The notes: a model not told the origin generated them from the letters alone. 64,000 nt of DNA from an uncultured bacterium (GCA_963736115.1 CAVTNR010000014.1:1-64000), one strand, 5' to 3'. Positions 1-64,000 are shown, numbered from the stretch's first letter. Made by a program: numbers and translations.

Positions 1-504
1 GGCACGGCTGGTGACCGGCCTGCTTCCCGACGCCGGCGCCCTCAACCTGGCGATCTGGTTTCACGATTGCGTCTATGACCCCATGGCCAGGGACAACGAA
101 GCCATGAGCGCGAAGCTGTTCGCGAACTTGCCGCGCCGGTGATGGCATCACCGCTGGTGGACGACGTCGAGCGCCTGGTGCTGGTGACTCAAGCCGGCCA
201 GGTGCCTGGACGGGTCGACGAAAGCTACATGGTCGACGTCGATCTATCGAGCTTCGGATTACCCTGGGAACCTTTCCTGGCGGACAGCCTTGCGGTGCGA
301 GCCGAGCGGCCGCACCTGACCGACCAGCAGTACGCGGTCCAGCAGTCGAGGTTCCTGAACAGCCTGCTGGAGCGCGACGCAGTGTTCGCTACCGATTTCT
401 TCAGGAAGCGCTACGAGGATGTCGCGCGCGCTCGAATATCAGCCGATATCTCCAGTCGATCTCGCCGGCGCTCCCGTGAATCTGGATCTGCCAGGCCGGA
501 TTGA
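1..504 (+). CDS. Predicted HD-superfamily metal-dependent phosphohydrolase (COG4339-like), 5'-partial, frameshift near 135
   Basis: Frame 2 from the window start reads LAIWFHDCVYDP..DNE..SA; continues in ORF 139-504 with VDVDLSSFG..VRAE. Confidence 0.7.
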
Positions 505-524
505 CGCATGACCGTCGAGGCCGA
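495..524 (+). repeat. 30-bp direct repeat, copy 1
   Basis: GCCGGATTGACGCATGACCGTCGAGGCCGA, 28/30 identical to 4583-4612; contains the HD gene stop (502-504) and the MFS start (508). Confidence 0.85.
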
Positions 525-2196
525 ACGCGGGACATCCCGGTTTGAGCGCTGGCGCAGCGCGACGCTGGCTCCATTCGAACATCGCGCATTCGCGCTGTTC
601 TGGTGGGCCTCGCTTGCCTCGTCATTCGGCACCATGATCCAGACGGTGGGCGCCTCGTGGCTCATGGCCACGATCGCTCCCTCCGCCGACCAGGTCGCGC
701 TGGTCCAGACTGCGAACGCCCTGCCCTACTTCTTCCTGTCGCTGGTGGCCGGCGCACTCGCCGACACGCGCGACCGCCGGTCGATCATGCTGGTCGCGCA
801 GACGCTGGCACTGCTGGCGTCGGCGGCACTGGCAATCGTGATGCTCACCGGCGGCGTCACGCCGCCGACCCTGCTCGGGCTGACCTTCCTGATCGGCTGC
901 GGCGGCGCTGCATTTGCACCTGCCTGGCAGGCGTCGATCGGGGACCAGGTGCCGCGCACGCAGATCGCGTCGGCCGTGATGGCGAACGCGGTCAGCTTCA
1001 ATCTCGCCGGAGTACTCGGGCCGGCGATCGGCGGCATCATCGTGGCGGCAGTCGGTGCAGCCGCGGCGTTTATCCTCAACGCCGTGTCGTACCTGGGCAT
1101 CATCGCGACACTTGCCTGGTGGCGGCCTGCAAGGGCACGCAGCGAGCTGCCGCCGGAGCCGCTGGGCACGGCGATTGCGGCCGGCGTGCGCTACGTCGGC
1201 CTTTCGCCGCACCTGCTCGCCATCCTGCTGCGTTGCGTGCTCTACACGATTCCGATCGCTGCCGTGATGGCGCTGATGCCCATCGTGGCCCGTGACCTGC
1301 TCGGCGGTGGAGCCGCCACCTACGGCATCCTGCTCGGCGGCTTTGGCGTCGGGGCGATGCTGGGCGCGCTCTCCAGCGCCACATTGCGCGGCCGCGTGAC
1401 CAGCGATGTCCTGCTGCGCATCCTGTCCGCGCTCGCCTGCGTGGCGATGATCGTGATCGGGCAGAGCCGCTGGGCGGCGCTCACCTTCCTGGCGCACGTA
1501 CTCGCGGGTGCCGTCTGGACGCAGGGTTTCGCGAATTTCAACATCGCCATCCAGCTCTCCTCGCCTCGCTGGGTGACGGGACGGATGCTGGCGACCTACC
1601 AGACCATTGCGTTCGCCAGCATCGCGCTCGGCAGCTGGTGGTGGGGCCAGTTCGCAAGCGCAGCCGGGGTTCGCGAGTCGTTGACGGTGGCCGGGGTCGC
1701 ATCACTGCTGTCGCTGGCGGCTGCGCGCTGGCTGCCGATGGATGTGGAGCGTCTTGGCTCGCTGGATCCACGCGTCCGGACCGGACGAGCCCCGCCCAGC
1801 GTCTACATACATCCGGCATCGGGCCCGATCGTCGTCGTCATCGAGTACCGGGTTCTGCCCGAACACGCAGTCGAGTTCGTCGCCGTGATCAATGAAGTCG
1901 GCCGCATCCGGCGACGGGACGGAGCGCGCGCGTGGTGGATCAGCAGGACATCGACACCGTGGAACACTGGGTCGAGCGCTTCGAGAGAGCCCGACGTGGG
2001 TGGATCACCTGCGATGGCGCAGTCGACCGACCGAGTCGGACCAGCTTGTCCGTACGCGCCTCAACTCGCTGATCGTCGATCAGCAGGCGAGCGTGCGCGG
2101 CCTGGTCGGCCTCCGGGGGCGCAGCCACTGGGAGCACCGCCAGGGTCTCCGCGGGATATCGCCAGGACCGGGCACGGCGCACATGGCGAATGGTGA
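508..2196 (+). CDS. MFS transporter (MFS_3/DUF894 type) with C-terminal soluble domain; indels near 1940-2105
   Basis: About 12 hydrophobic segments, GALADTRDRR and PAWQASIGDQVP motifs; the C-terminal RRRDGA..W..ERF..PTW.DHLR motif is split over frames. Confidence 0.85.
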   Translation: MTVEAERGTSRFERWRSATLAPFEHRAFALFWWASLASSFGTMIQTVGASWLMATIAPSADQVALVQTANALPYFFLSLVAGALADTRDRRSIMLVAQTLALLASAALAIVMLTGGVTPPTLLGLTFLIGCGGAAFAPAWQASIGDQVPRTQIASAVMANAVSFNLAGVLGPAIGGIIVAAVGAAAAFILNAVSYLGIIATLAWWRPARARSELPPEPLGTAIAAGVRYVGLSPHLLAILLRCVLYTIPIAAVMALMPIVARDLLGGGAATYGILLGGFGVGAMLGALSSATLRGRVTSDVLLRILSALACVAMIVIGQSRWAALTFLAHVLAGAVWTQGFANFNIAIQLSSPRWVTGRMLATYQTIAFASIALGSWWWGQFASAAGVRESLTVAGVASLLSLAAARWLPMDVERLGSLDPRVRTGRAPPSVYIHPASGPIVVVIEYRVLPEHAVEFVAVINEVGRIRRRDGARAWWISRTSTPWNTGSSASREPDVGGSPAMAQSTDRVGPACPYAPQLADRRSAGERARPGRPPGAQPLGAPPGSPRDIARTGHGAHGEW

Positions 2197-4554
<2,358 letters not shown>

Positions 4555-4571
4555 CTGCAGAAGGATGAGCT

Positions 4572-4606
4572 TCGACGGTCATGCCGGATCGACGCATGAC
4601 CGCCGA
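4572..4606. terminator. Hairpin between convergent katG and MFS genes
   Basis: TCGACGGTCATGC-N9-GCATGACCGCCGA, 12/13 pairs; no U tract. Confidence 0.45.
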
Positions 4607-4612
4607 GGCCGA
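4583..4612 (+). repeat. 30-bp direct repeat, copy 2
   Basis: GCCGGATCGACGCATGACCGCCGAGGCCGA, 28/30 identical to 495-524. Confidence 0.85.
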
Positions 4613-4641
4613 GGACTGGACATGGGGGCCGGGGACGCCGG

Positions 4642-5891
4642 CTACTCCCAGTCCTTCTCGAGTCGCCTTGCCGACAGCAGGAACAGTGCCACTGCGACCA
4701 GGTAGAAAGAGGTGCCGGCGAGTATCGCGTAGCGCAACGAATCCACGCCGTAGCGAATCGAGAAGATATCCGACAGCGCGCCGAGCATGACGGTGCCGAG
4801 CCCGATGCCGATCAGGTTGTTGATGAACAGGAAGATCGCCGACGCCGTGGTACGCATGTGCGGCGGCACGACGTGCTGGATCGAGGAGAGCACCGGGCCG
4901 AGCCAGACCAGCCCGAGGCCCGTCGGCACGACCAGCAGGAAGAAGCTTGCCAGGAGCGACGACGAAGCCATCGCGCCGAGGTAGAAAGGGATGGTCGCGA
5001 CGAACGCCGCCGCAGGAATATACGCGTAGACACGCCGCCGCGCCGTCCCAGCCGGTCCGCCAGCGAGCCGCCGAGCCAGAGTCCCGCGATGCCGCCGATC
5101 AGCAGGATTGCGCCGAAGTACAGCGAGGCATCGAGCAGCGAGAGTCCATAGCTGCGCACCAGGAAAGACGGCAGCCAGAAGAAAAGACCGTAACCCATCA
5201 TGGAGGACGCGGACGCGCCAAGCGACAGGCCCCAGAAACTCGGCTTGCGGGCGAGCACGCGAACGACCGCGCCGATGCCGGCCGGCGCTGGGGGCCATGC
5301 CTGTGGCGCGTCGAAGCGACCCCGCTGCGGCTCGCGCACCACGATCTTGAAGAGGGGCGCCACCAGCAGCCCGGCCGCGCCCACGATCATGAACGCCGCG
5401 CGCCAGTCGATGTGTGACGCGATGAATCCCCCGAACAGGATGCCCAGCGCGCTGCCGATCGGCACGCCGAATGAATAGACAGCGAGCGCACGGGCCCGTT
5501 GCCCCGACGGGAAATAGTCCGCGACCAGCGAGTAGCATGGGGCGACCCCGCCGGCCTCGCCGACGCCTACACCCAGCCGGGCGAAAAACAGCTGCCAGAA
5601 GCTCTGCGCCAATCCGCAGGCCGCGGTCATGGCGCTCCAGAGGACCAGTGCCACGGTTACGATCACCGAGCGATTTCTTCGGTCGGCCAGCACCGCGATC
5701 GGAATTCCGAGCAGCGTGTAGAACAGCGCGAATGCGAGCCCACCCATCAATCCCAGTTGGGTGTCCGAGAGGCCGAGGTCGGCCTTGATCGGCACCGCGA
5801 GGATGCCCACGATCTGGCGATCGATGAAGTTGAACGTATAGACGAGCACCAGCATCGCCAGCACCGTGTAACGGTAGCGCGGATTCTCCAT
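4642..5891 (-). CDS. Spinster-family MFS transporter (frameshift near 5045)
   Basis: YTFNFIDRQIVGIL..IKADLGLSDTQLG and ARLGVGVGEAG; the C-terminal half continues in ORF 4642-5982. Confidence 0.88.
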
Positions 5892-6119
5892 TACCGGCTT
5901 GGACGGGCTCACGGTTGCGAAAGTACCATGGCAACGCGCATGAGTTTCGATCCGTGCTCGCACCGGCTCGATTGGCGCCCAATCTGGCGGGTGCAGCCTC
6001 ATTGATCGTATTGTCGAGGTATCCTTGGCGTGCCGCTGCGGCCGCAAAGGCTGCACGTCAACAGGAATGCTCCCGATGAACAGGATATTTCGCTGGTGGC
6101 CTGCGCTGGTCGTCCTTCT

Positions 6120-7072
6120 ATCAACTCGAAATCCGCTTCAGTCTCGCCCGGGAATCCGACCATGATGTCGGTGGTGAGCCCGAGATATGGCATCCGTTCC
6201 CGGGCCTTTCGGACTATTTCCAGGTAGTGTTTCCGGTCGTATTTCCGGTTCATCCGCTCGAGAATCCGGTCCGAGCCTGACTGCACGGGCAGGTGGAGAT
6301 GCGGGCAGACAGCCGGCGTTTCGGCCATCGCGTCCAGCAGGCGTTCCGTCAGGTCCTTGGGATGCGAGGTCATGAACCGGACGCGGAGCAGCCCGTCTAC
6401 GGCCGCGGTCCGGCGCAGCAGATCCGCGAAATCCATCTCCCCATCGCGCCACGAATTGACGTTCTGTCCGAGCAGGGTGATTTCGCGGAAGCCCCTGCCG
6501 GCCAGGGATTCGATTTCCGACAGGATGTCTCCGGCCGGACGGCAGCGTTCGGGACCGCGGGTGTACGGGACGATGCAGTACGAACAGAAATTCACGCACC
6601 CGCGCGAGACCGTGACCCAGGCGTTGAAGCCGGAATCCCGCATCGGCCGGATGCCCCCGTACAGTTCCTCCGGCCTGAACAACGTGTCCGTGGCAGGAGA
6701 AGAAGATCCGGAAATCAGTTCGGGCAAGCTCCGGTATCCGTCCGGGCCCACGATGAAATCAACGCACGGCCTGAGTTCGCCGAGGGACGCGCCGAGACGC
6801 TGGGCCATGCATCCAAGCACGCCGATGCGCCGGTTCGGGGAGAGGCGTTTCCACCCGGCCAGGACGCCGAGCCGGCCGAGCACCCGACGTTCCGCGTGTT
6901 CCCGAACGGAGCAGGTGTTGACGAGCACGACATCGGCCGATTCCCAATGTTCGGCCATGGGATAGCCGCTTTCGTCCAGCAGGCCGCGTATCAACTCGGA
7001 ATCATTTTTATTCATCTGACAGCCGTAGGTTTCGACGAAAATCGACGGCCGTCCGGAAAGGCTTGCTTCCAT
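6120..7072 (-). pseudogene. miaB: tRNA methylthiotransferase MiaB, 3'-truncated at the segment junction (no TRAM domain)
   Basis: ETYGCQMN, NTCSVR, GCMAQ, radical SAM GCVNFCSYC, LHLPVQSGS, DIMVGFPGETEADF; recognisable homology stops immediately after, and the reading frame runs on to 5999. Confidence 0.85.
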
Positions 7073-7081
7073 ATCATTTGC

Positions 7082-7110
7082 AATTTAGCGGATAATTGCC
7101 TTCAAATCAA
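7082..7110 (-). promoter_or_regulatory. sigma70-like promoter of miaB (nearly leaderless)
   Basis: Minus strand TTGATT-17-TAAATT ending 9 nt before the ATG. Confidence 0.5.
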
Positions 7111-7432
7111 CGTTTTTCTTGCCTGCAGTGCAGGTTTTCGGATCATCTGCGTCATCCGCTTTCCCGCAACCTCCCCAAAAAGTAAAATTGCCACGGAAGC
7201 ATAAAGGGACATCCCCTCTATTAAAAGGAGAAGGATATCATGTATATGGTTCATGCGCGGCTTCGTTTTTATGATGTCCATGATCTTCTATGAGCTTTTT
7301 AGTGTTTATTCCGCGGTGGTTTCTTTGAAGAAGACGCAGGCTGAAATGATTTGAATCCCGGACCATCCCGACCATCAAAAATGGGGGAGGAAAACCCGAA
7401 TCTGACAAAAACCTAAAAAATTCATTTTCCAC

Positions 7433-7461
7433 TTGACTTTAAGGAATTTCTTTTGCATACT
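7433..7461 (+). promoter_or_regulatory. sigma70-like promoter of the dcw cluster
   Basis: TTGACT-17-CATACT in an AT-rich region upstream of mraZ. Confidence 0.6.
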
Positions 7462-7540
7462 AAGGTGGGTCGAAATTCCGTAAAAAACCTTAAAATACCG
7501 CAGCAAGGTTGGATCAGGCACATTTTGGGATGAATCGATA

Positions 7541-7996
7541 ATGCCATTCTTTACAGGAAGTTACGATTATACTGTCGATTCCAAAGGCCGGATGAATATC
7601 CCTGCCAGCTTCCGGAAACAGCTGAGTACCGGTCAGGCCGATGCCAATGTTTTCATCACGCTCAATAAAATCCAAAATTTCACCTTCCTCTGCATTCTGA
7701 CCCAGGAGCATTTTCAGGCGGTTTCATCAGAACCGTCGCTTTCAAGCGGCGGTCCGTTCGATCCGGATCCCGCCAAGATGCGGCGTTTCCTCTCCATTAT
7801 GAAGGAAGCGCAGGACTGCCATTACGACGAGCAGGGACGGCTCATCATTCCGAAGAAATTCATAGAAAAGGCCGATATTAGGGGGCAAGTCACGATCGTC
7901 GGTGCCAGAGAGTATATCCAGCTCTGGAATCCCGATGCGTTCCAGAAGTACATCGGATATCCGGACGCCGGGGACGCCGCTTCCGCGGCGCCCTGA
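7541..7996 (+). CDS. mraZ: Transcriptional regulator MraZ
   Basis: Two DxxGRxxIP motifs; first gene before rsmH. Confidence 0.92.
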   Translation: MPFFTGSYDYTVDSKGRMNIPASFRKQLSTGQADANVFITLNKIQNFTFLCILTQEHFQAVSSEPSLSSGGPFDPDPAKMRRFLSIMKEAQDCHYDEQGRLIIPKKFIEKADIRGQVTIVGAREYIQLWNPDAFQKYIGYPDAGDAASAAP

Positions 7997-8017
7997 TCCG
8001 GGAACCCGGACGATATC

Positions 8018-8944
8018 GTGAACGAATCCGCGTATCATGAACCGGTACTGGTACGGGAAGTGTTGGATTACCTGGTCACCACCGATTCTGGAGTGTACGT
8101 GGACGCAACCCTCGGAGGCGGAGGTCACTCGCAGGCCGTTCTCGGGCGGCTCGGTCCGGAAGGCCGTCTCTTCGGTCTGGACCGGGACGCGGAGGCGGTG
8201 GCCTTCAGCCGTTCCCGGCTCGCTTCATACGGATCCCGCGCCGTTCTGGCGCGGGGCGAATTCGCTTCCCTCGATTCGGCCGCGGCATCGGCCGGCTTCA
8301 CCCATGCTGACGGCATTCTCTTTGACCTCGGCGTTTCCTCGAGACAACTCGACTCGGCGGCGAGGGGATTCAGCTACCGGATGGACAGTCCACTGGACCT
8401 CCGCATGGATGACCGCCTGCCGGCCACTGCGGCCGATATCCTCAACGCACTGCCGGAGCGCGAGCTCGCCGACCTGATCTTCCGGTACGGGGAGGAGCGG
8501 AACAGCCGGCGCATCGCCCGCTCCGTGGTTCGCAGCCGGGAACGCGGGCCGATCACGACCACGACAGGACTGGCCGATGCGGTGCGCCGGGGCGGGGCCG
8601 GGCCGTTTCCGGCGAAAACCCTGTCGCGTGTTTTTCAGGCCCTGCGCATGAAAGTGAACGACGAGCCCGGCCAGCTGGCGGCCGGACTGGAAAAGGCGGA
8701 ACACCTGCTCCGGCCGGGAGGCCGGCTGGTGGTCATCTCCTATCATTCCCTCGAAGACCGCGCGGTCAAGCGTTTCCTCAGGGGGCCTGAACCCCCGGCG
8801 CCGCGATTGGCGGCCCTGCTGCCGGCGCCGCCGGCCCGGTTCCGGGTGCTCACACGCCGCGCCATGACGCCCTCTCCCGAAGAATGCGAAAAGAACCCGC
8901 GCAGCCGGAGCGCCAGGCTCCGCGCCGCGGAAAAGAACGCCTGA
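8018..8944 (+). CDS. rsmH: 16S rRNA m4C1402 methyltransferase
   Basis: HEPVL, DATLGGGGHS, DLGVSS, PLDLRMD, SYHSLEDR, NPRSRSARLR. Confidence 0.96.
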   Translation: MNESAYHEPVLVREVLDYLVTTDSGVYVDATLGGGGHSQAVLGRLGPEGRLFGLDRDAEAVAFSRSRLASYGSRAVLARGEFASLDSAAASAGFTHADGILFDLGVSSRQLDSAARGFSYRMDSPLDLRMDDRLPATAADILNALPERELADLIFRYGEERNSRRIARSVVRSRERGPITTTTGLADAVRRGGAGPFPAKTLSRVFQALRMKVNDEPGQLAAGLEKAEHLLRPGGRLVVISYHSLEDRAVKRFLRGPEPPAPRLAALLPAPPARFRVLTRRAMTPSPEECEKNPRSRSARLRAAEKNA

Positions 8945-8947
8945 CGG

Positions 8948-9403
8948 ATGAATATGAACCCGAGAGCCAACCGACCCCTTCAGAATCAACGGCGCCCCGG
9001 CCGGAACAAAAGCCGCGGAGGCCTGATCACGCTCATCCTGATCCTGGACGCGGCCTTCATCCTCTTTCATCTGTGGGGCCGCGTGCAGATCGACTTCGCG
9101 GTCCGGGCCAACCAGAAATTGTCGTCCCGGCGCCAGCGGCTCCAGGCCGAGGTCGCCGACCATTCCGCGCGGAACGAAAGACTCAGAAGCTACGAACGGA
9201 TCTCCGGACTTGCGAAGTTGATGGGGATCGAGTCCGTGTCTTCGGACCGGCTCGAACACCTGCCCGTGGACCTGCGGGGACTGGACCGTCCGGATCCGTC
9301 CGACGGAAGCGGCGTCGCGCTCGCGGGCATGGCTTCCTTCGGGAGCCGGCTGAACCCGCCCGGACGGAAGGGAATGCGGACAGGGGGAGCGGATGTTCGA
9401 TAA
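8948..9403 (+). CDS. ftsL: FtsL-like cell division protein
   Basis: Basic N-terminus, one TM helix, coiled coil; position between rsmH and ftsI. Confidence 0.7.
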   Translation: MNMNPRANRPLQNQRRPGRNKSRGGLITLILILDAAFILFHLWGRVQIDFAVRANQKLSSRRQRLQAEVADHSARNERLRSYERISGLAKLMGIESVSSDRLEHLPVDLRGLDRPDPSDGSGVALAGMASFGSRLNPPGRKGMRTGGADVR

Positions 9404-11459
9404 CCGCGGACACGAGCCTGTGAACGGCCGCGACGTTAAGCGGCTGAGGGGGGCGGCGCTTGTGCTCCTTCTCGGCGTCGTGCTGGTCCTGTTCGAGAGC
9501 TACCGGATACAGGTCTGGAAACGCGGCCAATACACGGCCATCCGGCCGGACGACCGCCGCCGCACGGAATGGCTGGCGAAACGCGGTGTCATCCGCGACC
9601 GTTACGGAAATCCGCTCGCGACCGATCTGCCTTCCTACACGCTGTCCGTGGATCCCACGGTGATGGGCGGATTCCGCAGAGCGGCGGCTGTTTTTACGGA
9701 GGCGCTCGGCGGGGAACGCGAAGGCTATCTTCGGCTCCTGTCCCGGAATGCGCGGAATGAATTCGTAACCGTTCACCGCCATGTGTCCGAGGAGCAGAAG
9801 GCCGCCCTTGAAGCCGCCGGGCTCCGGGGTCTGCTGTTCAATCCCAGCCGTCTGCGCATTCACCCCGTGGGACGGGTCGGACTGCCGGTGGTGGGCCGGA
9901 TCAACGGGGATCGCCGCGGCATATCCGGAATTGAAATGCAGTTTGAGACGGTGCTGTCCGGCGAGAACGGGTGGCGGTTCCTGCAGGTCGACGGGCGGAA
10001 CCGTCTGCATGCCTGCCCGGACGAATACGATCGGCCGCCCCGCGACGGCCGCGACGTCCGGCTCACTCTGGATCCGACGCTTCAGACCATCGTCGAGGAC
10101 GAACTGCGGCGGGGTCTGGTGCGGTACAAGGCCGCAGCCGGTTCCGCCGTGCTGATGAATCCCGCCAACGGAGAAGTGCTCGCCATGGCTTCGGTGACGG
10201 CCGAAGATCCCGCGGACGCGGCCGTCGGCAACGAGGAGGGGCTCCAGAACCGGGCGGTTCAGGCGGTTTTCGAACCGGGATCGACGCTCAAAGTCGTAAC
10301 CGCGGCAGCCGCGCTCGAGGAGGGTGTGTTCAAGCCCGATTCACCCATCCACTGCGAGAATGGAGAGTTCCGTTTCGCGGGCCGCATGCTGCATGATCAC
10401 GACAAGAAATACGGAAAACTCAGCTTCAGCCGGGTACTCGAGGTTTCATCGAATATCGGCATCGCCAAGGTGACCCGGAAACTCGGCCGGAAACGGCTCT
10501 ACAAGTCCATACAGGCATTCGGATTCGGCACGCGCACCGCCGTCGACCTGCCCGGAGAGGCGGGCGGCAGTCTGCCGCCCGTATACGGATGGAACGACTT
10601 CACCACGGCCACGATCGGATTCGGCCAGGGGATCTCCGTGACCACACTACAGGTGGCGGGCATGATGGCCGCCGTGGCCAACGGCGGAGAACTGCTGAAG
10701 CCGCGGATCGTCCTGTCCGTCCAGGAATCGGACGGCCGCGAAACAGCACCCGGCCAGAGGGAAGTTCTGCGCCGCGTGCTGCACCCGGAGACCGCGGCCC
10801 GTCTCTCGGAAATACTGGAACGCGCTGTGTTCCAGGGCAGCGGCGCGGCCGCAGGCGTACCGGGCATCCGCGTCGCGGGCAAGACCGGCACGGCACAGAA
10901 GTCCGCGCCCGGAAGCCGGGGTTACACGCCTGGGCTGTACACCAGTTCATTCGCCGGTTTCTGGCCCTGTGAAGCGCCGCGTTTCGCGCTGGTCGTGGTG
11001 CTGGAGGAGCCCAGACAGGAATACTATGCGGCATCCTCCGCGGCGCCCATTTTCGCCTCCGTGGTTCAGCGTATCGTGGGCCTTCCCTCCTCGCCCTGGA
11101 TGATCCGCAGGGACGGCGACGCGCTGGCGGCTCATTCCGGGCCGGGCCGCGTCGCCGCTGAACCGGCCGCGGCCGGAAACGCCCGTTTCGTGCTGGCGTC
11201 CTCGGAAACGCCGGGCGGGTCCCGGGCCGCGTCGCCGCGGCGCGGGAGAAGCGAAACGCCGGCTGGCACCGTGCCGGATCTGACCGGACTGAGCCTGCGC
11301 GAGGCGCTCACGGCGCTTGCGGAACGGAAAATCGAAGCCCGGGTCAGGGGCGAGGGCGTGGTCACGGCGCAGTCGCCGGAACCGGGGAGCCGGATTGCAT
11401 CCGGCATGGTATGCTTTATCGCGTGCGAATCCAAACGCTCCGGAGAAACCGCCAGATGA
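9393..11459 (+). CDS. ftsI: Division transpeptidase PBP3 with C-terminal PASTA domain
   Basis: RGVIRDRYG, EPGSTLK (SxxK), SSN, KTGT, VPDLTGLSLREA. Confidence 0.93.
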   Translation: MFDNRGHEPVNGRDVKRLRGAALVLLLGVVLVLFESYRIQVWKRGQYTAIRPDDRRRTEWLAKRGVIRDRYGNPLATDLPSYTLSVDPTVMGGFRRAAAVFTEALGGEREGYLRLLSRNARNEFVTVHRHVSEEQKAALEAAGLRGLLFNPSRLRIHPVGRVGLPVVGRINGDRRGISGIEMQFETVLSGENGWRFLQVDGRNRLHACPDEYDRPPRDGRDVRLTLDPTLQTIVEDELRRGLVRYKAAAGSAVLMNPANGEVLAMASVTAEDPADAAVGNEEGLQNRAVQAVFEPGSTLKVVTAAAALEEGVFKPDSPIHCENGEFRFAGRMLHDHDKKYGKLSFSRVLEVSSNIGIAKVTRKLGRKRLYKSIQAFGFGTRTAVDLPGEAGGSLPPVYGWNDFTTATIGFGQGISVTTLQVAGMMAAVANGGELLKPRIVLSVQESDGRETAPGQREVLRRVLHPETAARLSEILERAVFQGSGAAAGVPGIRVAGKTGTAQKSAPGSRGYTPGLYTSSFAGFWPCEAPRFALVVVLEEPRQEYYAASSAAPIFASVVQRIVGLPSSPWMIRRDGDALAAHSGPGRVAAEPAAAGNARFVLASSETPGGSRAASPRRGRSETPAGTVPDLTGLSLREALTALAERKIEARVRGEGVVTAQSPEPGSRIASGMVCFIACESKRSGETAR

Positions 11460-12916
11460 TGACACTCGCCGAACTGTGCCGCGGACTGGCACCGTTCCCG
11501 GAGCCGGCCGGTTCCGTCGGCATCAGCGATGTGGTTTATGATTCCCGGCAAGTCTCGCCGGGCGCGCTCTTCGCGGCGGTGACCGGCTTTCAGCGGGACG
11601 GCCGGAAATACATCGACGACGCCGTCAGGCGGGGCGCGGCCGCCGTGCTGGCGGAAGGGGCGGTCGATGGATGCCCCGTGCCCGTCATCCGCTGTGATTC
11701 CGTGAGGCGGACCCTGGCACAGCTGGCGGCCCGCTTCTTCGGCGATCCGTCCCGGTCCCTCATGGTCGCGGGCGTGACCGGCACCAACGGAAAAACCACG
11801 ATTTCCTTTCTGCTCGAGTCCGTGTTTCGGGTCGCGGGTTTCGAACCCGGGCTGATCGGCACGATCGCCTACCGCTGGAAGGGCCATGAGGAGGCCGCGC
11901 CCCGCACGACGCCGGAATCCGCGGACCTCCAGCGGATGCTGCGGGACATGAAGTCCGCGGGCGTCTGCGCGGTGGCGATGGAAGTGTCGTCGCATGCGTT
12001 GTCCCTGGACCGGGCGTTGGGCATCGAATTCCAGGCCGCGGTATTCACCAATCTGACCCGCGACCACCTTGATTTTCACGGCACGCTAGAGGCCTACGGC
12101 GAAGCGAAAGCGAGACTGTTCAGCCAGCTCCGGCCTGACGGCGTCGCGATCGTCAACGCGGACGACCCGGCGTCGGACCGGGTGACGGCTTCCTGGAAGG
12201 GCCGAAAGGCGTCGGTCGGCTTCGATGCGCCGGCCGCGGAATACAGGATTCTGGATGTCCGGCTCGACGGGCCGGTCACGCGTTTCGTTCTGGACCGAGC
12301 CGGCCTCAGGACGGAGTGGGGTACGGCACTGTGGGGCCGCTTCAACGCGTTCAATGCCGCGGCTGCTGCGGTCACCGGCCTGGAGCTCGGTCTGGAGACC
12401 GGCGCGGTGGCCGAGGGCATTCTGCGGATGATGCGCGTGCCCGGCCGGATGGAGGGGTTCGTCACGAAGAAGGGCGTGCGCGTGGTGGTCGATTATGCCC
12501 ACACGCCGGACGCGCTGGACAACGTTCTCGCCGCGCTCCGCGGATTCACGGCCGGCCGGGTGATTACGGTGTTCGGCTGCGGCGGAGACCGGGACCGCGG
12601 AAAGCGCCCCGAAATGGGCGGCATCGCCGCCCTGCGGTGCGACCGCGTGTTCGTCACTTCGGACAACCCGCGTACCGAGGATCCGGACGCGATTCTCACC
12701 GACATTCTCGCCGGAATCGACGACGCCTCGAACGTGACGTCCGTTCCGGACCGCGAGGAGGCTATACGTTCCGCGCTGGACGACGCGGCCTCCGGCGATA
12801 CCGTGCTGATCGCGGGCAAGGGGCACGAGGATTATCAGGAGATACTGGGCATCCGCCGGCCGTTCAACGACCGACGCACGGCCGAAGCCCATCTTCAGGA
12901 ACGCGGAGACTTGTGA
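11456..12916 (+). CDS. murE: UDP-MurNAc-dipeptide:meso-DAP ligase
   Basis: GVTGTNGKTT, MEVSSH, DYAHTPD, DNPR (DAP specificity), AGKGHE; ATGA overlap with ftsI. Confidence 0.96.
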   Translation: MMTLAELCRGLAPFPEPAGSVGISDVVYDSRQVSPGALFAAVTGFQRDGRKYIDDAVRRGAAAVLAEGAVDGCPVPVIRCDSVRRTLAQLAARFFGDPSRSLMVAGVTGTNGKTTISFLLESVFRVAGFEPGLIGTIAYRWKGHEEAAPRTTPESADLQRMLRDMKSAGVCAVAMEVSSHALSLDRALGIEFQAAVFTNLTRDHLDFHGTLEAYGEAKARLFSQLRPDGVAIVNADDPASDRVTASWKGRKASVGFDAPAAEYRILDVRLDGPVTRFVLDRAGLRTEWGTALWGRFNAFNAAAAAVTGLELGLETGAVAEGILRMMRVPGRMEGFVTKKGVRVVVDYAHTPDALDNVLAALRGFTAGRVITVFGCGGDRDRGKRPEMGGIAALRCDRVFVTSDNPRTEDPDAILTDILAGIDDASNVTSVPDREEAIRSALDDAASGDTVLIAGKGHEDYQEILGIRRPFNDRRTAEAHLQERGDL

Positions 12917-12917
12917 C

Positions 12918-14306
12918 GTGAACCTGACCCTGGCCGACATCGCGCGGCTGCTTCACCAGACATTCGATCCGGACCGGGATGTCCGCGTGACGGGCGTTTC
13001 GGTCGATTCCCGCGTCGTCCGGCCGGGCGATGTATTTTTCGCCCTGCCGGGCGACCGTGCGGACGGCCATGCTTTCACGGCCGACGCCTTCGGCCGGGGC
13101 GCCGTGGCCGCGGTCGTCGATGCCGCGCGGACGGACATCCCCGACGCGCTTCCGGACTGCTGGATGTTCCGGGTCCCCGGCGTCCTCGCCGCCCTGCAGG
13201 ATCTGGCCGCCGGATACCGCGCGGAATTTTCCATGCCGGTCGTGGCGGTCACGGGCACGAACGGCAAGACCACGACCAAGGAGATGATCGCGTCTGTACT
13301 GTCCGGCCGTTTCCGGACGGCCAAAACAGAGGGCAATCTCAACAACCACATCGGCGTGCCGCTTTCCGTGTGCGCCTGGGACAAGAGCCGTGAGGCGGCG
13401 GTCCTCGAGATGGGCGCGAACCATTTCGGCGAGATCAGCCGGCTGTGCGAAATCGCGAAACCCACGCACGGCGTGATCACCAACATCGGCCGGGCGCACC
13501 TGGCGTTTTTCGGGGATGAAGACGGCGTACTGAAGGCCAAATCGGAACTGCTCGACTGGCTGTCCGCGGACGGGACGGCTTTCCTCAACGGGGACGACCC
13601 CCGGCTGGGGACTGTCCGGAACCGTGCCGCCCGCACCGTCACGTTCGGATTCGGCGGGGACTGCGATGTGACCGGCCGGAACCTGAGGCCCGATGCGGCC
13701 GGCATCTCCGGATTCGAACTCGACGGCCGCCGGTACCGCGTTCCCCTGCCGGGCCGCCACAACCTGACCAACGCACTGGCGGCCGCGGCTGTCGGGCTCG
13801 CCTTCGGCGTGGATGCCGAGGCCGTGCAGGACGCGCTCGGCCGCTTCACGCCGCCGGGCCTGAGGACCGAGGTTACGGATGCGGGCGGTGTGGCCGTGAT
13901 CAACGATACCTATAACGCCAATCCCTCCTCCGTCGAACAGGCCGTGCTCGCGCTGAAATCCATGTCCGGCCTGAAGCGGCGCGCCGTGGCCCTCGGCGAC
14001 ATGCTGGAACTCGGGGACAGGAGCGACGAGGAGCACCGCAGGACCGGCGCCTTTGTCGCGGACATCCGGCCGAATCTCTTTCTCTGCTGCGGGCCGGCCA
14101 TGCGGGTTGCGGCGGAAGCGGCAGTCGAAGCGGGCATGCGCAACGTGCGGCATTTCGAAAGCACGGAGGGCATGGCCGGCGCCCTGGCCGAATGGGTGCG
14201 TGAGGGCGACGGTGTCCTGATCAAGGGAAGCCGGGCCATGAAAATGGAGACGGTGGCGTCGGAACTGATCGGGTTCCTGCGGCTCCCGTCCGGAATCGGA
14301 GGCTGA
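12918..14306 (+). CDS. murF: UDP-MurNAc-tripeptide:D-Ala-D-Ala ligase
   Basis: GNLNNHIGVP, LEMGANHFGEI, NDTYNANP, GDMLELG, KGSR. Confidence 0.95.
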   Translation: MNLTLADIARLLHQTFDPDRDVRVTGVSVDSRVVRPGDVFFALPGDRADGHAFTADAFGRGAVAAVVDAARTDIPDALPDCWMFRVPGVLAALQDLAAGYRAEFSMPVVAVTGTNGKTTTKEMIASVLSGRFRTAKTEGNLNNHIGVPLSVCAWDKSREAAVLEMGANHFGEISRLCEIAKPTHGVITNIGRAHLAFFGDEDGVLKAKSELLDWLSADGTAFLNGDDPRLGTVRNRAARTVTFGFGGDCDVTGRNLRPDAAGISGFELDGRRYRVPLPGRHNLTNALAAAAVGLAFGVDAEAVQDALGRFTPPGLRTEVTDAGGVAVINDTYNANPSSVEQAVLALKSMSGLKRRAVALGDMLELGDRSDEEHRRTGAFVADIRPNLFLCCGPAMRVAAEAAVEAGMRNVRHFESTEGMAGALAEWVREGDGVLIKGSRAMKMETVASELIGFLRLPSGIGG

Positions 14307-14308
14307 CC

Positions 14309-15397
14309 GTGCTCTATCATCTGCTCTACCCGCTCCGCGACCGGTTCATCGGCTTCAACCTTCTGGGCTATATCACTTTCCGCTCCGCGGCGGCCGCTGT
14401 GACCGCCCTGCTCGTAGCCTTCATCGTCGGTCCGATCATCATCGGGCGGCTCCGCCGCCTGCAGATCGGGCAGGTGATCCGGACGGACGGCCCGGCCACG
14501 CATCACCAGAAGGCAGGCACGCCGACCATGGGCGGCCTCATTATCATCTGCGCCGTGCTCGTTCCCGTGCTCCTGTTCGCCCGGCTGGACAACCTGTACA
14601 TCCGGCTCCTCATCGGCACCACGGTGTGGATGGGCGCGGTCGGATTTCTCGACGATTATCTCAAGGTCGTGCGCCGGGTTCCCAAGGGACTGATCGGCCG
14701 GTACAAGCTGCTGGGGCAGTGTATCTGGGGGCTCCTTGTCGCGGGAGTGGTCACGGTGTCCCCGGAATTTCAGGGTGTGGAGTGGTCGACCATGATGCCC
14801 TTTTTCAAGAACGTGATGGTCTATTTCGGGGTGTTCTACCTGATCTGGGTCGTGCTCGTGATCGCCGGCACTTCGAACGCCGTGAACCTCACGGACGGAC
14901 TGGACGGACTGGCCATCGGGCTGGTGGGCATCGCCGCGTTCGCATTCGCGGGCATGAGCTATGTGACGGGCCGAGTGGACTTCAGCCATTATCTGTCCAT
15001 CCAGTACTTCAAGGGCGCGGGGGAACTGACCGTGTACTGCGCGGCGCTGGTCGGGGCCTGCCTGGGTTTTCTCTGGTTCAACTGCTTTCCGGCGACGGTG
15101 TTCATGGGCGATACGGGCTCGCTGGCCCTGGGCGGCGCGCTCGGGACCATGGCTGTGCTGCTCAAGAAGGAAATCCTGCTGATTATCGTGTGCGGCGTGT
15201 TCTGGATGGAGAACATCTCCGTGATCCTGCAGGTCGCCTCGTTCCGGTGGCGCAGGGGGAAACGGATATTCAAGATGGCGCCCATTCACCATCACTTTGA
15301 GCTTTCCGGATGGCCGGAGGAGAAGGTCGTGGTGCGGTTCTGGATCATCGGGATTCTGCTTGCATTATTGAGCCTCGGGACGTTCAAGGTGAGGTGA
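14309..15397 (+). CDS. mraY: Phospho-MurNAc-pentapeptide transferase
   Basis: KAGTPTMGG, GFLDDY, NAVNLTDGLDGL, FMGDTGS, MAPIHHHFE. Confidence 0.97.
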   Translation: MLYHLLYPLRDRFIGFNLLGYITFRSAAAAVTALLVAFIVGPIIIGRLRRLQIGQVIRTDGPATHHQKAGTPTMGGLIIICAVLVPVLLFARLDNLYIRLLIGTTVWMGAVGFLDDYLKVVRRVPKGLIGRYKLLGQCIWGLLVAGVVTVSPEFQGVEWSTMMPFFKNVMVYFGVFYLIWVVLVIAGTSNAVNLTDGLDGLAIGLVGIAAFAFAGMSYVTGRVDFSHYLSIQYFKGAGELTVYCAALVGACLGFLWFNCFPATVFMGDTGSLALGGALGTMAVLLKKEILLIIVCGVFWMENISVILQVASFRWRRGKRIFKMAPIHHHFELSGWPEEKVVVRFWIIGILLALLSLGTFKVR

Positions 15398-15421
15398 AAA
15401 ATCCGGAACCCGGAACGTGAG

Positions 15422-15492
15422 AATGTCCGATAGCCTCGCTGAGAAGCATGCCCCGGACTTGATCCGGGGACGCTCGGCATATCGGACCTACA
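15422..15492 (-). repeat. GTAG-type REP-like hairpin, copy 1, with nested CCCCGGA-CTTGA-TCCGGGG palindrome
   Basis: Minus strand TGTAGGTCCGATATGCC...GGCTATCGGACATT; homologous to 51535-51584. Confidence 0.7.
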
Positions 15493-15510
15493 AACAGTCA
15501 TTTTTTTCTT

Positions 15511-15537
15511 TGAACCATGAACTATGAACTATGAACT
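15511..15537. repeat. Heptamer element locus 1: solo right arm
   Basis: T tract then TGAACC ATGAACT ATGAACT ATGAACT; no left arm seen. Confidence 0.85.
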
Positions 15538-15744
15538 TTTTTGAGGGAGCCCAGCCATGAAATCCAGCCAGCGCTCCTGTCCCGTGCGGCACGACAGCCG
15601 GTTTTTTTCACTGCGCCTCTGCGAGGGATGCATGAAATCCGGATGCCCTGAATTTGAAACCGCCGATACGCAAAGCCCGGCTGTCCAATCTGCATGGCCG
15701 CCGGTCTACATGGAACCGGTTTACGCCGAGTGTGAAAACCGAGA

Positions 15745-17130
15745 ATGACGGATCATAGGAAAATCGTCTTCGGACCCGACTGTGTCCCCGGATCCCGCGT
15801 CACGGTCCTCGGCGCGGCCCGGAGCGGACTGGCCGCGGCTGAATTGCTCAGGCGGCACGGCGCGTCCGTGTTTCTGAGCGAATCCGCGCCGGCCGCGGAT
15901 TTGGCCGAAGCGGTTCAGCGGCTTTCAGCCGCGTCCATTCCGGCGGAGTTCAACGGCCATTCCGACCGCGCGTTTGAAGCGGACTGGATTCTGGTCAGCC
16001 CCGGCATTCCGCCGCATGCGGCCGCGCTGAAAACCGCACGGGATAAAGGGATCCCGGTGGCGGGCGAACTGGAAGCCGCTTCCTGGTATTGCCGGGCGCC
16101 CATCGTCGGAATCACCGGGTCCAACGGCAAATCCACGGTGACCGCGCTGACGGGTGAAATCCTGAAAGCCGCGGGGCTGCCCGTGGTCGTGGCCGGCAAC
16201 ATCGGCCGGGCTTTTTCCGAGGACGCGGAGAAAGCGGCGCCCGAAGGGGTTGCGGTGATCGAAGTGAGCAGTTTTCAGCTGGAAACGGCGCACACCTTCC
16301 GGCCGAGGGTCGCGATTTTTCTCAATCTCACGCAGGATCACATCAATTGGCACGGTTCCTTCGAGGCCTACGGACGCGCCAAGGCCGGGATATTCCAGAA
16401 CCAGACCGCGGAGGACACACTCGTCTATTTCGCCGCGGATGCAGGCGTGGCCCGGCTCGCGGCTTCCGCACGGTCCAAACGGGTTTGTTTCGACTTCGCG
16501 TCGTCCGGAGATCCGTGCGGCTTCGTCCGTTCGGGCATTCTGATGCTCCGCGAATCGGGCGCGGAGACCGAACTCCTCCCGGTGGACAGCCTCGGGATAC
16601 GCGGCGAGCACAATGTCCTGAACGCGCTGGCTTCCGCGCTGGCGTGCCGGGCGCTGAACGTTCCTCTGGAGCCTATCCGCCGGACGCTCCGTGCGTTCCG
16701 CGGACTGCCGCACCGGCTCGAATTCGTGCTCGAAAGCGGCGGTGTCGCCTGGATCAACGACTCCAAGGGAACCAATGTCGACTCGGTCCGGTACGCGCTG
16801 GGCAGTGTCGCCCGGCCGGTCGTCCTCATCGCCGGAGGCAGGGACAAGGACTCGGATTTCACGGTGCTGAGGGACGGACTGAAGTCTGCCGCCCGCGCCG
16901 TCATTCTGATCGGCGAAGCGGCCGGCAAGATGGAGAAGGCCTTTACGGGCGCCTGCCCGACGGTGCGGGCCGGATCGCTCCGGGAGGCGGTGGCGCAGGC
17001 CCGATCGCTGGCGCGTCCCGGCGACGCCGTTCTGCTGTCGCCTGCCTGCGCGAGTTTCGACATGTTCCGAAATTTCGAGGACCGGGGCGACCAATATAAG
17101 GCCCTGGTTCGGGAGGGGACAGGTCCATGA
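15745..17130 (+). CDS. murD: UDP-MurNAc-L-Ala:D-Glu ligase
   Basis: GAARSG, ITGSNGKST, EVSSFQLE, HRLE, NDSKGTN, LSPACASFD. Confidence 0.96.
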   Translation: MTDHRKIVFGPDCVPGSRVTVLGAARSGLAAAELLRRHGASVFLSESAPAADLAEAVQRLSAASIPAEFNGHSDRAFEADWILVSPGIPPHAAALKTARDKGIPVAGELEAASWYCRAPIVGITGSNGKSTVTALTGEILKAAGLPVVVAGNIGRAFSEDAEKAAPEGVAVIEVSSFQLETAHTFRPRVAIFLNLTQDHINWHGSFEAYGRAKAGIFQNQTAEDTLVYFAADAGVARLAASARSKRVCFDFASSGDPCGFVRSGILMLRESGAETELLPVDSLGIRGEHNVLNALASALACRALNVPLEPIRRTLRAFRGLPHRLEFVLESGGVAWINDSKGTNVDSVRYALGSVARPVVLIAGGRDKDSDFTVLRDGLKSAARAVILIGEAAGKMEKAFTGACPTVRAGSLREAVAQARSLARPGDAVLLSPACASFDMFRNFEDRGDQYKALVREGTGP

Positions 17131-18272
17131 CCAGCCGTCATCCGATGGATAAAATTCTCCTGCTGGCGGTGCTCGCCCTGCTGACGATCGGGTGCCTCAT
17201 GATCTACAGCGCGAGCGCGTTCTGGAGCGCGGACCGGAACCAGGATAATTACAGCGCGATTCTCATGCGGCACCTCATGCGGGTGAGCCTCGGACTGTTG
17301 ATCATGGTCGCGGTTTCGCGGATCGACTACCACCGGTACCGGTCCTGGGCCCCGGTCCTGCTGGCGGTGTTCGCCGTTCTGCTGGTGGCGGTGCTCTTCA
17401 CGCCGCGGTTCAGGGGTTCGAGCCGGGCGTTTTCTCTGCCCATGGGCCGGTTTCACCCGGCGGAATACATGAAACTGGTGATGGTGCTCTTCCTTTCCTC
17501 CGTTCTGGCCCGGACGCCTCCGACCCGGGACCTCATGGACCGCAGACTGATGGTGCATTACGGCATTCTGCTCGGCGTGACGACGCTGGTGCTGGTCGAG
17601 CCCGACCTGGGCACTGCGTCCGTTCTATTTGCCGCCGGTATGGTCCTTTTCTACCTGGCAGGCACGCCCGGAGACAGGCTCGCGAAAATGGCGCTCGTCG
17701 TCTCGCCATTCGTCTGCATCGGCATGGCGGTGAACGGCTATCAACGGGAGCGACTCGTCGATTTCGCGCGGTCCAAGGCCGGGCTGGAGCCCCTTCCGTA
17801 CCAGGTCAAGCATTCGCTCATCGCCCTGGCGAACGGCGGCTGGCTCGGGCTCGGATACGGCGAGGGCCGGGCGAAGGACCTGTATCTGCCGGAGCCGTTT
17901 TCGGACTTCATTCTCGCCACGCTGGGCGAGGAATTCGGGTTCGTCGGAGTCTGCGTCCTGTTCGGCGTCGTCGCGATCCTGCTCTGGCGCGGGACGCGCA
18001 TTGCCCTGCACGCGCCGGACCGTTTCGGCTTTCTGGCCGCCGCCGGAATCACCTCGCTTCTCCTGATCAATGCGCTGATCAACGCCGGTGTGGTATTGCA
18101 TCTGATCCCCACGACCGGCCTGCCGTTTCCGTTCGTCAGCTACGGCGGTTCGTCCCTGTTCGTTTACATGGCCGGAATGGGCGTTCTGCTGAACATTTCC
18201 GGCCAGGCGGTTCCATCGTTCCACCAGTTCACCACGGAAAGGGGCCGTATCCGGTGGCCCGAGTTGCGTTAA
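17127..18272 (+). CDS. ftsW: SEDS peptidoglycan glycosyltransferase
   Basis: YSAS, EPDLGT, YLPEPFSDF, PTTGLPFPFVSYGGSS. Confidence 0.93.
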   Translation: MTSRHPMDKILLLAVLALLTIGCLMIYSASAFWSADRNQDNYSAILMRHLMRVSLGLLIMVAVSRIDYHRYRSWAPVLLAVFAVLLVAVLFTPRFRGSSRAFSLPMGRFHPAEYMKLVMVLFLSSVLARTPPTRDLMDRRLMVHYGILLGVTTLVLVEPDLGTASVLFAAGMVLFYLAGTPGDRLAKMALVVSPFVCIGMAVNGYQRERLVDFARSKAGLEPLPYQVKHSLIALANGGWLGLGYGEGRAKDLYLPEPFSDFILATLGEEFGFVGVCVLFGVVAILLWRGTRIALHAPDRFGFLAAAGITSLLLINALINAGVVLHLIPTTGLPFPFVSYGGSSLFVYMAGMGVLLNISGQAVPSFHQFTTERGRIRWPELR

Positions 18273-18282
18273 GGAGCGCCGC

Positions 18283-19371
18283 GTGCGTGTGATTCTGACC
18301 GGCGGCGGAACGGGGGGGCATCTGTACCCCGCGCTGGCCGTTGCCGAGGAAATCAAAAAACAGACATCCTGCGAGTTGCTCTTCATCGGCACGCGACGGG
18401 GCCTTGAAGCCTCGGTCGTGCCCGGCCTGGGCATCCCGTTCAGGACGGTCTGGATCGGCGGGCTCAAGCGGGGCCGCATCGCCGCGAACCTGACATTTCC
18501 ACTGAAAATGGCTGTTTCTCTCATACAGGCGCTCTTCCTGTGCGTCCGATTCAGGCCCGACGCGGCCGTCGGCACCGGGGGATATGTGAGCTGGCCGGTC
18601 ATTACGGCGGCCTCGATTCTGGGATGCTACACGGCCGTCCAGGAACAGAACGAAAAGCCGGGGCTGGTCACGCGCCTGCTCGGACGGCGTGCCGACGCCG
18701 TGCATCTGAGTTTCGAATCCTCATCCCGTTTTTTCCGGAACCGTGAACGTCTGCATGTCAGCGGTAATCCCACGCGTCCGGAAGTGGAAAAGCCGAGGAC
18801 GGAGGCCGTGTATCGGCTTTTCGGCCTCAGTCCGGACCGGTTCACGATCCTGGTGTTCGGCGGCAGTCAGGGCGCGAGGAGCCTGAACGAGGCATTCACC
18901 GCGATCGCGCCGTCCCTCATTGAGCGGACGGGCAGTCAGATTCTGTGGGCCGCCGGTCCGCGCTGGCACGATTCCCTGAAACCGGCGGCGGAAGCACTGG
19001 CCGGCCGGGCCGCGGTTCTGCCGTATCTGGCCGATATGGGAAGCGCCTATGCCGCGGCCGACCTGGTGGTGTGCCGGTCCGGCGCGGGGGCTGTGGCGGA
19101 AATCGCGCGGCTCGGGAAACCGGCCGTTTTCGTGCCCTTTCCGGGCGCCGCGGACGGACATCAGGAGGCCAATGCGGCCGTGCTGGCCGCGGCCGGCGCC
19201 GCGAGAATGGTCAGGGAAGGGGAGGGATTCGCCGGTCGGCTTGAGACGGAAATCCTCGGTCTGGCCGCGGATCGTGACAAGCGGCTGTCTCTCGGGCTGA
19301 AGGCCTCGGCCTTCGGCCGGCCGGAGGCGGCCCGGGCCATCGCCCGTCAGATCATCGAGGGAGCGTCATGA
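18283..19371 (+). CDS. murG: Lipid II synthase MurG
   Basis: TGGGTGGHLYP, GGYVS, EQN, GGSQGA, HQEANA. Confidence 0.96.
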   Translation: MRVILTGGGTGGHLYPALAVAEEIKKQTSCELLFIGTRRGLEASVVPGLGIPFRTVWIGGLKRGRIAANLTFPLKMAVSLIQALFLCVRFRPDAAVGTGGYVSWPVITAASILGCYTAVQEQNEKPGLVTRLLGRRADAVHLSFESSSRFFRNRERLHVSGNPTRPEVEKPRTEAVYRLFGLSPDRFTILVFGGSQGARSLNEAFTAIAPSLIERTGSQILWAAGPRWHDSLKPAAEALAGRAAVLPYLADMGSAYAAADLVVCRSGAGAVAEIARLGKPAVFVPFPGAADGHQEANAAVLAAAGAARMVREGEGFAGRLETEILGLAADRDKRLSLGLKASAFGRPEAARAIARQIIEGAS

Positions 19372-20771
19372 CGAAAACAGGGGACCGCAGGCCCATTCTC
19401 GGACGGACCCGGCGCGTCCATTTCACCGGCATCGGCGGCATCGGCATGAGCGGCATCGCCGAAGTGCTGATCAACCTGGGATTCACGGTCACGGGGTCCG
19501 ACCGGGTCCTATCGCCGATCACGGAGCATCTCCGGTCACTGGGCGCGGACATCCGCGAGGGTCATTCCGGAGACGCGGTCCGCGACGCGGACGTCGTTGT
19601 CATTTCCTCCGCGGTCCGGCCGGACAATCCCGAGGTGATCGCCGCGCATGACCTGAAAATCCCCGTCATCCGCCGCGCCGAGATGCTCGGCGAGCTCATG
19701 CGCATGAAGCAGGGCATCGCCGTCGGGGGCACGCACGGCAAGACGACGACCACATCGATGATCGGGCTCGTCCTTCAGGAGGGCGGGTTCGATCCGACCC
19801 TCATCGTGGGCGGCCGGCTCAAGAGCCTGAAGACGAACGCCCGTCTTGGAGAGGGGGACTACCTGGTGGTCGAGGCAGACGAATTCGACCGGTCCTTCCT
19901 CAGCCTGACCCCGACGGTGGCCGTGGTCACCAATATTGAGAGCGAACACCTCGACTGCTACAAGGACCTCGACGAGATCAAGCGCACCTTCGTCTCCTTC
20001 GTCAACAAGGTGCCTTTCTACGGGGCCGCGGTGCTGTGCCTGGACGAACCCGCGATTCAGGAGATTCTGCCCCGCATCGAGCGCCGCATCATCACCTACG
20101 GGCTGACGCCGCAGGCGGACTGCCGCGCCGCGGATTCCGCCTTCCGGGAAACGCTCAGCGAATTCACCGCGGTCTGGCGGAACGAAAGCCTGGGGCGCAT
20201 CCGGCTGCAGCTGCCCGGACTCCACAATGTGAAAAACGCACTGGCCGCGGTGGCGGTCGGACTCGAACTCGAAATCCCGTTCGACTCGGTCCGGCGCGGG
20301 CTGGAGGAATTCACCGGCGTGCACCGGCGCTTCGAAATCAAGTCCGCGACCGGGGATGTGATCGTCGTCGACGATTACGCCCACCACCCGACGGAAATCA
20401 AGGCCACGCTACGCGCGGCCCGGACGGGATGGAACCGGCGCGTCATTGCGGTCTTCCAACCCCACCTGTACTCGCGGACGCGGGACTTCCACCAGGAGTT
20501 CGGCCAGTCGTTCTTCGACGCCGACATTCTGATTGTCACCGATGTGTACGGATCGCGAGAGGATCCCATCCCGGGCGTGAGCGGGGCGCTGGTGGCCGAC
20601 GCGGCCAAGGCCTTCGGCCACAGGCGCGTGGTCACGGTCCAGGACCCGGCCGCAGCGGCCGAAGCCGTGCTGGGAATCGTCCGGCCGGGAGACCTGGTCG
20701 TCACTTTGGGCGCAGGCGACATATACAGGGCCGGGGAAGCGGTGATCGCAGGACTCGGCGGGGGAAAATGA
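19368..20771 (+). CDS. murC: UDP-MurNAc:L-Ala ligase
   Basis: GIGGIGMSG, GTHGKTTT, EADEFD, DDYAHHPTE, FQPHLYSRT. Confidence 0.97.
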   Translation: MTKTGDRRPILGRTRRVHFTGIGGIGMSGIAEVLINLGFTVTGSDRVLSPITEHLRSLGADIREGHSGDAVRDADVVVISSAVRPDNPEVIAAHDLKIPVIRRAEMLGELMRMKQGIAVGGTHGKTTTTSMIGLVLQEGGFDPTLIVGGRLKSLKTNARLGEGDYLVVEADEFDRSFLSLTPTVAVVTNIESEHLDCYKDLDEIKRTFVSFVNKVPFYGAAVLCLDEPAIQEILPRIERRIITYGLTPQADCRAADSAFRETLSEFTAVWRNESLGRIRLQLPGLHNVKNALAAVAVGLELEIPFDSVRRGLEEFTGVHRRFEIKSATGDVIVVDDYAHHPTEIKATLRAARTGWNRRVIAVFQPHLYSRTRDFHQEFGQSFFDADILIVTDVYGSREDPIPGVSGALVADAAKAFGHRRVVTVQDPAAAAEAVLGIVRPGDLVVTLGAGDIYRAGEAVIAGLGGGK

Positions 20772-21688
20772 GCGCGAAAACGGACATGTTCCGGACGCTC
20801 AACCGGGCCGTGCGCGGCCGCCTGCTGGAGGATGAATCGCTGTCCGGCCACACCTCTTTCCGGATCGGGGGGGCCGCGGATTTCTGGTTTCTTCCGAAGG
20901 ACATCGAGGACCTGAGCGCCGGACTGAAAGCATGTACGGAGGACGGCGTTCCGGTGTTCGTCATCGGCCGCGGCACCAACCTGCTCGCGGCGGACGCTGG
21001 GTTCCGCGGCGTGGTGTTCGATCTCGCCGAAACATTTTCCGGAATGTCCGGTGAAGGGCCGGAAGTCAATGCGGGCGCCGGCGGCCTGCTCTGGGACCTG
21101 CTGAATTTCTGCGCCGCCCGGGGACTGTCCGGATTCGAGGCGCTCGCCGGCATACCGGGGTCCGTGGGCGGAGGCGTCCGGCTGAACGCCGGCGCATTCG
21201 GCCGGGAGATCCGTGACAACCTGGTGGACGTCATAGCCGTCGAGGCGGACGGGACCGTCACGGTCCGCGACCGCGATGCCCTGGCCATGGGATACAGAAG
21301 CACCGCCCTGCCCGAGGGGAGCGTCGTGGTGAGCGCCCGCTTCTCCTTCGAACCCGGCGATCCCCTCCGCATGAAGGCCGAACAGGAGGCCGTACTTGCC
21401 AGACGGCGCGAAAAACAGCCCCTGTCCATGCCGTCGGCCGGGTCCGTATTCAAGCGGCCGCCCGGGGATTTCGCAGGCCGCCTCATCGAGGACGCCGGGC
21501 TCAAGGGCCTGCGCATCGGAGACGCGATGGTGTCGGGCAAGCATGCCAATTTCATCGTCAATGTCGGATCGGCCAGCGCGTCGGACGTGAAGGCCCTCAT
21601 CGACGAAATACGCGGCCGCGTCCTCGCCCGCTTCGGCGTGACGCTCGAGCCGGAAATCCGATTCCTGGGATTCGGGGAGTCGGCGTGA
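20768..21688 (+). CDS. murB: UDP-GlcNAc-enolpyruvate reductase
   Basis: HTSFRIGG, GIPGSVGG..NAGA, QP..PSAGSVFK, KHANF; start chosen at the ATGA overlap with murC. Confidence 0.95.
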   Translation: MSAKTDMFRTLNRAVRGRLLEDESLSGHTSFRIGGAADFWFLPKDIEDLSAGLKACTEDGVPVFVIGRGTNLLAADAGFRGVVFDLAETFSGMSGEGPEVNAGAGGLLWDLLNFCAARGLSGFEALAGIPGSVGGGVRLNAGAFGREIRDNLVDVIAVEADGTVTVRDRDALAMGYRSTALPEGSVVVSARFSFEPGDPLRMKAEQEAVLARRREKQPLSMPSAGSVFKRPPGDFAGRLIEDAGLKGLRIGDAMVSGKHANFIVNVGSASASDVKALIDEIRGRVLARFGVTLEPEIRFLGFGESA

Positions 21689-21698
21689 AGGACGGTTC

Positions 21699-22442
21699 AT
21701 GAAAAAGTGGTTCCTGGCATTCCTTTTCTCCGTGACCGCGGCGGTATTTCTGTTCGCCGGTCTTCCGGCCTACCGCCGCTGGCTGCGGACCGATTCCTCG
21801 TTCCGCGTCCGCAGGGTCGTGGTGGAGGGAAATGACCTGATTCCCGCGGACGATGTGCTTCGCCGCGCGGATATACGGAAAGGCCGGACGATCTGGGCCG
21901 TTGACCGGCCGGCCGCGGAAAAACGCATTCTCCGCAATCCCTTTGTCGAGCACGTCACGGTGTACCGCGGATTCCCGGACATGGTCCGCGTCCGCGTCAC
22001 CGAGCGAAAGCCCGTGGTTCTGCTGAAAACCGGCGGCCGGTTCCACACGCTCGACCGGAACCGGGTTCTGATGCCGGCGCCCCCGGGCCGCTGCTACACC
22101 CTTCCGATTCTTTCCGTGGACGAAATGCCGGAAACCGCCCCGGGCGGCACCGTCGAGGATCCGCGGGTATCCGAAGGCCTGGCCTTCCTCGAATCGATGC
22201 TCCGGGACCGGCCCGGCCTGTACGGCCGGATCTCGGAAATCCGGCCCGATCCCAGGGAAGGCGTCATTCTCACCACTTCGAACGGGGGCATTCCGGTGCG
22301 GATCGGCCGCAACGGGTATGAATGGAAGGTGCGGTACCTGGAGGCCATTCTGAACGAACTGGAAACTCATCCCGCGTTAACCCATGCCTCGTACATCGAC
22401 CTTCGTTTCGAGGGCCAGGTGTTCGTGGGCTTCGGAGCCTGA
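21699..22442 (+). CDS. ftsQ: Cell division protein FtsQ
   Basis: TM helix, POTRA-like region, VTERKP, C-terminal YIDLRF; position before ftsA. Confidence 0.88.
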   Translation: MKKWFLAFLFSVTAAVFLFAGLPAYRRWLRTDSSFRVRRVVVEGNDLIPADDVLRRADIRKGRTIWAVDRPAAEKRILRNPFVEHVTVYRGFPDMVRVRVTERKPVVLLKTGGRFHTLDRNRVLMPAPPGRCYTLPILSVDEMPETAPGGTVEDPRVSEGLAFLESMLRDRPGLYGRISEIRPDPREGVILTTSNGGIPVRIGRNGYEWKVRYLEAILNELETHPALTHASYIDLRFEGQVFVGFGA

Positions 22443-22445
22443 GCC

Positions 22446-23710
22446 ATGATGCGATCCGCCCCGTCACGCACAAACGAGGACCGGCGTATCACCGCCGGTC
22501 TCGACATCGGAACCAGCAAGATCGCCCTGATCATCGGGGAACTGGAGCCGGACGGCGGCGTGTCCGTGCTCGGTGTGGGCACCAGCCCCTCGGTCGGCCT
22601 GCGGCAGGGCGTGGTGATCAATCTCGATCAGACCGTGGAGTCGATTCAGCGCGCGGTCCAGGAGGCCCAGCTGACCGCGGGATTCGAAATCCGCGAGGCC
22701 GTGGTCGGCATTTCCGGGGACCACATCCAGGGCGTCAACAGCCGGGGGTAGTGGCCGTCTCGGGCGCGGACCATGAGATCGTCCAGGGAGACGTGGACCG
22801 GGTGCTGGAGGCCGCCACGGCATTCAATCTCCCGAAGGACCGTCAGGTCCTGCATGTGCTCCGTCAGGAATTCCTGGTGGACAGCCAGGCCGGGATCAAG
22901 AACCCCATCGGCATTTCAGGCGTCCGCCTCGAGGCGGAGGTTCATATCGTCACCGGTTCGAGCACGATTTCGGAGAACATCGTCAAGGCCGTGGAAAAGG
23001 CCGGCATCACCGTCACGGATCTGGTGCTCGAGCCCCTGGCCTCGGGCGAGGCGGTGCTCGACGCGAATGAGAAACAGCTCGGGGTCGCCCTGCTCGACGT
23101 CGGCGGCGGGACCACCGATATCGTTCTCTTCTTCGACGAGGCGATCCGCCACACCGCGGTGATTCCGCTCGGCGGTCAGAACGTGACGAACGACATCGCC
23201 CTGGGCATGAAGACGCCGCTCGAGCAGGCCGAGGACATCAAGCGCAAGCACGGCTGGGCCTACCGCCCGCTCGCCCCGAAAAGCGAGCGCATCCTCGTGC
23301 CCGGCATCGGGAGCCGAAACGCGCGTGAAGCGACCCTCGACGTGCTGACCAGCGTCATTCAGCCCCGCATGGAGGAAATCTTCAGCCTCGCGGCCAAGGA
23401 AATCAAGCGTTCGGAATTCGCCGGCCGCCTGGCCGCCGGCGTGGTGCTCACGGGCGGCGGCTCCCTTCTGAAGGGCTGCGCCGAGCTGGCCGAGGAGGTG
23501 TTCGGCATGCCCGTGAGCGTGGGCGTTCCCAAGGGATTTTCCGGGCTCGTGGAATCCGCATCGAGCCCGGTGTTCTCAACGGGCGTGGGACTGCTGTTCT
23601 GGGGCCAGACCGGCGCGGGCGCGCCCGGCAAGGCAGTCCGGCATTCCCGGAAGGACCGGCTGGGCGGCATCGGCCGGTCGTTGAAACGGTTCATGAGCGA
23701 TTATTTCTAA
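22446..23710 (+). CDS. ftsA: Cell division protein FtsA (1-nt deletion in G run at 22744-22748)
   Basis: GLDIGTSK, then in the next frame GVRLEAEVH, DVGGGTTD, LTGGGS. Confidence 0.95.
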
Positions 23711-23727
23711 ATCGAAGGAGGTTCCGC

Positions 23728-24960
23728 ATGCCATCCATCCAACCCGCTTTCCGGAGCGAACCGGAAAGGAAGTTCACCTTCGACCTGGTGGAAACTTCCC
23801 AGCGGGTCGTCCGCATCAAGGTCGTCGGAGTCGGGGGCGCAGGGGGAAATGCAGTCAACCGTATGATCGACGAGGACCTGACCGGCGTGGATTTCATCGC
23901 CGTGAACACGGACCTTCAGGTGCTGGACCGGAACAAGGCCCAGACGAAAATTCAGATCGGCAAGAACCTGACGCGCGGCCTCGGTTCGGGCGGCGTCCCG
24001 GAGGTCGGCCGCAAGGCCATCGAGGAGAACAAGGATCTCGTGGCGCGCGCGCTCGCGGACTCCGACATGGTCTTCATCACCGCGGGCATGGGCGGCGGAA
24101 CCGGCACCGGCGCGGCGCCGGTCGTGGCCGAAATCGCCCGGGACGTGGGGGCCCTGACCGTGGCCGTGGTGACGCGGCCCTTCGAGTTCGAGGGCGCCAA
24201 GCGCATTGAGAAGGCCGAACAGGGGCTGTACGAGCTCAAGCAGTACGTGGACACGCTCATTGTCATCCACAACCAGAAGCTCGTCACACTGGTCGACAAG
24301 AGAACGCCCATCGACGCCGCTTTCAAGATGGCCGACGAGGTCCTGCTGCACGCCACGAAAGGCATCGCGGATGTGATCACGGTGGCCGGCCTGGTCAACG
24401 TGGATTTCGCGGACGTCCGCACCGTCATGAGCCAGAAGGGCGACGCGCTGATGGGATCCGGCGTGGCGTCGGGCGACAACCGCGCCCGGGAGGCCGCGGA
24501 GCAGGCCATCTCGAGCAGGATCATTGACGACGCCTCCATCGGCGGCGCGACGGGCGTGCTCGTGAACATTACGGGCGGCAAGGACCTCTCGCTCACCGAC
24601 ATCCACGAAGCCACTTCAATCATCCACGAGGCCGCCGGGGCCGAGGCCAACATTATTTTCGGCGCCGTGGTCGATCCGTCGATGAGCGACGCGGTCCGTG
24701 TCACCGTCATTGCCACGGGGTTTCACCGGAACGGCTACCGCATCCGGACGAAGCCGGAGCGGGTCGAGAAACGCGACAGCCGGAGCCTCGATGCGCCCGC
24801 GTGGGGCGATTCGGAAGACGACCGTCCGGTGTTCGACGGGCTGGACCGGGAAATCCTGAGCGAGGTGTTCGAGGGCGCCGAGGAATCGGCGGGCGACTTC
24901 CTGACCGCCTCAAAAGACAACCTGTCGATTCCGACGTTCATCCGGAGACAGATGCGGTGA
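23728..24960 (+). CDS. ftsZ: Cell division protein FtsZ
   Basis: GVGGAGGNAVN, GMGGGTGTGAAP, NVDFADV, C-terminal IPTFIRR. Confidence 0.98.
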   Translation: MPSIQPAFRSEPERKFTFDLVETSQRVVRIKVVGVGGAGGNAVNRMIDEDLTGVDFIAVNTDLQVLDRNKAQTKIQIGKNLTRGLGSGGVPEVGRKAIEENKDLVARALADSDMVFITAGMGGGTGTGAAPVVAEIARDVGALTVAVVTRPFEFEGAKRIEKAEQGLYELKQYVDTLIVIHNQKLVTLVDKRTPIDAAFKMADEVLLHATKGIADVITVAGLVNVDFADVRTVMSQKGDALMGSGVASGDNRAREAAEQAISSRIIDDASIGGATGVLVNITGGKDLSLTDIHEATSIIHEAAGAEANIIFGAVVDPSMSDAVRVTVIATGFHRNGYRIRTKPERVEKRDSRSLDAPAWGDSEDDRPVFDGLDREILSEVFEGAEESAGDFLTASKDNLSIPTFIRRQMR

Positions 24961-24982
24961 GGGAATCCGCGGCGTGCGCGGG

Positions 24983-26671
24983 ATGACCGTTTCCCCCGGC
25001 TTCGACCGGAACGCCCGGTCGCTTCGGGCGGCCGAGAAGGGGAGCGTCCCGCTGAACGACAGGCCGGCCGAACGGATCGCTCTCGTTTACCCCAACCGGT
25101 ACGCGGTGGGCATGGCCAGTCTGGGATTCCAGACCGTCTACCGTATTTTCAACGAACAGCCCGGGATCCGCTGCGAGCGCGTGTTCATTCCGCCGCCGCC
25201 GATGGAGTCTGAAATACGGGCGCTTGAATCCGGCGATCCGCTGAGAAAGTTTTCCGTCATCGGCGTTTCGCTGGCCTGTGAAATGGACCTGTTCCGGCTG
25301 GTCCGTCTGCTCTCCGACGCGGGCATTCCGCCGCTCGTCTCGGAACGATCGGATGCACATCCGCTGCTTCTTGTAGGGGGTGTCCTTGGGGGACTCAATC
25401 CTTCCCCTCTCCTGCCGTTCGCGGACGCCATTCTGGCAGGAGAGGGGGAGGGAGTCATTCCATCCATTGCGGAAGCCCTCCTCTCGGTCCGCTCCGGGCC
25501 GGGCTGGAAGCGCGGCCGCCTCGAGGCGCTCGGCGGCATACCGGGAATATTCCGTCCCCGCATGGACCGCTTCGTCGAGCGGCAGGCCGCGCATCCTCTG
25601 GAACAGTATCCCACCTACACGCCTGTGTGCACACCGCTGAGTCATTTCGGGGATCTCTTCGTCGTCGAACTCACGCGCGGCTGCGGCCGCGGCTGTCTCT
25701 TCTGCGCGGGCGGCAAGCTGTACCAGCCCCTCCGGCGTCACTCGCCGGAATCCGTGCTGGATACGGTCCGGCGCCGGAATCCCGGCGTCCGGCGCGTCGG
25801 CCTGGAAGGGGCGAGCCTGTCCGATTATGCCGGTCTCGAGCCGCTCGCGGAATCCCTGGTGGAGGAAGGCCATGAAGTCTCTTTTTCTTCTATTCGTGTG
25901 GACCGGATCACTCCTCAACTTGTGGCGGTACTGGAAAAAAGCCGGGTCCGTTCGTTCACCGTTGCGCCCGAGGCCGGCACGGAAAGTCTCCGCGGCCGCA
26001 TCGGCAAACCCGTTCCGGATGCCGTCCTGACCGAGGCAATCCGGAACCTGGCGGATTCGCCCGTCGAAACCCTCAAACTCTACTTCCTGATCGGCCTGCC
26101 GGGCGAAACGGATGAAGACGCTTCCGCTGTCTCCGGTCTCGTCCGGCAGGCCGCCTCCCTGTTCCTCACGTCCCCGCGCCGCAGACTGCGGCTGAGCGTC
26201 AATGCTTTCGTTCCCAAGCCGTTCACCGAATTTCAGTGGTCGGCCATGGCGGACGGCCGCACTCTCGAACGGAGACGCGGCCTGATCGCGTCCGGACTCA
26301 AGGGGCTCCATAACGTCACGTTTTCCGTAAAAAGCGGCCGGGAAGAGTTGATTCAGGGCATCCTGGCCACGGGCGGGCCTGAGGCCGGCATGGCGGTTCA
26401 CGACAAGGTCGTGCTCGGCATGTCCTGGAAAAAGGCGCTCGACCGCAACGGAATCGACCCGGATCGGAGCCTTCACGCAGGCCGGGATCCCGAGGCGGCT
26501 CTGCCGTGGGACTTCGTCCGGAACGGCGTGTCCAGGAGCAGGCTGCTGGATCGGCTCCGCGCCGGGACAGCCGGGCCGAATGCGGCCGGTGTGGCCGAAC
26601 CCGACGCGTTTTCGTCCGGCCCATTCGGCGCCCCGGAACCCGACGCATCCGAAAAACCGGAGGTGAGATGA
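24983..26671 (+). CDS. Radical SAM protein with B12-binding-like N-terminal domain
   Basis: YPNRYAVGMASLG, RGCGRGCLFC, APEAG, YFLIGLPGET, FVPKPFTEFQW, LPWD. Confidence 0.85.
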   Translation: MTVSPGFDRNARSLRAAEKGSVPLNDRPAERIALVYPNRYAVGMASLGFQTVYRIFNEQPGIRCERVFIPPPPMESEIRALESGDPLRKFSVIGVSLACEMDLFRLVRLLSDAGIPPLVSERSDAHPLLLVGGVLGGLNPSPLLPFADAILAGEGEGVIPSIAEALLSVRSGPGWKRGRLEALGGIPGIFRPRMDRFVERQAAHPLEQYPTYTPVCTPLSHFGDLFVVELTRGCGRGCLFCAGGKLYQPLRRHSPESVLDTVRRRNPGVRRVGLEGASLSDYAGLEPLAESLVEEGHEVSFSSIRVDRITPQLVAVLEKSRVRSFTVAPEAGTESLRGRIGKPVPDAVLTEAIRNLADSPVETLKLYFLIGLPGETDEDASAVSGLVRQAASLFLTSPRRRLRLSVNAFVPKPFTEFQWSAMADGRTLERRRGLIASGLKGLHNVTFSVKSGREELIQGILATGGPEAGMAVHDKVVLGMSWKKALDRNGIDPDRSLHAGRDPEAALPWDFVRNGVSRSRLLDRLRAGTAGPNAAGVAEPDAFSSGPFGAPEPDASEKPEVR

Positions 26672-27381
26672 AGAAAGCGGCTCTGATTACGGGCGGCGCC
26701 GTCCGGATCGGGAAGGCGCTGGCACTGGCTCTGGCGGAACGCGGTTATGACATCGCCCTGCATTGCCGGAATTCGGAGAAACAGGCCGTGCGTCTGGCCG
26801 GGGCGGTGAGACGGGCGGGCCGCGACTGCGAGATTTTCTGCTGCGACCTGTCCGATACCGCCGCGGCGTCCGAACTGGTTCCGGCCGTCCGCAGGCGCTT
26901 TCCGCACTGCCGCCTGCTGATCAACAATGCATCGGTATTCGAACGGGGAACACTCCGCGATCTTTCCCCTTCCGACTGGCGGCGCATCATGGCCGTCAAC
27001 CTGGATGCGCCGGTTTTTCTGACCCGCTCCTTCGCAGCCGCGTTCCGGAACGGCCATGTCGTGAATCTCTGCGACGCCAAGGCAGCGGCCAACTTCACGA
27101 GTCATTTCGCGTACACGATGTCCAAAAAAGCTCTGCTGGATTTCACGGCCATGTCCGCGGCCGGGCTGGGACCGTCCGTGCGCGTGAACGCGGTGGCGCC
27201 GGGGCTGATTCTACCATCCAGGGAATTCGGGACAAAGGACCTGGCGCGGCTCTCGGCCGGCCTGCCCCTCGGCCGGAAAGGGGAGGCCTCGGACGTCGTG
27301 TCCGCTGTCCTCTTCCTCGAGGACAATCCATACGTCACCGGGCAGACGGTGTATGTGGATGGAGGGATGCATCTTCTTTAA
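26668..27381 (+). CDS. Pteridine reductase-like SDR (FolM/PTR1 type)
   Basis: TGGAVRIG, NNAS, YTMSK, VNAVAPG; adjacent to folB-folK. Confidence 0.8.
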   Translation: MKKAALITGGAVRIGKALALALAERGYDIALHCRNSEKQAVRLAGAVRRAGRDCEIFCCDLSDTAAASELVPAVRRRFPHCRLLINNASVFERGTLRDLSPSDWRRIMAVNLDAPVFLTRSFAAAFRNGHVVNLCDAKAAANFTSHFAYTMSKKALLDFTAMSAAGLGPSVRVNAVAPGLILPSREFGTKDLARLSAGLPLGRKGEASDVVSAVLFLEDNPYVTGQTVYVDGGMHLL

Positions 27382-27523
27382 AGTTCATGGTTGATAGTTC
27401 ATAGTTCATAGTGAAAAACAGCGCATGTTGCGTGATGAATGTAGCCGCCAAGATATATTTATTTTTTTTGGGGGGGGAGGGACTGGTGGGGAACTATGAA
27501 CCATGAACTATGAACAATGAACT
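27382..27523. repeat. Heptamer element locus 2 (SDR / folB)
   Basis: AGTTCAT GGTTGAT AGTTCAT AGTTCAT starts directly after TAA; right arm ATGAACC ATGAACT ATGAACA ATGAACT. Confidence 0.92.
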
Positions 27524-27545
27524 TCCAAACCGATTGGAAACAACG

Positions 27546-27920
27546 ATGCTCATCCGCATCAAGAACCTGAAATTGAAAACCATCATCGGCGTTCATCCCC
27601 GCGAGCGCAGGCGCCGGCAGAAGGTCGTTCTGAACATCGAAATGGACGTGGACGGCCGGAAGGCGGTGGCGGCCGATGACATCGCTGCCGCCGTGGATTA
27701 CCGGACCGCGACCAAGTCCGTGCTCCGGTTCGCGGAGGCGTCCCGGTTTTTCCTGCTGGAGTCCCTGGCCACAGGCGTTCTCGACATGCTGATGCGGGAC
27801 GGACGCGTGCGGTCCGCGACCGTCGAGGCGGATAAGCCCGGCGCCCTGCGTCATGCGGAGTCCGTTTCAGTGACCGTGTCCGGAACGCGGCCGGCCCGAA
27901 GAAAAGTACATAGTTCATAG
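27546..27920 (+). CDS. folB: Dihydroneopterin aldolase/epimerase (FolB/FolX family)
   Basis: IRIKNL..IIGV...ER...Q, VDY, FLLESLA, KPGAL. Confidence 0.85.
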   Translation: MLIRIKNLKLKTIIGVHPRERRRRQKVVLNIEMDVDGRKAVAADDIAAAVDYRTATKSVLRFAEASRFFLLESLATGVLDMLMRDGRVRSATVEADKPGALRHAESVSVTVSGTRPARRKVHSS

Positions 27921-28003
27921 TCCATCGTTCATAGTGAAAAACAGATTCTGTCTCTTTTTCGCTTTTTCTTTAACCATGAACTATGAACCATGAACTATGA
28001 ACT
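27905..28003. repeat. Heptamer element locus 3 (folB / folK)
   Basis: AGTACAT AGTTCAT AGTCCAT CGTTCAT ... ATGAACT ATGAACC ATGAACT ATGAACT; the left arm contains the folB stop. Confidence 0.92.
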
Positions 28004-28024
28004 AAAAAAAAGATCGGAAGATCC

Positions 28025-28465
28025 ATGACGGACGGAAAGCCGGCCAGTCCCGCGGCGGAGCAGGGCCGGAAAGGGCCGTTGACTAACCGCGCCGTGATCG
28101 CAGTCGGTTCCAATATCGATCCGGATTCGAACATCGAGAAGGCGATCAGGGAAATCAGCGGATTCCTGTCGGTTCTGGCCGTTTCCGATTTTGTAAAGAC
28201 AAAGCCGATCGGGAATGCGGATCAACCTGATTTCAGGAACGGCGCGGTGCTGGCGGAGACCGGAATGGAAAAGGAGGAGTTGGTGGAACGACTCCACGCG
28301 GTCGAGACAAAACTCGGCCGTTTCCGCAATCCGGACCGTTTCGGGCCCAGAACCATGGATCTGGATGTCGTCTGGTGGAACGGCCGTGTCTGTCACCCGG
28401 ATGCGGAAACGAGGGATTTCGTGAAGGCCGCGCTGGATCAGGTATTGGATCGTTTTCAGACATGA
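28025..28465 (+). CDS. folK: 6-hydroxymethyl-7,8-dihydropterin pyrophosphokinase
   Basis: IAVGSNI, FRNGAV, E..LGR, GPRTMDLD. Confidence 0.92.
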   Translation: MTDGKPASPAAEQGRKGPLTNRAVIAVGSNIDPDSNIEKAIREISGFLSVLAVSDFVKTKPIGNADQPDFRNGAVLAETGMEKEELVERLHAVETKLGRFRNPDRFGPRTMDLDVVWWNGRVCHPDAETRDFVKAALDQVLDRFQT

Positions 28466-28610
28466 AACAAACCACACCGGAGGAACATGGAGAGACGCGT
28501 AATGTAAAGTGGAAAACGAGATAACAGATCATGCGATATCGGTTTCTCCCGCTCCCATCGGTTTCAAGCTCCGGGTCGGCTTCCGCTCAAGTTAAAATCA
28601 GCCCGCTCAT

Positions 28611-28626
28611 ACAAATAGCGTGCCAA
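28611..28626 (-). promoter_or_regulatory. Possible sigma54 -24/-12 site in reverse orientation
   Basis: Minus strand TTGGCACGCTATTTGT versus TGGCACG-N4-TTGC. Confidence 0.45.
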
Positions 28627-28642
28627 CACCCATCCTTTCTTC

Positions 28643-28671
28643 TTGACAAAATCCGGTCAAACCCTTATATT
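28643..28671 (+). promoter_or_regulatory. sigma70-like promoter of the gatC-kdsB-pyrG gene run
   Basis: TTGACA-17-TATATT, about 30 nt before the gatC ATG. Confidence 0.75.
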
Positions 28672-28700
28672 GCATTCGGGTTTTTCAAGGACTTACGTGT

Positions 28701-29007
28701 ATGCGAGTGACTCTCGAAGACGTGGAAAAAATCGCACGGTTGGCAAGGCTGGAACTCACGGATGAGGAGAAGGCCCTGTACCGTCTGCAGATGGACGAAA
28801 TGCTGGATTACGTGGATCAGTTGAAAACCCTGGATACGGAAGGCGTTGAGCCGACTGTATTTCATGGCCGCGGATGAGTCACGGCTGAGGGAGGATGTCC
28901 GGTCCGGTTCCCTGCCCGTTGAGGAGGCATTGCGGAACGCGTCCGCCCGGAGCGGCGGTTTCTTCCGGGTGCCCAAAGTCCTGATCAAGCCGGGTTCGGA
29001 CGAATGA
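28701..29007 (+). CDS. gatC: Glu/Asp-tRNA amidotransferase subunit C (1-nt insertion near 28860; absent from the ORF track)
   Basis: MRVTLEDVEKIARLARLEL..LDTEGVEPT, then after the shift LRED..ALRNA..FFRVPKV; TGA overlaps the kdsB ATG. Confidence 0.9.
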
Positions 29008-29801
29008 ACGCCCGGGCGGATGCGGTCGGCGTCATTCCGGCTCGCTATGCCTCGTCCCGGTTTCCCGGAAAGCCGCTCATTGATCTCGCCGGAAAAACCA
29101 TGATTCAGCGGGTGTTCGAGCGCGCCAGCCGGGCTTCGCGGCTCGGCCGAGTGCTGGTCGCAACGGATGACCGGCGCATCTATGACGCGGTCATGGGATT
29201 CTGCGGGGAGGCGGTGATGACGCCGGCCGACTGCCCCTCCGGAACTGACCGGATGGCATTTGTCGCGGCCAGCGTGGAGGCGGATCTGTTCGTGAACATC
29301 CAGGGCGACGAACCCCTGATCGAACCCGACGAAATCGATAGGGTGGTCCGCCTGCTGGAGGAGGATCCGGACGCGGACGTCGCGACTCTGGTCAAGCGGA
29401 TATCATCCGCGTCCGAATTGACGAGCCCGAACACGGCCAAGGTCGTGCTGGATGAAAACGGATACGCCCTCTATTTTTCCCGGCTCCCGGTGCCCGCGGT
29501 GCGCGGCGAATCCGTGCCGGACCGGGCGCTCCGCGGCCACGTGTACTGGAAACACATCGGCATTTACGGATACCGAAAGCCTTTTCTGATGCGTTTTGCC
29601 GGCTGGCGACCGACGCCGCTGGAAAGCGCGGAACAGCTCGAACAGCTCCGCGTTCTGGAGAAAGGCGGCCGCATCCGGACCGCGGAAACCCGTTTCGAAC
29701 CGGTTTGTGTAGACACGCCCGAAGACGCGGACGCCGTCCGCGCCCTGCTCGGCGGCTCCTCTGTGAGGGGGGGAGCCGCGGACGCCGGGGCTTCGGCCTG
29801 A
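29004..29801 (+). CDS. kdsB: CMP-Kdo synthetase
   Basis: [45 protein letters not shown]. Confidence 0.95.
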
Positions 29802-29875
29802 ACGCGTCCGGTCCGCGGCCGGACGGCCGTCGGAACCGGACGAAACGCCAGTCACTCTCCCGAATCGAGGTCCCT

Positions 29876-31512
29876 GTGGAGAAACCCTCAATCCACTATG
29901 TGTTCATCACCGGCGGCGTGGTGTCGTCCCTGGGCAAGGGCATCGCGTCCTCGTCGCTCGGAATTTTGCTCAAGGCCCGCGGCATCCGGGTCACTTCCCT
30001 CAAGATCGACCCCTATCTCAACGTGGATCCCGGAACCATGAGCCCCTACCAGCACGGCGAGGTGTTCGTGACGGAGGACGGGGCCGAGACGGACCTGGAT
30101 CTGGGTCACTACGAACGCTTTCTCGACGTCGACATGCGGCGCGAGAACAATTTCACGACCGGCAGCGTGTACGGCGCCGTGATCGAACGGGAACGCCAGG
30201 GCGGGTATCTCGGCAAGACGGTGCAGGTGATCCCCCATCTCACGGACGAAATCAAGAAACGCATCCGGCTGGTGGCGAAGTCCGCGAAGGATGCGTCCGT
30301 CGTGCTCGTCGAGCTGGGCGGCACAGTGGGCGACATCGAGGGCCTGCCCTTCCTGGAGGCGATCCGCCAGTTCCGGCTCGAGGAGGGGCCCGGCCGGTGC
30401 CTCAACATCCACCTCACCCTCGTGCCCTTTATTCAGGCCAGCCAGGAAATCAAGACCAAGCCGACCCAGCACAGTGTGCAGAAGCTGAGGGAGATCGGCA
30501 TTCAGCCCGACCTGCTCATCTGCCGGACGGAGACGCCGCTCCCCCGGGAAGCCCGCGAAAAGATCGGGTTGTACGCGAACCTGCCCGTCGAGGCCGTCAT
30601 CGAAGCCCGGGATGCGGACACGATCTACGAGGTGCCGCTCAATCTGGAGCGCGAGGGCCTTGCCGGCCTGGTGATCCGGCGGCTGAAACTTCGGGCTGCG
30701 ACGCCCTCCCTCGGCCGGTGGAAGACCATGGTCGACACCATCCGGCATCCGCGGAAATCGGTCCGGATCGCGGTCGCGGGCAAATACGTCGAACTGCGCG
30801 ACGCCTACAAGAGCATCATTGAAGCCTTCACCCATGCGGGCGTCGCGAATGACGCAAAGGTCGAGCTGGTCTGGGTGAGCTCGGAGGAGATCGAGAAAAA
30901 GGGGCCGCCGCCCTGCTCGGCAACGTCGGAGGCCTGCTGATTCCGGGGGGGTTCGGCGAGCGTGGAATCGACGGCAAGGTCCAGGCCGTTCAGTACGCCC
31001 GGGAGAACGACCTGCCGTTTTTCGGCATCTGCCTCGGCATGCAGGTCGCGGTCATCGAGTTCGCCCGGAACGTCTGCGGCATCCGGGCCGCCACCAGCCG
31101 GGAATTTGACGAGGGGGCGAAGCACGCCGTCATCGATTACATGCCCGGCCAGACCCGGGACATCGAGAAGGGCGGGACCATGCGGCTCGGCGCCTATCCC
31201 TGCTGTCTGCGGCGCGGGACGCGCGCACAGGCGATATACGGGAAGGACCGCATTGCCGAGCGGCACCGGCACCGCTTCGAGATCAACAACGAGTACCGCA
31301 CCGCCCTGGAGAATGAGGGCATGGTCATGAGCGGCGTTTCGCCGGATCACACACTCGTGGAAATCATCGAACTGCCCGGCCATCGCTGGTTTCTGGCCGG
31401 CCAGTTCCACCCTGAATTCAAGTCGCGTGCGCTGAAACCCCATCCGCTTTTCGCGTCTTTCGTGAAGGCGGCCCTGGTGACCGGCGCGCCGTCCGGGAGA
31501 AAGTCCAAATGA
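29876..31512 (+). CDS. pyrG: CTP synthase (1-nt deletion near 30900)
   Basis: [27 protein letters not shown]; after the shift PGGFG, GICLGMQ, ERHRHR, QFHPEF. Confidence 0.96.
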
Positions 31513-32348
31513 ACACCGTCCGGATCGGGGACGTCACGATCGGCGCCGGGCATCCGCTCGCGCTCATCGCCGGCCCCTGCGTCATCGAGAGCGAGGAACT
31601 GGTCCTGGCGACCGCCGAGTCCGTCAAGGCCGTCGCGGACCGGCTGGCCATGCCGCTGATTTTCAAGTCGAGTTACACCAAGGATAACCGATCGTCCGCG
31701 AAAAGCTGGCAGGGTCCGGGTCTGGAGAAGGGGCTTGCCATACTCCGAAAGGTCAAGGAGCGGTTCGGCATTCCCGTGCTTTCCGATGTGCACGACCGGC
31801 ACGACATGGACGCCGCGGCCGAAGTGCTCGACGTCATCCAGATTCCGGCTTACCTCTGCATGCAGACCGAGCTGATTCTGGCCGCCGCGCGCACGGGCCG
31901 CGCCATCAACGTCAAGAAGGGGCAGTTTCTCGATCCGGGCGACATGAAGCATATCGTCGGCAAAATCGAGGGCGAAGGCAACCGGAACATCCTGCTGACC
32001 GAGCGGGGCGCCTGCTTCGGCTATCACAACCTCGTGGTCGACATGCGGTCGCTGCAGATCATGCGGGGCCTCGGGTACCCGGTGGTGTTCGACCCCACCC
32101 ACGCCATCCGCATCTACGGCGTGTCCAGCGCGGATCCGAAGGGCGGCGCGCCGCAGTTTGTCCCGGGGCTTTCCCGCGCCGGCGTCGCCTCGGGCGTGGA
32201 CGCGGTGTTCATCGAGACCCATCCGAACTGCCGGGAAGCGCTCTGCGACGCGGCCAGCATGTGGCCGCTCGACCGTCTCGAGGAACTGCTCGTTCAGCTG
32301 AAGAAAATAGACGAACTGGTGAAGGGCATGGGGGAGATCCGGCTGTAA
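31509..32348 (+). CDS. kdsA: Kdo-8-phosphate synthase family protein with variant motifs
   Basis: IAGPCVIE, NVKKGQF, TERG..FGY.NLVVD, FIETHP; KDNRSS and PAYLCMQT replace the usual motifs. Confidence 0.88.
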   Translation: MNTVRIGDVTIGAGHPLALIAGPCVIESEELVLATAESVKAVADRLAMPLIFKSSYTKDNRSSAKSWQGPGLEKGLAILRKVKERFGIPVLSDVHDRHDMDAAAEVLDVIQIPAYLCMQTELILAAARTGRAINVKKGQFLDPGDMKHIVGKIEGEGNRNILLTERGACFGYHNLVVDMRSLQIMRGLGYPVVFDPTHAIRIYGVSSADPKGGAPQFVPGLSRAGVASGVDAVFIETHPNCREALCDAASMWPLDRLEELLVQLKKIDELVKGMGEIRL

Positions 32349-32470
32349 CGGAGACCGCCGCGGCGCGGCCTGCCGGCGGCGGATTTTGCCCGGTGACGGA
32401 CGGAACGGCCTGATCGGCCGACCGCGGATGCGTCCCCGGAGTCCGGGCGACAGGAACAACAGGAGGACCG

Positions 32471-33121
32471 ATGAAAATATTTGTCGATACGGCCGTGCTG
32501 GAGGAGGTTCAGGCCGCGAAAGCCATCGGCTGCGCGGACGGCGTGACCACCAACCCCACTCTGATTCAGAAGTCCGGCCGCGAGTTCAAGACCGTCATCC
32601 GGGAGATGGCGGCTCTGATCGAGGGCCCGGTGCTGGCGGAGGTGATCAGCGAGGACCGGGACGGCATGGTGAAGGAAGGCGTCGAAATGGCCAAATGGGC
32701 CCCGAACGTGGTGGTCAAGATCCCGATCACGCGGGCGGGACTGGAAGCCGTTGCCGTCCTGCGCCGGGAGGAGATCCGCACCGCCCTCACCCTCGTGTTC
32801 TCGCCGACACAGGCCCTGCTCGCCGCGCGCGCGGGCGCGTCCATGATCTGCCCCTTCATCGGCCGCCTGGACGACATCGCGCAGAACGGGATGGATCTGA
32901 TCCGGACCATCGTCGAGATGTACGCCAATTATCCGGACATCTCCACCGAGGTCGTGGTGGCCAGCATCCGGACGCCCAACCACGTGGTGGAGTCGGCTCT
33001 CGCCGGCGCCGATGCCGTGACCGTCCCTCCCAAGGTCATCGAACAGCTCATGCGGCATCCGCTGACGGACTCGGGCGTGCGCCAGTTCCTGGACGATTGG
33101 AAGAAAATCCGGCCGGCGTGA
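32471..33121 (+). CDS. tal: Small transaldolase (TalC/FSA fold, transaldolase signature)
   Basis: IFVDTA, GVTTNPTL, LAEV, VVKIP, PFIGRLDD, ASIR, HPLTD. Confidence 0.9.
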   Translation: MKIFVDTAVLEEVQAAKAIGCADGVTTNPTLIQKSGREFKTVIREMAALIEGPVLAEVISEDRDGMVKEGVEMAKWAPNVVVKIPITRAGLEAVAVLRREEIRTALTLVFSPTQALLAARAGASMICPFIGRLDDIAQNGMDLIRTIVEMYANYPDISTEVVVASIRTPNHVVESALAGADAVTVPPKVIEQLMRHPLTDSGVRQFLDDWKKIRPA

Positions 33122-33147
33122 CTTCCGGCCGGCCGGACGGGAAAACC

Positions 33148-34125
33148 ATGACGGAATCGAAGAAAAACAGCATCGAATGGGGACGGGAAGCCGTCCGGAT
33201 CGAGGCCCGCGCCGTGGCGGCCCTCGAGGCGCGCATCGGCGCTTCGTTTGCCGCGGCGGTGGATATCCTCATGAACTGCCGGGGCCGCGTCATCGTCACC
33301 GGAATGGGCAAGTCCGGAATCATCGCCCGGAAAATTTCGTCCACCCTGACCTCCACGGGAGTGGCCGCTTATTTCCTTCATCCGGCCGAGGGCGTGCACG
33401 GCGACATCGGGGCGGTTCTGAAGGACGATGCGGTCATCGCCGTTTCGAAAAGCGGCAGCACCGAGGAGCTCCTGCGCATCCTCCCGGTGTTCAAGCGCCG
33501 GAACTGCCCCATCATCGCGATCACGGGCAATCCGGATTCGCCGCTGGCCCGGCAGAGCGACGCGGTTCTCGATGTGGCCGTGGAGGAGGAGGCGTGCCCG
33601 CACGACCTCGTGCCCTCGTCCAGCACCACGGCCCAGATGGCCATGGGGGACGCGCTCGCCATCGCCCTGCTCCAGCAGCGGGGATTCAGCGCCGGGGATT
33701 TCGCCGAACTGCACCCGGCGGGCAGCCTCGGCGCGCGCCTGCTCCTGCGCGTCGACGATGTGATGCGAACGGGCCGGGACATGGCCGCGGTGCGGGAAGA
33801 CACGCCCCTGGCCCGGACCATACTCGAGATCACGTCGAAGCGGCTGGGCGCCACCTGCGTTCTGAACGATGCCGGTGCGCTGTCCGGAATCGTCACGGAC
33901 GGCGACCTGCGCCGGCTTCTGGAGAAAGGCGGCGATATCCGCGGCCTGGCCGCGAAGGATATCATGACGGCCGGACCCAAATGCATCCGTACCGGCATTC
34001 TGGCGGCCGCGGCCCTGCACGCGATGGAATCGCACAGCGTCAACCAGCTGATCGTTCTGGATGAATCGGGCCGCCCCGCGGGCATGGTGCACATCCACGA
34101 CCTGCTGAAGGCAGGCGTGGCATGA
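33148..34125 (+). CDS. kdsD: Arabinose-5-phosphate isomerase (SIS + CBS)
   Basis: TGMGKSG, HPAEGVHGD, EACP, TDGDLRR, HIHDLL. Confidence 0.94.
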   Translation: MTESKKNSIEWGREAVRIEARAVAALEARIGASFAAAVDILMNCRGRVIVTGMGKSGIIARKISSTLTSTGVAAYFLHPAEGVHGDIGAVLKDDAVIAVSKSGSTEELLRILPVFKRRNCPIIAITGNPDSPLARQSDAVLDVAVEEEACPHDLVPSSSTTAQMAMGDALAIALLQQRGFSAGDFAELHPAGSLGARLLLRVDDVMRTGRDMAAVREDTPLARTILEITSKRLGATCVLNDAGALSGIVTDGDLRRLLEKGGDIRGLAAKDIMTAGPKCIRTGILAAAALHAMESHSVNQLIVLDESGRPAGMVHIHDLLKAGVA

Positions 34126-34772
34126 CGCGTTCCGCCGGTCCGCCGGCGGCGTTCCGGACGCTTTTCGCCCTCGCCGCCTGTCTCGCCGTGTTCTGCGGCG
34201 GCGGGCCCGAAAAGCAGGACAGCCCCGGCCACGCGGTTCCGGAATCCGAACCGCCCTCGCAGGAAAGCTGGAATTCCGCCCTGACTCTGTCGCGGGCGGG
34301 AAAACCCCAGGCCGTGATCCGTTACGGCCACATGGCGCAGTACGACAGCCGGCGCATGGCGTATTTCGACGGCGGCGTGTCGGTGGACTTTTTCGACGCG
34401 GAGGGACGGCACACCTCCGTGCTGACGTCCGACCGTGGGGAGTACAATTCCGCCACCGAGGAAGTGAGGGCCATCCGCAACGTGGTTGTGGTGTCGGACA
34501 CGGGCGTCACGCTCCGGACGGCCTTTCTCCGGTGGGATCCGCGCGTGGAGAAGATCCTGTCGGATTCGGCGGTGACCGTCACGACGCAGGACGCGGACAC
34601 CCTCTTCGGAACCGGATTCGAGTCCGCCTCCGATCTGAGCCACTGGATGATCCGAAAGCCCACCGGCTCGACGGTCAGGCGCGTGGACGTCGAAAAGGCA
34701 GAGTCCGGCTTCCGGAATGCGCCGGCCGTGGATTCCTCCGCCTCTGCTCCGGAGGATGGTAAGGGAACGTGA
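34122..34772 (+). CDS. lptC: LPS export protein LptC
   Basis: N-terminal hydrophobic anchor, beta-rich repeats, position kdsD-X-lptA-lptB. Confidence 0.8.
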   Translation: MTRSAGPPAAFRTLFALAACLAVFCGGGPEKQDSPGHAVPESEPPSQESWNSALTLSRAGKPQAVIRYGHMAQYDSRRMAYFDGGVSVDFFDAEGRHTSVLTSDRGEYNSATEEVRAIRNVVVVSDTGVTLRTAFLRWDPRVEKILSDSAVTVTTQDADTLFGTGFESASDLSHWMIRKPTGSTVRRVDVEKAESGFRNAPAVDSSASAPEDGKGT

Positions 34773-34813
34773 AGCGAATGCGCGCGTCCGGCGACAGACC
34801 AGCCGTCCGGAAA

Positions 34814-35965
34814 ATGAACGGATTCCGCCAACCGATCACAGCGGTGCTTCTGACAGCCGCGCTTTGGGTCGGAACGCGGCCCGCTGCCGCGGACGTTCAG
34901 ACGGACCCACTCCGGCTGGTGGCGGCCGAACGGATGGAAAACGCGATGGAGAACGGCAAGGCCGTCCGCAGTCTGATCGGCGGCGTTCGGCTGGTTCAGG
35001 GGCCGTGCTTCCTGGAATGCGACGCGGCCTCCTGGGTCGAGAATGAGGCGTATCTCCGGCTGGCCGGACGCGTCCGGATTTTCGACGGAAAGCGGACGCT
35101 CGATGCCGATGAAGTGGAATACTTCGGCGAATCGAAGACGGAGCGGGCGTCCGGCCGCGCGTCCCTGCGGTCCGGATCCAGGCGGCTGACAGCGGACCGC
35201 ATCCATTATCGGCAGATTGAGGAACAGGCCGAGGCCGCCGGACGCGTCACGGTGTCGGACACGACCGAGCTTGTCCGCCTCGAATCGGATTCGGCGTTCT
35301 ACGACCGGAAGCGGGATTACGGACGGGTCTGGGGCCGGCCGAGGCTGATCCGATCCGACACGACGGCCGCCGGAAATGAATGGCGTCTCAGCGGCATCCG
35401 GATGGAGATGTGGGGAGCGGAAAGGCGCACCACGGTTACGGACAGCGTCCGCATCGAACAGGACGGACTCGGGGCCGACGCCGGCGCCGCCGAATATCGG
35501 TCCGGAGAGGAACTGCTGATACTGACCCGATCGCCCCGGGTGACGCAGCCCGGACGCATCATCACAGGCGACTCCATGGCCATCCGGATTCAAGGCGCCC
35601 GTTTCGCGGGCGGCGGTATTTTCGGCAGGGCCGGTATCGTGTCCGAGGACAGCGCCGGACGGGACGTGCTGAAGGGCGGCCGGATATTCATAACGGCGCG
35701 GGGTGACACGCTGGAACGCGTCGTGGTCGAGGAACGGGCCGAGAGCGCCTTCCGCGTTTCAGACGAGAACGGACGGCCCCAGGGCGTCAACGAAGCGTCG
35801 GGGGACCGCATCCTCATCGAATTCGACGGCAATAAACTGCTCAGCGTGGAGGTCGAAAGCCGGCCCGCCTCCTCGATGGGGGTGTTTAAGCCCCAGGATA
35901 CGCCGGCCCGTCCGGGCGCAACGCCGCGGGTGGAAGAGCCGGAACAGGATCAGCCGGATGGATGA
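34814..35965 (+). CDS. LptA/OstA-like beta-jellyroll protein (long form)
   Basis: Signal-like N-terminus, repeated G.V...DG...L.AD segments; upstream of lptB; start uncertain (34769 possible). Confidence 0.72.
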   Translation: MNGFRQPITAVLLTAALWVGTRPAAADVQTDPLRLVAAERMENAMENGKAVRSLIGGVRLVQGPCFLECDAASWVENEAYLRLAGRVRIFDGKRTLDADEVEYFGESKTERASGRASLRSGSRRLTADRIHYRQIEEQAEAAGRVTVSDTTELVRLESDSAFYDRKRDYGRVWGRPRLIRSDTTAAGNEWRLSGIRMEMWGAERRTTVTDSVRIEQDGLGADAGAAEYRSGEELLILTRSPRVTQPGRIITGDSMAIRIQGARFAGGGIFGRAGIVSEDSAGRDVLKGGRIFITARGDTLERVVVEERAESAFRVSDENGRPQGVNEASGDRILIEFDGNKLLSVEVESRPASSMGVFKPQDTPARPGATPRVEEPEQDQPDG

Positions 35966-36731
35966 AACGAAAATGAAGCCGAGCTCCGTGCTCGAGGCGG
36001 AGAACCTTTCCAAAAGCTACCGCGGCAGGCGCGTGGTGGACGGCGTCTCCGTGCAGGTCCGGAACGGCGAGATCGTGGGCCTGCTCGGGCCCAACGGCGC
36101 CGGAAAAACCACCACTTTTTACATGATCACCGGCATGATCCGGCCGAATGCGGGTGTGATCCGGTACGACGGCCGCGACATCACCGGATTCCCGATGTAC
36201 CAGCGGGCCCGGCTGGGCATCGGGTATCTGAGCCAGGAGCCGTCCATCTTCCGCCGCATGACCGTCGAGGAGAACATCCTGGCCATCCTGGAAACCCTCG
36301 GCATCGACAAAGCCGAGCAGAAGCGCCGGCTCGAGAAACTCCTGGATGAACTATCCATCGCCAGGCTGGCGAAACAGAAATCCTACACGCTCTCCGGCGG
36401 CGAGCGCCGCCGCCTGGAGATCACGCGGGCTCTCGTCACGGATCCGGCCTTCATTCTACTCGACGAGCCGTTCGCCGGCGTGGATCCCATCGCGGTGGAG
36501 GATATCCAGAACATCGTGCGCCATCTCAAGAGCCGCGGGATCGGCATTCTCATGACCGATCACAACGTCCATGAAACCCTTTCCATTACGGACCGGTCCT
36601 ATCTGCTCTTCGAGGGCCGGATCCTGAAATCGGGAACGTCCGAGTTCCTGGCCAACGACGAGGAGGCCCGGAAGATCTATCTCGGACAACAGTTCCGCCT
36701 GGACCGTTATTCGGAGACCGTTTCGCCATGA
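35958..36731 (+). CDS. lptB: LPS export ABC ATPase
   Basis: GPNGAGKTT, YLSQEPSIF, LSGGERRR, DEPFAGVDP, TDHNV. Confidence 0.96.
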   Translation: MDETKMKPSSVLEAENLSKSYRGRRVVDGVSVQVRNGEIVGLLGPNGAGKTTTFYMITGMIRPNAGVIRYDGRDITGFPMYQRARLGIGYLSQEPSIFRRMTVEENILAILETLGIDKAEQKRRLEKLLDELSIARLAKQKSYTLSGGERRRLEITRALVTDPAFILLDEPFAGVDPIAVEDIQNIVRHLKSRGIGILMTDHNVHETLSITDRSYLLFEGRILKSGTSEFLANDEEARKIYLGQQFRLDRYSETVSP

Positions 36732-38158
36732 TTCAAATCAGCCAGAGGCTCTCCCTTCAGCAGAAACAGAGCCCACAACAGGTCCTGCTTTCCACCCTGC
36801 TGCAACTGCCCGTCCTGCGTCTCGAGCAGCGTATCAAGCAGGAGCTCGAGTTGAATCCCCTCCTCGAACTGGAGGAGGAAATCGTGATGGAGGAGGAGCA
36901 GGAGCTCGAGGAGAAGGAAGAGGAGGAGGATGAGGAGGAGGATGCCGTCGATCCCGTCGAAAAGGAGCCCGAGCTCCAGGAGAAGGAGGAAATCGACTGG
37001 GACACCATCCTCAACGACGACGACAACTATGAGATCAAGCTGCCGCGGGAACAACCCGAGGAGGATATCGAGCACCCGGAGCCGGCCCCCGTCACTCTGA
37101 TGGACCACCTTCTGGAGCAGCTGCGCCTGGCGCCCCTGTCGCCGTCCGATATGCAGATCGGCGAGTACCTGTTGTGGTGCATCGATGACGTCGGATACCT
37201 GACCTGCGACCTGGAATCCGTGGCCGAGCAGTTCAATATCGAGGTCGAGGCCGTCGAACAGGTGCTCAAGGTGATCCAGCGGTTCGATCCGGTCGGCATC
37301 GGGGCCCGCACCCTGCGCGAGTGTCTCCTGATCCAGCTCGAAGAGAAGACGCCCCGCGACGAGATGGCGATCCGCATGCTGGAGGAGTGCTACGAGGACT
37401 TCTCGAACAAGCGGTTCGAAAAGATCGCGAAGAAGCTCGACCTCTCGCTCGATCAGGTGAAGCGCATCATGGATGCGGTCGCGAAGCTGAATCCCAAGCC
37501 CGGCGAGAGGAACGTCGCCGCCGCCGAGAACATCATCGTGCCCGACGTGGTCGTCCAGAACGACGACGGCAAGCTCGAGGTGACCCTGAACGACTGGAAC
37601 ATGCCGCGGCTCCGCATAAACGAATCCTACAAGCAGCTGCTGAAGGAGAAGGACCGGGTCAATAAGGAGACTCGGGACTATATCCGGCAGAGGCTCGAGT
37701 CGGCCCGGTGGCTCATCAATTCCATCTACCAGCGTCGTTCGACCATCCTGCGCGTCATGGAGTCCATCGTCAAGCATCAGCGCGATTTTTTCGAAAAGGG
37801 CAAGGAGTTCCTCAGGCCGATGATCCTGAAGGATATCGCCGACGACGTCAGTCTGGACATCTCGACCGTGTCGCGGGTGACGAGCGGCAAGTACGTGCAG
37901 ACGGAATTTGGGATTTTCGAGCTGAAATACTTCTTCAGCGAGCGTATGGAAACCGCGGACGGCGAGGAAGTCTCCAATAAGCTGATCAAGGAAAAGATCC
38001 GTGAGATCATCAGCAAGGAGGATTCTCGGAATCCCTTAAACGACGAGGAAATCTCCGACATGCTGCGGAAGGACGGATTCATCGTGGCGCGCCGAACCGT
38101 AGCGAAATACCGGGAGCAGAGCATGATTCCCGTGGCGCGGCTGAGGCGGAATATTTAA
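36728..38158 (+). CDS. rpoN: RNA polymerase sigma-54
   Basis: Q-rich region I, NPLLE, DPVGIGAR, STVSR, RpoN box ARRTVAKYRE. Confidence 0.97.
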   Translation: MIQISQRLSLQQKQSPQQVLLSTLLQLPVLRLEQRIKQELELNPLLELEEEIVMEEEQELEEKEEEEDEEEDAVDPVEKEPELQEKEEIDWDTILNDDDNYEIKLPREQPEEDIEHPEPAPVTLMDHLLEQLRLAPLSPSDMQIGEYLLWCIDDVGYLTCDLESVAEQFNIEVEAVEQVLKVIQRFDPVGIGARTLRECLLIQLEEKTPRDEMAIRMLEECYEDFSNKRFEKIAKKLDLSLDQVKRIMDAVAKLNPKPGERNVAAAENIIVPDVVVQNDDGKLEVTLNDWNMPRLRINESYKQLLKEKDRVNKETRDYIRQRLESARWLINSIYQRRSTILRVMESIVKHQRDFFEKGKEFLRPMILKDIADDVSLDISTVSRVTSGKYVQTEFGIFELKYFFSERMETADGEEVSNKLIKEKIREIISKEDSRNPLNDEEISDMLRKDGFIVARRTVAKYREQSMIPVARLRRNI

Positions 38159-38251
38159 GGTTCATAGTTCATGGTTCATAGTTCATAGAAAAAGAAGTGC
38201 AGGTAAATCTTTTTTTTCCTCTTTTCAACCATGAACTATGAACTATGAACT
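38159..38251. repeat. Heptamer element locus 4 (rpoN / hslV)
   Basis: GGTTCAT AGTTCAT GGTTCAT AGTTCAT starts directly after TAA; A-rich then T-rich spacer; AACC plus 3x ATGAACT. Confidence 0.93.
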
Positions 38252-38262
38252 TCAGAATTTAA

Positions 38263-38838
38263 ATGGTAAAGAAAATGATCAGTGATTACGAATCCAGGAC
38301 AACCGCCCCGTTCCATGCCACCACCATCCTCGGCGTGCGGAAGAACGGCAAAACCGCGATCGGCGGAGACGGCCAGGTGACGCTCGGAGACACGATTGTC
38401 AAGGAAAAAGCCCGCAAGATCCGCCGTCTCTACAAGGACACCGTGCTGGCCGGATTCGCCGGTTCCACATCCGACGCTTTCGCGCTTTTCGAGAAGTTCG
38501 AGAAGACACTCGAACAGACGCGCGGCAATCTGACCCGAGCCGCAGTGGAACTCGGAAAGGAGTGGCGCACGGACAAATACCTGCGGCGGCTGGAGGCCAT
38601 GCTCGTGGTGGCGGACCGGAGCGGTATTCTGCTGATTTCCGGTTCCGGGGACATCATCGAACCGGATGACGGCCTGGTGGCCATCGGCTCCGGCGGGCCC
38701 TATGCGCTGGCCGCCGGCCGCGCGCTTCTCAAGCACACGGACCTGGACGCCGCCGGTGTCATCAAGGAGTCCCTGCTGATCGCCTCCCGCATCTGCATCT
38801 ACACCAACGATTCGATTCTGGTCGAGGAGATGGGATGA
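38263..38838 (+). CDS. hslV: ATP-dependent protease peptidase subunit
   Basis: HATTIL, GDGQVT, GFAG, IGSGG, CIYTN. Confidence 0.96.
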
Positions 38839-40243
38839 CCGCCGCCCGTAAATCCGCGGACACCGGCCGGGAACGGCACGAATCCCTGACGCCGACGAGA
38901 ATCGTCGCCGAGCTGGACAAGTACATCATCGGACAGGCCAAGGCCAAGAAGATGGTGGCCATCGCTCTCCGGAACCGCTGGCGGCGCATGCAGGTGCCCG
39001 AGGAACTGCGCGAAGAGATCATGCCCAACAACATCATCCTGATCGGACCGACCGGCGTGGGAAAGACCGAGATCGCGCGCCGGCTGGCAAGGCTGGCCGA
39101 TGCGCCCTTCATCAAGGTCGAGGCCTCGAAGTTCACCGAAGTGGGCTACGTGGGTCGTGACGTGGAATCCATCATCCGCGATCTCACCGACCTGGCCGTG
39201 TCCATGGTGAAGTCCGAATGGACCGAAGCGGTGCGAGGCCAAGGCCGAGGCCCTGGCCGAAGAGCGTCTGCTCGACCTGCTGTTCCCGAGGCCGAAGCCC
39301 CGCGCAAGGGGCGAATCACCGAACGGCGCCGAGAAAAACGGAGAGGAGCCGGAAGAGGAGCGGGCCGCGAGGACGCGCGAAAAGCTGAAGAAAAGCTCGC
39401 CGACGGCAAGCTGGAGGACCGCGTCGTCGAGATCGACGTGTCCGCCGAGTCTTTTCCCATGCTCCAGATTTTTTCGCCGATCGGCATCGAGGAAATGGGA
39501 CTCAACATGCAGGAGCTTTTCGGCGGCATGATGCCGCCCAAGCGCAAGAAGCGGAAGATGCCGGTGGCCGAGGCGCGGGAGGTGATCGTCGCAGAGGAAG
39601 TGCAGAAGCTCATCGATATGGAGAAGGTGGTGGACGAGGCCATTCTGCGCGTCGAGGAGTCGGGCATCGTCTTTCTCGACGAGATCGACAAGATCGCGGG
39701 AAAGAGCGAGGGCGCCGGCCCCGATGTTTCCCGCGAGGGTGTGCAGCGCGACATCCTGCCCGTGGTCGAGGGCACGAACGTTCTGACCAAGTACGGCTGG
39801 TGCGCACCGACCACATCCTGTTTATCGCCTCCGGCGCTTTTCACGTTTCGAAGCCCTCGGACCTGATCCCGGAACTGCAGGGCCGCTTTCCCATCCGGGT
39901 CGAGCTTGAAAGCCTGACCCGGGAGGACTTCGTCCGCATCCTGACCGAACCGGAGAACGCGCTCATCAAGCAATACACCGCCCTGCTCGCCACTGAAAGC
40001 GTTAAAATCGAATTTACGCCCGAGGCGATAGTCGCCATCGCGGATACGGCCTGCGACGTCAACGAGCGCACGGAAAATATCGGCGCGCGGCGGCTGCACA
40101 CCATTATGAGCCTGCTGCTCGAGGACGTTCTTTTCGAGACCCCGGAGAAAAAGACGCGTTTCATCCGGGTCACCCCGAGGGAGGTCCACAAGCGTCTGAA
40201 GCGCATCGTCGAGAACCAGGATCTGACGAAGTACATACTATGA
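38835..40243 (+). CDS. hslU: ATP-dependent protease ATPase (indels near 39237, 39390, 39797)
   Basis: [42 protein letters not shown]. Confidence 0.95.
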
Positions 40244-41334
40244 AGAAACCGGCTGACCCGGGTTCCGGAAAGCCCATGCGTTTCATCCTGGTGGATGTTT
40301 TCGCCGAGGCGCCGTACGCGGGAAATCAGCTCGCGGTCGTAATCGGCGGGGAACACCTCGCGACGGACGCGATGCAGGCGGTCGCCCGGGAACTGAACTT
40401 TTCCGAGACCAGCTTCATTCTGTCCGGCGGTTCCGGATCGGAATTTTCCGCCCGTCCATCCGAGGCGTCCGCCTTATTCGTTGCTGGAGATCCTCCGCTG
40501 TCTGCGGCGGCCGCATTCGATCGGGCTGTTAAAAGCCCGTCCCTGGAATCCGGTGAAAGCGAACCGCATCCTCGGGCTTTTGACAGCCGCGACAAGTCGG
40601 CTTTGCCTCCATGCCCGGAGTCGGCGGAATTCGACGTCCGCATCTTCACGCCCGCCGAGGAGGTACCCTTCGCCGGCCATCCCGTACTGGGGACGGTCCA
40701 TGTGCTACGGACCGAGGGTGCGGCCGGGCTGACTTCGCCCGTGACGCTTAATCTGAAAGCCGGACGGATCCCCGTCCGTTTCGGGGCGGGGGAAGAGCCG
40801 GATGTGTACTGGATGGATCAGCTCGAACCGGTTTTCGGCGGTCTGATTCCCGCGGAACAGGCCGCTGCGGTGGTGGGTCTTTCGCCGGACGATCTGGACC
40901 TTCGGTTTCCCGTCCAGGAGGTGTCCACCGGGCTTCCCCATGTAATTGTCCCGCTGAAAAACCTCGACGGTCTCCGGCGGGCACAGTCCGTGCGCGACCG
41001 GTATCTCGAATTCGTCCGGAAACGCGAGGCCAAGGCCGTGCTCGTCTTCTGCACGGAGACGCATGAACCCGGGAACGACGTGAGTACGCGCATGTTCGCC
41101 GACGCCTTTGGTATCACGGAGGATCCGGCGACGGGAAGCGGCAACGGCTGCCTGGCGGCCTATCTGGTCCGCCACCGGGTATTCGGAAAATCAAGCCTGT
41201 CCGTCCGTTCGGAGCAGGGATACGAGATCGGTCGGCCCTCGCTGCTCCGCCTGGAGGCGGAGGAGAAGGACGGCCGCATACGCGTGTCCGTGGGGGGACG
41301 GGCGTTCACCGTGGCCCGGGGGGAGTTCGACTGA
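40240..41334 (+). CDS. PhzF-family isomerase with about 60 extra residues
   Basis: [41 protein letters not shown]....RPS. Confidence 0.9.
40524..40588. repeat. Inverted repeat inside the phzF insertion
   Basis: GGCTGTTAAAAGCCCG ... CGGGCTTTTGACAGCC, 15/16 complementary. Confidence 0.75.
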
Positions 41335-41356
41335 TCGATATTGCACAGGAGGATTC

Positions 41357-42271
41357 ATGAAACGTGATTTTATGGACATCATTGATTTGTCGACCGACGA
41401 GATCCGCCAGCTGTTCCGGCTGGCCGTGGACCTTAAAAAGAAGCAGAAAAAGGGGAAGGCCCATCCGATTCTCAAGGGCAAAACCCTGGCGATGATATTC
41501 CAAAAGCCCTCGACTCGGACCCGCATCTCATTCGAAACCGGCATGGTGCAGCTCGGCGGGCACGCGATCTACATTTCTCCGGACGAAATGGGGCTGGGCA
41601 AGCGCGAGACCGCGGCGGATGTGGCGCGGGTGCTGTCCCGGTACAATGACGGCATCATGGCTCGGGTGTTCTCGCATGACCTGCTCACGGAACTGGCCCG
41701 GCACGCCTCCATCCCCGTGATCAACGGACTCTCCGACTGGTCGCATCCCTGCCAGATTCTGGGGGACATGCTGACCATTCTCGAGCACCGCGGCGCATTT
41801 GACGGTCTCAAGGTGGCCTGGATCGGAGACGGGAACAATGTGGCGCATTCGTGGATACACATGGCCATGCGCGTCCCCATGGAACTGGTCCTCGCCTGCC
41901 CGGCGGGATTCGATCCGGACAAGGACCTGGTGGCGAAGGCGAATGACGCGAAAATCAGCAGGGTCCGTATCGTGCGGAATCCGCTGGAGGCCGCGGACGA
42001 GGCCGACGTGCTGTACACCGACGTCTGGGCGAGCATGGGGCAGGAGAAGGAGGCCGCCCGGCGCAAAAAGGCGTTCCGGAACTTTCAGGTGAACGACCGG
42101 CTGGTCGAGAAAGCCAAGCCGAACGTGCTGGTCATGCACTGCCTGCCGGCCCACCGGGGCGAGGAGATATCCGAATCCGTGCTGGAAGGGCCGCGATCCA
42201 TCGTCTTCGACGAAGCCGAAAACCGCCTGCACATCCAGAAGGCGATTCTGGTCACGCTGATGAAGAAATAA
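41357..42271 (+). CDS. argF: Ornithine carbamoyltransferase
   Basis: KPSTRT, HPCQ, GDGNN, TDVWASMG, HCLP, AENRLH. Confidence 0.96.
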   Translation: MKRDFMDIIDLSTDEIRQLFRLAVDLKKKQKKGKAHPILKGKTLAMIFQKPSTRTRISFETGMVQLGGHAIYISPDEMGLGKRETAADVARVLSRYNDGIMARVFSHDLLTELARHASIPVINGLSDWSHPCQILGDMLTILEHRGAFDGLKVAWIGDGNNVAHSWIHMAMRVPMELVLACPAGFDPDKDLVAKANDAKISRVRIVRNPLEAADEADVLYTDVWASMGQEKEAARRKKAFRNFQVNDRLVEKAKPNVLVMHCLPAHRGEEISESVLEGPRSIVFDEAENRLHIQKAILVTLMKK

Positions 42272-42289
42272 AGGCGTTCCATCCGACCG

Positions 42290-43379
42290 ATGCGGATCCT
42301 TCATTTCGCGGCGGAAAACGTCGCAGGAGTGCCCGGCACGATGGTCCGCGCCGAGCGCCGAGCTGGGGCACGACAGTCTGCTGATGACACTGATCCCTTC
42401 CGCGCATGGAATCGCGGACGGGGAGTTCTGCCTGAATCTGCCGTTCGTGCGCTCGACTTCGGTGCGCCGCATCAAAGCGATCCTGCATCCGGATTCCGTC
42501 AGCGTCGGAACCCACCGGCGCGGCGGGACGACCGGCCTTCCCCCTGTCTGGGCGCCCGCCAACGGATTACAGGCGTTTCTCCTCCGGATCCGTGACCGGG
42601 TCTGGGAACCGGCCGTCCGGCGCGCGCTCAGGCGCGTCCGCATCGAAGACGTCGACATCGTTTTTCTGGACAGCGGCCTCGGGTTTCTCAGAAACGACAC
42701 AATCGCGGCCGGTCTGAAAGCGAAGGGAAAACGGATCGCCGTGGGTTATTTCGGCAGCGATCTGCGGACCCGCGGCATCCTGCCGGAGATCGACCGGCTG
42801 GCCGACTTCCGGTTCACCGTGGAATTCGACCATACCCTGTTGTATCCGGGGATCTCCTTCGTCTATTTCCCCTTCCGGCTGCCCGGCTTTCAGCGGCCGC
42901 CGGCGCCGCCCGGCGGACGCATACGGATCGGACATTCACCCTCCAACCGGGCCACGAAAGGGACGGAAGCCATTCTCGGCGGATTGCGCCGGCTCGGCCG
43001 GGATTTTCCGGTCGAAACCGTCCTGATCGAAGGCCTGCCATACGCGGAGGCATTGTCCCTGAAATCCACCTGTGATCTGTTCGTGGATCAGCTCGGGGAG
43101 CTCGGATACGGTATCAGCGGACTGGAGGCCCTGGCCATGGGTATCCCGACAGCCGTTCAGCTCATGCCTGATTTCGACCGGTTTCTGGCCCCGCATCCAT
43201 TTATCTCCGTCACGGGGGAGGAACTCGCGGAACGCCTGGCTCCGTTCGCCGCATCGGCCGAGTTGAGGCGGAGCCGCGGCGAAGCCGGAATGGCCTGGGT
43301 CCGCGAACGGCATGACCCGGTCCTCGTGGTGAAGAGTATCCTGGACCGGCTCACCATCCATCCGGAGGCACGCGCGTGA
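42290..43379 (+). CDS. Putative GT-B glycosyltransferase (frameshift near 42360)
   Basis: MRILH N-terminus, GSDLR, HSPSNRATKGT, FVDQL..GYG..GLEALAMG.P. Confidence 0.7.
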
Positions 43380-44341
43380 TCGAGATCAGGAGATACGGCG
43401 AGGAGGAGTTGCGCCTGTGGGAGGCGTTCACGGAGGGTTCCAATAACGGAACCCTGTTCCATACGCGCGCTTTTCTCAACTACCATCCGCCGGGCCGGTT
43501 CGAGGACCATTCGCTGGTTTTCACGGAGGAGGGGCGGACGGCGGCCCTTTTTCCCGCAGCGGCCCGGACTGTCGAGGGGAAACGCATTCTTTCATCCCAT
43601 GCCGGCGCCTCGTACGGCGGATTCGTGTATTCGGAATCTCTCTCAGTGCGGTCCGCGTTCGATCTGGTCGCCGCCCTGGTGGACCATGCCCGGCGCGAGG
43701 GGTTCCACGCCATCGACATGACCCTCCCGCCCGTCATCTATCACATGCGGCCCAGCCACTACGCCGATTTTGCCCTGTACAAGAACGGTTTCACCTACCG
43801 GAAGAGGGAAATCTCAAGCGTCATTCCGCTGGACTTTCCCGAATCCGAAATTCTGGAACAGTTCAAGCCCGAGGCCCGGACGGCATACCGGAAATCCATC
43901 AAGTCGGGCGTCACGGTCCGGGAATCCGACGATTTCGCCGCTTTCTATCCGATTCTCCGGAAAAACCTGAAGATGCGGCACAACGTCGATCCCACCCATA
44001 CACTCGATGAGATTCTCAGGCTGAAGTCGATCTTTCCCGAGCGCATCCGGCTGGTGGCCGCCTATGTGGGCGGTTCGATGGCGGCCGGCGTCGTCAATTT
44101 CATCTGCAACCGCAAAGTGGTGCTGGCGTTCTACATCAGCCACGACGAGTCGTTCCAGGAGGTCCGGCCCGTCAACCGCCTGTTCTACGAGATCATCCGG
44201 TGGTGCATCCAGAACGGCTACGCGTTTCTCGACTACGGTATATTCACCGTGAATGAGGACCCCAACTGGGGACTCGGCAAATTCAAGGAAAGCTTCGGCG
44301 CCCGCGGTATCTTTCGGGACACCTTCCGCCGGAATCTGTGA
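43376..44341 (+). CDS. FemAB-like double GNAT protein
   Basis: NGTLFH..FL.YH..RF.DHSL, SH.G.SYGG, LDYG, GLGKFKESFGA. Confidence 0.75.
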   Translation: MIEIRRYGEEELRLWEAFTEGSNNGTLFHTRAFLNYHPPGRFEDHSLVFTEEGRTAALFPAAARTVEGKRILSSHAGASYGGFVYSESLSVRSAFDLVAALVDHARREGFHAIDMTLPPVIYHMRPSHYADFALYKNGFTYRKREISSVIPLDFPESEILEQFKPEARTAYRKSIKSGVTVRESDDFAAFYPILRKNLKMRHNVDPTHTLDEILRLKSIFPERIRLVAAYVGGSMAAGVVNFICNRKVVLAFYISHDESFQEVRPVNRLFYEIIRWCIQNGYAFLDYGIFTVNEDPNWGLGKFKESFGARGIFRDTFRRNL

Positions 44342-44384
44342 TCCGACCGGCGTTCCGGGAACCGCACACCAAAAAGGAGCGGCC

Positions 44385-45287
44385 ATGTCCTGGTTCAATC
44401 GTCTGATCGTCTGGGTGATGCCCGTTTTCCCCAAATCCTTCATCTGGATATTCGCCAGGCGGTATGTCGCCGGAAAGACTCTGGCGGATGCGGTCCGTCA
44501 GACGCGGAAACTGAACGAAGTCGGATGCACGGCCACCATCGACGTCCTGGGCGAGGACAACCGGACGATGCAGGAGGCGGATACGGCGAAGGCCGACGCG
44601 CTGACCGTGCTGGACGCGATCCGAGCCGAGGGGCTCCGCGCAAACCTCTCCGTCAAGCTCTCCCAGCTCGGGCTGAGGCTCGATCCGGAGTCCTGCCGTC
44701 GAAACGTGGAGGAACTGGTCTCCCACGCGGCTTCGTTCGGCAATTTCGTCCGGATCGACATGGAGGATTCCACGGTCACTGACGCCACGCTGAGCCTGTA
44801 CCGGGCCGTCCGGAAAGAACACGCGAACACGGGGGCCGTCATCCAGGCCTGCCTCAGGCGGAGCGAGGACGACGTCCGGGCCCTCATCGGCCAGGGGTTC
44901 GCGCATCTCCGGCTGTGCAAGGGCATCTACAATGAGGCGCCGGAAATCGCGTACAAGGGCCGCGAGGAGGTCCGCGAGCAGTTCCGGAAGCTCGCCCTCA
45001 TGATGTTCGACGCGGGCGCATTCGTCGGACTCGCGACCCATGACAGGGTTCTCGTCGACTGGGCCGTCCGGACGATCCGCGAGAGGAACATTCCAAACGA
45101 CCGGTTCGAGTTCCAGATGCTATACGGCGTGACTGAAAAAATGCGGGCCCGCTTGGTGTCCCAGGGATTTTCGCTCCGCGTGTACGTCCCCTACGGCGAA
45201 CTTTGGTACGCGTACAGCATGCGGCGCATGAAGGAAAACCCCGCAGTCGCCGGGCACATCGTCAAGAGCCTTTTCATACGGACCTGA
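44385..45287 (+). CDS. Monofunctional proline dehydrogenase
   Basis: DVLGE, SVKLSQLG, RIDMEDS, RLCKGIY, ATHD, EFQMLYG, YVPYG..W..YSMRR..ENP. Confidence 0.92.
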   Translation: MSWFNRLIVWVMPVFPKSFIWIFARRYVAGKTLADAVRQTRKLNEVGCTATIDVLGEDNRTMQEADTAKADALTVLDAIRAEGLRANLSVKLSQLGLRLDPESCRRNVEELVSHAASFGNFVRIDMEDSTVTDATLSLYRAVRKEHANTGAVIQACLRRSEDDVRALIGQGFAHLRLCKGIYNEAPEIAYKGREEVREQFRKLALMMFDAGAFVGLATHDRVLVDWAVRTIRERNIPNDRFEFQMLYGVTEKMRARLVSQGFSLRVYVPYGELWYAYSMRRMKENPAVAGHIVKSLFIRT

Positions 45288-45291
45288 GACC

Positions 45292-45753
45292 ATGACCAAG
45301 GAAGACCGATATGAGGCCGCGCTCCGGGAAATCGACGTCCGCCTGGCGAAAGGCGGCGATCTCGTCGCGGACCTGGGCAACGCGGCCGCGGTGCTGAAAA
45401 AGAGGCTGGACGGCCAGGCGTCGTGGATCGGCTTTTATTTCGTCCGCGGAGACAAACTCGTCCTCGGACCCTTCCAGGGCAGGCCGGCCTGCGTGTTCCT
45501 GCCTTTCGGAAAGGGCGTATGCGGCACCTGCGCCGCGATGCGCGAGACCATCAACGTGCCCGACGTTCACGCCTTCGAGGGCCATATCGCCTGTGATCCG
45601 GATTCCAAGTCGGAGCTCGTCGTCCCCGTGTTCGACGGCAACGGCGCGGTCCGCGCCGTGCTCGACATGGATTCCGACCGGCCGGCCGCTTTCGACGCGG
45701 TCGACATCCGCTTCGCCGAGCGTCTCGCGGCGCGTCTGGCGTGCATTTGGTGA
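45292..45753 (+). CDS. msrC: GAF-domain free methionine-(R)-sulfoxide reductase-like protein
   Basis: WIGFY, LGPFQG..AC, GKGVCG, HIACD..SKSE, VLDMDS. Confidence 0.85.
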   Translation: MTKEDRYEAALREIDVRLAKGGDLVADLGNAAAVLKKRLDGQASWIGFYFVRGDKLVLGPFQGRPACVFLPFGKGVCGTCAAMRETINVPDVHAFEGHIACDPDSKSELVVPVFDGNGAVRAVLDMDSDRPAAFDAVDIRFAERLAARLACIW

Positions 45754-45775
45754 ACCGAATCCGGAGAACCATTCC

Positions 45776-47245
45776 ATGAGCGGAACGAGGGAGACGGGAT
45801 TCCAGAAGCGGCTGGGGCTGTTCGACTGCACGGCCGTGGTGGTCGGATCCATGATCGGGTCCGGCATTTTTATCGTCAGCGCGGACATGGCCCGCAGTCT
45901 CGGATCCCCCGGACTCCTGCTCCTCGCCTGGGCGGTCACGGGCCTGCTCACCGTGACCGCGGCCCTGTGCTACGGCGAGCTGGCCGGCATGATGCCCAAA
46001 ACGGGCGGGCAGTACGTGTACATCAAGGAGGCCTATCACCCGCTGGTGGGGTTCCTGTTCGGATGGGCGTCCTTTCTGATCATCCAATGCGGAACGATCG
46101 CGGCGGTCGGCATGGGCTTCGCCAAGTTCACGGGCGTCCTATTCCCCGGCGTCACCGAATCGGCCGTCTGGGCGCAGTGGAAGTTCCTCAGGGTCACGCC
46201 CGTGCACGCCGTGGCCGTCGCCATGATCCTCCTGCTGACCTGGATCAACACGCGGGGCATTGTCGCGGGCAAACGCGTGCAGAACGCGTTCACTTCGTCC
46301 AAAACCCTGATCATGGCGCTTTTCATTCTCGCCGGTCTTCTGGCGGCGCGGAATCCCGAGGCCATCCGGCTGAACGCGGAGGGGTTCTGGAGCGCCGTCC
46401 GGTTTACGGAGCACGGGCCCGTCGCGCTGTCCGGGCTGGCGCTGGGGGCCGCCTTCTGCACGGCCATGGTCGGGTCCCTGTTCTCGTCCGACGCGTGGAA
46501 CAACATCACCTTCGCGTCGGACGAGGTCGTGCGGCCGTCGCGGAACATCCCCTTGAGCCTGTTTCTGGGGACCCTGACGGTGGCCGTCCTCTACATTCTG
46601 ATGAACGTGGTCTACCTGCAGGCCCTGCCCCTGCGGGGCGACCCCGCGGCCGCGGGCGTTTTCGAGAGGGGCATCCAGTTCGCCGCGGACGAACGGGTCG
46701 CCACCGCGGCCATTGCCGGACTGCTGGGAAACAGCGCGGCCCTGGTCATGGCCGTGTTCATCATCATCTCGACCTTCGGCTGCAACAACGGCATCATCCT
46801 GTCCGGCGCGCGCGTGTATTACGCGATGGCCAGGGACGGCCTCTTCTTCCGGTCGGTCGGCGTCCTGAACGGCCGCGGCGTCCCGGCGCGTGGGCTGGCG
46901 GTTCAGGCCGTCTGGACATCCCTTCTCTGCCTGTCCGGAACGTACGGCAACCTGCTCGACTATGTCGTGTTCACGGTTCTGCTCTTCTACATCCTCACCA
47001 TCGCCGCCATCTTCATACTCCGCCGGAAAATGCCGGACGCGCCGCGTCCCGTGAAGGCGTTCGGGTATCCGGTCGTGCCGGCCCTCTACATGGCCGGCGT
47101 GGCGATCATCATGGCGGCCCTCCTGGTCTACAAGCCGCTATACACCTGGCCCGGCCTCATCCTCGTTCTCCTCGGGATCCCCGTTTATTTCATCTGGAAA
47201 CGGCGCGCCGCCGCGTCCGGCCAGCCGGGACCCGCGCACTCCTGA
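45776..47245 (+). CDS. APC-family amino acid permease
   Basis: GSMIGSGIF, YGELA.MMP..GG.Y.Y, SSDAWNN, RVYYAMARDG. Confidence 0.92.
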   Translation: MSGTRETGFQKRLGLFDCTAVVVGSMIGSGIFIVSADMARSLGSPGLLLLAWAVTGLLTVTAALCYGELAGMMPKTGGQYVYIKEAYHPLVGFLFGWASFLIIQCGTIAAVGMGFAKFTGVLFPGVTESAVWAQWKFLRVTPVHAVAVAMILLLTWINTRGIVAGKRVQNAFTSSKTLIMALFILAGLLAARNPEAIRLNAEGFWSAVRFTEHGPVALSGLALGAAFCTAMVGSLFSSDAWNNITFASDEVVRPSRNIPLSLFLGTLTVAVLYILMNVVYLQALPLRGDPAAAGVFERGIQFAADERVATAAIAGLLGNSAALVMAVFIIISTFGCNNGIILSGARVYYAMARDGLFFRSVGVLNGRGVPARGLAVQAVWTSLLCLSGTYGNLLDYVVFTVLLFYILTIAAIFILRRKMPDAPRPVKAFGYPVVPALYMAGVAIIMAALLVYKPLYTWPGLILVLLGIPVYFIWKRRAAASGQPGPAHS

Positions 47246-47258
47246 ACCGGAGCGGATC

Positions 47259-47633
47259 ATGGAAAAGGACCTTGACGCATTCGCCGGCTACCGTGAACGC
47301 ATGAACACTGAAATCCTGGATTCCGGCAACCTCGACCTCAAACGGTTTTTCGCCCTCGACTCGGCCGTGTACCGCGAAGGAGCGATCCCGCCGAAAACCA
47401 AGGAGCTGCTCGGTCTCGTTGCCTCCCTGGTGCTCCGGTGCGACGACTGCGTGCTGTACCACCTGGTCCGGTGCGGCGAGGAGGGCGTTTCGGACGCGGA
47501 ATTCCAGGAAACGGTTTCCATCGCGCTGGTCGTCGGCGGGTCGATCACCATTCCCCATCTCCGGCGCGCGTTTGAGATGTGGGCAAAAATACAGGACCGG
47601 AAAAAGACGGATGGAGCTCAGGGAAAAACTTGA
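47259..47633 (+). CDS. Carboxymuconolactone decarboxylase/AhpD-like protein
   Basis: KTKELLGLVAS..LRCDDC..YH. Confidence 0.85.
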   Translation: MEKDLDAFAGYRERMNTEILDSGNLDLKRFFALDSAVYREGAIPPKTKELLGLVASLVLRCDDCVLYHLVRCGEEGVSDAEFQETVSIALVVGGSITIPHLRRAFEMWAKIQDRKKTDGAQGKT

Positions 47634-48861
47634 CCGGCTGGGTGTGGCCGGTTCCCGCACGCCGCCGGAAAAAGTACGGCGCGGGCGGGACAATCTGACC
47701 GATCACGTTTCCGGTTCGGAGTGCCGATCCGGTTCCGGACCGTATTTTCTTTCCAGCTCCGTCTTCCCGGAAAACCACGCCCATGGCCGCGAGCCCATCC
47801 GCGGATGGTTCGACATTCCACCCGATCGTCTCTCCTGGATGGGACGTGATCCGGCCCTTTCCGGCGCTGACCTGCGCCGCGCCTTATTCCTCGACACCGA
47901 GACCACCGGACTGGCGGGCGGAACGGGAACGGTCCCGTTTCTCGTGGGCATCGGGGCCTTCGAGGGAACCGGATTTCGGGTGGATCAGTATTTCATGCGG
48001 GACCTCGACGAGGAGAGGGCCGCGCTCGAAGCCGTGGCCGGCCGGCTGGAGGAGGCCGGACTGCTCGTCTCCTACAACGGAAAATGCTTCGACGCCACCC
48101 TGCTGGCCTCGCGGTTCACGCTCAAGCGCATGCGCACGCGCATCCGCGAGATCCCGCACGTGGACCTGCTGTTCACGGCGCGGCGCATCTGGAAGCGGCG
48201 GCTCGTCGACTGCAGTCTGTCGAACGTGGAAAACCGGGTGATCGGATTCCAGCGGCAAGACGACGTTCCCGGTTTCCTGATTCCGGGCCTGTACTTTGAC
48301 TGGCTGAGAACCCGCGACGCGGCGGGCCTGTCGCCGGTGTTCCGGCACAATGTCTGGGACATCCTGGCCCTTGCCGCGCTCGGATCCGCGGCCGGCCGGA
48401 TGTACGACCGCCCTCTCGAATCGATCCGGCATCCGCAGGACGGCATCGGGATCGGCCGGGCATTCGAGTCCCTGGGCCGGTTCGAGACCGCGGCATCCTG
48501 TTATCATCGCGTTCTGGAAGGCGCTTCCGGGAAAGAAGAACGGGAGGAGGCCCTGTTCCGGCTCGGCTTGACGCTGAAACGCTCCGGAGACTGGTCCGCC
48601 ATGGCGGCTGTATGGGAGCGCGCGGCGCGTGAAATCCGAAGTCCGATACGGGCCTGGGAGGAACTGGCCAAATACCACGAACATCGATCCGGCGACCTGG
48701 AAAGGGCGTTGGAAGCGGTGCATGCGGCCCTATCCGCCCTGGACATTCTGGAGGCTGTGCGTCCGGAGGACGGCGTGACGGACACACGAGACCGGCTCAT
48801 CCGGCGTCTGGAACGGGTCCATTCGAAAATGGCCCGAATCAAAAAGACGTTAGAACGTTGA
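47611..48861 (+). CDS. YprB/MrfB-like DEDD exonuclease with TPR-like C-terminus
   Basis: FLDTETTGL, SYNGKCFD, HVDLL, HNVWDI, ELAKYHEH. Confidence 0.82.
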   Translation: MELREKLDRLGVAGSRTPPEKVRRGRDNLTDHVSGSECRSGSGPYFLSSSVFPENHAHGREPIRGWFDIPPDRLSWMGRDPALSGADLRRALFLDTETTGLAGGTGTVPFLVGIGAFEGTGFRVDQYFMRDLDEERAALEAVAGRLEEAGLLVSYNGKCFDATLLASRFTLKRMRTRIREIPHVDLLFTARRIWKRRLVDCSLSNVENRVIGFQRQDDVPGFLIPGLYFDWLRTRDAAGLSPVFRHNVWDILALAALGSAAGRMYDRPLESIRHPQDGIGIGRAFESLGRFETAASCYHRVLEGASGKEEREEALFRLGLTLKRSGDWSAMAAVWERAAREIRSPIRAWEELAKYHEHRSGDLERALEAVHAALSALDILEAVRPEDGVTDTRDRLIRRLERVHSKMARIKKTLER

Positions 48862-48987
48862 CTCGTTTATACATTCGAACGTCCGGCGGTCGCCCTGAGG
48901 TTCACTCTTCTGATTTGCCCCCGAAGGACCTCATGACAGAAACGATTTCGACGTCGGATCACGGCGATCGACTTTACAGGAGACCCC

Positions 48988-49512
48988 ATGATATTCCTTA
49001 AACTGATCTCCAAACTCATCAGCATGCTCCGCTCCGCGGACTCGGCGTCGGGAATTGCCTGGGGATTCAGCCTCGGCGCGGTGCTCGGGCTGACCCCTTT
49101 TCTGGGCTTACACACCGCGGTAGTCATTCTGCTGATCTGTATGCTCCGGGTAAACGTATCGGCCGCCCTGTTTGCCTGGCTTCTGTTCGGCGCAGTCGCG
49201 TGGGTGCTGGATCCGGTTTTTCATACGCTCGGCTTTTACGTGCTCACCGGCATTCCAGCGCTTGAGCCGTTCTGGACGGACCTGTACAACGCGCCCGTCG
49301 CGCCGCTGACCCGCTTCAACAATACGGTCATGATGGGCAGTTGGATCGTGAGCCTGCTTCTCATGATTCCCAATTACATTCTGTTCCGCGCTTTCGTTCT
49401 CCGGTACCGGGAATCGTGGAACGCCAAAATCGCTCAATGGAAATGGGTAAAGGCGGCCGGCGCATCCGGATTTGTCCAAACCCTCTGGAAAATCCGCGGA
49501 TTGGAGGTCTGA
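48988..49512 (+). CDS. TIGR03546-like membrane protein
   Basis: LGLTP, LDPVFH.LG, LYNAP....RFNNTVMMG. Confidence 0.75.
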   Translation: MIFLKLISKLISMLRSADSASGIAWGFSLGAVLGLTPFLGLHTAVVILLICMLRVNVSAALFAWLLFGAVAWVLDPVFHTLGFYVLTGIPALEPFWTDLYNAPVAPLTRFNNTVMMGSWIVSLLLMIPNYILFRAFVLRYRESWNAKIAQWKWVKAAGASGFVQTLWKIRGLEV

Positions 49513-49513
49513 C

Positions 49514-51424
49514 ATGGGAACAAAACAGACACCGCGGCCCAAGGGATGGATACGCTGGAACGGTCTCATCGCAGCTGTCGTGCTTGCGGCGGGCTGGTTG
49601 CTGATCACCACCGTGTTCATGGACCGATGGCTGGAATGGGGCGTCGAGAAGGCGGGGGAGGAAGCCCTCGGGGCGAAAGTCGAAATAGACGGATTCGATT
49701 TGAAGCTTTCAGACCTGTCCGTCCGCTGGACCCGCCTGCAGGCCGCTGATCCCGGCCGGCCCATGCGGAATATCCTCGAAACAGGCCGGAACTCATTCCG
49801 GATGAATCCCACGGCTTTGCTGAGGAAGCGGTTCGTCATCGAGGAGATGATCCTGGAGGACGTTCGCTCCGGAACGGCGCGCCGGACGGACGGATCCCTG
49901 GCCCGGAAGCCGAAGCTGGCCCGAAAAATCCGGTCCGATTTCATCGAAGAAGTCAAGGCCGATATCCGGAAGGACGTGGAAGCCCTGCCGAAAATGAATT
50001 TTGACCCGGCCTTATTCAGGCGCAGGCTGAACGTGGACAGCCTCATCGCCCTGTCCGGCATCCGGAGCGTCCATCGCATTGATTCCGTCCGGAAAGAGGG
50101 AATCGCCGCGGCCGCAGGATGGACGGCCTTTCAGAAAAGCTTCCGACCGGACGAGGAACTGAAGCGCATCCGGGACGATTTTGAAGGTCTCGACCCGCAA
50201 GGAATCAAAACTGTTCAGGAGGGGCTTGCGCTGGTCGACAAAGCGGTAACGGCCCGGAAAAACCTGACCGCGATCGCGGACACGTTCGACGTGCGGCAGA
50301 GGGCGATACGCTCGGACATCCGTAGATTTTCCGCGGTTCCGGATCAGCTGGCCGGCTGGATTCAGGAGGATTACCGGACCGTGGCGGAAAAGGCGAAACT
50401 GCCGGACCTGTCGTTCCGCGCCATCGCCAAGAAACTCATCGGAGGCACTTTGGCATCCGCATCGGATTTTGTTCTCGACGCGTATCAAGGCCTCCTGGAA
50501 CAGCTTCCCCGGAAAGCCAAACCCGAGAAGCGATCCCGCCCCCGTTTCAAGGGCCAGGATATTCATTTCGAGGATCGGCACGAGGCGCCTGCTTTTCTCA
50601 TCCGCAGAATGAGCCTGTCCGGCCGGGTGGAGCCCGGTTCCGCTTACACGGACGTCAGCCTGTCCGGCAAGGCGGAAAACATCACGAACCAGCCCTGGAT
50701 CACCGGAAAGCCCATGACCGTGGACATCACCGCCCGGGCCCCGGACGGCCGCACCGCCGTGCTGAACGGCATCCTGAACCGCGTCTCGGAAGCGGCCAGT
50801 GATGACTTCCGCGTTCGGGTGTCCCATCTCAGTCTGAACAGCGTCAGGATTATGAACTCCGAATACCTGCCCTCGGTCATCCGGAAAGGCCGAATGGATC
50901 TCGACCTGACCCTCCGGTTCCGGGAAAACGACTTTTCCGCGAGGCTCAACGCGGACGCCTCAGGCGTGGTTTTCGACTCTCTGGCCCATGCGTCCAGCGA
51001 CCTGTTCGCGGGTGTCGTGCAGTCCGTTATCGGGAAACTGGACCGCATCACGCTGGACGTGGCCGCGGACCGGAATCCCCGAGGCTTTCGTTTCAGCGTT
51101 GATTCCAATATCGACGAAGTGGCGTTGCGGGAGCTCCGGAGCCTCGGAGCCAAGGCTGTGGCCGACGCCGAGGCCCGGATTCGCTCGAAGCTGGTTGGGA
51201 TACGAGACGAGAAACTCGCGGAGTTCGAGGCTTCCGTCGGCGCAAAATACAAGGGTGTCGGGGAATTTCTGGACGGCTATGAGAAATGGATAGGGGATGA
51301 CCGATCGCTCCTCGACGGCAAAATCGAAGCCCTGAAAAAGGAAATCGACAAGCGCAAAAAGGCTGAGGAGAACAAGCTGAAGGACAGGGCGAAAGAAGCG
51401 CTGGATGGGGTGCTGAACAGATGA
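49514..51424 (+). CDS. TIGR03545-like protein (TM anchor, AsmA-like N-terminus)
   Basis: IRW.GL TM, GAKVEI, DP..PM.N, RFKG.DI.F; paired with the preceding gene. Confidence 0.72.
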   Translation: MGTKQTPRPKGWIRWNGLIAAVVLAAGWLLITTVFMDRWLEWGVEKAGEEALGAKVEIDGFDLKLSDLSVRWTRLQAADPGRPMRNILETGRNSFRMNPTALLRKRFVIEEMILEDVRSGTARRTDGSLARKPKLARKIRSDFIEEVKADIRKDVEALPKMNFDPALFRRRLNVDSLIALSGIRSVHRIDSVRKEGIAAAAGWTAFQKSFRPDEELKRIRDDFEGLDPQGIKTVQEGLALVDKAVTARKNLTAIADTFDVRQRAIRSDIRRFSAVPDQLAGWIQEDYRTVAEKAKLPDLSFRAIAKKLIGGTLASASDFVLDAYQGLLEQLPRKAKPEKRSRPRFKGQDIHFEDRHEAPAFLIRRMSLSGRVEPGSAYTDVSLSGKAENITNQPWITGKPMTVDITARAPDGRTAVLNGILNRVSEAASDDFRVRVSHLSLNSVRIMNSEYLPSVIRKGRMDLDLTLRFRENDFSARLNADASGVVFDSLAHASSDLFAGVVQSVIGKLDRITLDVAADRNPRGFRFSVDSNIDEVALRELRSLGAKAVADAEARIRSKLVGIRDEKLAEFEASVGAKYKGVGEFLDGYEKWIGDDRSLLDGKIEALKKEIDKRKKAEENKLKDRAKEALDGVLNR

Positions 51425-51451
51425 TGGGTGGTCGGCGTCCGTTTCTGCCAG

Positions 51452-51654
51452 AGTTCATAGTTCATGGTTCATAGTTCATTGTTTAAAGAGAATTAAATAA
51501 ACGAATCGAATTTTATCATATCCGGAATTATAAAAATGTCCAAAGGCCTCGTCCGCTTCGCGGCTTCGGCATTTCGGACCTACAGCTAACTTTTTCAACT
51601 CGGAACTCGGAACGTTTTTTTTAACTATGAACCATGAACTATGAACCATGAACT
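51452..51654. repeat. Heptamer element locus 5 (TIGR03545-like / hypF), long spacer with REP cargo
   Basis: AGTTCAT AGTTCAT GGTTCAT AGTTCAT ... ATGAACC ATGAACT ATGAACC ATGAACT. Confidence 0.93.
51535..51584 (-). repeat. GTAG-type REP-like hairpin, copy 2
   Basis: Plus strand AATGTCCAAAGGCCTCG...TCGGCATTTCGGACCTACA; matches 15422-15492. Confidence 0.7.
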
Positions 51655-51660
51655 TTGAAG

Positions 51661-54069
51661 ATGTCTCTCACCCGCACCCGCATTATCGTTACCGGTCTCG
51701 TTCAGGGCGTCGGATTCCGGCCCTTCGTGTACAGGCGGGCCGTGTCCCTCAACCTCAAGGGCTTCGTCCGCAATACGCCCGAAGGCGTCGAGATCGAGGC
51801 GGAAGGCGCTCCGGATTCCGTCCGGACACTGATCGAGTCGCTGAAAGCCGGTCCCCCTCCTCAGGCGGAGGTGCGTTCCGTTGAATTCCGGTCCATGCCC
51901 GCGTCCGGCGGAACGGAATTTGAAATCCGGGAAAGCGCGGGAGAGGCGGCTGGTTCCGCGCTGGTATCCCCGGACATCGCAACCTGCCCGGACTGTCTCG
52001 CTGAACTTTTCAATCCCTCGGACCGGCGTACCCGTTATCCCTTCATCAATTGCACCAATTGCGGCCCGCGTTTCACTATTATCAAGGGCGTTCCGTACGA
52101 CAGACCGGCCACGACCATGGCATCCTTCACCATGTGCCCGGCGTGCCGGGCCGAATATGAGGACCCGGCGGACCGGCGTTTCCACGCACAGCCCAACGCC
52201 TGCCCGGTTTGCGGCCCCAGACTGATGCTTGCGGACACGGACGGGATGGAAATCCTCACGCCGGAAAGGGATGCGATCGCGGAAGCGGCTCGCAGAATCC
52301 GGGACGGACAGATCATCGCAATCAAGGGGCTGGGCGGATTCCATCTGGCCTGCGATGCGGAGAACGATGAAGCGGTTCTCAGACTGAGGGCCAGAAAAGG
52401 CCGGGAAGAAAAACCGCTGGCGGTCATGGCCCGGGATCCCGAAGCCGCATCCCGGTTCGCGGTCTCATCCGAATGTGAAACCGCGGCGATGCTTTCCTGG
52501 CGGCGGCCCATCGTCCTGCTTGGTAAACGGATCCCGTTTCCCCTGGCCGGGTCCGTGGCGCCGGGAAACGCATTCATCGGCGTGATACTGCCCTATACGC
52601 CTGTTCATCATATGCTCATGGCTGAAAGTTTTCGTGCGCTTGTCATGACGAGCGGCAATGTTTCGGAACAGCCCATCGCGTACACGAACGGGGAAGCCCT
52701 GGCCAGCCTCGCGGGTATCGCGGACGGATTCCTCCTCCACGACCGGGACATCCGCGTCCGCAACGACGACTCGGTGGTCCGGTTCAGCCGCGGCGTTCCG
52801 GTGTTCATCCGGCGTTCGCGGGGATGGGCGCCTTCGCCGGTTCACCTCGGCCTGTCCGGTCCGTCCGTGGTCGCGGTCGGGGCGGAGATGAAGAACACGA
52901 TCTGCCTCACGGCCGGGGACAAGGCCTTTATCAGCCCCCATATCGGCGATTTGGAGAACGCGGAAACACTCGAATCCTTCGAGTCCGCGGTCGGGCACCT
53001 GTCCCGGCTGTTCGACGTCCGGCCCGAAATCGCGGTTCATGACTTGCATCCGGATTACCGGTCGACCCAGTGGGCCCTGAACCGGTCGGGGCTGAAGACC
53101 GAGGCTGTTCAGCACCACCATGCCCATATCGCCTCCTGCCTGGCTGAAAACGGGAGAACCGGACCTGTCATCGGATTCGCGCTGGACGGAACCGGATTCG
53201 GTCCGGACGGAACGGTATGGGGCGGGGAAATCCTGGTCGCGGATTGCCTCCGTTTCGAAAGAGCGGGTCATTTTTCGGTCCGTTGCATGCCCGGCGGCGC
53301 GGCCGCGATACACGAACCCTGGCGCATGGCCCTCTCTTTCATGGAAGCCGCGTTCAGGCACGTAATCGATCCAGGAATGACTGAGGACGTCCTTCTGCGG
53401 AAAGCAACCGAAGTGCCGGCTTTCCGGGAAGCCGGCTCCGGGAAGGTCCGATCCGTCATCCGGCTGATCCGTTCCGGGATACACCAGCCTGCCACTTCAA
53501 GCCTGGGGAGGCTGTTCGATGCGGTTTCGGCTCTGGCCGGGGTCCGATCCGTTTCCACTTATGAAGGACAAGCCGCATCCGACCTGGAGGCTGTTCTGTA
53601 TACTTCTGCACACATCGGGAATCAAGGAAATGTTGCTTCAGCGGAAATTCGGAAAAACGGGGGAAATACGGCGGTCGCAGTGGATATCGAACCGTATGTA
53701 TTTGAAATAAAAGAAATTAACGGAATTTTTGAAATCGATCCTGATCCCATTATTTTTGCGGTGCTGAAAGACGCTCAGGCCGGATTTTCAGTATCCGGCA
53801 TCAGCCGGAAATTCCACCTGGCATTGATCCGGGTTTTTGTCCGTATCGCAGAGCGGATACGGGATAAAACCCGCCTGTCCACAGCCGCATTGAGCGGCGG
53901 CTGTTTCCAGAACCTGTTTCTCCTCGACAACCTGTCCGCGGAACTGGGTAGGGCCGGTTTCGAAGTGCTGTCCCATTCACTCGTGCCCGCCAATGACGGG
54001 GGGCTGTGCCTGGGCCAGGCGGCCGTGGCCCATGCCCGAATGCGGGCGTCAAGCAGGGTCCGGGCCTGA
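51661..54069 (+). CDS. hypF: [NiFe]-hydrogenase maturation carbamoyltransferase
   Basis: GLVQGVGFRP, zinc fingers CPDC/CTNC and CPAC/CPVC, KGLGGFHL, QHHHAH, DGTGFG, PANDGG. Confidence 0.96.
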   Translation: MSLTRTRIIVTGLVQGVGFRPFVYRRAVSLNLKGFVRNTPEGVEIEAEGAPDSVRTLIESLKAGPPPQAEVRSVEFRSMPASGGTEFEIRESAGEAAGSALVSPDIATCPDCLAELFNPSDRRTRYPFINCTNCGPRFTIIKGVPYDRPATTMASFTMCPACRAEYEDPADRRFHAQPNACPVCGPRLMLADTDGMEILTPERDAIAEAARRIRDGQIIAIKGLGGFHLACDAENDEAVLRLRARKGREEKPLAVMARDPEAASRFAVSSECETAAMLSWRRPIVLLGKRIPFPLAGSVAPGNAFIGVILPYTPVHHMLMAESFRALVMTSGNVSEQPIAYTNGEALASLAGIADGFLLHDRDIRVRNDDSVVRFSRGVPVFIRRSRGWAPSPVHLGLSGPSVVAVGAEMKNTICLTAGDKAFISPHIGDLENAETLESFESAVGHLSRLFDVRPEIAVHDLHPDYRSTQWALNRSGLKTEAVQHHHAHIASCLAENGRTGPVIGFALDGTGFGPDGTVWGGEILVADCLRFERAGHFSVRCMPGGAAAIHEPWRMALSFMEAAFRHVIDPGMTEDVLLRKATEVPAFREAGSGKVRSVIRLIRSGIHQPATSSLGRLFDAVSALAGVRSVSTYEGQAASDLEAVLYTSAHIGNQGNVASAEIRKNGGNTAVAVDIEPYVFEIKEINGIFEIDPDPIIFAVLKDAQAGFSVSGISRKFHLALIRVFVRIAERIRDKTRLSTAALSGGCFQNLFLLDNLSAELGRAGFEVLSHSLVPANDGGLCLGQAAVAHARMRASSRVRA

Positions 54070-54188
54070 GCCGCTTTTTTCGGTGTTGTTTTATTTGGAT
54101 GTTTTTATTATCTTGAAAAAAGGACTTGTTCGCTTACCGGTTTCTCTTACCTGCGACTTTATGCATCCTAGCGTTTCTCGGATCGGGA

Positions 54189-54557
54189 ATGCGGAAAAAT
54201 CCGTTTCGGCCGGAGTCTGCGACTTACGGAAAGTCATTTTTTCCGTATCAGTATGCGGTCACGCTCTTCATCATCCTGATTCTTTGCCTGGTCGACGGCG
54301 GACTGACGATTTTTCTCGTCAAGAGAGGGGCCTGGGAAGCCAACCCGCTGATGCGGCATGCCCTTTCAATCAGTCACGAATACTTCATCATTCTGAAGTA
54401 CTTTCTGACGGCCGGAGGATTTCTCTTTCTGATGCATCACGGCCGTAGGCGGATTTTCCGGGGCATCATGACTCTTGAGGAACTGACAGGGGGCATTCTC
54501 CTGTTCTATTCCGGTCTGGTCATTTACGAGATCACCATCTACCATATCGTCAAATAG
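54189..54557 (+). CDS. Small membrane protein, DUF5658-like
   Basis: Three to four hydrophobic helices, D..LT......G..EANPLM motif; start uncertain (54126 possible). Confidence 0.65.
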   Translation: MRKNPFRPESATYGKSFFPYQYAVTLFIILILCLVDGGLTIFLVKRGAWEANPLMRHALSISHEYFIILKYFLTAGGFLFLMHHGRRRIFRGIMTLEELTGGILLFYSGLVIYEITIYHIVK

Positions 54558-54566
54558 CAGCCCTTT

Positions 54567-54785
54567 ATGTGCCTGGCCATACCCATGCGATTGACCGAGA
54601 TCCGGGACGACCGGGGCGTTGCCGAAGCCGGCGGCGTCCGGCGTGAGGTCGGTCTGCAGCTGCTTGACGGACTGCAGGTCGGCGATTATGTTCTCGTGCA
54701 CGCCGGATTCGCCATCCAGAAAGTGGACGAGGAGGAAGCGCGGAAGACCCTGGACCTGTTCCGCGAGCTCGGTCAGGATTTTTGA
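54567..54785 (+). CDS. hypC: Hydrogenase maturation chaperone
   Basis: MCLAIP, GDYVLVHAGFAI. Confidence 0.96.
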   Translation: MCLAIPMRLTEIRDDRGVAEAGGVRREVGLQLLDGLQVGDYVLVHAGFAIQKVDEEEARKTLDLFRELGQDF

Positions 54786-55867
54786 AGTACGTGGACGAAT
54801 TCCGCGACGGCCGCGCCGGCCGGAAGCTCGTTGAGGAAATACGCGAGGCTGCGCCGGACCGGCCCCTGACGCTGATGGAAGTGTGCGGCACCCACACCAT
54901 GGCAATCGCGCGGTTCGGCATACGGCCGCTTCTGCCGCCTTCCATCCGCCTCATTTCAGGGCCCGGGTGCCCGGTCTGCGTCACGCCCCTGGCATACATG
55001 GACCAAGCAATGGCGATCGGCCGGCTGCCCGACGTGACCCTGGCCGTTTTCGGGGACATGATGCGTGTTCCCGGATCCGCATCGAGCCTCGAACGGGAGG
55101 CCGCTTCGGGCGCGGACGTGCGGGTGGTCGCATCCACACTGGAGGCACTGGCTCTCGCGGAGCGGTTGAACCCCCGGACGGTGGTGTTTCTCGGCATCGG
55201 TTTTGAAACGACTGCGCCCACGGTGGCCGTTTCCCTGGTCAATGCACGGCGCAGGGACCTGGCGAATTACACGGTGCTCTGCGGACACAAGACCATGCCG
55301 GGCGCTCTGGCCGTACTGGCGGCAGGGAACCCGAGGCCGGACGGGTACCTGTGTCCCGGACACGTCAGTGTGGTGATCGGATCCGGCGCATATGAAGGGA
55401 TTGTCCGGGATTTCGGCATCGGATGCGTGATCGCGGGTTTCGAGCCCTTGGACATACTCCAGGCGATATGGATGCTCGTGCTTCAATCCGCGTCCGGCGT
55501 TCCGGCTGTTGAAAATCCCTACAGCCGCGCGGTGACCGCGGGCGGGAACGGACGCGCCCGCGAGGCGATGGAAACGGTTTTCGAGCCCTGCGATTCGGAA
55601 TGGCGGGGGCTCGGCCGGATTCCGGGAAGCGGCCTCAGAATCAGGGCGGAATTCGCGGATTTCGACGCGGCTGTGCGTTTTCCGGTTTCGATCGCGCCCG
55701 CGTCCGATCCCCCGGGATGCCGGTGCGGCGAAGTGCTGACCGGAGCCTTACGGCCGGCCCAATGCGGCCTGTTCGGCAAAGCCTGCACGACCGACCATCC
55801 GGTCGGGGCTTGCATGGTCTCCTCTGAAGGAACCTGCGCGGCGGCGTACAGATATGGGACGGAATAA
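54782..55867 (+). CDS. hypD: Hydrogenase maturation protein
   Basis: MEVCGTH, GPGCPVC, GFETT, PGHVS, CMVSSEGTC. Confidence 0.96.
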   Translation: MKYVDEFRDGRAGRKLVEEIREAAPDRPLTLMEVCGTHTMAIARFGIRPLLPPSIRLISGPGCPVCVTPLAYMDQAMAIGRLPDVTLAVFGDMMRVPGSASSLEREAASGADVRVVASTLEALALAERLNPRTVVFLGIGFETTAPTVAVSLVNARRRDLANYTVLCGHKTMPGALAVLAAGNPRPDGYLCPGHVSVVIGSGAYEGIVRDFGIGCVIAGFEPLDILQAIWMLVLQSASGVPAVENPYSRAVTAGGNGRAREAMETVFEPCDSEWRGLGRIPGSGLRIRAEFADFDAAVRFPVSIAPASDPPGCRCGEVLTGALRPAQCGLFGKACTTDHPVGACMVSSEGTCAAAYRYGTE

Positions 55868-55869
55868 CG

Positions 55870-55989
55870 AGTTCATAGTTTATAGTTCATAGTTCATAGA
55901 AAAGAGAGGAAAAAAGTAAAATTCAGGATTTTTTTTAACTATGAACCATGAACTATGAACTATGAACTTTTTCCCATGAACCATGAACT
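55870..55989. repeat. Heptamer element locus 6 (hypD / hypE)
   Basis: AGTTCAT AGTTTAT AGTTCAT AGTTCAT ... 4x ATGAACY, plus two further units at 55976-55989. Confidence 0.93.
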
Positions 55990-55996
55990 AACAGAT

Positions 55997-57022
55997 ATGA
56001 CGCTTTCCGATCAACAAGAAACGATCCGTCTGGCCCACGGCGGCGGGGGAAGCCTGACCCATGCGCTCGTGCGGGACGTCTTTCTCTCCTCGTTCGGGGA
56101 CCGGGAACTGGCCCGTCTGAACGACAGCGCCCTGCTCGACACGACGGCGGGCCGCATCGCCTTCACCACCGATTCTTTCGTGGTCCAGCCGCTCTTCTTT
56201 CCGGGCGGAGACATCGGCCGGCTCGCGGTGTGCGGCACGGTGAACGACCTGGCCGTGACCGGCGCGGTTCCGGTTGCGCTCAGCGCGGGATTCATCCTCG
56301 AGGAAGGGCTGCCCCTCAACGATCTGAAGCGGATCGTCCGTTCCATGGCCGACGCGGCGGCCGAGGCGGACGTACGCATCGTCACCGGCGACACCAAGGT
56401 TGTGCAGAAAGGCAAGGGGGACGGCGTTTTCATCAACACGGCGGGAATCGGGATTTTTCCCGAAGGCCGGACGCCTGTGACGGGATCCGGAGCGCGGCCC
56501 GGGGACGCCGTCATCGTGAGCGGGCCGCTCGGCCGCCACGGCATGGCCGTGGTTCTGGCGCGTGAGGATCTCGGCCTGTCCTCCACTATCCTGTCGGACG
56601 CGGCGCCGCTCAACGGCATGCTTCAGAGGCCGCTGTCGTCCGTTCCGGGTCTTCACGCCATGCGCGACGCCACGCGCGGCGGGCTCGGCGTGGTGCTGAA
56701 CGAGATCGCGGAACAGTCCGGGGTGGGCATTGAACTGGAGGAAGAAAGGATTCCCGTTCCCGAGGATGTGCGGAGCGCGTGCGAGATCCTGGGCTTCGAC
56801 CCGCTGTACGCTGCGAACGAAGGCGTGGTTGCGGCCTGCGTGGCCGAAGAACACGCGGCGGAATGGGTCCGGATGATGGCCGAATCGCCCTACGGAAAAC
56901 AGGCGGCTGTGATCGGTCGGGTGACGGAAAAATCGCGCCACCGGGTGGTGCTCAAAACGCGCATCGGAAGCCGTAGAATCGTAGATGTGATCAGCGGGGA
57001 GCAGCTGCCGAGGATATGCTAG
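55997..57022 (+). CDS. hypE: Carbamoyl dehydratase
   Basis: LAHGGGG, TTDSFVV, GTVNDL, GDTKVV, RDATRGG, C-terminal PRIC. Confidence 0.96.
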   Translation: MTLSDQQETIRLAHGGGGSLTHALVRDVFLSSFGDRELARLNDSALLDTTAGRIAFTTDSFVVQPLFFPGGDIGRLAVCGTVNDLAVTGAVPVALSAGFILEEGLPLNDLKRIVRSMADAAAEADVRIVTGDTKVVQKGKGDGVFINTAGIGIFPEGRTPVTGSGARPGDAVIVSGPLGRHGMAVVLAREDLGLSSTILSDAAPLNGMLQRPLSSVPGLHAMRDATRGGLGVVLNEIAEQSGVGIELEEERIPVPEDVRSACEILGFDPLYAANEGVVAACVAEEHAAEWVRMMAESPYGKQAAVIGRVTEKSRHRVVLKTRIGSRRIVDVISGEQLPRIC

Positions 57023-57317
57023 AGTCGAGCGCGGCGCGGACTTCGGAGTAGAAGACCGCCCAGCGTTCCGGCTTCGAGTCCAGCCGCTTGTAGCGTTTCG
57101 CGAATGCGTCGGGCGTTATCTTCCACCGCAGCAGCAGGGCCCGGGCGGAATCCGAGTAGGCGGGTTCAGACGGTACGCGTTCCCGGAGAAGCGTCAGCTC
57201 GGCCACAACGCGGGCGAATCTGCGGTCGCCGCGGGAAAGCCGTTCCTGACGTCCTCCGCCGCAGGACGGCAGAAGCGCCAGCACAACGAAGAGGATCAGC
57301 AGGTCGCGGTTTTTCAT
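56991..57317 (-). CDS. Small predicted lipoprotein
   Basis: MKNRD + hydrophobic stretch + LPSC lipobox; helical mature part; overlaps the hypE 3' end. Confidence 0.6.
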   Translation of the reverse strand: MKNRDLLILFVVLALLPSCGGGRQERLSRGDRRFARVVAELTLLRERVPSEPAYSDSARALLLRWKITPDAFAKRYKRLDSKPERWAVFYSEVRAALDSSISSAAAPR

Positions 57318-57338
57318 CGCAATCAATAAAAGGAAAAA

Positions 57339-58235
57339 TTGGACGAAAAGCAAGAACATTCCGGGGAAAGCGGGGTCGATCTACACGTCCACACGGTGTA
57401 TTCCGACGGTCTGCTGAGTCCTTCCGAGATGGTCGAACGGGCGCGGGACGGGGGACTGGCCGCCCTCGGCGTGACGGACCACGATACGGTGGACGGAATC
57501 GCCGAAGCCATCCGTTCGGGGGCCGGCGCGGGCGTCGAGGTGGTGCCCGGCGTGGAGCTTTCAAGCCAGTACAACGGCAAGGATGTCCACATCATCGGAT
57601 ATTACATCGATCCGTCCTGCGGGGAGCTCATGGATTACCTGAAGCTTTTCCGGGACGAGCGGTTTAAGCGCGCGGAAAAAATGATCCGGACTCTGAACAG
57701 CCGCGGAGTGGATATCCATATTGACGAGGTCGAGGCGAAATCACGCGGCCGGTGCATCGGCCGGCCGCACATCGCCGAAGTGCTCATGGACCGGGGATAT
57801 GTGGAGACGATTCAATCCGCTTTCAATAAATATATCGGGTACGGGGCTGATGCCTATGAAGAGAAGTACAAGCTGCCTCCGGACGAGGCCATACGCCTCA
57901 TCTCTGAATCGAAAGGACTTTCGTTCCTCGCCCATCCGGGCGCCGCGATCAGCGAGACCGTGATCACGAATTTCGTCAAATCCGGACTGGACGGGGTCGA
58001 GGTCATTCATCCCTTTCTGCCGCCGCATCGGAGAAAGCAGCTGCACGCGCTCGCGGTCAAAATGGGGCTTCTCATGTCCGGCGGATCCGACTGCCACGGC
58101 GGCCGCGACGGCCAGTTTCTGGTGGGCCGGCACCGGGTTCCCTACGCCTATCTGAAACGCATCCGCGAGGGTTACCGGCTCCGCTACGGAACCGAGCCGG
58201 GGGGGGACGGAACCGGATTCCAGGAGCCGGTGTGA
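57339..58235 (+). CDS. PHP-domain phosphoesterase (TrpH/YciV-like)
   Basis: DLHVHT..SDG, TDHD, GVELS, GRPHIA, LAHP, GGSDCHG. Confidence 0.9.
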   Translation: MDEKQEHSGESGVDLHVHTVYSDGLLSPSEMVERARDGGLAALGVTDHDTVDGIAEAIRSGAGAGVEVVPGVELSSQYNGKDVHIIGYYIDPSCGELMDYLKLFRDERFKRAEKMIRTLNSRGVDIHIDEVEAKSRGRCIGRPHIAEVLMDRGYVETIQSAFNKYIGYGADAYEEKYKLPPDEAIRLISESKGLSFLAHPGAAISETVITNFVKSGLDGVEVIHPFLPPHRRKQLHALAVKMGLLMSGGSDCHGGRDGQFLVGRHRVPYAYLKRIREGYRLRYGTEPGGDGTGFQEPV

Positions 58236-58963
58236 AGTCCTCCGCGAAACCGGCCGCGGGCGCCAAAACCGCGCCGCGCCGCCTGAGAATCCCGGACTGG
58301 CCCGAGGCGGAGCGGCCGAGGGAGAAACTGCTCCAGTCGGGCGCCCAGGCCCTTTCAGACGCGGAACTGCTGGCCCTGATGATCGGGTCCGGCTGCAGCG
58401 GCGCAACGGCTGTGGACATGGGAAGGGAAATGGTCAGCGCCGGCGGCGGGCTTGCGTCCCTGGCGACACGGAACGCCCGGGAACTGTCCCGGATGAAGGG
58501 CATCGGGTCCGCGTCGGCGGCGCGCATCCTTGCCGCCTTCGAGATCGGCCGCCGGACCGCGGGCGGAGGCCGCGGGGGCAAAAGGAAGGTGTGTTCCCCG
58601 GAGGATGTCGTCCGGTGGTACGGCCCCCAGCTCCGCGACATGCGCCGCGAGGCATTCCGCGTCCTCCTGCTCGACGGCGCCAACCGCATCCTGGCCGACC
58701 GCACGGTTTCGGAGGGCACCCTGAACGCGAGCCTGGTGCATCCGCGCGAGGTGTTCAAGCCCGCGGTGGACCATACGGCCGCCTCGGTTATCCTTTTGCA
58801 CAACCATCCCTCCGGCGAGGCGGATCCTTCCGCCGAGGACAGGGCCGTCACGGCCCAGCTGGCCGAGGCGGGCCGGATGATGGGGATTCCGGTCATCGAC
58901 CATGTCATCGTCGCCGGGGACCGATATTTCAGTTTTGCGAAGGAAGGACTGATCAAACCGTAA
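58232..58963 (+). CDS. radC: RadC/JAB-domain protein
   Basis: ERPREKL..GA..LSDAELLA, VHPREVF, HNHPSG...PS.ED, DHVI. Confidence 0.94.
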   Translation: MKSSAKPAAGAKTAPRRLRIPDWPEAERPREKLLQSGAQALSDAELLALMIGSGCSGATAVDMGREMVSAGGGLASLATRNARELSRMKGIGSASAARILAAFEIGRRTAGGGRGGKRKVCSPEDVVRWYGPQLRDMRREAFRVLLLDGANRILADRTVSEGTLNASLVHPREVFKPAVDHTAASVILLHNHPSGEADPSAEDRAVTAQLAEAGRMMGIPVIDHVIVAGDRYFSFAKEGLIKP

Positions 58964-58971
58964 GGAGCCGC

Positions 58972-59325
58972 ATGCAGATCGAACGGGAAACCGCCGGGGA
59001 CGTCCTCGTCCTCCGCGTCCTGGAGAAGCAGGTGACCTCACACGAGGCGCCCGAACTGAAGACCGCGCTGCTCGGCGCAATGACGGGGGATGAGGACCGG
59101 ATTCTGCTCGACCTCAAAGCGGTCGAGAACATGGACAGCACGGGCCTCGGCGCCCTCCTGTTCGGATTGCGACAGGCCGATCAGCACGACAAAGACCTCC
59201 GGTTCAGCGGGATGCAGAAGAAGATCCGGTTCCTCGTCCATGTCGCCCAGCTGGATTCCGCGGTGCCCTCCTACGAAAACGTGGAGGAGGGGCTGAAGGC
59301 GTTCAATGAGGATGAGGCTGAATAG
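58972..59325 (+). CDS. STAS-domain anti-anti-sigma factor
   Basis: RBS AAGGAG; LDL..V..MDSTGLG. Confidence 0.85.
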   Translation: MQIERETAGDVLVLRVLEKQVTSHEAPELKTALLGAMTGDEDRILLDLKAVENMDSTGLGALLFGLRQADQHDKDLRFSGMQKKIRFLVHVAQLDSAVPSYENVEEGLKAFNEDEAE

Positions 59326-60127
59326 AGCGCCATTGACCGAGGAATCGGTCGGTTCGGCGCTTCGCACCCGGCGTTTCGGAAGCGTCTTGTACGTCCTGGG
59401 CCGAATCGATTCCACGAACGCGTTCGCCAAGACCTTGGCGGGCCGCGGCGCTCCGGACGGAACGCTGGTCGTGGCCGACCACCAGACCGCAGGCCGGGGC
59501 CGGTGGGGGCGGTCCTGGACCTCGTCGCCCGGACTCGGGCTTCAGTTCTCCGTCCTGCTCCGGCCCGCATCCGGGACGTTCCACATGCACCGCCTCACGC
59601 TTACGGCCGCGACGTCCGTGGCCCAGGCGGTCGGCCGGCTCGGTCTGCACACCCGGCTGAGATGGCCGAATGACGTGACGGTGGACTCGAAGAAAATCGC
59701 GGGTGTGATCGTGGAAACCCAGCGGAACCGGAAAGGCGCCTCTTTCGCCGTCATCGGCGTGGGTCTCAACGTGAACCAGCGGCGGTCCGATTTTCCAGAG
59801 GCCCTGGCTGAGAAGGCCGGTTCCATCCGTCAGGCGCTCGGGCGGAAAATCGACCGGCCGGCCCTGCTGGCCGACCTCGTGCTCCAGCTTGAGCGGGACG
59901 TTCACCGGCTCGAAACCGAGGGTCCGGATTTCGCGCTGGGTCGGTGGATCCGGCGGAATGCGCTGCTGGGAAAGCCCGTGGTTCTCCTCACCGCGGCGGG
60001 CGAGGAGAGAGGCGTCGTGAAGGGATTCCACTCCGACGGCGCGCTGATTCTCGCCGGAGAGGATGGACGGCTGAGGCGCTTTTCGGACGCAGAAGTGACG
60101 GAGGTGTCGTATGCTGCTGGTCATTGA
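59312..60127 (+). CDS. birA: Biotin-protein ligase (no HTH)
   Basis: IDSTN, QTAGRGRWGRSW, WPND, KIAGVI, GVGLNV. Confidence 0.92.
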   Translation: MRLNRAPLTEESVGSALRTRRFGSVLYVLGRIDSTNAFAKTLAGRGAPDGTLVVADHQTAGRGRWGRSWTSSPGLGLQFSVLLRPASGTFHMHRLTLTAATSVAQAVGRLGLHTRLRWPNDVTVDSKKIAGVIVETQRNRKGASFAVIGVGLNVNQRRSDFPEALAEKAGSIRQALGRKIDRPALLADLVLQLERDVHRLETEGPDFALGRWIRRNALLGKPVVLLTAAGEERGVVKGFHSDGALILAGEDGRLRRFSDAEVTEVSYAAGH

Positions 60128-60908
60128 CGCGGGCAACACGGAAACTGTTTTCGGAATATACCGGGGCGAAGCGCTCGTTTCGCGGTGGCGGATGTCGAGT
60201 CATTCCGGCCGCACTGCGGACGAGGCGTGGGTTCTGCTCCGCGGCTGGTGCAATGCCGAGGGGCTGGAGACGCGCGGCATCCAAGACGCGGTGATTTCAT
60301 CCGTGGTTCCGGACCTTACGGCGCTGTTCTCCGACATGGCCGTCCGGCACCTCCGCATCCGGCCTCTGGTCGTGTCGTCCGATACGGACACGGGCGTTCC
60401 GATCCGGACCGACGCGCCCGCGACCGTCGGCGCGGACCGGATCTGCAACGCGGTGGGCGGGCTCGCCAAATACGGCGCTCCGCTGGTGGTCGTGGACTTC
60501 GGCACGGCGATCACGTTCGACGTTATTTCCGGAAAAGGGGAATACCTCGGCGGCTCGATCTGTCTGGGACTGAGGGGCGCCGCGCGGGAACTGCACCGGG
60601 TCGCGGCCAAACTGCCCCGAGTGGATCTCGTTTTTCCCCCCTCCGCCGTCGGCCGCAACACCGAATCCAGCATCCAGGCGGGCCTGCTCTGGGGCACGGC
60701 CGCCATGGTCGACGGTCTGATCGGCCGGATGGCCGGCGAGCTGGAATGCCCGGACGTCGCCGCCGTGGCCACGGGCGGCATGGCCGATCTGATTTCAACC
60801 CAATGCGCCCGGATCCGTCATGTCGATCCGTTTCTCACACTCGAAGGCATGCGGATCATCCATGACCGCGCCGCAAACCGAACCGAACCCAAGTCAGGAG
60901 GCATATGA
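60111..60908 (+). CDS. coaX: Type III pantothenate kinase
   Basis: IDAGNT, SSVVP, GADR, VDFGTA.TFD, ATGG, LTLEG. Confidence 0.94.
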   Translation: MLLVIDAGNTETVFGIYRGEALVSRWRMSSHSGRTADEAWVLLRGWCNAEGLETRGIQDAVISSVVPDLTALFSDMAVRHLRIRPLVVSSDTDTGVPIRTDAPATVGADRICNAVGGLAKYGAPLVVVDFGTAITFDVISGKGEYLGGSICLGLRGAARELHRVAAKLPRVDLVFPPSAVGRNTESSIQAGLLWGTAAMVDGLIGRMAGELECPDVAAVATGGMADLISTQCARIRHVDPFLTLEGMRIIHDRAANRTEPKSGGI

Positions 60909-61411
60909 ATACGCTCATCCCGTCCGCGAAGGATCCCAAGGAAGCCAACGACACCATCTACAAGGTCATCGGCGCCTGCATGGAAGTGCATAAAGCCATC
61001 GGCCCGGGATTCCCCGCCGCTTTCTACCAGAAGGGGATGGAAGTCGAGATGAAGGAGAAGGAGCTTCCCTTCGAGCCCGACAAGGTCCTCCAGGTGAAGT
61101 ACAAGGACGTCGTGGTGGGCGAATACACGATCGATTTCCTGGTGGCCGGGTCGGTGGTGCTCGAGGTGCGGGCGAATCGGGATGAGATGGGGGATCTGGA
61201 CATCCAGAACGTCCTGCGCAGTCTGACCCTGTCCGGCGCGCCCATGGGCCTGCTGGTGAATTTCGGGAACCTGAAGATCCAGTACAAGCGGATTCTGCCG
61301 AGCCGGGCGATGCGCGGCGAGGCCCAGCCCCCGCGGTTGGACCGGCCGCTCCGGCCGATGGGCTATCGAGATATCGGGGGGCGCACGCGCGAAAGCAATC
61401 CCATCCTGTGA
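60905..61411 (+). CDS. Divergent GxxExxY (PD-(D/E)xK-like) protein
   Basis: VIGACMEVH..IGPGF....Y, V.YK...G...DFLV...VVLEV, GLLVNFG. Confidence 0.8.
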   Translation: MNTLIPSAKDPKEANDTIYKVIGACMEVHKAIGPGFPAAFYQKGMEVEMKEKELPFEPDKVLQVKYKDVVVGEYTIDFLVAGSVVLEVRANRDEMGDLDIQNVLRSLTLSGAPMGLLVNFGNLKIQYKRILPSRAMRGEAQPPRLDRPLRPMGYRDIGGRTRESNPIL

Positions 61412-61860
61412 CCGGGCCTTCGCGAACCCGATTTTTTCTCGCGGGCATCATCCAGGGTTCCCTGAGAGGCCTCGGTGTTTTCGATCAGAGCTACCGGCAT
61501 CGGATCAAGGCGGTTCTGCGCGGATTCGACCCGGGCTGCGAGCTGGTCTGCCCCGTCGAGGAACACCCGGAATCGGTCCGCTATACGGACGGCCAGGCCC
61601 GTGAGACGTTTTTCGCCAATGTCGAAAGGGCGAAACAGTGCGACGCGGTCATCGTATACCTTCCAGAAGCGAGCATGGGATCGAGCATCGAGATGTGGGA
61701 GGCGCACCGATGCGGTGTTCCTGTTCTGACCGTGTCCCCGCTTGACAGCAACTGGGTCGTCCGCATACTGTCGGACCATGTATTCCCCGATCTGGACGGA
61801 TTCGAGTCTTTCGTGACGTCCGGCGGATTGAGCCGCCTACTGTCCGGCAAACCGAGGTGA
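61408..61860 (+). CDS. Nucleoside 2-deoxyribosyltransferase-like protein
   Basis: FLAG..QGS, CDAVIVYLPEASMGSSIEMWEA. Confidence 0.65.
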   Translation: MTGPSRTRFFLAGIIQGSLRGLGVFDQSYRHRIKAVLRGFDPGCELVCPVEEHPESVRYTDGQARETFFANVERAKQCDAVIVYLPEASMGSSIEMWEAHRCGVPVLTVSPLDSNWVVRILSDHVFPDLDGFESFVTSGGLSRLLSGKPR

Positions 61861-61867
61861 CTGAAAA

Positions 61868-62623
61868 ATGCATTTCATGAAGCGTCCGGCTTTGATCCTC
61901 TTTCTCTTCCTGTCCGTCCGCCTGGCGGCGGCCGTTCCGGATTTCCCCGAATCCCAGGGCGCCGTGAATGATTTCGCGGGCGTCATCGACGGGGAATCGA
62001 GAGGCCGCATCGAGGCCCTTTCCAGGGAGCTCCAGGAGAAAACCGGCGTCGCGCTCGTTGTCGCGGCCGTGGACAGCATGAGCGGCCTGACCGTCGAGGA
62101 GTACGCGAACCGGCTGTACGCCGCCTGGGGCGTCGGCGGTAAGGAACTGGACGAGGGCGCGCTGGTCCTGCTGGCCGTAAAGGAGCGGAAGGTCCGGATC
62201 GAAACTGGGTACGGGCTGGAAGGACTGTTTCCGGACGGCAAAGTCGGCCGCATACTCGACAATGACCTGCTGCCCGAGTTCCGGGAAGGACGGTATGGGG
62301 AGGGATTCTACGCCGCGGTCCTGACCATGGCGGAAGATGTCGCTGAGGAGAAAGGGGTGACCCTGGACGGATCGACGGGCCGGCGGCGTTCCGGCAAAGA
62401 CGGCGGATCCGAGTGCGGCGGCACGCTCATGTTCCTGCTCTTCATCCTGCTGGTTATTCTAACCCGGGGCCGCATTCTCGGCTGGATCCTGCTTGGCGCC
62501 CTTTCCGGCGGACGGGGCGGCTGGAGCGGGGGCGGCGGTTTCGGGGGCGGTTTCGGAGGAGGCGGATTCGGCGGATTCGGCGGCGGATCGAGCGGAGGCG
62601 GAGGCGCGTCCAGGGGTTTTTAG
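61868..62623 (+). CDS. TPM-domain membrane protein with Gly-rich tail
   Basis: VNDFAG, WGVG...D.G.L.L.A..ERKVRIETGYGLEG..PD, GGGSSGGGGASRGF. Confidence 0.9.
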   Translation: MHFMKRPALILFLFLSVRLAAAVPDFPESQGAVNDFAGVIDGESRGRIEALSRELQEKTGVALVVAAVDSMSGLTVEEYANRLYAAWGVGGKELDEGALVLLAVKERKVRIETGYGLEGLFPDGKVGRILDNDLLPEFREGRYGEGFYAAVLTMAEDVAEEKGVTLDGSTGRRRSGKDGGSECGGTLMFLLFILLVILTRGRILGWILLGALSGGRGGWSGGGGFGGGFGGGGFGGFGGGSSGGGGASRGF

Positions 62624-62713
62624 CGGTACCATCCCCGGAAACGGAACGTTCCGGCCGCCGGGGATAAGGTTGGAGAACGGCGGACGGGCGGGTCATCATA
62701 ACGCGAGGCAGAC

Positions 62714-63442
62714 ATGTCAGAACCGATTATCGAGAAAACGGTCGAGGCATTCTCGAAAGACATCACCGGGGCTTTCGGGGACGATTGCGTTTCCATCATT
62801 CTGTACGGGAGCGCAGCCACGGCTGATTTCAAGCCCGGAAAATCAGACTACAACTTCATGGTCGTGCTCACGCCCGCGGGGCTCGGCCGCCTGCGGTCCG
62901 CGAGAAAACTGGTGCGGGGATGGGAGCGGAAACGCATTCTGTTTCCGCTTTTCATCAGCGAGGAATGGATACGCCTGTCGCTCGACAGCTTTCCGGTCGA
63001 GTTTTTCAACATGAAACAGGCCTACCGCGTCGTACTGGGAAAGGACGTGTTCGACGGCATGGAGATTCCGGTCCGGTATCTCCGCCTGCAATGCGAGCGG
63101 GAGCTGAAGGGCAAACTGCTTCACCTGCGGGCCGACAGCCTGCTCAGCCGGGGCCGGCCGAAGGCGATCCGCGCCGTCATCGCCCGGTCCGTCGTGACCT
63201 TCACCGCCATCCTGCGCGCCCTGCTGTTCGTCAAGGGCCGCGCAACGCCGGACGGCCGGGAGGAGATACTGACCGCCGCCTGCGGGGAATTCCATCTCGA
63301 CCTGGCCCTGTTCCGGAATCTGCTGGCTATACGGGAAAAGGGCATCACCTACACGAAGTTTGAACTGGAGGATTTCATGGACCGGTACATCGCCGAGATC
63401 GACCGGCTGTGCCGGGACGTGGATCAGCTCACGACGGTTTAA
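62714..63442 (+). CDS. Pol-beta-like nucleotidyltransferase-domain protein with helical C-terminus
   Basis: SIILYGSA......SDYN, DSFPVEF, LRLQCERELKGKL. Confidence 0.7.
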   Translation: MSEPIIEKTVEAFSKDITGAFGDDCVSIILYGSAATADFKPGKSDYNFMVVLTPAGLGRLRSARKLVRGWERKRILFPLFISEEWIRLSLDSFPVEFFNMKQAYRVVLGKDVFDGMEIPVRYLRLQCERELKGKLLHLRADSLLSRGRPKAIRAVIARSVVTFTAILRALLFVKGRATPDGREEILTAACGEFHLDLALFRNLLAIREKGITYTKFELEDFMDRYIAEIDRLCRDVDQLTTV

Positions 63443-63464
63443 GTTTATCCAACAGGAGGAACAC

Positions 63465-64000
63465 ATGAGCAAAGGAATGAAAATCGGATGCGGCGTTCTG
63501 GGACTGCTGGGGATCGCGGCTCTGGCAGCCGTGTCCTGGGCCTTCGGCATCCGCAATCAGATGGTCAACTACGACGAGGACGTGAAGCAGAAATGGGCGC
63601 AGGTTCAGAGCCAGTACCAGCGCCGGTTCGACCTGATTCCGAACCTCGTCGAAACGGTGAAGGGCTACGCGAAACACGAACGGGAAACGCTGGAGGCCGT
63701 GATCGAGGCGCGTTCCAAGGTCGGCGGCGTGACCCAGCTCGACGCGAAGGATCTGACGCCTGAAAACCTGGCCAAATTCCAGGCCGCGCAGGCCAGCCTG
63801 TCCGGCGCCCTGCAGCGGCTCATGGTCGTCGTGGAACAGTACCCCAACCTGAAGGCGAATGAAAATTTCAAGCAGCTGCAGGACGAGCTTGCGGGCACGG
63901 AAAACAGGATCGCCACGGAACGCGGCCGGTACACCGAGTCGGTCCAGCAGTACAACCGGTACATCCGCCGGTTCCCACAGTTCTTGCTGGCCGGCATGTT
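63465..64000 (+). CDS. lemA: LemA family protein, 3'-partial
   Basis: RBS AGGAGG; TM helix, QYQRRFDLIPNLVETVKGYAKHE, YPNLKANENF, ENRI. Confidence 0.93.
   Translation, partial: MSKGMKIGCGVLGLLGIAALAAVSWAFGIRNQMVNYDEDVKQKWAQVQSQYQRRFDLIPNLVETVKGYAKHERETLEAVIEARSKVGGVTQLDAKDLTPENLAKFQAAQASLSGALQRLMVVVEQYPNLKANENFKQLQDELAGTENRIATERGRYTESVQQYNRYIRRFPQFLLAGM

Follow-up and report, generated by a model that had tools for sequence, protein, structure and literature searches.

Several families of small repeated elements resemble the loci described here. The REP/BIME and REPIN-RAYT systems of Proteobacteria consist of many short palindromes located 3' of genes and between the genes of operons, and rarely at divergent promoters; their consensus is species-specific at conserved sites, and one gene copy is bracketed by cognate repeats. 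The Correia/NEMIS elements of Neisseria are small, carry terminal inverted repeats (unique 26-bp repeats, with a TA duplication), lie in operons and are co-transcribed, with long stems that RNase III cleaves. The cyanobacterial STRR is another dispersed heptanucleotide repeat. The PF05635/TIGR02436 protein family was first discovered within the intervening sequences (IVSs) of 23S rRNA. PMC4990558 describes the IVS of the Coxiella 23S rRNA as having a 28-bp terminal stem with 3-4 tandem heptamers, the first of which is the site of RNase III cleavage. Two other sources describe TAACTGA heptanucleotide repeats in Beggiatoaceae, cyanobacteria and Bacteroidetes (PMC4679880) and heptanucleotide elements of four and five units in Geobacter metallireducens (PMC2700814).

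The window analysed here is a stretch of 64,000 nt from an uncultured bacterium, whose genome is called G000. It contains the following six loci, numbered in positions of the whole stretch:

15403..15537, no strand assigned: decayed composite 3' of mraY, with a remnant of a CGGAAC-type two-unit arm at 15403-15416, half a REP-like element at 15423-15492, a T-run and an outer right arm at 15510-15537.
27382..27523, no strand assigned: gene-less element 1, with a left arm at 27382-27409 (4 units, one degenerate), a loop of 86 nt and a right arm at 27496-27523.
27905..28003, no strand assigned: gene-less element 2, with a degenerate left arm at 27905-27932, a loop of 43 nt and a right arm at 27976-28003.
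38159..38251, no strand assigned: gene-less element 3 at the rpoN/hslV junction, with a left arm at 38159-38186, a loop of 44 nt and a right arm at 38231-38251 (3 units).
51452..51654, no strand assigned: composite element 4, with a left arm at 51452-51479, a loop of 147 nt and a right arm at 51627-51654.
55870..55989, no strand assigned: gene-less element 5 at the hypD/hypE junction, with a left arm at 55870-55897, a loop of 43 nt, a right arm at 55941-55968 and two further right-arm units at 55976-55989.

The first-pass annotation had reported five two-armed loci and one right arm, and every arm was confirmed at its coordinates. The distances that it gave from the upstream stop codon to the left arm were exactly reproduced: 0 nt for element 1, -16 for element 2 (the TAG of the upstream gene falls inside the left arm), 0 from the TAA for element 3, 27 for element 4 and 2 for element 5. 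The sequence also agrees with a next start codon about 6-23 nt past the right arm. What had to be revised is the right arm near 15511, which was called solo but belongs, as the outer arm, to a decayed composite; this locus follows the mraY stop at 15397, has no left arm, and its REP-like half is unrelated to the cassette. The loop of element 4 is also composite: half a REP-like element occupies 51536-51584, and 51600-51613 is an inner CGGAAC arm of two units. A PF05635/TIGR02436 ORF is absent from the loops of all six loci, and a search of the window against Rfam gave no hit at the gathering score, leaving no Rfam family for any of them.

Allowing at most one mismatch, RGTTCATRGTTCAT matches the window 32 times, against a mean of 0.03 in dinucleotide shuffles, and none of 100 shuffles reached 32. 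Four window elements gave predicted RNA folds of -32 to -50 kcal/mol (z -6.3 to -9.8) that none of 200 shuffles equalled in stability. The individual values were -50.4 kcal/mol (z -6.3) for element 1, -32.4 (z -7.4) for element 2, -36.2 (z -7.4) for element 3 and -40.3 (z -9.8) for element 5.

A genome scan upheld the idea of a dispersed family, yielding 204 arm arrays and about 100 elements, with about 85-90 left-to-right pairs. Arms range from 2 to 8 units and have exactly four in 134/204. The consensus element is (AGTTCAT)4, AGTTAAAAAGA, about 22 variable nt, TCTTTTTAACT and (ATGAACT)4, with a spacer of 43-45 nt in 31 of 90 pairs. By default, an A-run opens the loop and a T-run closes it; in most copies the loop is ORF-less and usually 24-170 nt long. 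The arms are near-uniform over the roughly 100 loci and the loops are unrelated to each other. As had been supposed, arms are paired, matched by type (GTTCAT/ATGAAC 72, GTTCCG/CGGAAC 9, mixed 2) and located at gene ends. At the R/Y position of the units, in-register complementarity within a locus (1.55/4) is lower than for randomly paired arms (2.11/4).

Stop-to-arm distances were measured with the gene calls of a crude codon-usage caller built for this analysis, which at 67 of the 90 element-facing gene 3' ends place the arm within -23 to +10 nt of the stop codon, with a median of +5. All copies sit between protein genes or tRNA genes, and three tRNA spacers in succession are each filled by elements. 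Co-directional genes flank 52 of 85 elements, including the tight dcw, hyp and folate operons, and divergent promoter regions are rarely occupied (5/85). Of 18 convergent junctions, 7 have a loop made up of an A-run, a GC hairpin and a T-run, i.e., a bidirectional terminator, so that either transcript would end before the second arm and a single transcript would rarely span both arms. Just 1 of 50 co-directional loci has a terminator-like loop.

The suggestion that these are empty derivatives of a cargo-carrying element found its counterpart outside the window. At the gpsA/asnS junction of G000 (C5:127814-128337), the same arms enclose a PF05635/TIGR02436 four-helix-bundle gene (PF05635 E 5e-35; TIGR02436 116 bits; PDB 2gsc E 1e-17), and the arms and the subterminal AGTTAAAGAA / TTTTTCCAACT are identical to those of the gene-less elements. 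PF05635 is the sole gene found between matching arms in this genome. The link to TIGR02436 genes, which the first-pass annotation had offered, is real in G000, in sister genomes, in the phylum, where the PF05635 gene is spanned by an exact inverted repeat of 10 nt or more at 17 of 29 loci, and in a Mucilaginibacter chromosome, where 7/7 PF05635 genes are packaged between heptamer arms. In the relatives G003 and G001 the gpsA-asnS cassette is armed with GTTCCG, and in G004 with GTTCTG/CAGAAC. Further PF05635 genes each have their own private heptamers, and some of those in G004 are bracketed by entire mini-elements.

These features bring the elements close to the ORF-bearing 23S IVSs of Coxiella burnetii and Leptospira, which encode an S23p/PF05635 ORF and have tandem heptamers in the stem region (PMC4990558). 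In both cases a long terminal-inverted-repeat stem contains heptamers (about 28 bp in the IVS, 4 x 7 nt in the four-unit arms here), the insert sits within a longer transcript, and a PF05635 protein can occupy the loop, although here only in the full-length copy at gpsA/asnS, most copies being ORF-less. Unlike the IVSs, the elements lie between protein or tRNA genes instead of in helix 25 or 45 of the 23S rRNA, and they number about 100 per genome. The 23S rRNA gene of G000 itself (C27) contains no IVS, and no inverted repeat of at least 14 nt was found within 250 nt.

The placement, the lineage-specific consensus and the flanked gene are traits shared with REP and REPIN-RAYT systems, but the flanked gene encodes a four-helix-bundle protein and not a Y1 transposase, and the arms are tandem heptamer arrays instead of a single 20-35 nt palindrome. 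Like Correia/NEMIS elements, they are small, have terminal inverted repeats and lie within operons; unlike them, they are built of heptamer arrays, have no duplication and are linked to a protein gene. With the dispersed heptanucleotide repeats of PMC4679880 and PMC2700814, as far as the accessible parts of these sources describe them, they share tandem 7-nt units in 2-6 copies, a mostly intergenic location near start or stop codons at many loci per genome, some units with stop codons in all three frames and the occurrence of the same unit in distant phyla. Those repeats are mainly direct arrays, and the accessible parts report neither systematic hairpin pairing nor a PF05635 link; the terms 'S23' and 'four-helix' have no occurrences in PMC4679880. 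The literature searched contained no description of a heptamer-armed cassette as a class.

Comparison of orthologous junctions revealed both filled and empty alleles among relatives. Sister species are mostly filled at the same junctions, but with GTTCAA or GTTCCG units and with both arms altered together. At the junction of element 1, the arms are of the GTTCCG type in G001 and G003 and of the GTTCAA type in G002. That of element 2 has GTTCAA arms in G002, a different 7-periodic palindrome in G001 and no recognisable arms in G003. The rpoN-hslV junction carries GTTCCG arms in G003, and that of element 5 carries GTTCAA arms in G002 and G003 and GTTCCG arms in G001. The unit type differs from that of G000 in 22 of the 23 within-genus comparisons showing GTTC-type arms. 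Three-unit hits in G000/G001/G002/G003 number 191/62/15/0 for CAT, 32/146/27/37 for CCG and 11/16/161/121 for CAA. The loops of G000 and G002 at junction 51452 match at 82/95 positions, a stretch that takes in 43 nt found only once in G000, and all four units of the left arm are GTTCAT in G000 and GTTCAA in G001, G002 and G003. Empty junctions belong to other families: no heptamer arms were found between rpoN and hslV in G017, G014 and G008, and 11 of the 26 genomes listed, each from another family of the order, have 0-31 nt between hypD and hypE. No clean empty site was found within the genus, among the relatives compared, to mark the exact element ends or an insertion footprint.

Taken together, we consider it probable (roughly 0.6) that the window loci are copies, lacking the gene, of an IVS-type hairpin cassette that was inserted in the ancestor of the family and whose arms are now lineage-specific, with a likely role in punctuation by RNase III. 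The spacers that the cassettes would have colonised in this ancestor run from stop to start, stop to stop and tRNA to tRNA, and the cassettes would have been retained in them since. Their loops may then drift or acquire local functions, such as terminators, while the arms would remain complementary as the repeat unit is swapped in each lineage (GTTCAT being dominant in G000, GTTCAA or GTTCCG in its sisters). Co-transcribed arms would form an RNA duplex of 28-40 bp, which the host RNase III, encoded at C19:35401-35787, would be expected to cleave by analogy with the heptamer-containing 28-bp stem of the Coxiella 23S IVS, thereby punctuating operon and tRNA-cluster transcripts. The cutting was shown for Coxiella (PMC4990558), and we extend it to the G000 elements by analogy. 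The sense strand was the more stable in 25 cases and the antisense strand in 25 (Wilcoxon p 0.57), and this equal folding gives no sign of selection on RNA rather than DNA.

A clearly less probable explanation, although one to be taken seriously, is that the partnership operates on DNA. The arms would be binding arrays for a ring-forming four-helix-bundle protein or a host factor, whose binding to a DNA hairpin or duplex drives arm copying or gene conversion, the RNA hairpin being a by-product. Such copying would keep the arms uniform genome-wide and make them change unit together, and it is favoured by near-uniform arms around unrelated loops at about 100 loci, by the lineage-specific unit counts, by the private heptamer of every PF05635 gene, by the G004 genes flanked by mini-elements as RAYTs are by REPINs, and by both strands folding equally well. 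In addition, the interior of the cargo cassette is only 56% identical between G000 and G003 (protein 58.6%) against 90% for both flanks, and the relatives of the protein in PDB (2gsc and 2rld, 5 chains each) are pentamers, to be compared with arms of 4-5 units. Against it, the cargo protein shows only the TIGR02436/PF05635 domain plus a sub-threshold Avd match, and it has no known nuclease or recombinase domain. Moreover, G000 has 63 GTTCCG-type arrays yet no GTTCCG-armed PF05635 gene, and the cargo arms are of the commonest type in only 2 of 3 genomes, the G003 gene having GTTCCG arms in a genome where GTTCAA is commonest. A bolder and more doubtful version can be sketched, in which the ring protein reads its private heptamer and forms with it a self-homogenising pair that writes the array after about 100 stops and tRNA ends and rewrites both arms in concert, i.e., a transposase-free counterpart of REPIN-RAYT and an operon-punctuation regulon.

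It is improbable that the elements are neutral hairpins born by slippage, in which heptamer microsatellites expand in AT-rich spacers and hairpin-templated repair keeps the palindromy, without function or mobility and with the four-helix gene as a passenger. Among long simple repeats, heptamers are reported to be the commonest in many bacteria, with slippage as the proposed cause (PMC4679880), and the variation of 2 to 8 units per arm, the arrays of up to 30 units in other taxa and the mixed units within a single array at junction B of G001 are compatible with this origin. However, slippage at single loci cannot give one unit at about 100 loci and another in a sister species, and it leaves unexplained the shared subterminal sequences and modal loop, the four-unit mode, the close placement past stop codons and tRNA ends, and the repeated association with a single protein family across distant phyla.

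Even less credible is that the hairpins are lineage-specific intrinsic terminators or attenuators that end or throttle transcription after each gene. They do adjoin stop codons, the default loop runs from A-run to T-run, and terminator-like loops occur at convergent junctions; nevertheless, the arms are AT-rich, with no consistent T-run after them, and GC-rich hairpins followed by a T-run are confined to loops. Termination would be harmful between the co-directional operon genes and the tRNA genes where elements lie, and co-directional loops are almost never terminator-like.

An ordinary MITE or REP family that depends for its movement on a RAYT/Y1 or DDE transposase encoded elsewhere would account for small, intergenic, multicopy elements with terminal inverted repeats, and G000 has three weak Y1_Tnp (PF01797) matches, but this is the least probable reading, since, as the first-pass annotation had noted in the window, there is no transposase with the same ends (PF05635 is the only gene inside arms, no heptamer-flanked RAYT was found, and no heptamer arrays lie within 1.2 kb of any of the three Y1_Tnp genes) and no target-site duplication, direct repeats of k = 3-8 beside the arms not exceeding shuffled-partner controls (for k=5, 9 vs 5.8, maximum 14).

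As a separate observation, the repeat that flanks one of the Y1_Tnp genes of G000 is a different one, TGTAGGTCCGA.

The heptamer-armed elements of the window belong to a real family of IVS-type hairpin cassettes, most of which are empty. The family has long resided at gene junctions and its arm units are lineage-specific; the identity of the elements as such cassettes is well supported. Every arm that the first-pass annotation had placed in the window was located in the sequence at its position, and the period-7 arrays at these arms were also reported by Tandem Repeats Finder. The two-unit motif, with one mismatch allowed, has 32 matches in the window versus 0.03 in dinucleotide shuffles, and none of 100 shuffles reached 32. 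Folded as RNA, a check that had been suggested with the elements, four of them reach -32 to -50 kcal/mol (z -6.3 to -9.8). A search of the window against Rfam gave no match at gathering score, the heptamer elements having no Rfam family.

The genome under study (G000; 3.34 Mb, 31 contigs, 60% GC, 87% complete), in which the window is positions 1-64000 of contig C14, was scanned for the dispersed family postulated from the window, and 204 arm arrays were found, 134 of them with exactly four units. Successions of neighbouring arrays are left-then-right in 85 cases and right-then-left in 20, and the 90 left-to-right pairs merge into 85 elements. The spacer measures 43-45 nt in 31 of the 90 pairs; these spacers open with AGTTAAAAAGA and close with TCTTTTTAACT, which extends the palindrome, and their central ~22 nt show no relation between copies. 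A census of all period-7 arrays revealed three related unit types.

Unit types in the census of period-7 arrays in G000
GTTCAT/ATGAAC: 112 left and 112 right arrays
GTTCCG/CGGAAC: 32 left and 31 right arrays
GTTCAA/TTGAAC: 4 left and 5 right arrays

Arms pair by type: GTTCAT with ATGAAC 72 times and GTTCCG with CGGAAC 9 times, only two pairs being mixed. At the R/Y position, the R that opens each left unit was compared with the Y that closes each right unit, in all G000 pairs with 4+4 units. In register, the arms of one locus match at 1.55 of 4 positions versus 2.11 of 4 for shuffled partners, and the match improves after a slide of one unit. Since these bases fit better one unit out, each stem carries a mismatch or wobble approximately every 7 bp. 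An orientation of this offset by transcription was rejected, as it shows no correlation with gene direction.

The position of the elements relative to genes was established with our own crude codon-usage (codon log-likelihood) caller, whose start codons are approximate.

Genes flanking the 85 G000 elements, by codon-usage gene calls
Co-directional genes: 52 elements
Convergent genes: 18 elements
Divergent genes: 5 elements
One flank uncalled: 10 elements

The positional bias claimed for the window loci holds across the genome, where the arm begins -23 to +10 nt from the stop codon (median +5) at 67 of the 90 element-facing gene 3' ends. The arm is overlapped by 19 of these 90 ends, and 15 of the 19 use a TAG inside the arm as their stop, at -9, -16 or -23. 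In G000, such in-arm TAG stops are a genuine by-product, and the heptamer arms supply stop codons to about one fifth of the adjacent genes (19/90). Supplying stops (TAG) and starts (ATG) in every reading frame was rejected as the function of the family, because the GTTCAA and GTTCCG units of the sister species contain neither. The 5 nt preceding arms that follow a stop are A-rich, and on the other side of the element the nearest start codon is at a median distance of 32 nt, an approximate figure. Across the G000 elements no target duplication was found beside the arms, in agreement with the first-pass annotation, nor any continuation of the palindrome past them. A tRNA cluster on contig C8 (221239-221964; Gln, Arg, Glu, Arg, ...; 6740-7465 of locus L155) carries one element in each of three successive tRNA-tRNA spacers; a solo left arm lies 3' of a tRNA-Ser at L155 8265-8292. 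Bidirectional terminators (A-run, GC hairpin, T-run) were observed in 7 of the 18 loops of convergent junctions, and a terminator-like loop in only 1 of 50 co-directional elements; the loops thus hold locally appropriate sequence.

Of 41 related genomes, three contain the GTTCAT pattern, and these are members of the same genus. The other unit types found in relatives indicate that this restriction is not an absence of elements; in fact, the possibility that elements are missing from G003, one of three sister species (G001-G003), was rejected, since G003 uses other units. Several sister-assembly contigs (e.g., at loci L131, L133, L134 and L136) end inside heptamer arms, and thus the repeat counts in G001-G003 are lower bounds. 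As a practical warning, these heptamer repeats break assemblies.

Three-unit hits per genome (lower bounds in G001-G003; G004 belongs to a different genus)
GTTCAT type: G000 191, G001 62, G002 15, G003 0, G004 0
GTTCCG type: G000 32, G001 146, G002 27, G003 37, G004 1
GTTCAA type: G000 11, G001 16, G002 161, G003 121, G004 0

Twelve G000 junctions were compared with the three sister species, yielding 27 comparisons. GTTC-type arms were found in 23, another 7-periodic palindrome in two (both in G001), and no recognisable arms in two (G003, at 27905 and at a solo-arm site). Of the empty and filled alleles to be sought at orthologous junctions, filled ones were recovered, and a short empty spacer was found in none of the 27 comparisons. 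The unit type is unlike that of G000 in 22 of the 23 comparisons with GTTC-type arms. At junction 51452, 82 of 95 loop positions are identical between G000 and G002, and this stretch takes in 43 nt found only once in G000. The left arm there consists of four GTTCAT units in G000 and of four GTTCAA units in all three sister species (G001, G002 and G003); thus, the arms changed and the loop stayed. The evolutionary picture is one of fixed places and drifting loops, with arms that stay complementary while the unit swaps between sister species. The additional G001 palindromes (loci L130, L119 and L145) have 7-periodic arms with a constant GAT (gattgaa gattgca gatcaac gatctca). They sit at junctions where G000 carries GTTC-type elements and also bracket a PF05635 gene of their own.

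Empty alleles do occur outside the family, as had been anticipated: the hypD-hypE spacer, with heuristically set ends, measures 0-31 nt in 11 of the 26 genomes listed, all 11 from other families of the order. The rpoN-hslV junction has no heptamer arms in G017, G014 and G008; in most other genomes the upstream gene differs. Other hypD-hypE spacers, likewise from other families of the order, contain different inserts: GGATAAA/GAGAAAA heptamers in direct repetition over 163 nt (G030, locus L245) or an element of 188-250 nt with ACTTTTG..AAATT inverted ends (G018, L248; G021, L250).

The proposal that the elements derive from a cargo-carrying form was borne out by a profile search of G000, which gave two PF05635 matches. 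One of these genes (C5:127908-128225) sits inside a full element (C5:127814-128337), bounded by (AGTTCAT)4-GGTTAAAGAA on one side and TTTTTTCCAACT-(ATGAACT)4 on the other. Its 136-aa product scores 116 bits against TIGR02436 (cut-off 24), confirming the link to this family made in the first-pass annotation. The pentameric structure 2gsc is matched at E 1e-17; the score against Avd stays below the Avd cut-off. G000 connects the PF05635/TIGR02436 family with bacterial heptamer repeats. To our knowledge, this very large protein family has no known function beyond diversity-generating retroelements, and we know of no explanation for the repeats, noted for decades. The other PF05635 gene of G000, C9:146382-146690 (-), lacks arms and is native in GC content. 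It has a 187-aa open frame whose N-terminal extension is encoded by 12-nt tandem repeats; PF05635 matches with comparable scores, in open frames of 187-223 aa, occur in G001, G002 and G003.

The cargo cassette is found at the gpsA-asnS junction in four genomes (G000, G001, G003 and G004), with GTTCCG/CGGAAC arms in G003 and G001, and with GTTCTG/CAGAAC arms and a truncated ORF in G004. The two arms always match, and thus complementarity was kept through changes on both sides. Between G000 and G003, identity is 56% in the cassette interior, 90% over the adjacent 600 nt on either side and 58.6% between the cargo proteins. G004 and G001 have more PF05635 genes, armed with other private units, and gene-less copies of those units lie at other junctions. 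Of 29 PF05635 loci sampled in the phylum, 17 show a perfect inverted repeat, 10 nt or longer, on the two sides of the gene, in most cases 7-periodic. Beyond the phylum, private 7-periodic inverted arms surround all seven PF05635 genes of a complete Mucilaginibacter chromosome; one set is of the GTTCAT/GTTCAC type, and four more gene-less GTTCAT arrays lie elsewhere. A shared heptamer does not mean a similar protein: the G000 product is 26% identical to the GTTCAT-armed Mucilaginibacter protein and 24-31% to its other paralogues. Exact matches to the four-unit GTTCAT array were found in at least 118 stretches of many different phyla; left-right pairs ~50 nt apart are frequent among them.

Of the objects described so far, the 23S IVS of Coxiella comes closest: it has a 28-bp terminal stem, with 3-4 tandem heptamers before an S23p ORF, and is cleaved by RNase III at the first repeat (PMC4990558). 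G000 encodes RNase III, and both arms would lie on a single transcript wherever an element is located in an operon or a tRNA cluster. By analogy, we infer RNase III-type processing of the co-transcribed arms as the preferred reading. Two results count against it: folding is equal on both strands (the sense or the antisense strand of G000 elements is more stable 25:25, p 0.57), leaving no strand asymmetry as a sign of an RNA role, and terminators are frequent in the loops of convergent junctions. Sequencing runs searched for the locus yielded no RNA run and a single DNA run, containing 0.06 of its words. A partnership between repeat and protein at the DNA level, though rated as rather unlikely, would account equally well for arms that are uniform within one genome and differ between species at fixed sites, as well as for a private unit for each PF05635 gene. 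In the literature consulted, which lacks most subscription journals, neither paired heptamer arms linked to PF05635 nor gene-less copies as a class were found; the papers retrieved describe TAACTGA repeats in Beggiatoaceae and other bacteria (PMC4679880) and heptanucleotide elements of four and five units in a Geobacter genome (PMC2700814).

Other candidates were also considered. No 23S IVS was found in G000. GxxExxY/PDDEXK_3 proteins, which the first-pass annotation had listed for checking, were rejected as cargo, since the sole such gene (window 60950-61294, + strand; PF13366 match, E 3e-26; native GC content) has no heptamer arms around it. No heptamer arrays lie beside the three weak Y1-transposase matches in G000. 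One of these three, a RAYT-like Y1_Tnp gene at C19:57621-57866 (region C19:57349-58090), is bracketed by another repeat, TGTAGGTCCGA; the reverse complement of this repeat, the word TCGGACCTACA, has 52 copies in G000 when both strands are counted. Halves of this repeat are nested in the heptamer-element loops at 51536-51584 and 15423-15492. This second repeat family, whose members contain internal GC hairpins between TGTAGGTCCGA...TCGGACCTACA ends, looks like a REP/RAYT system.
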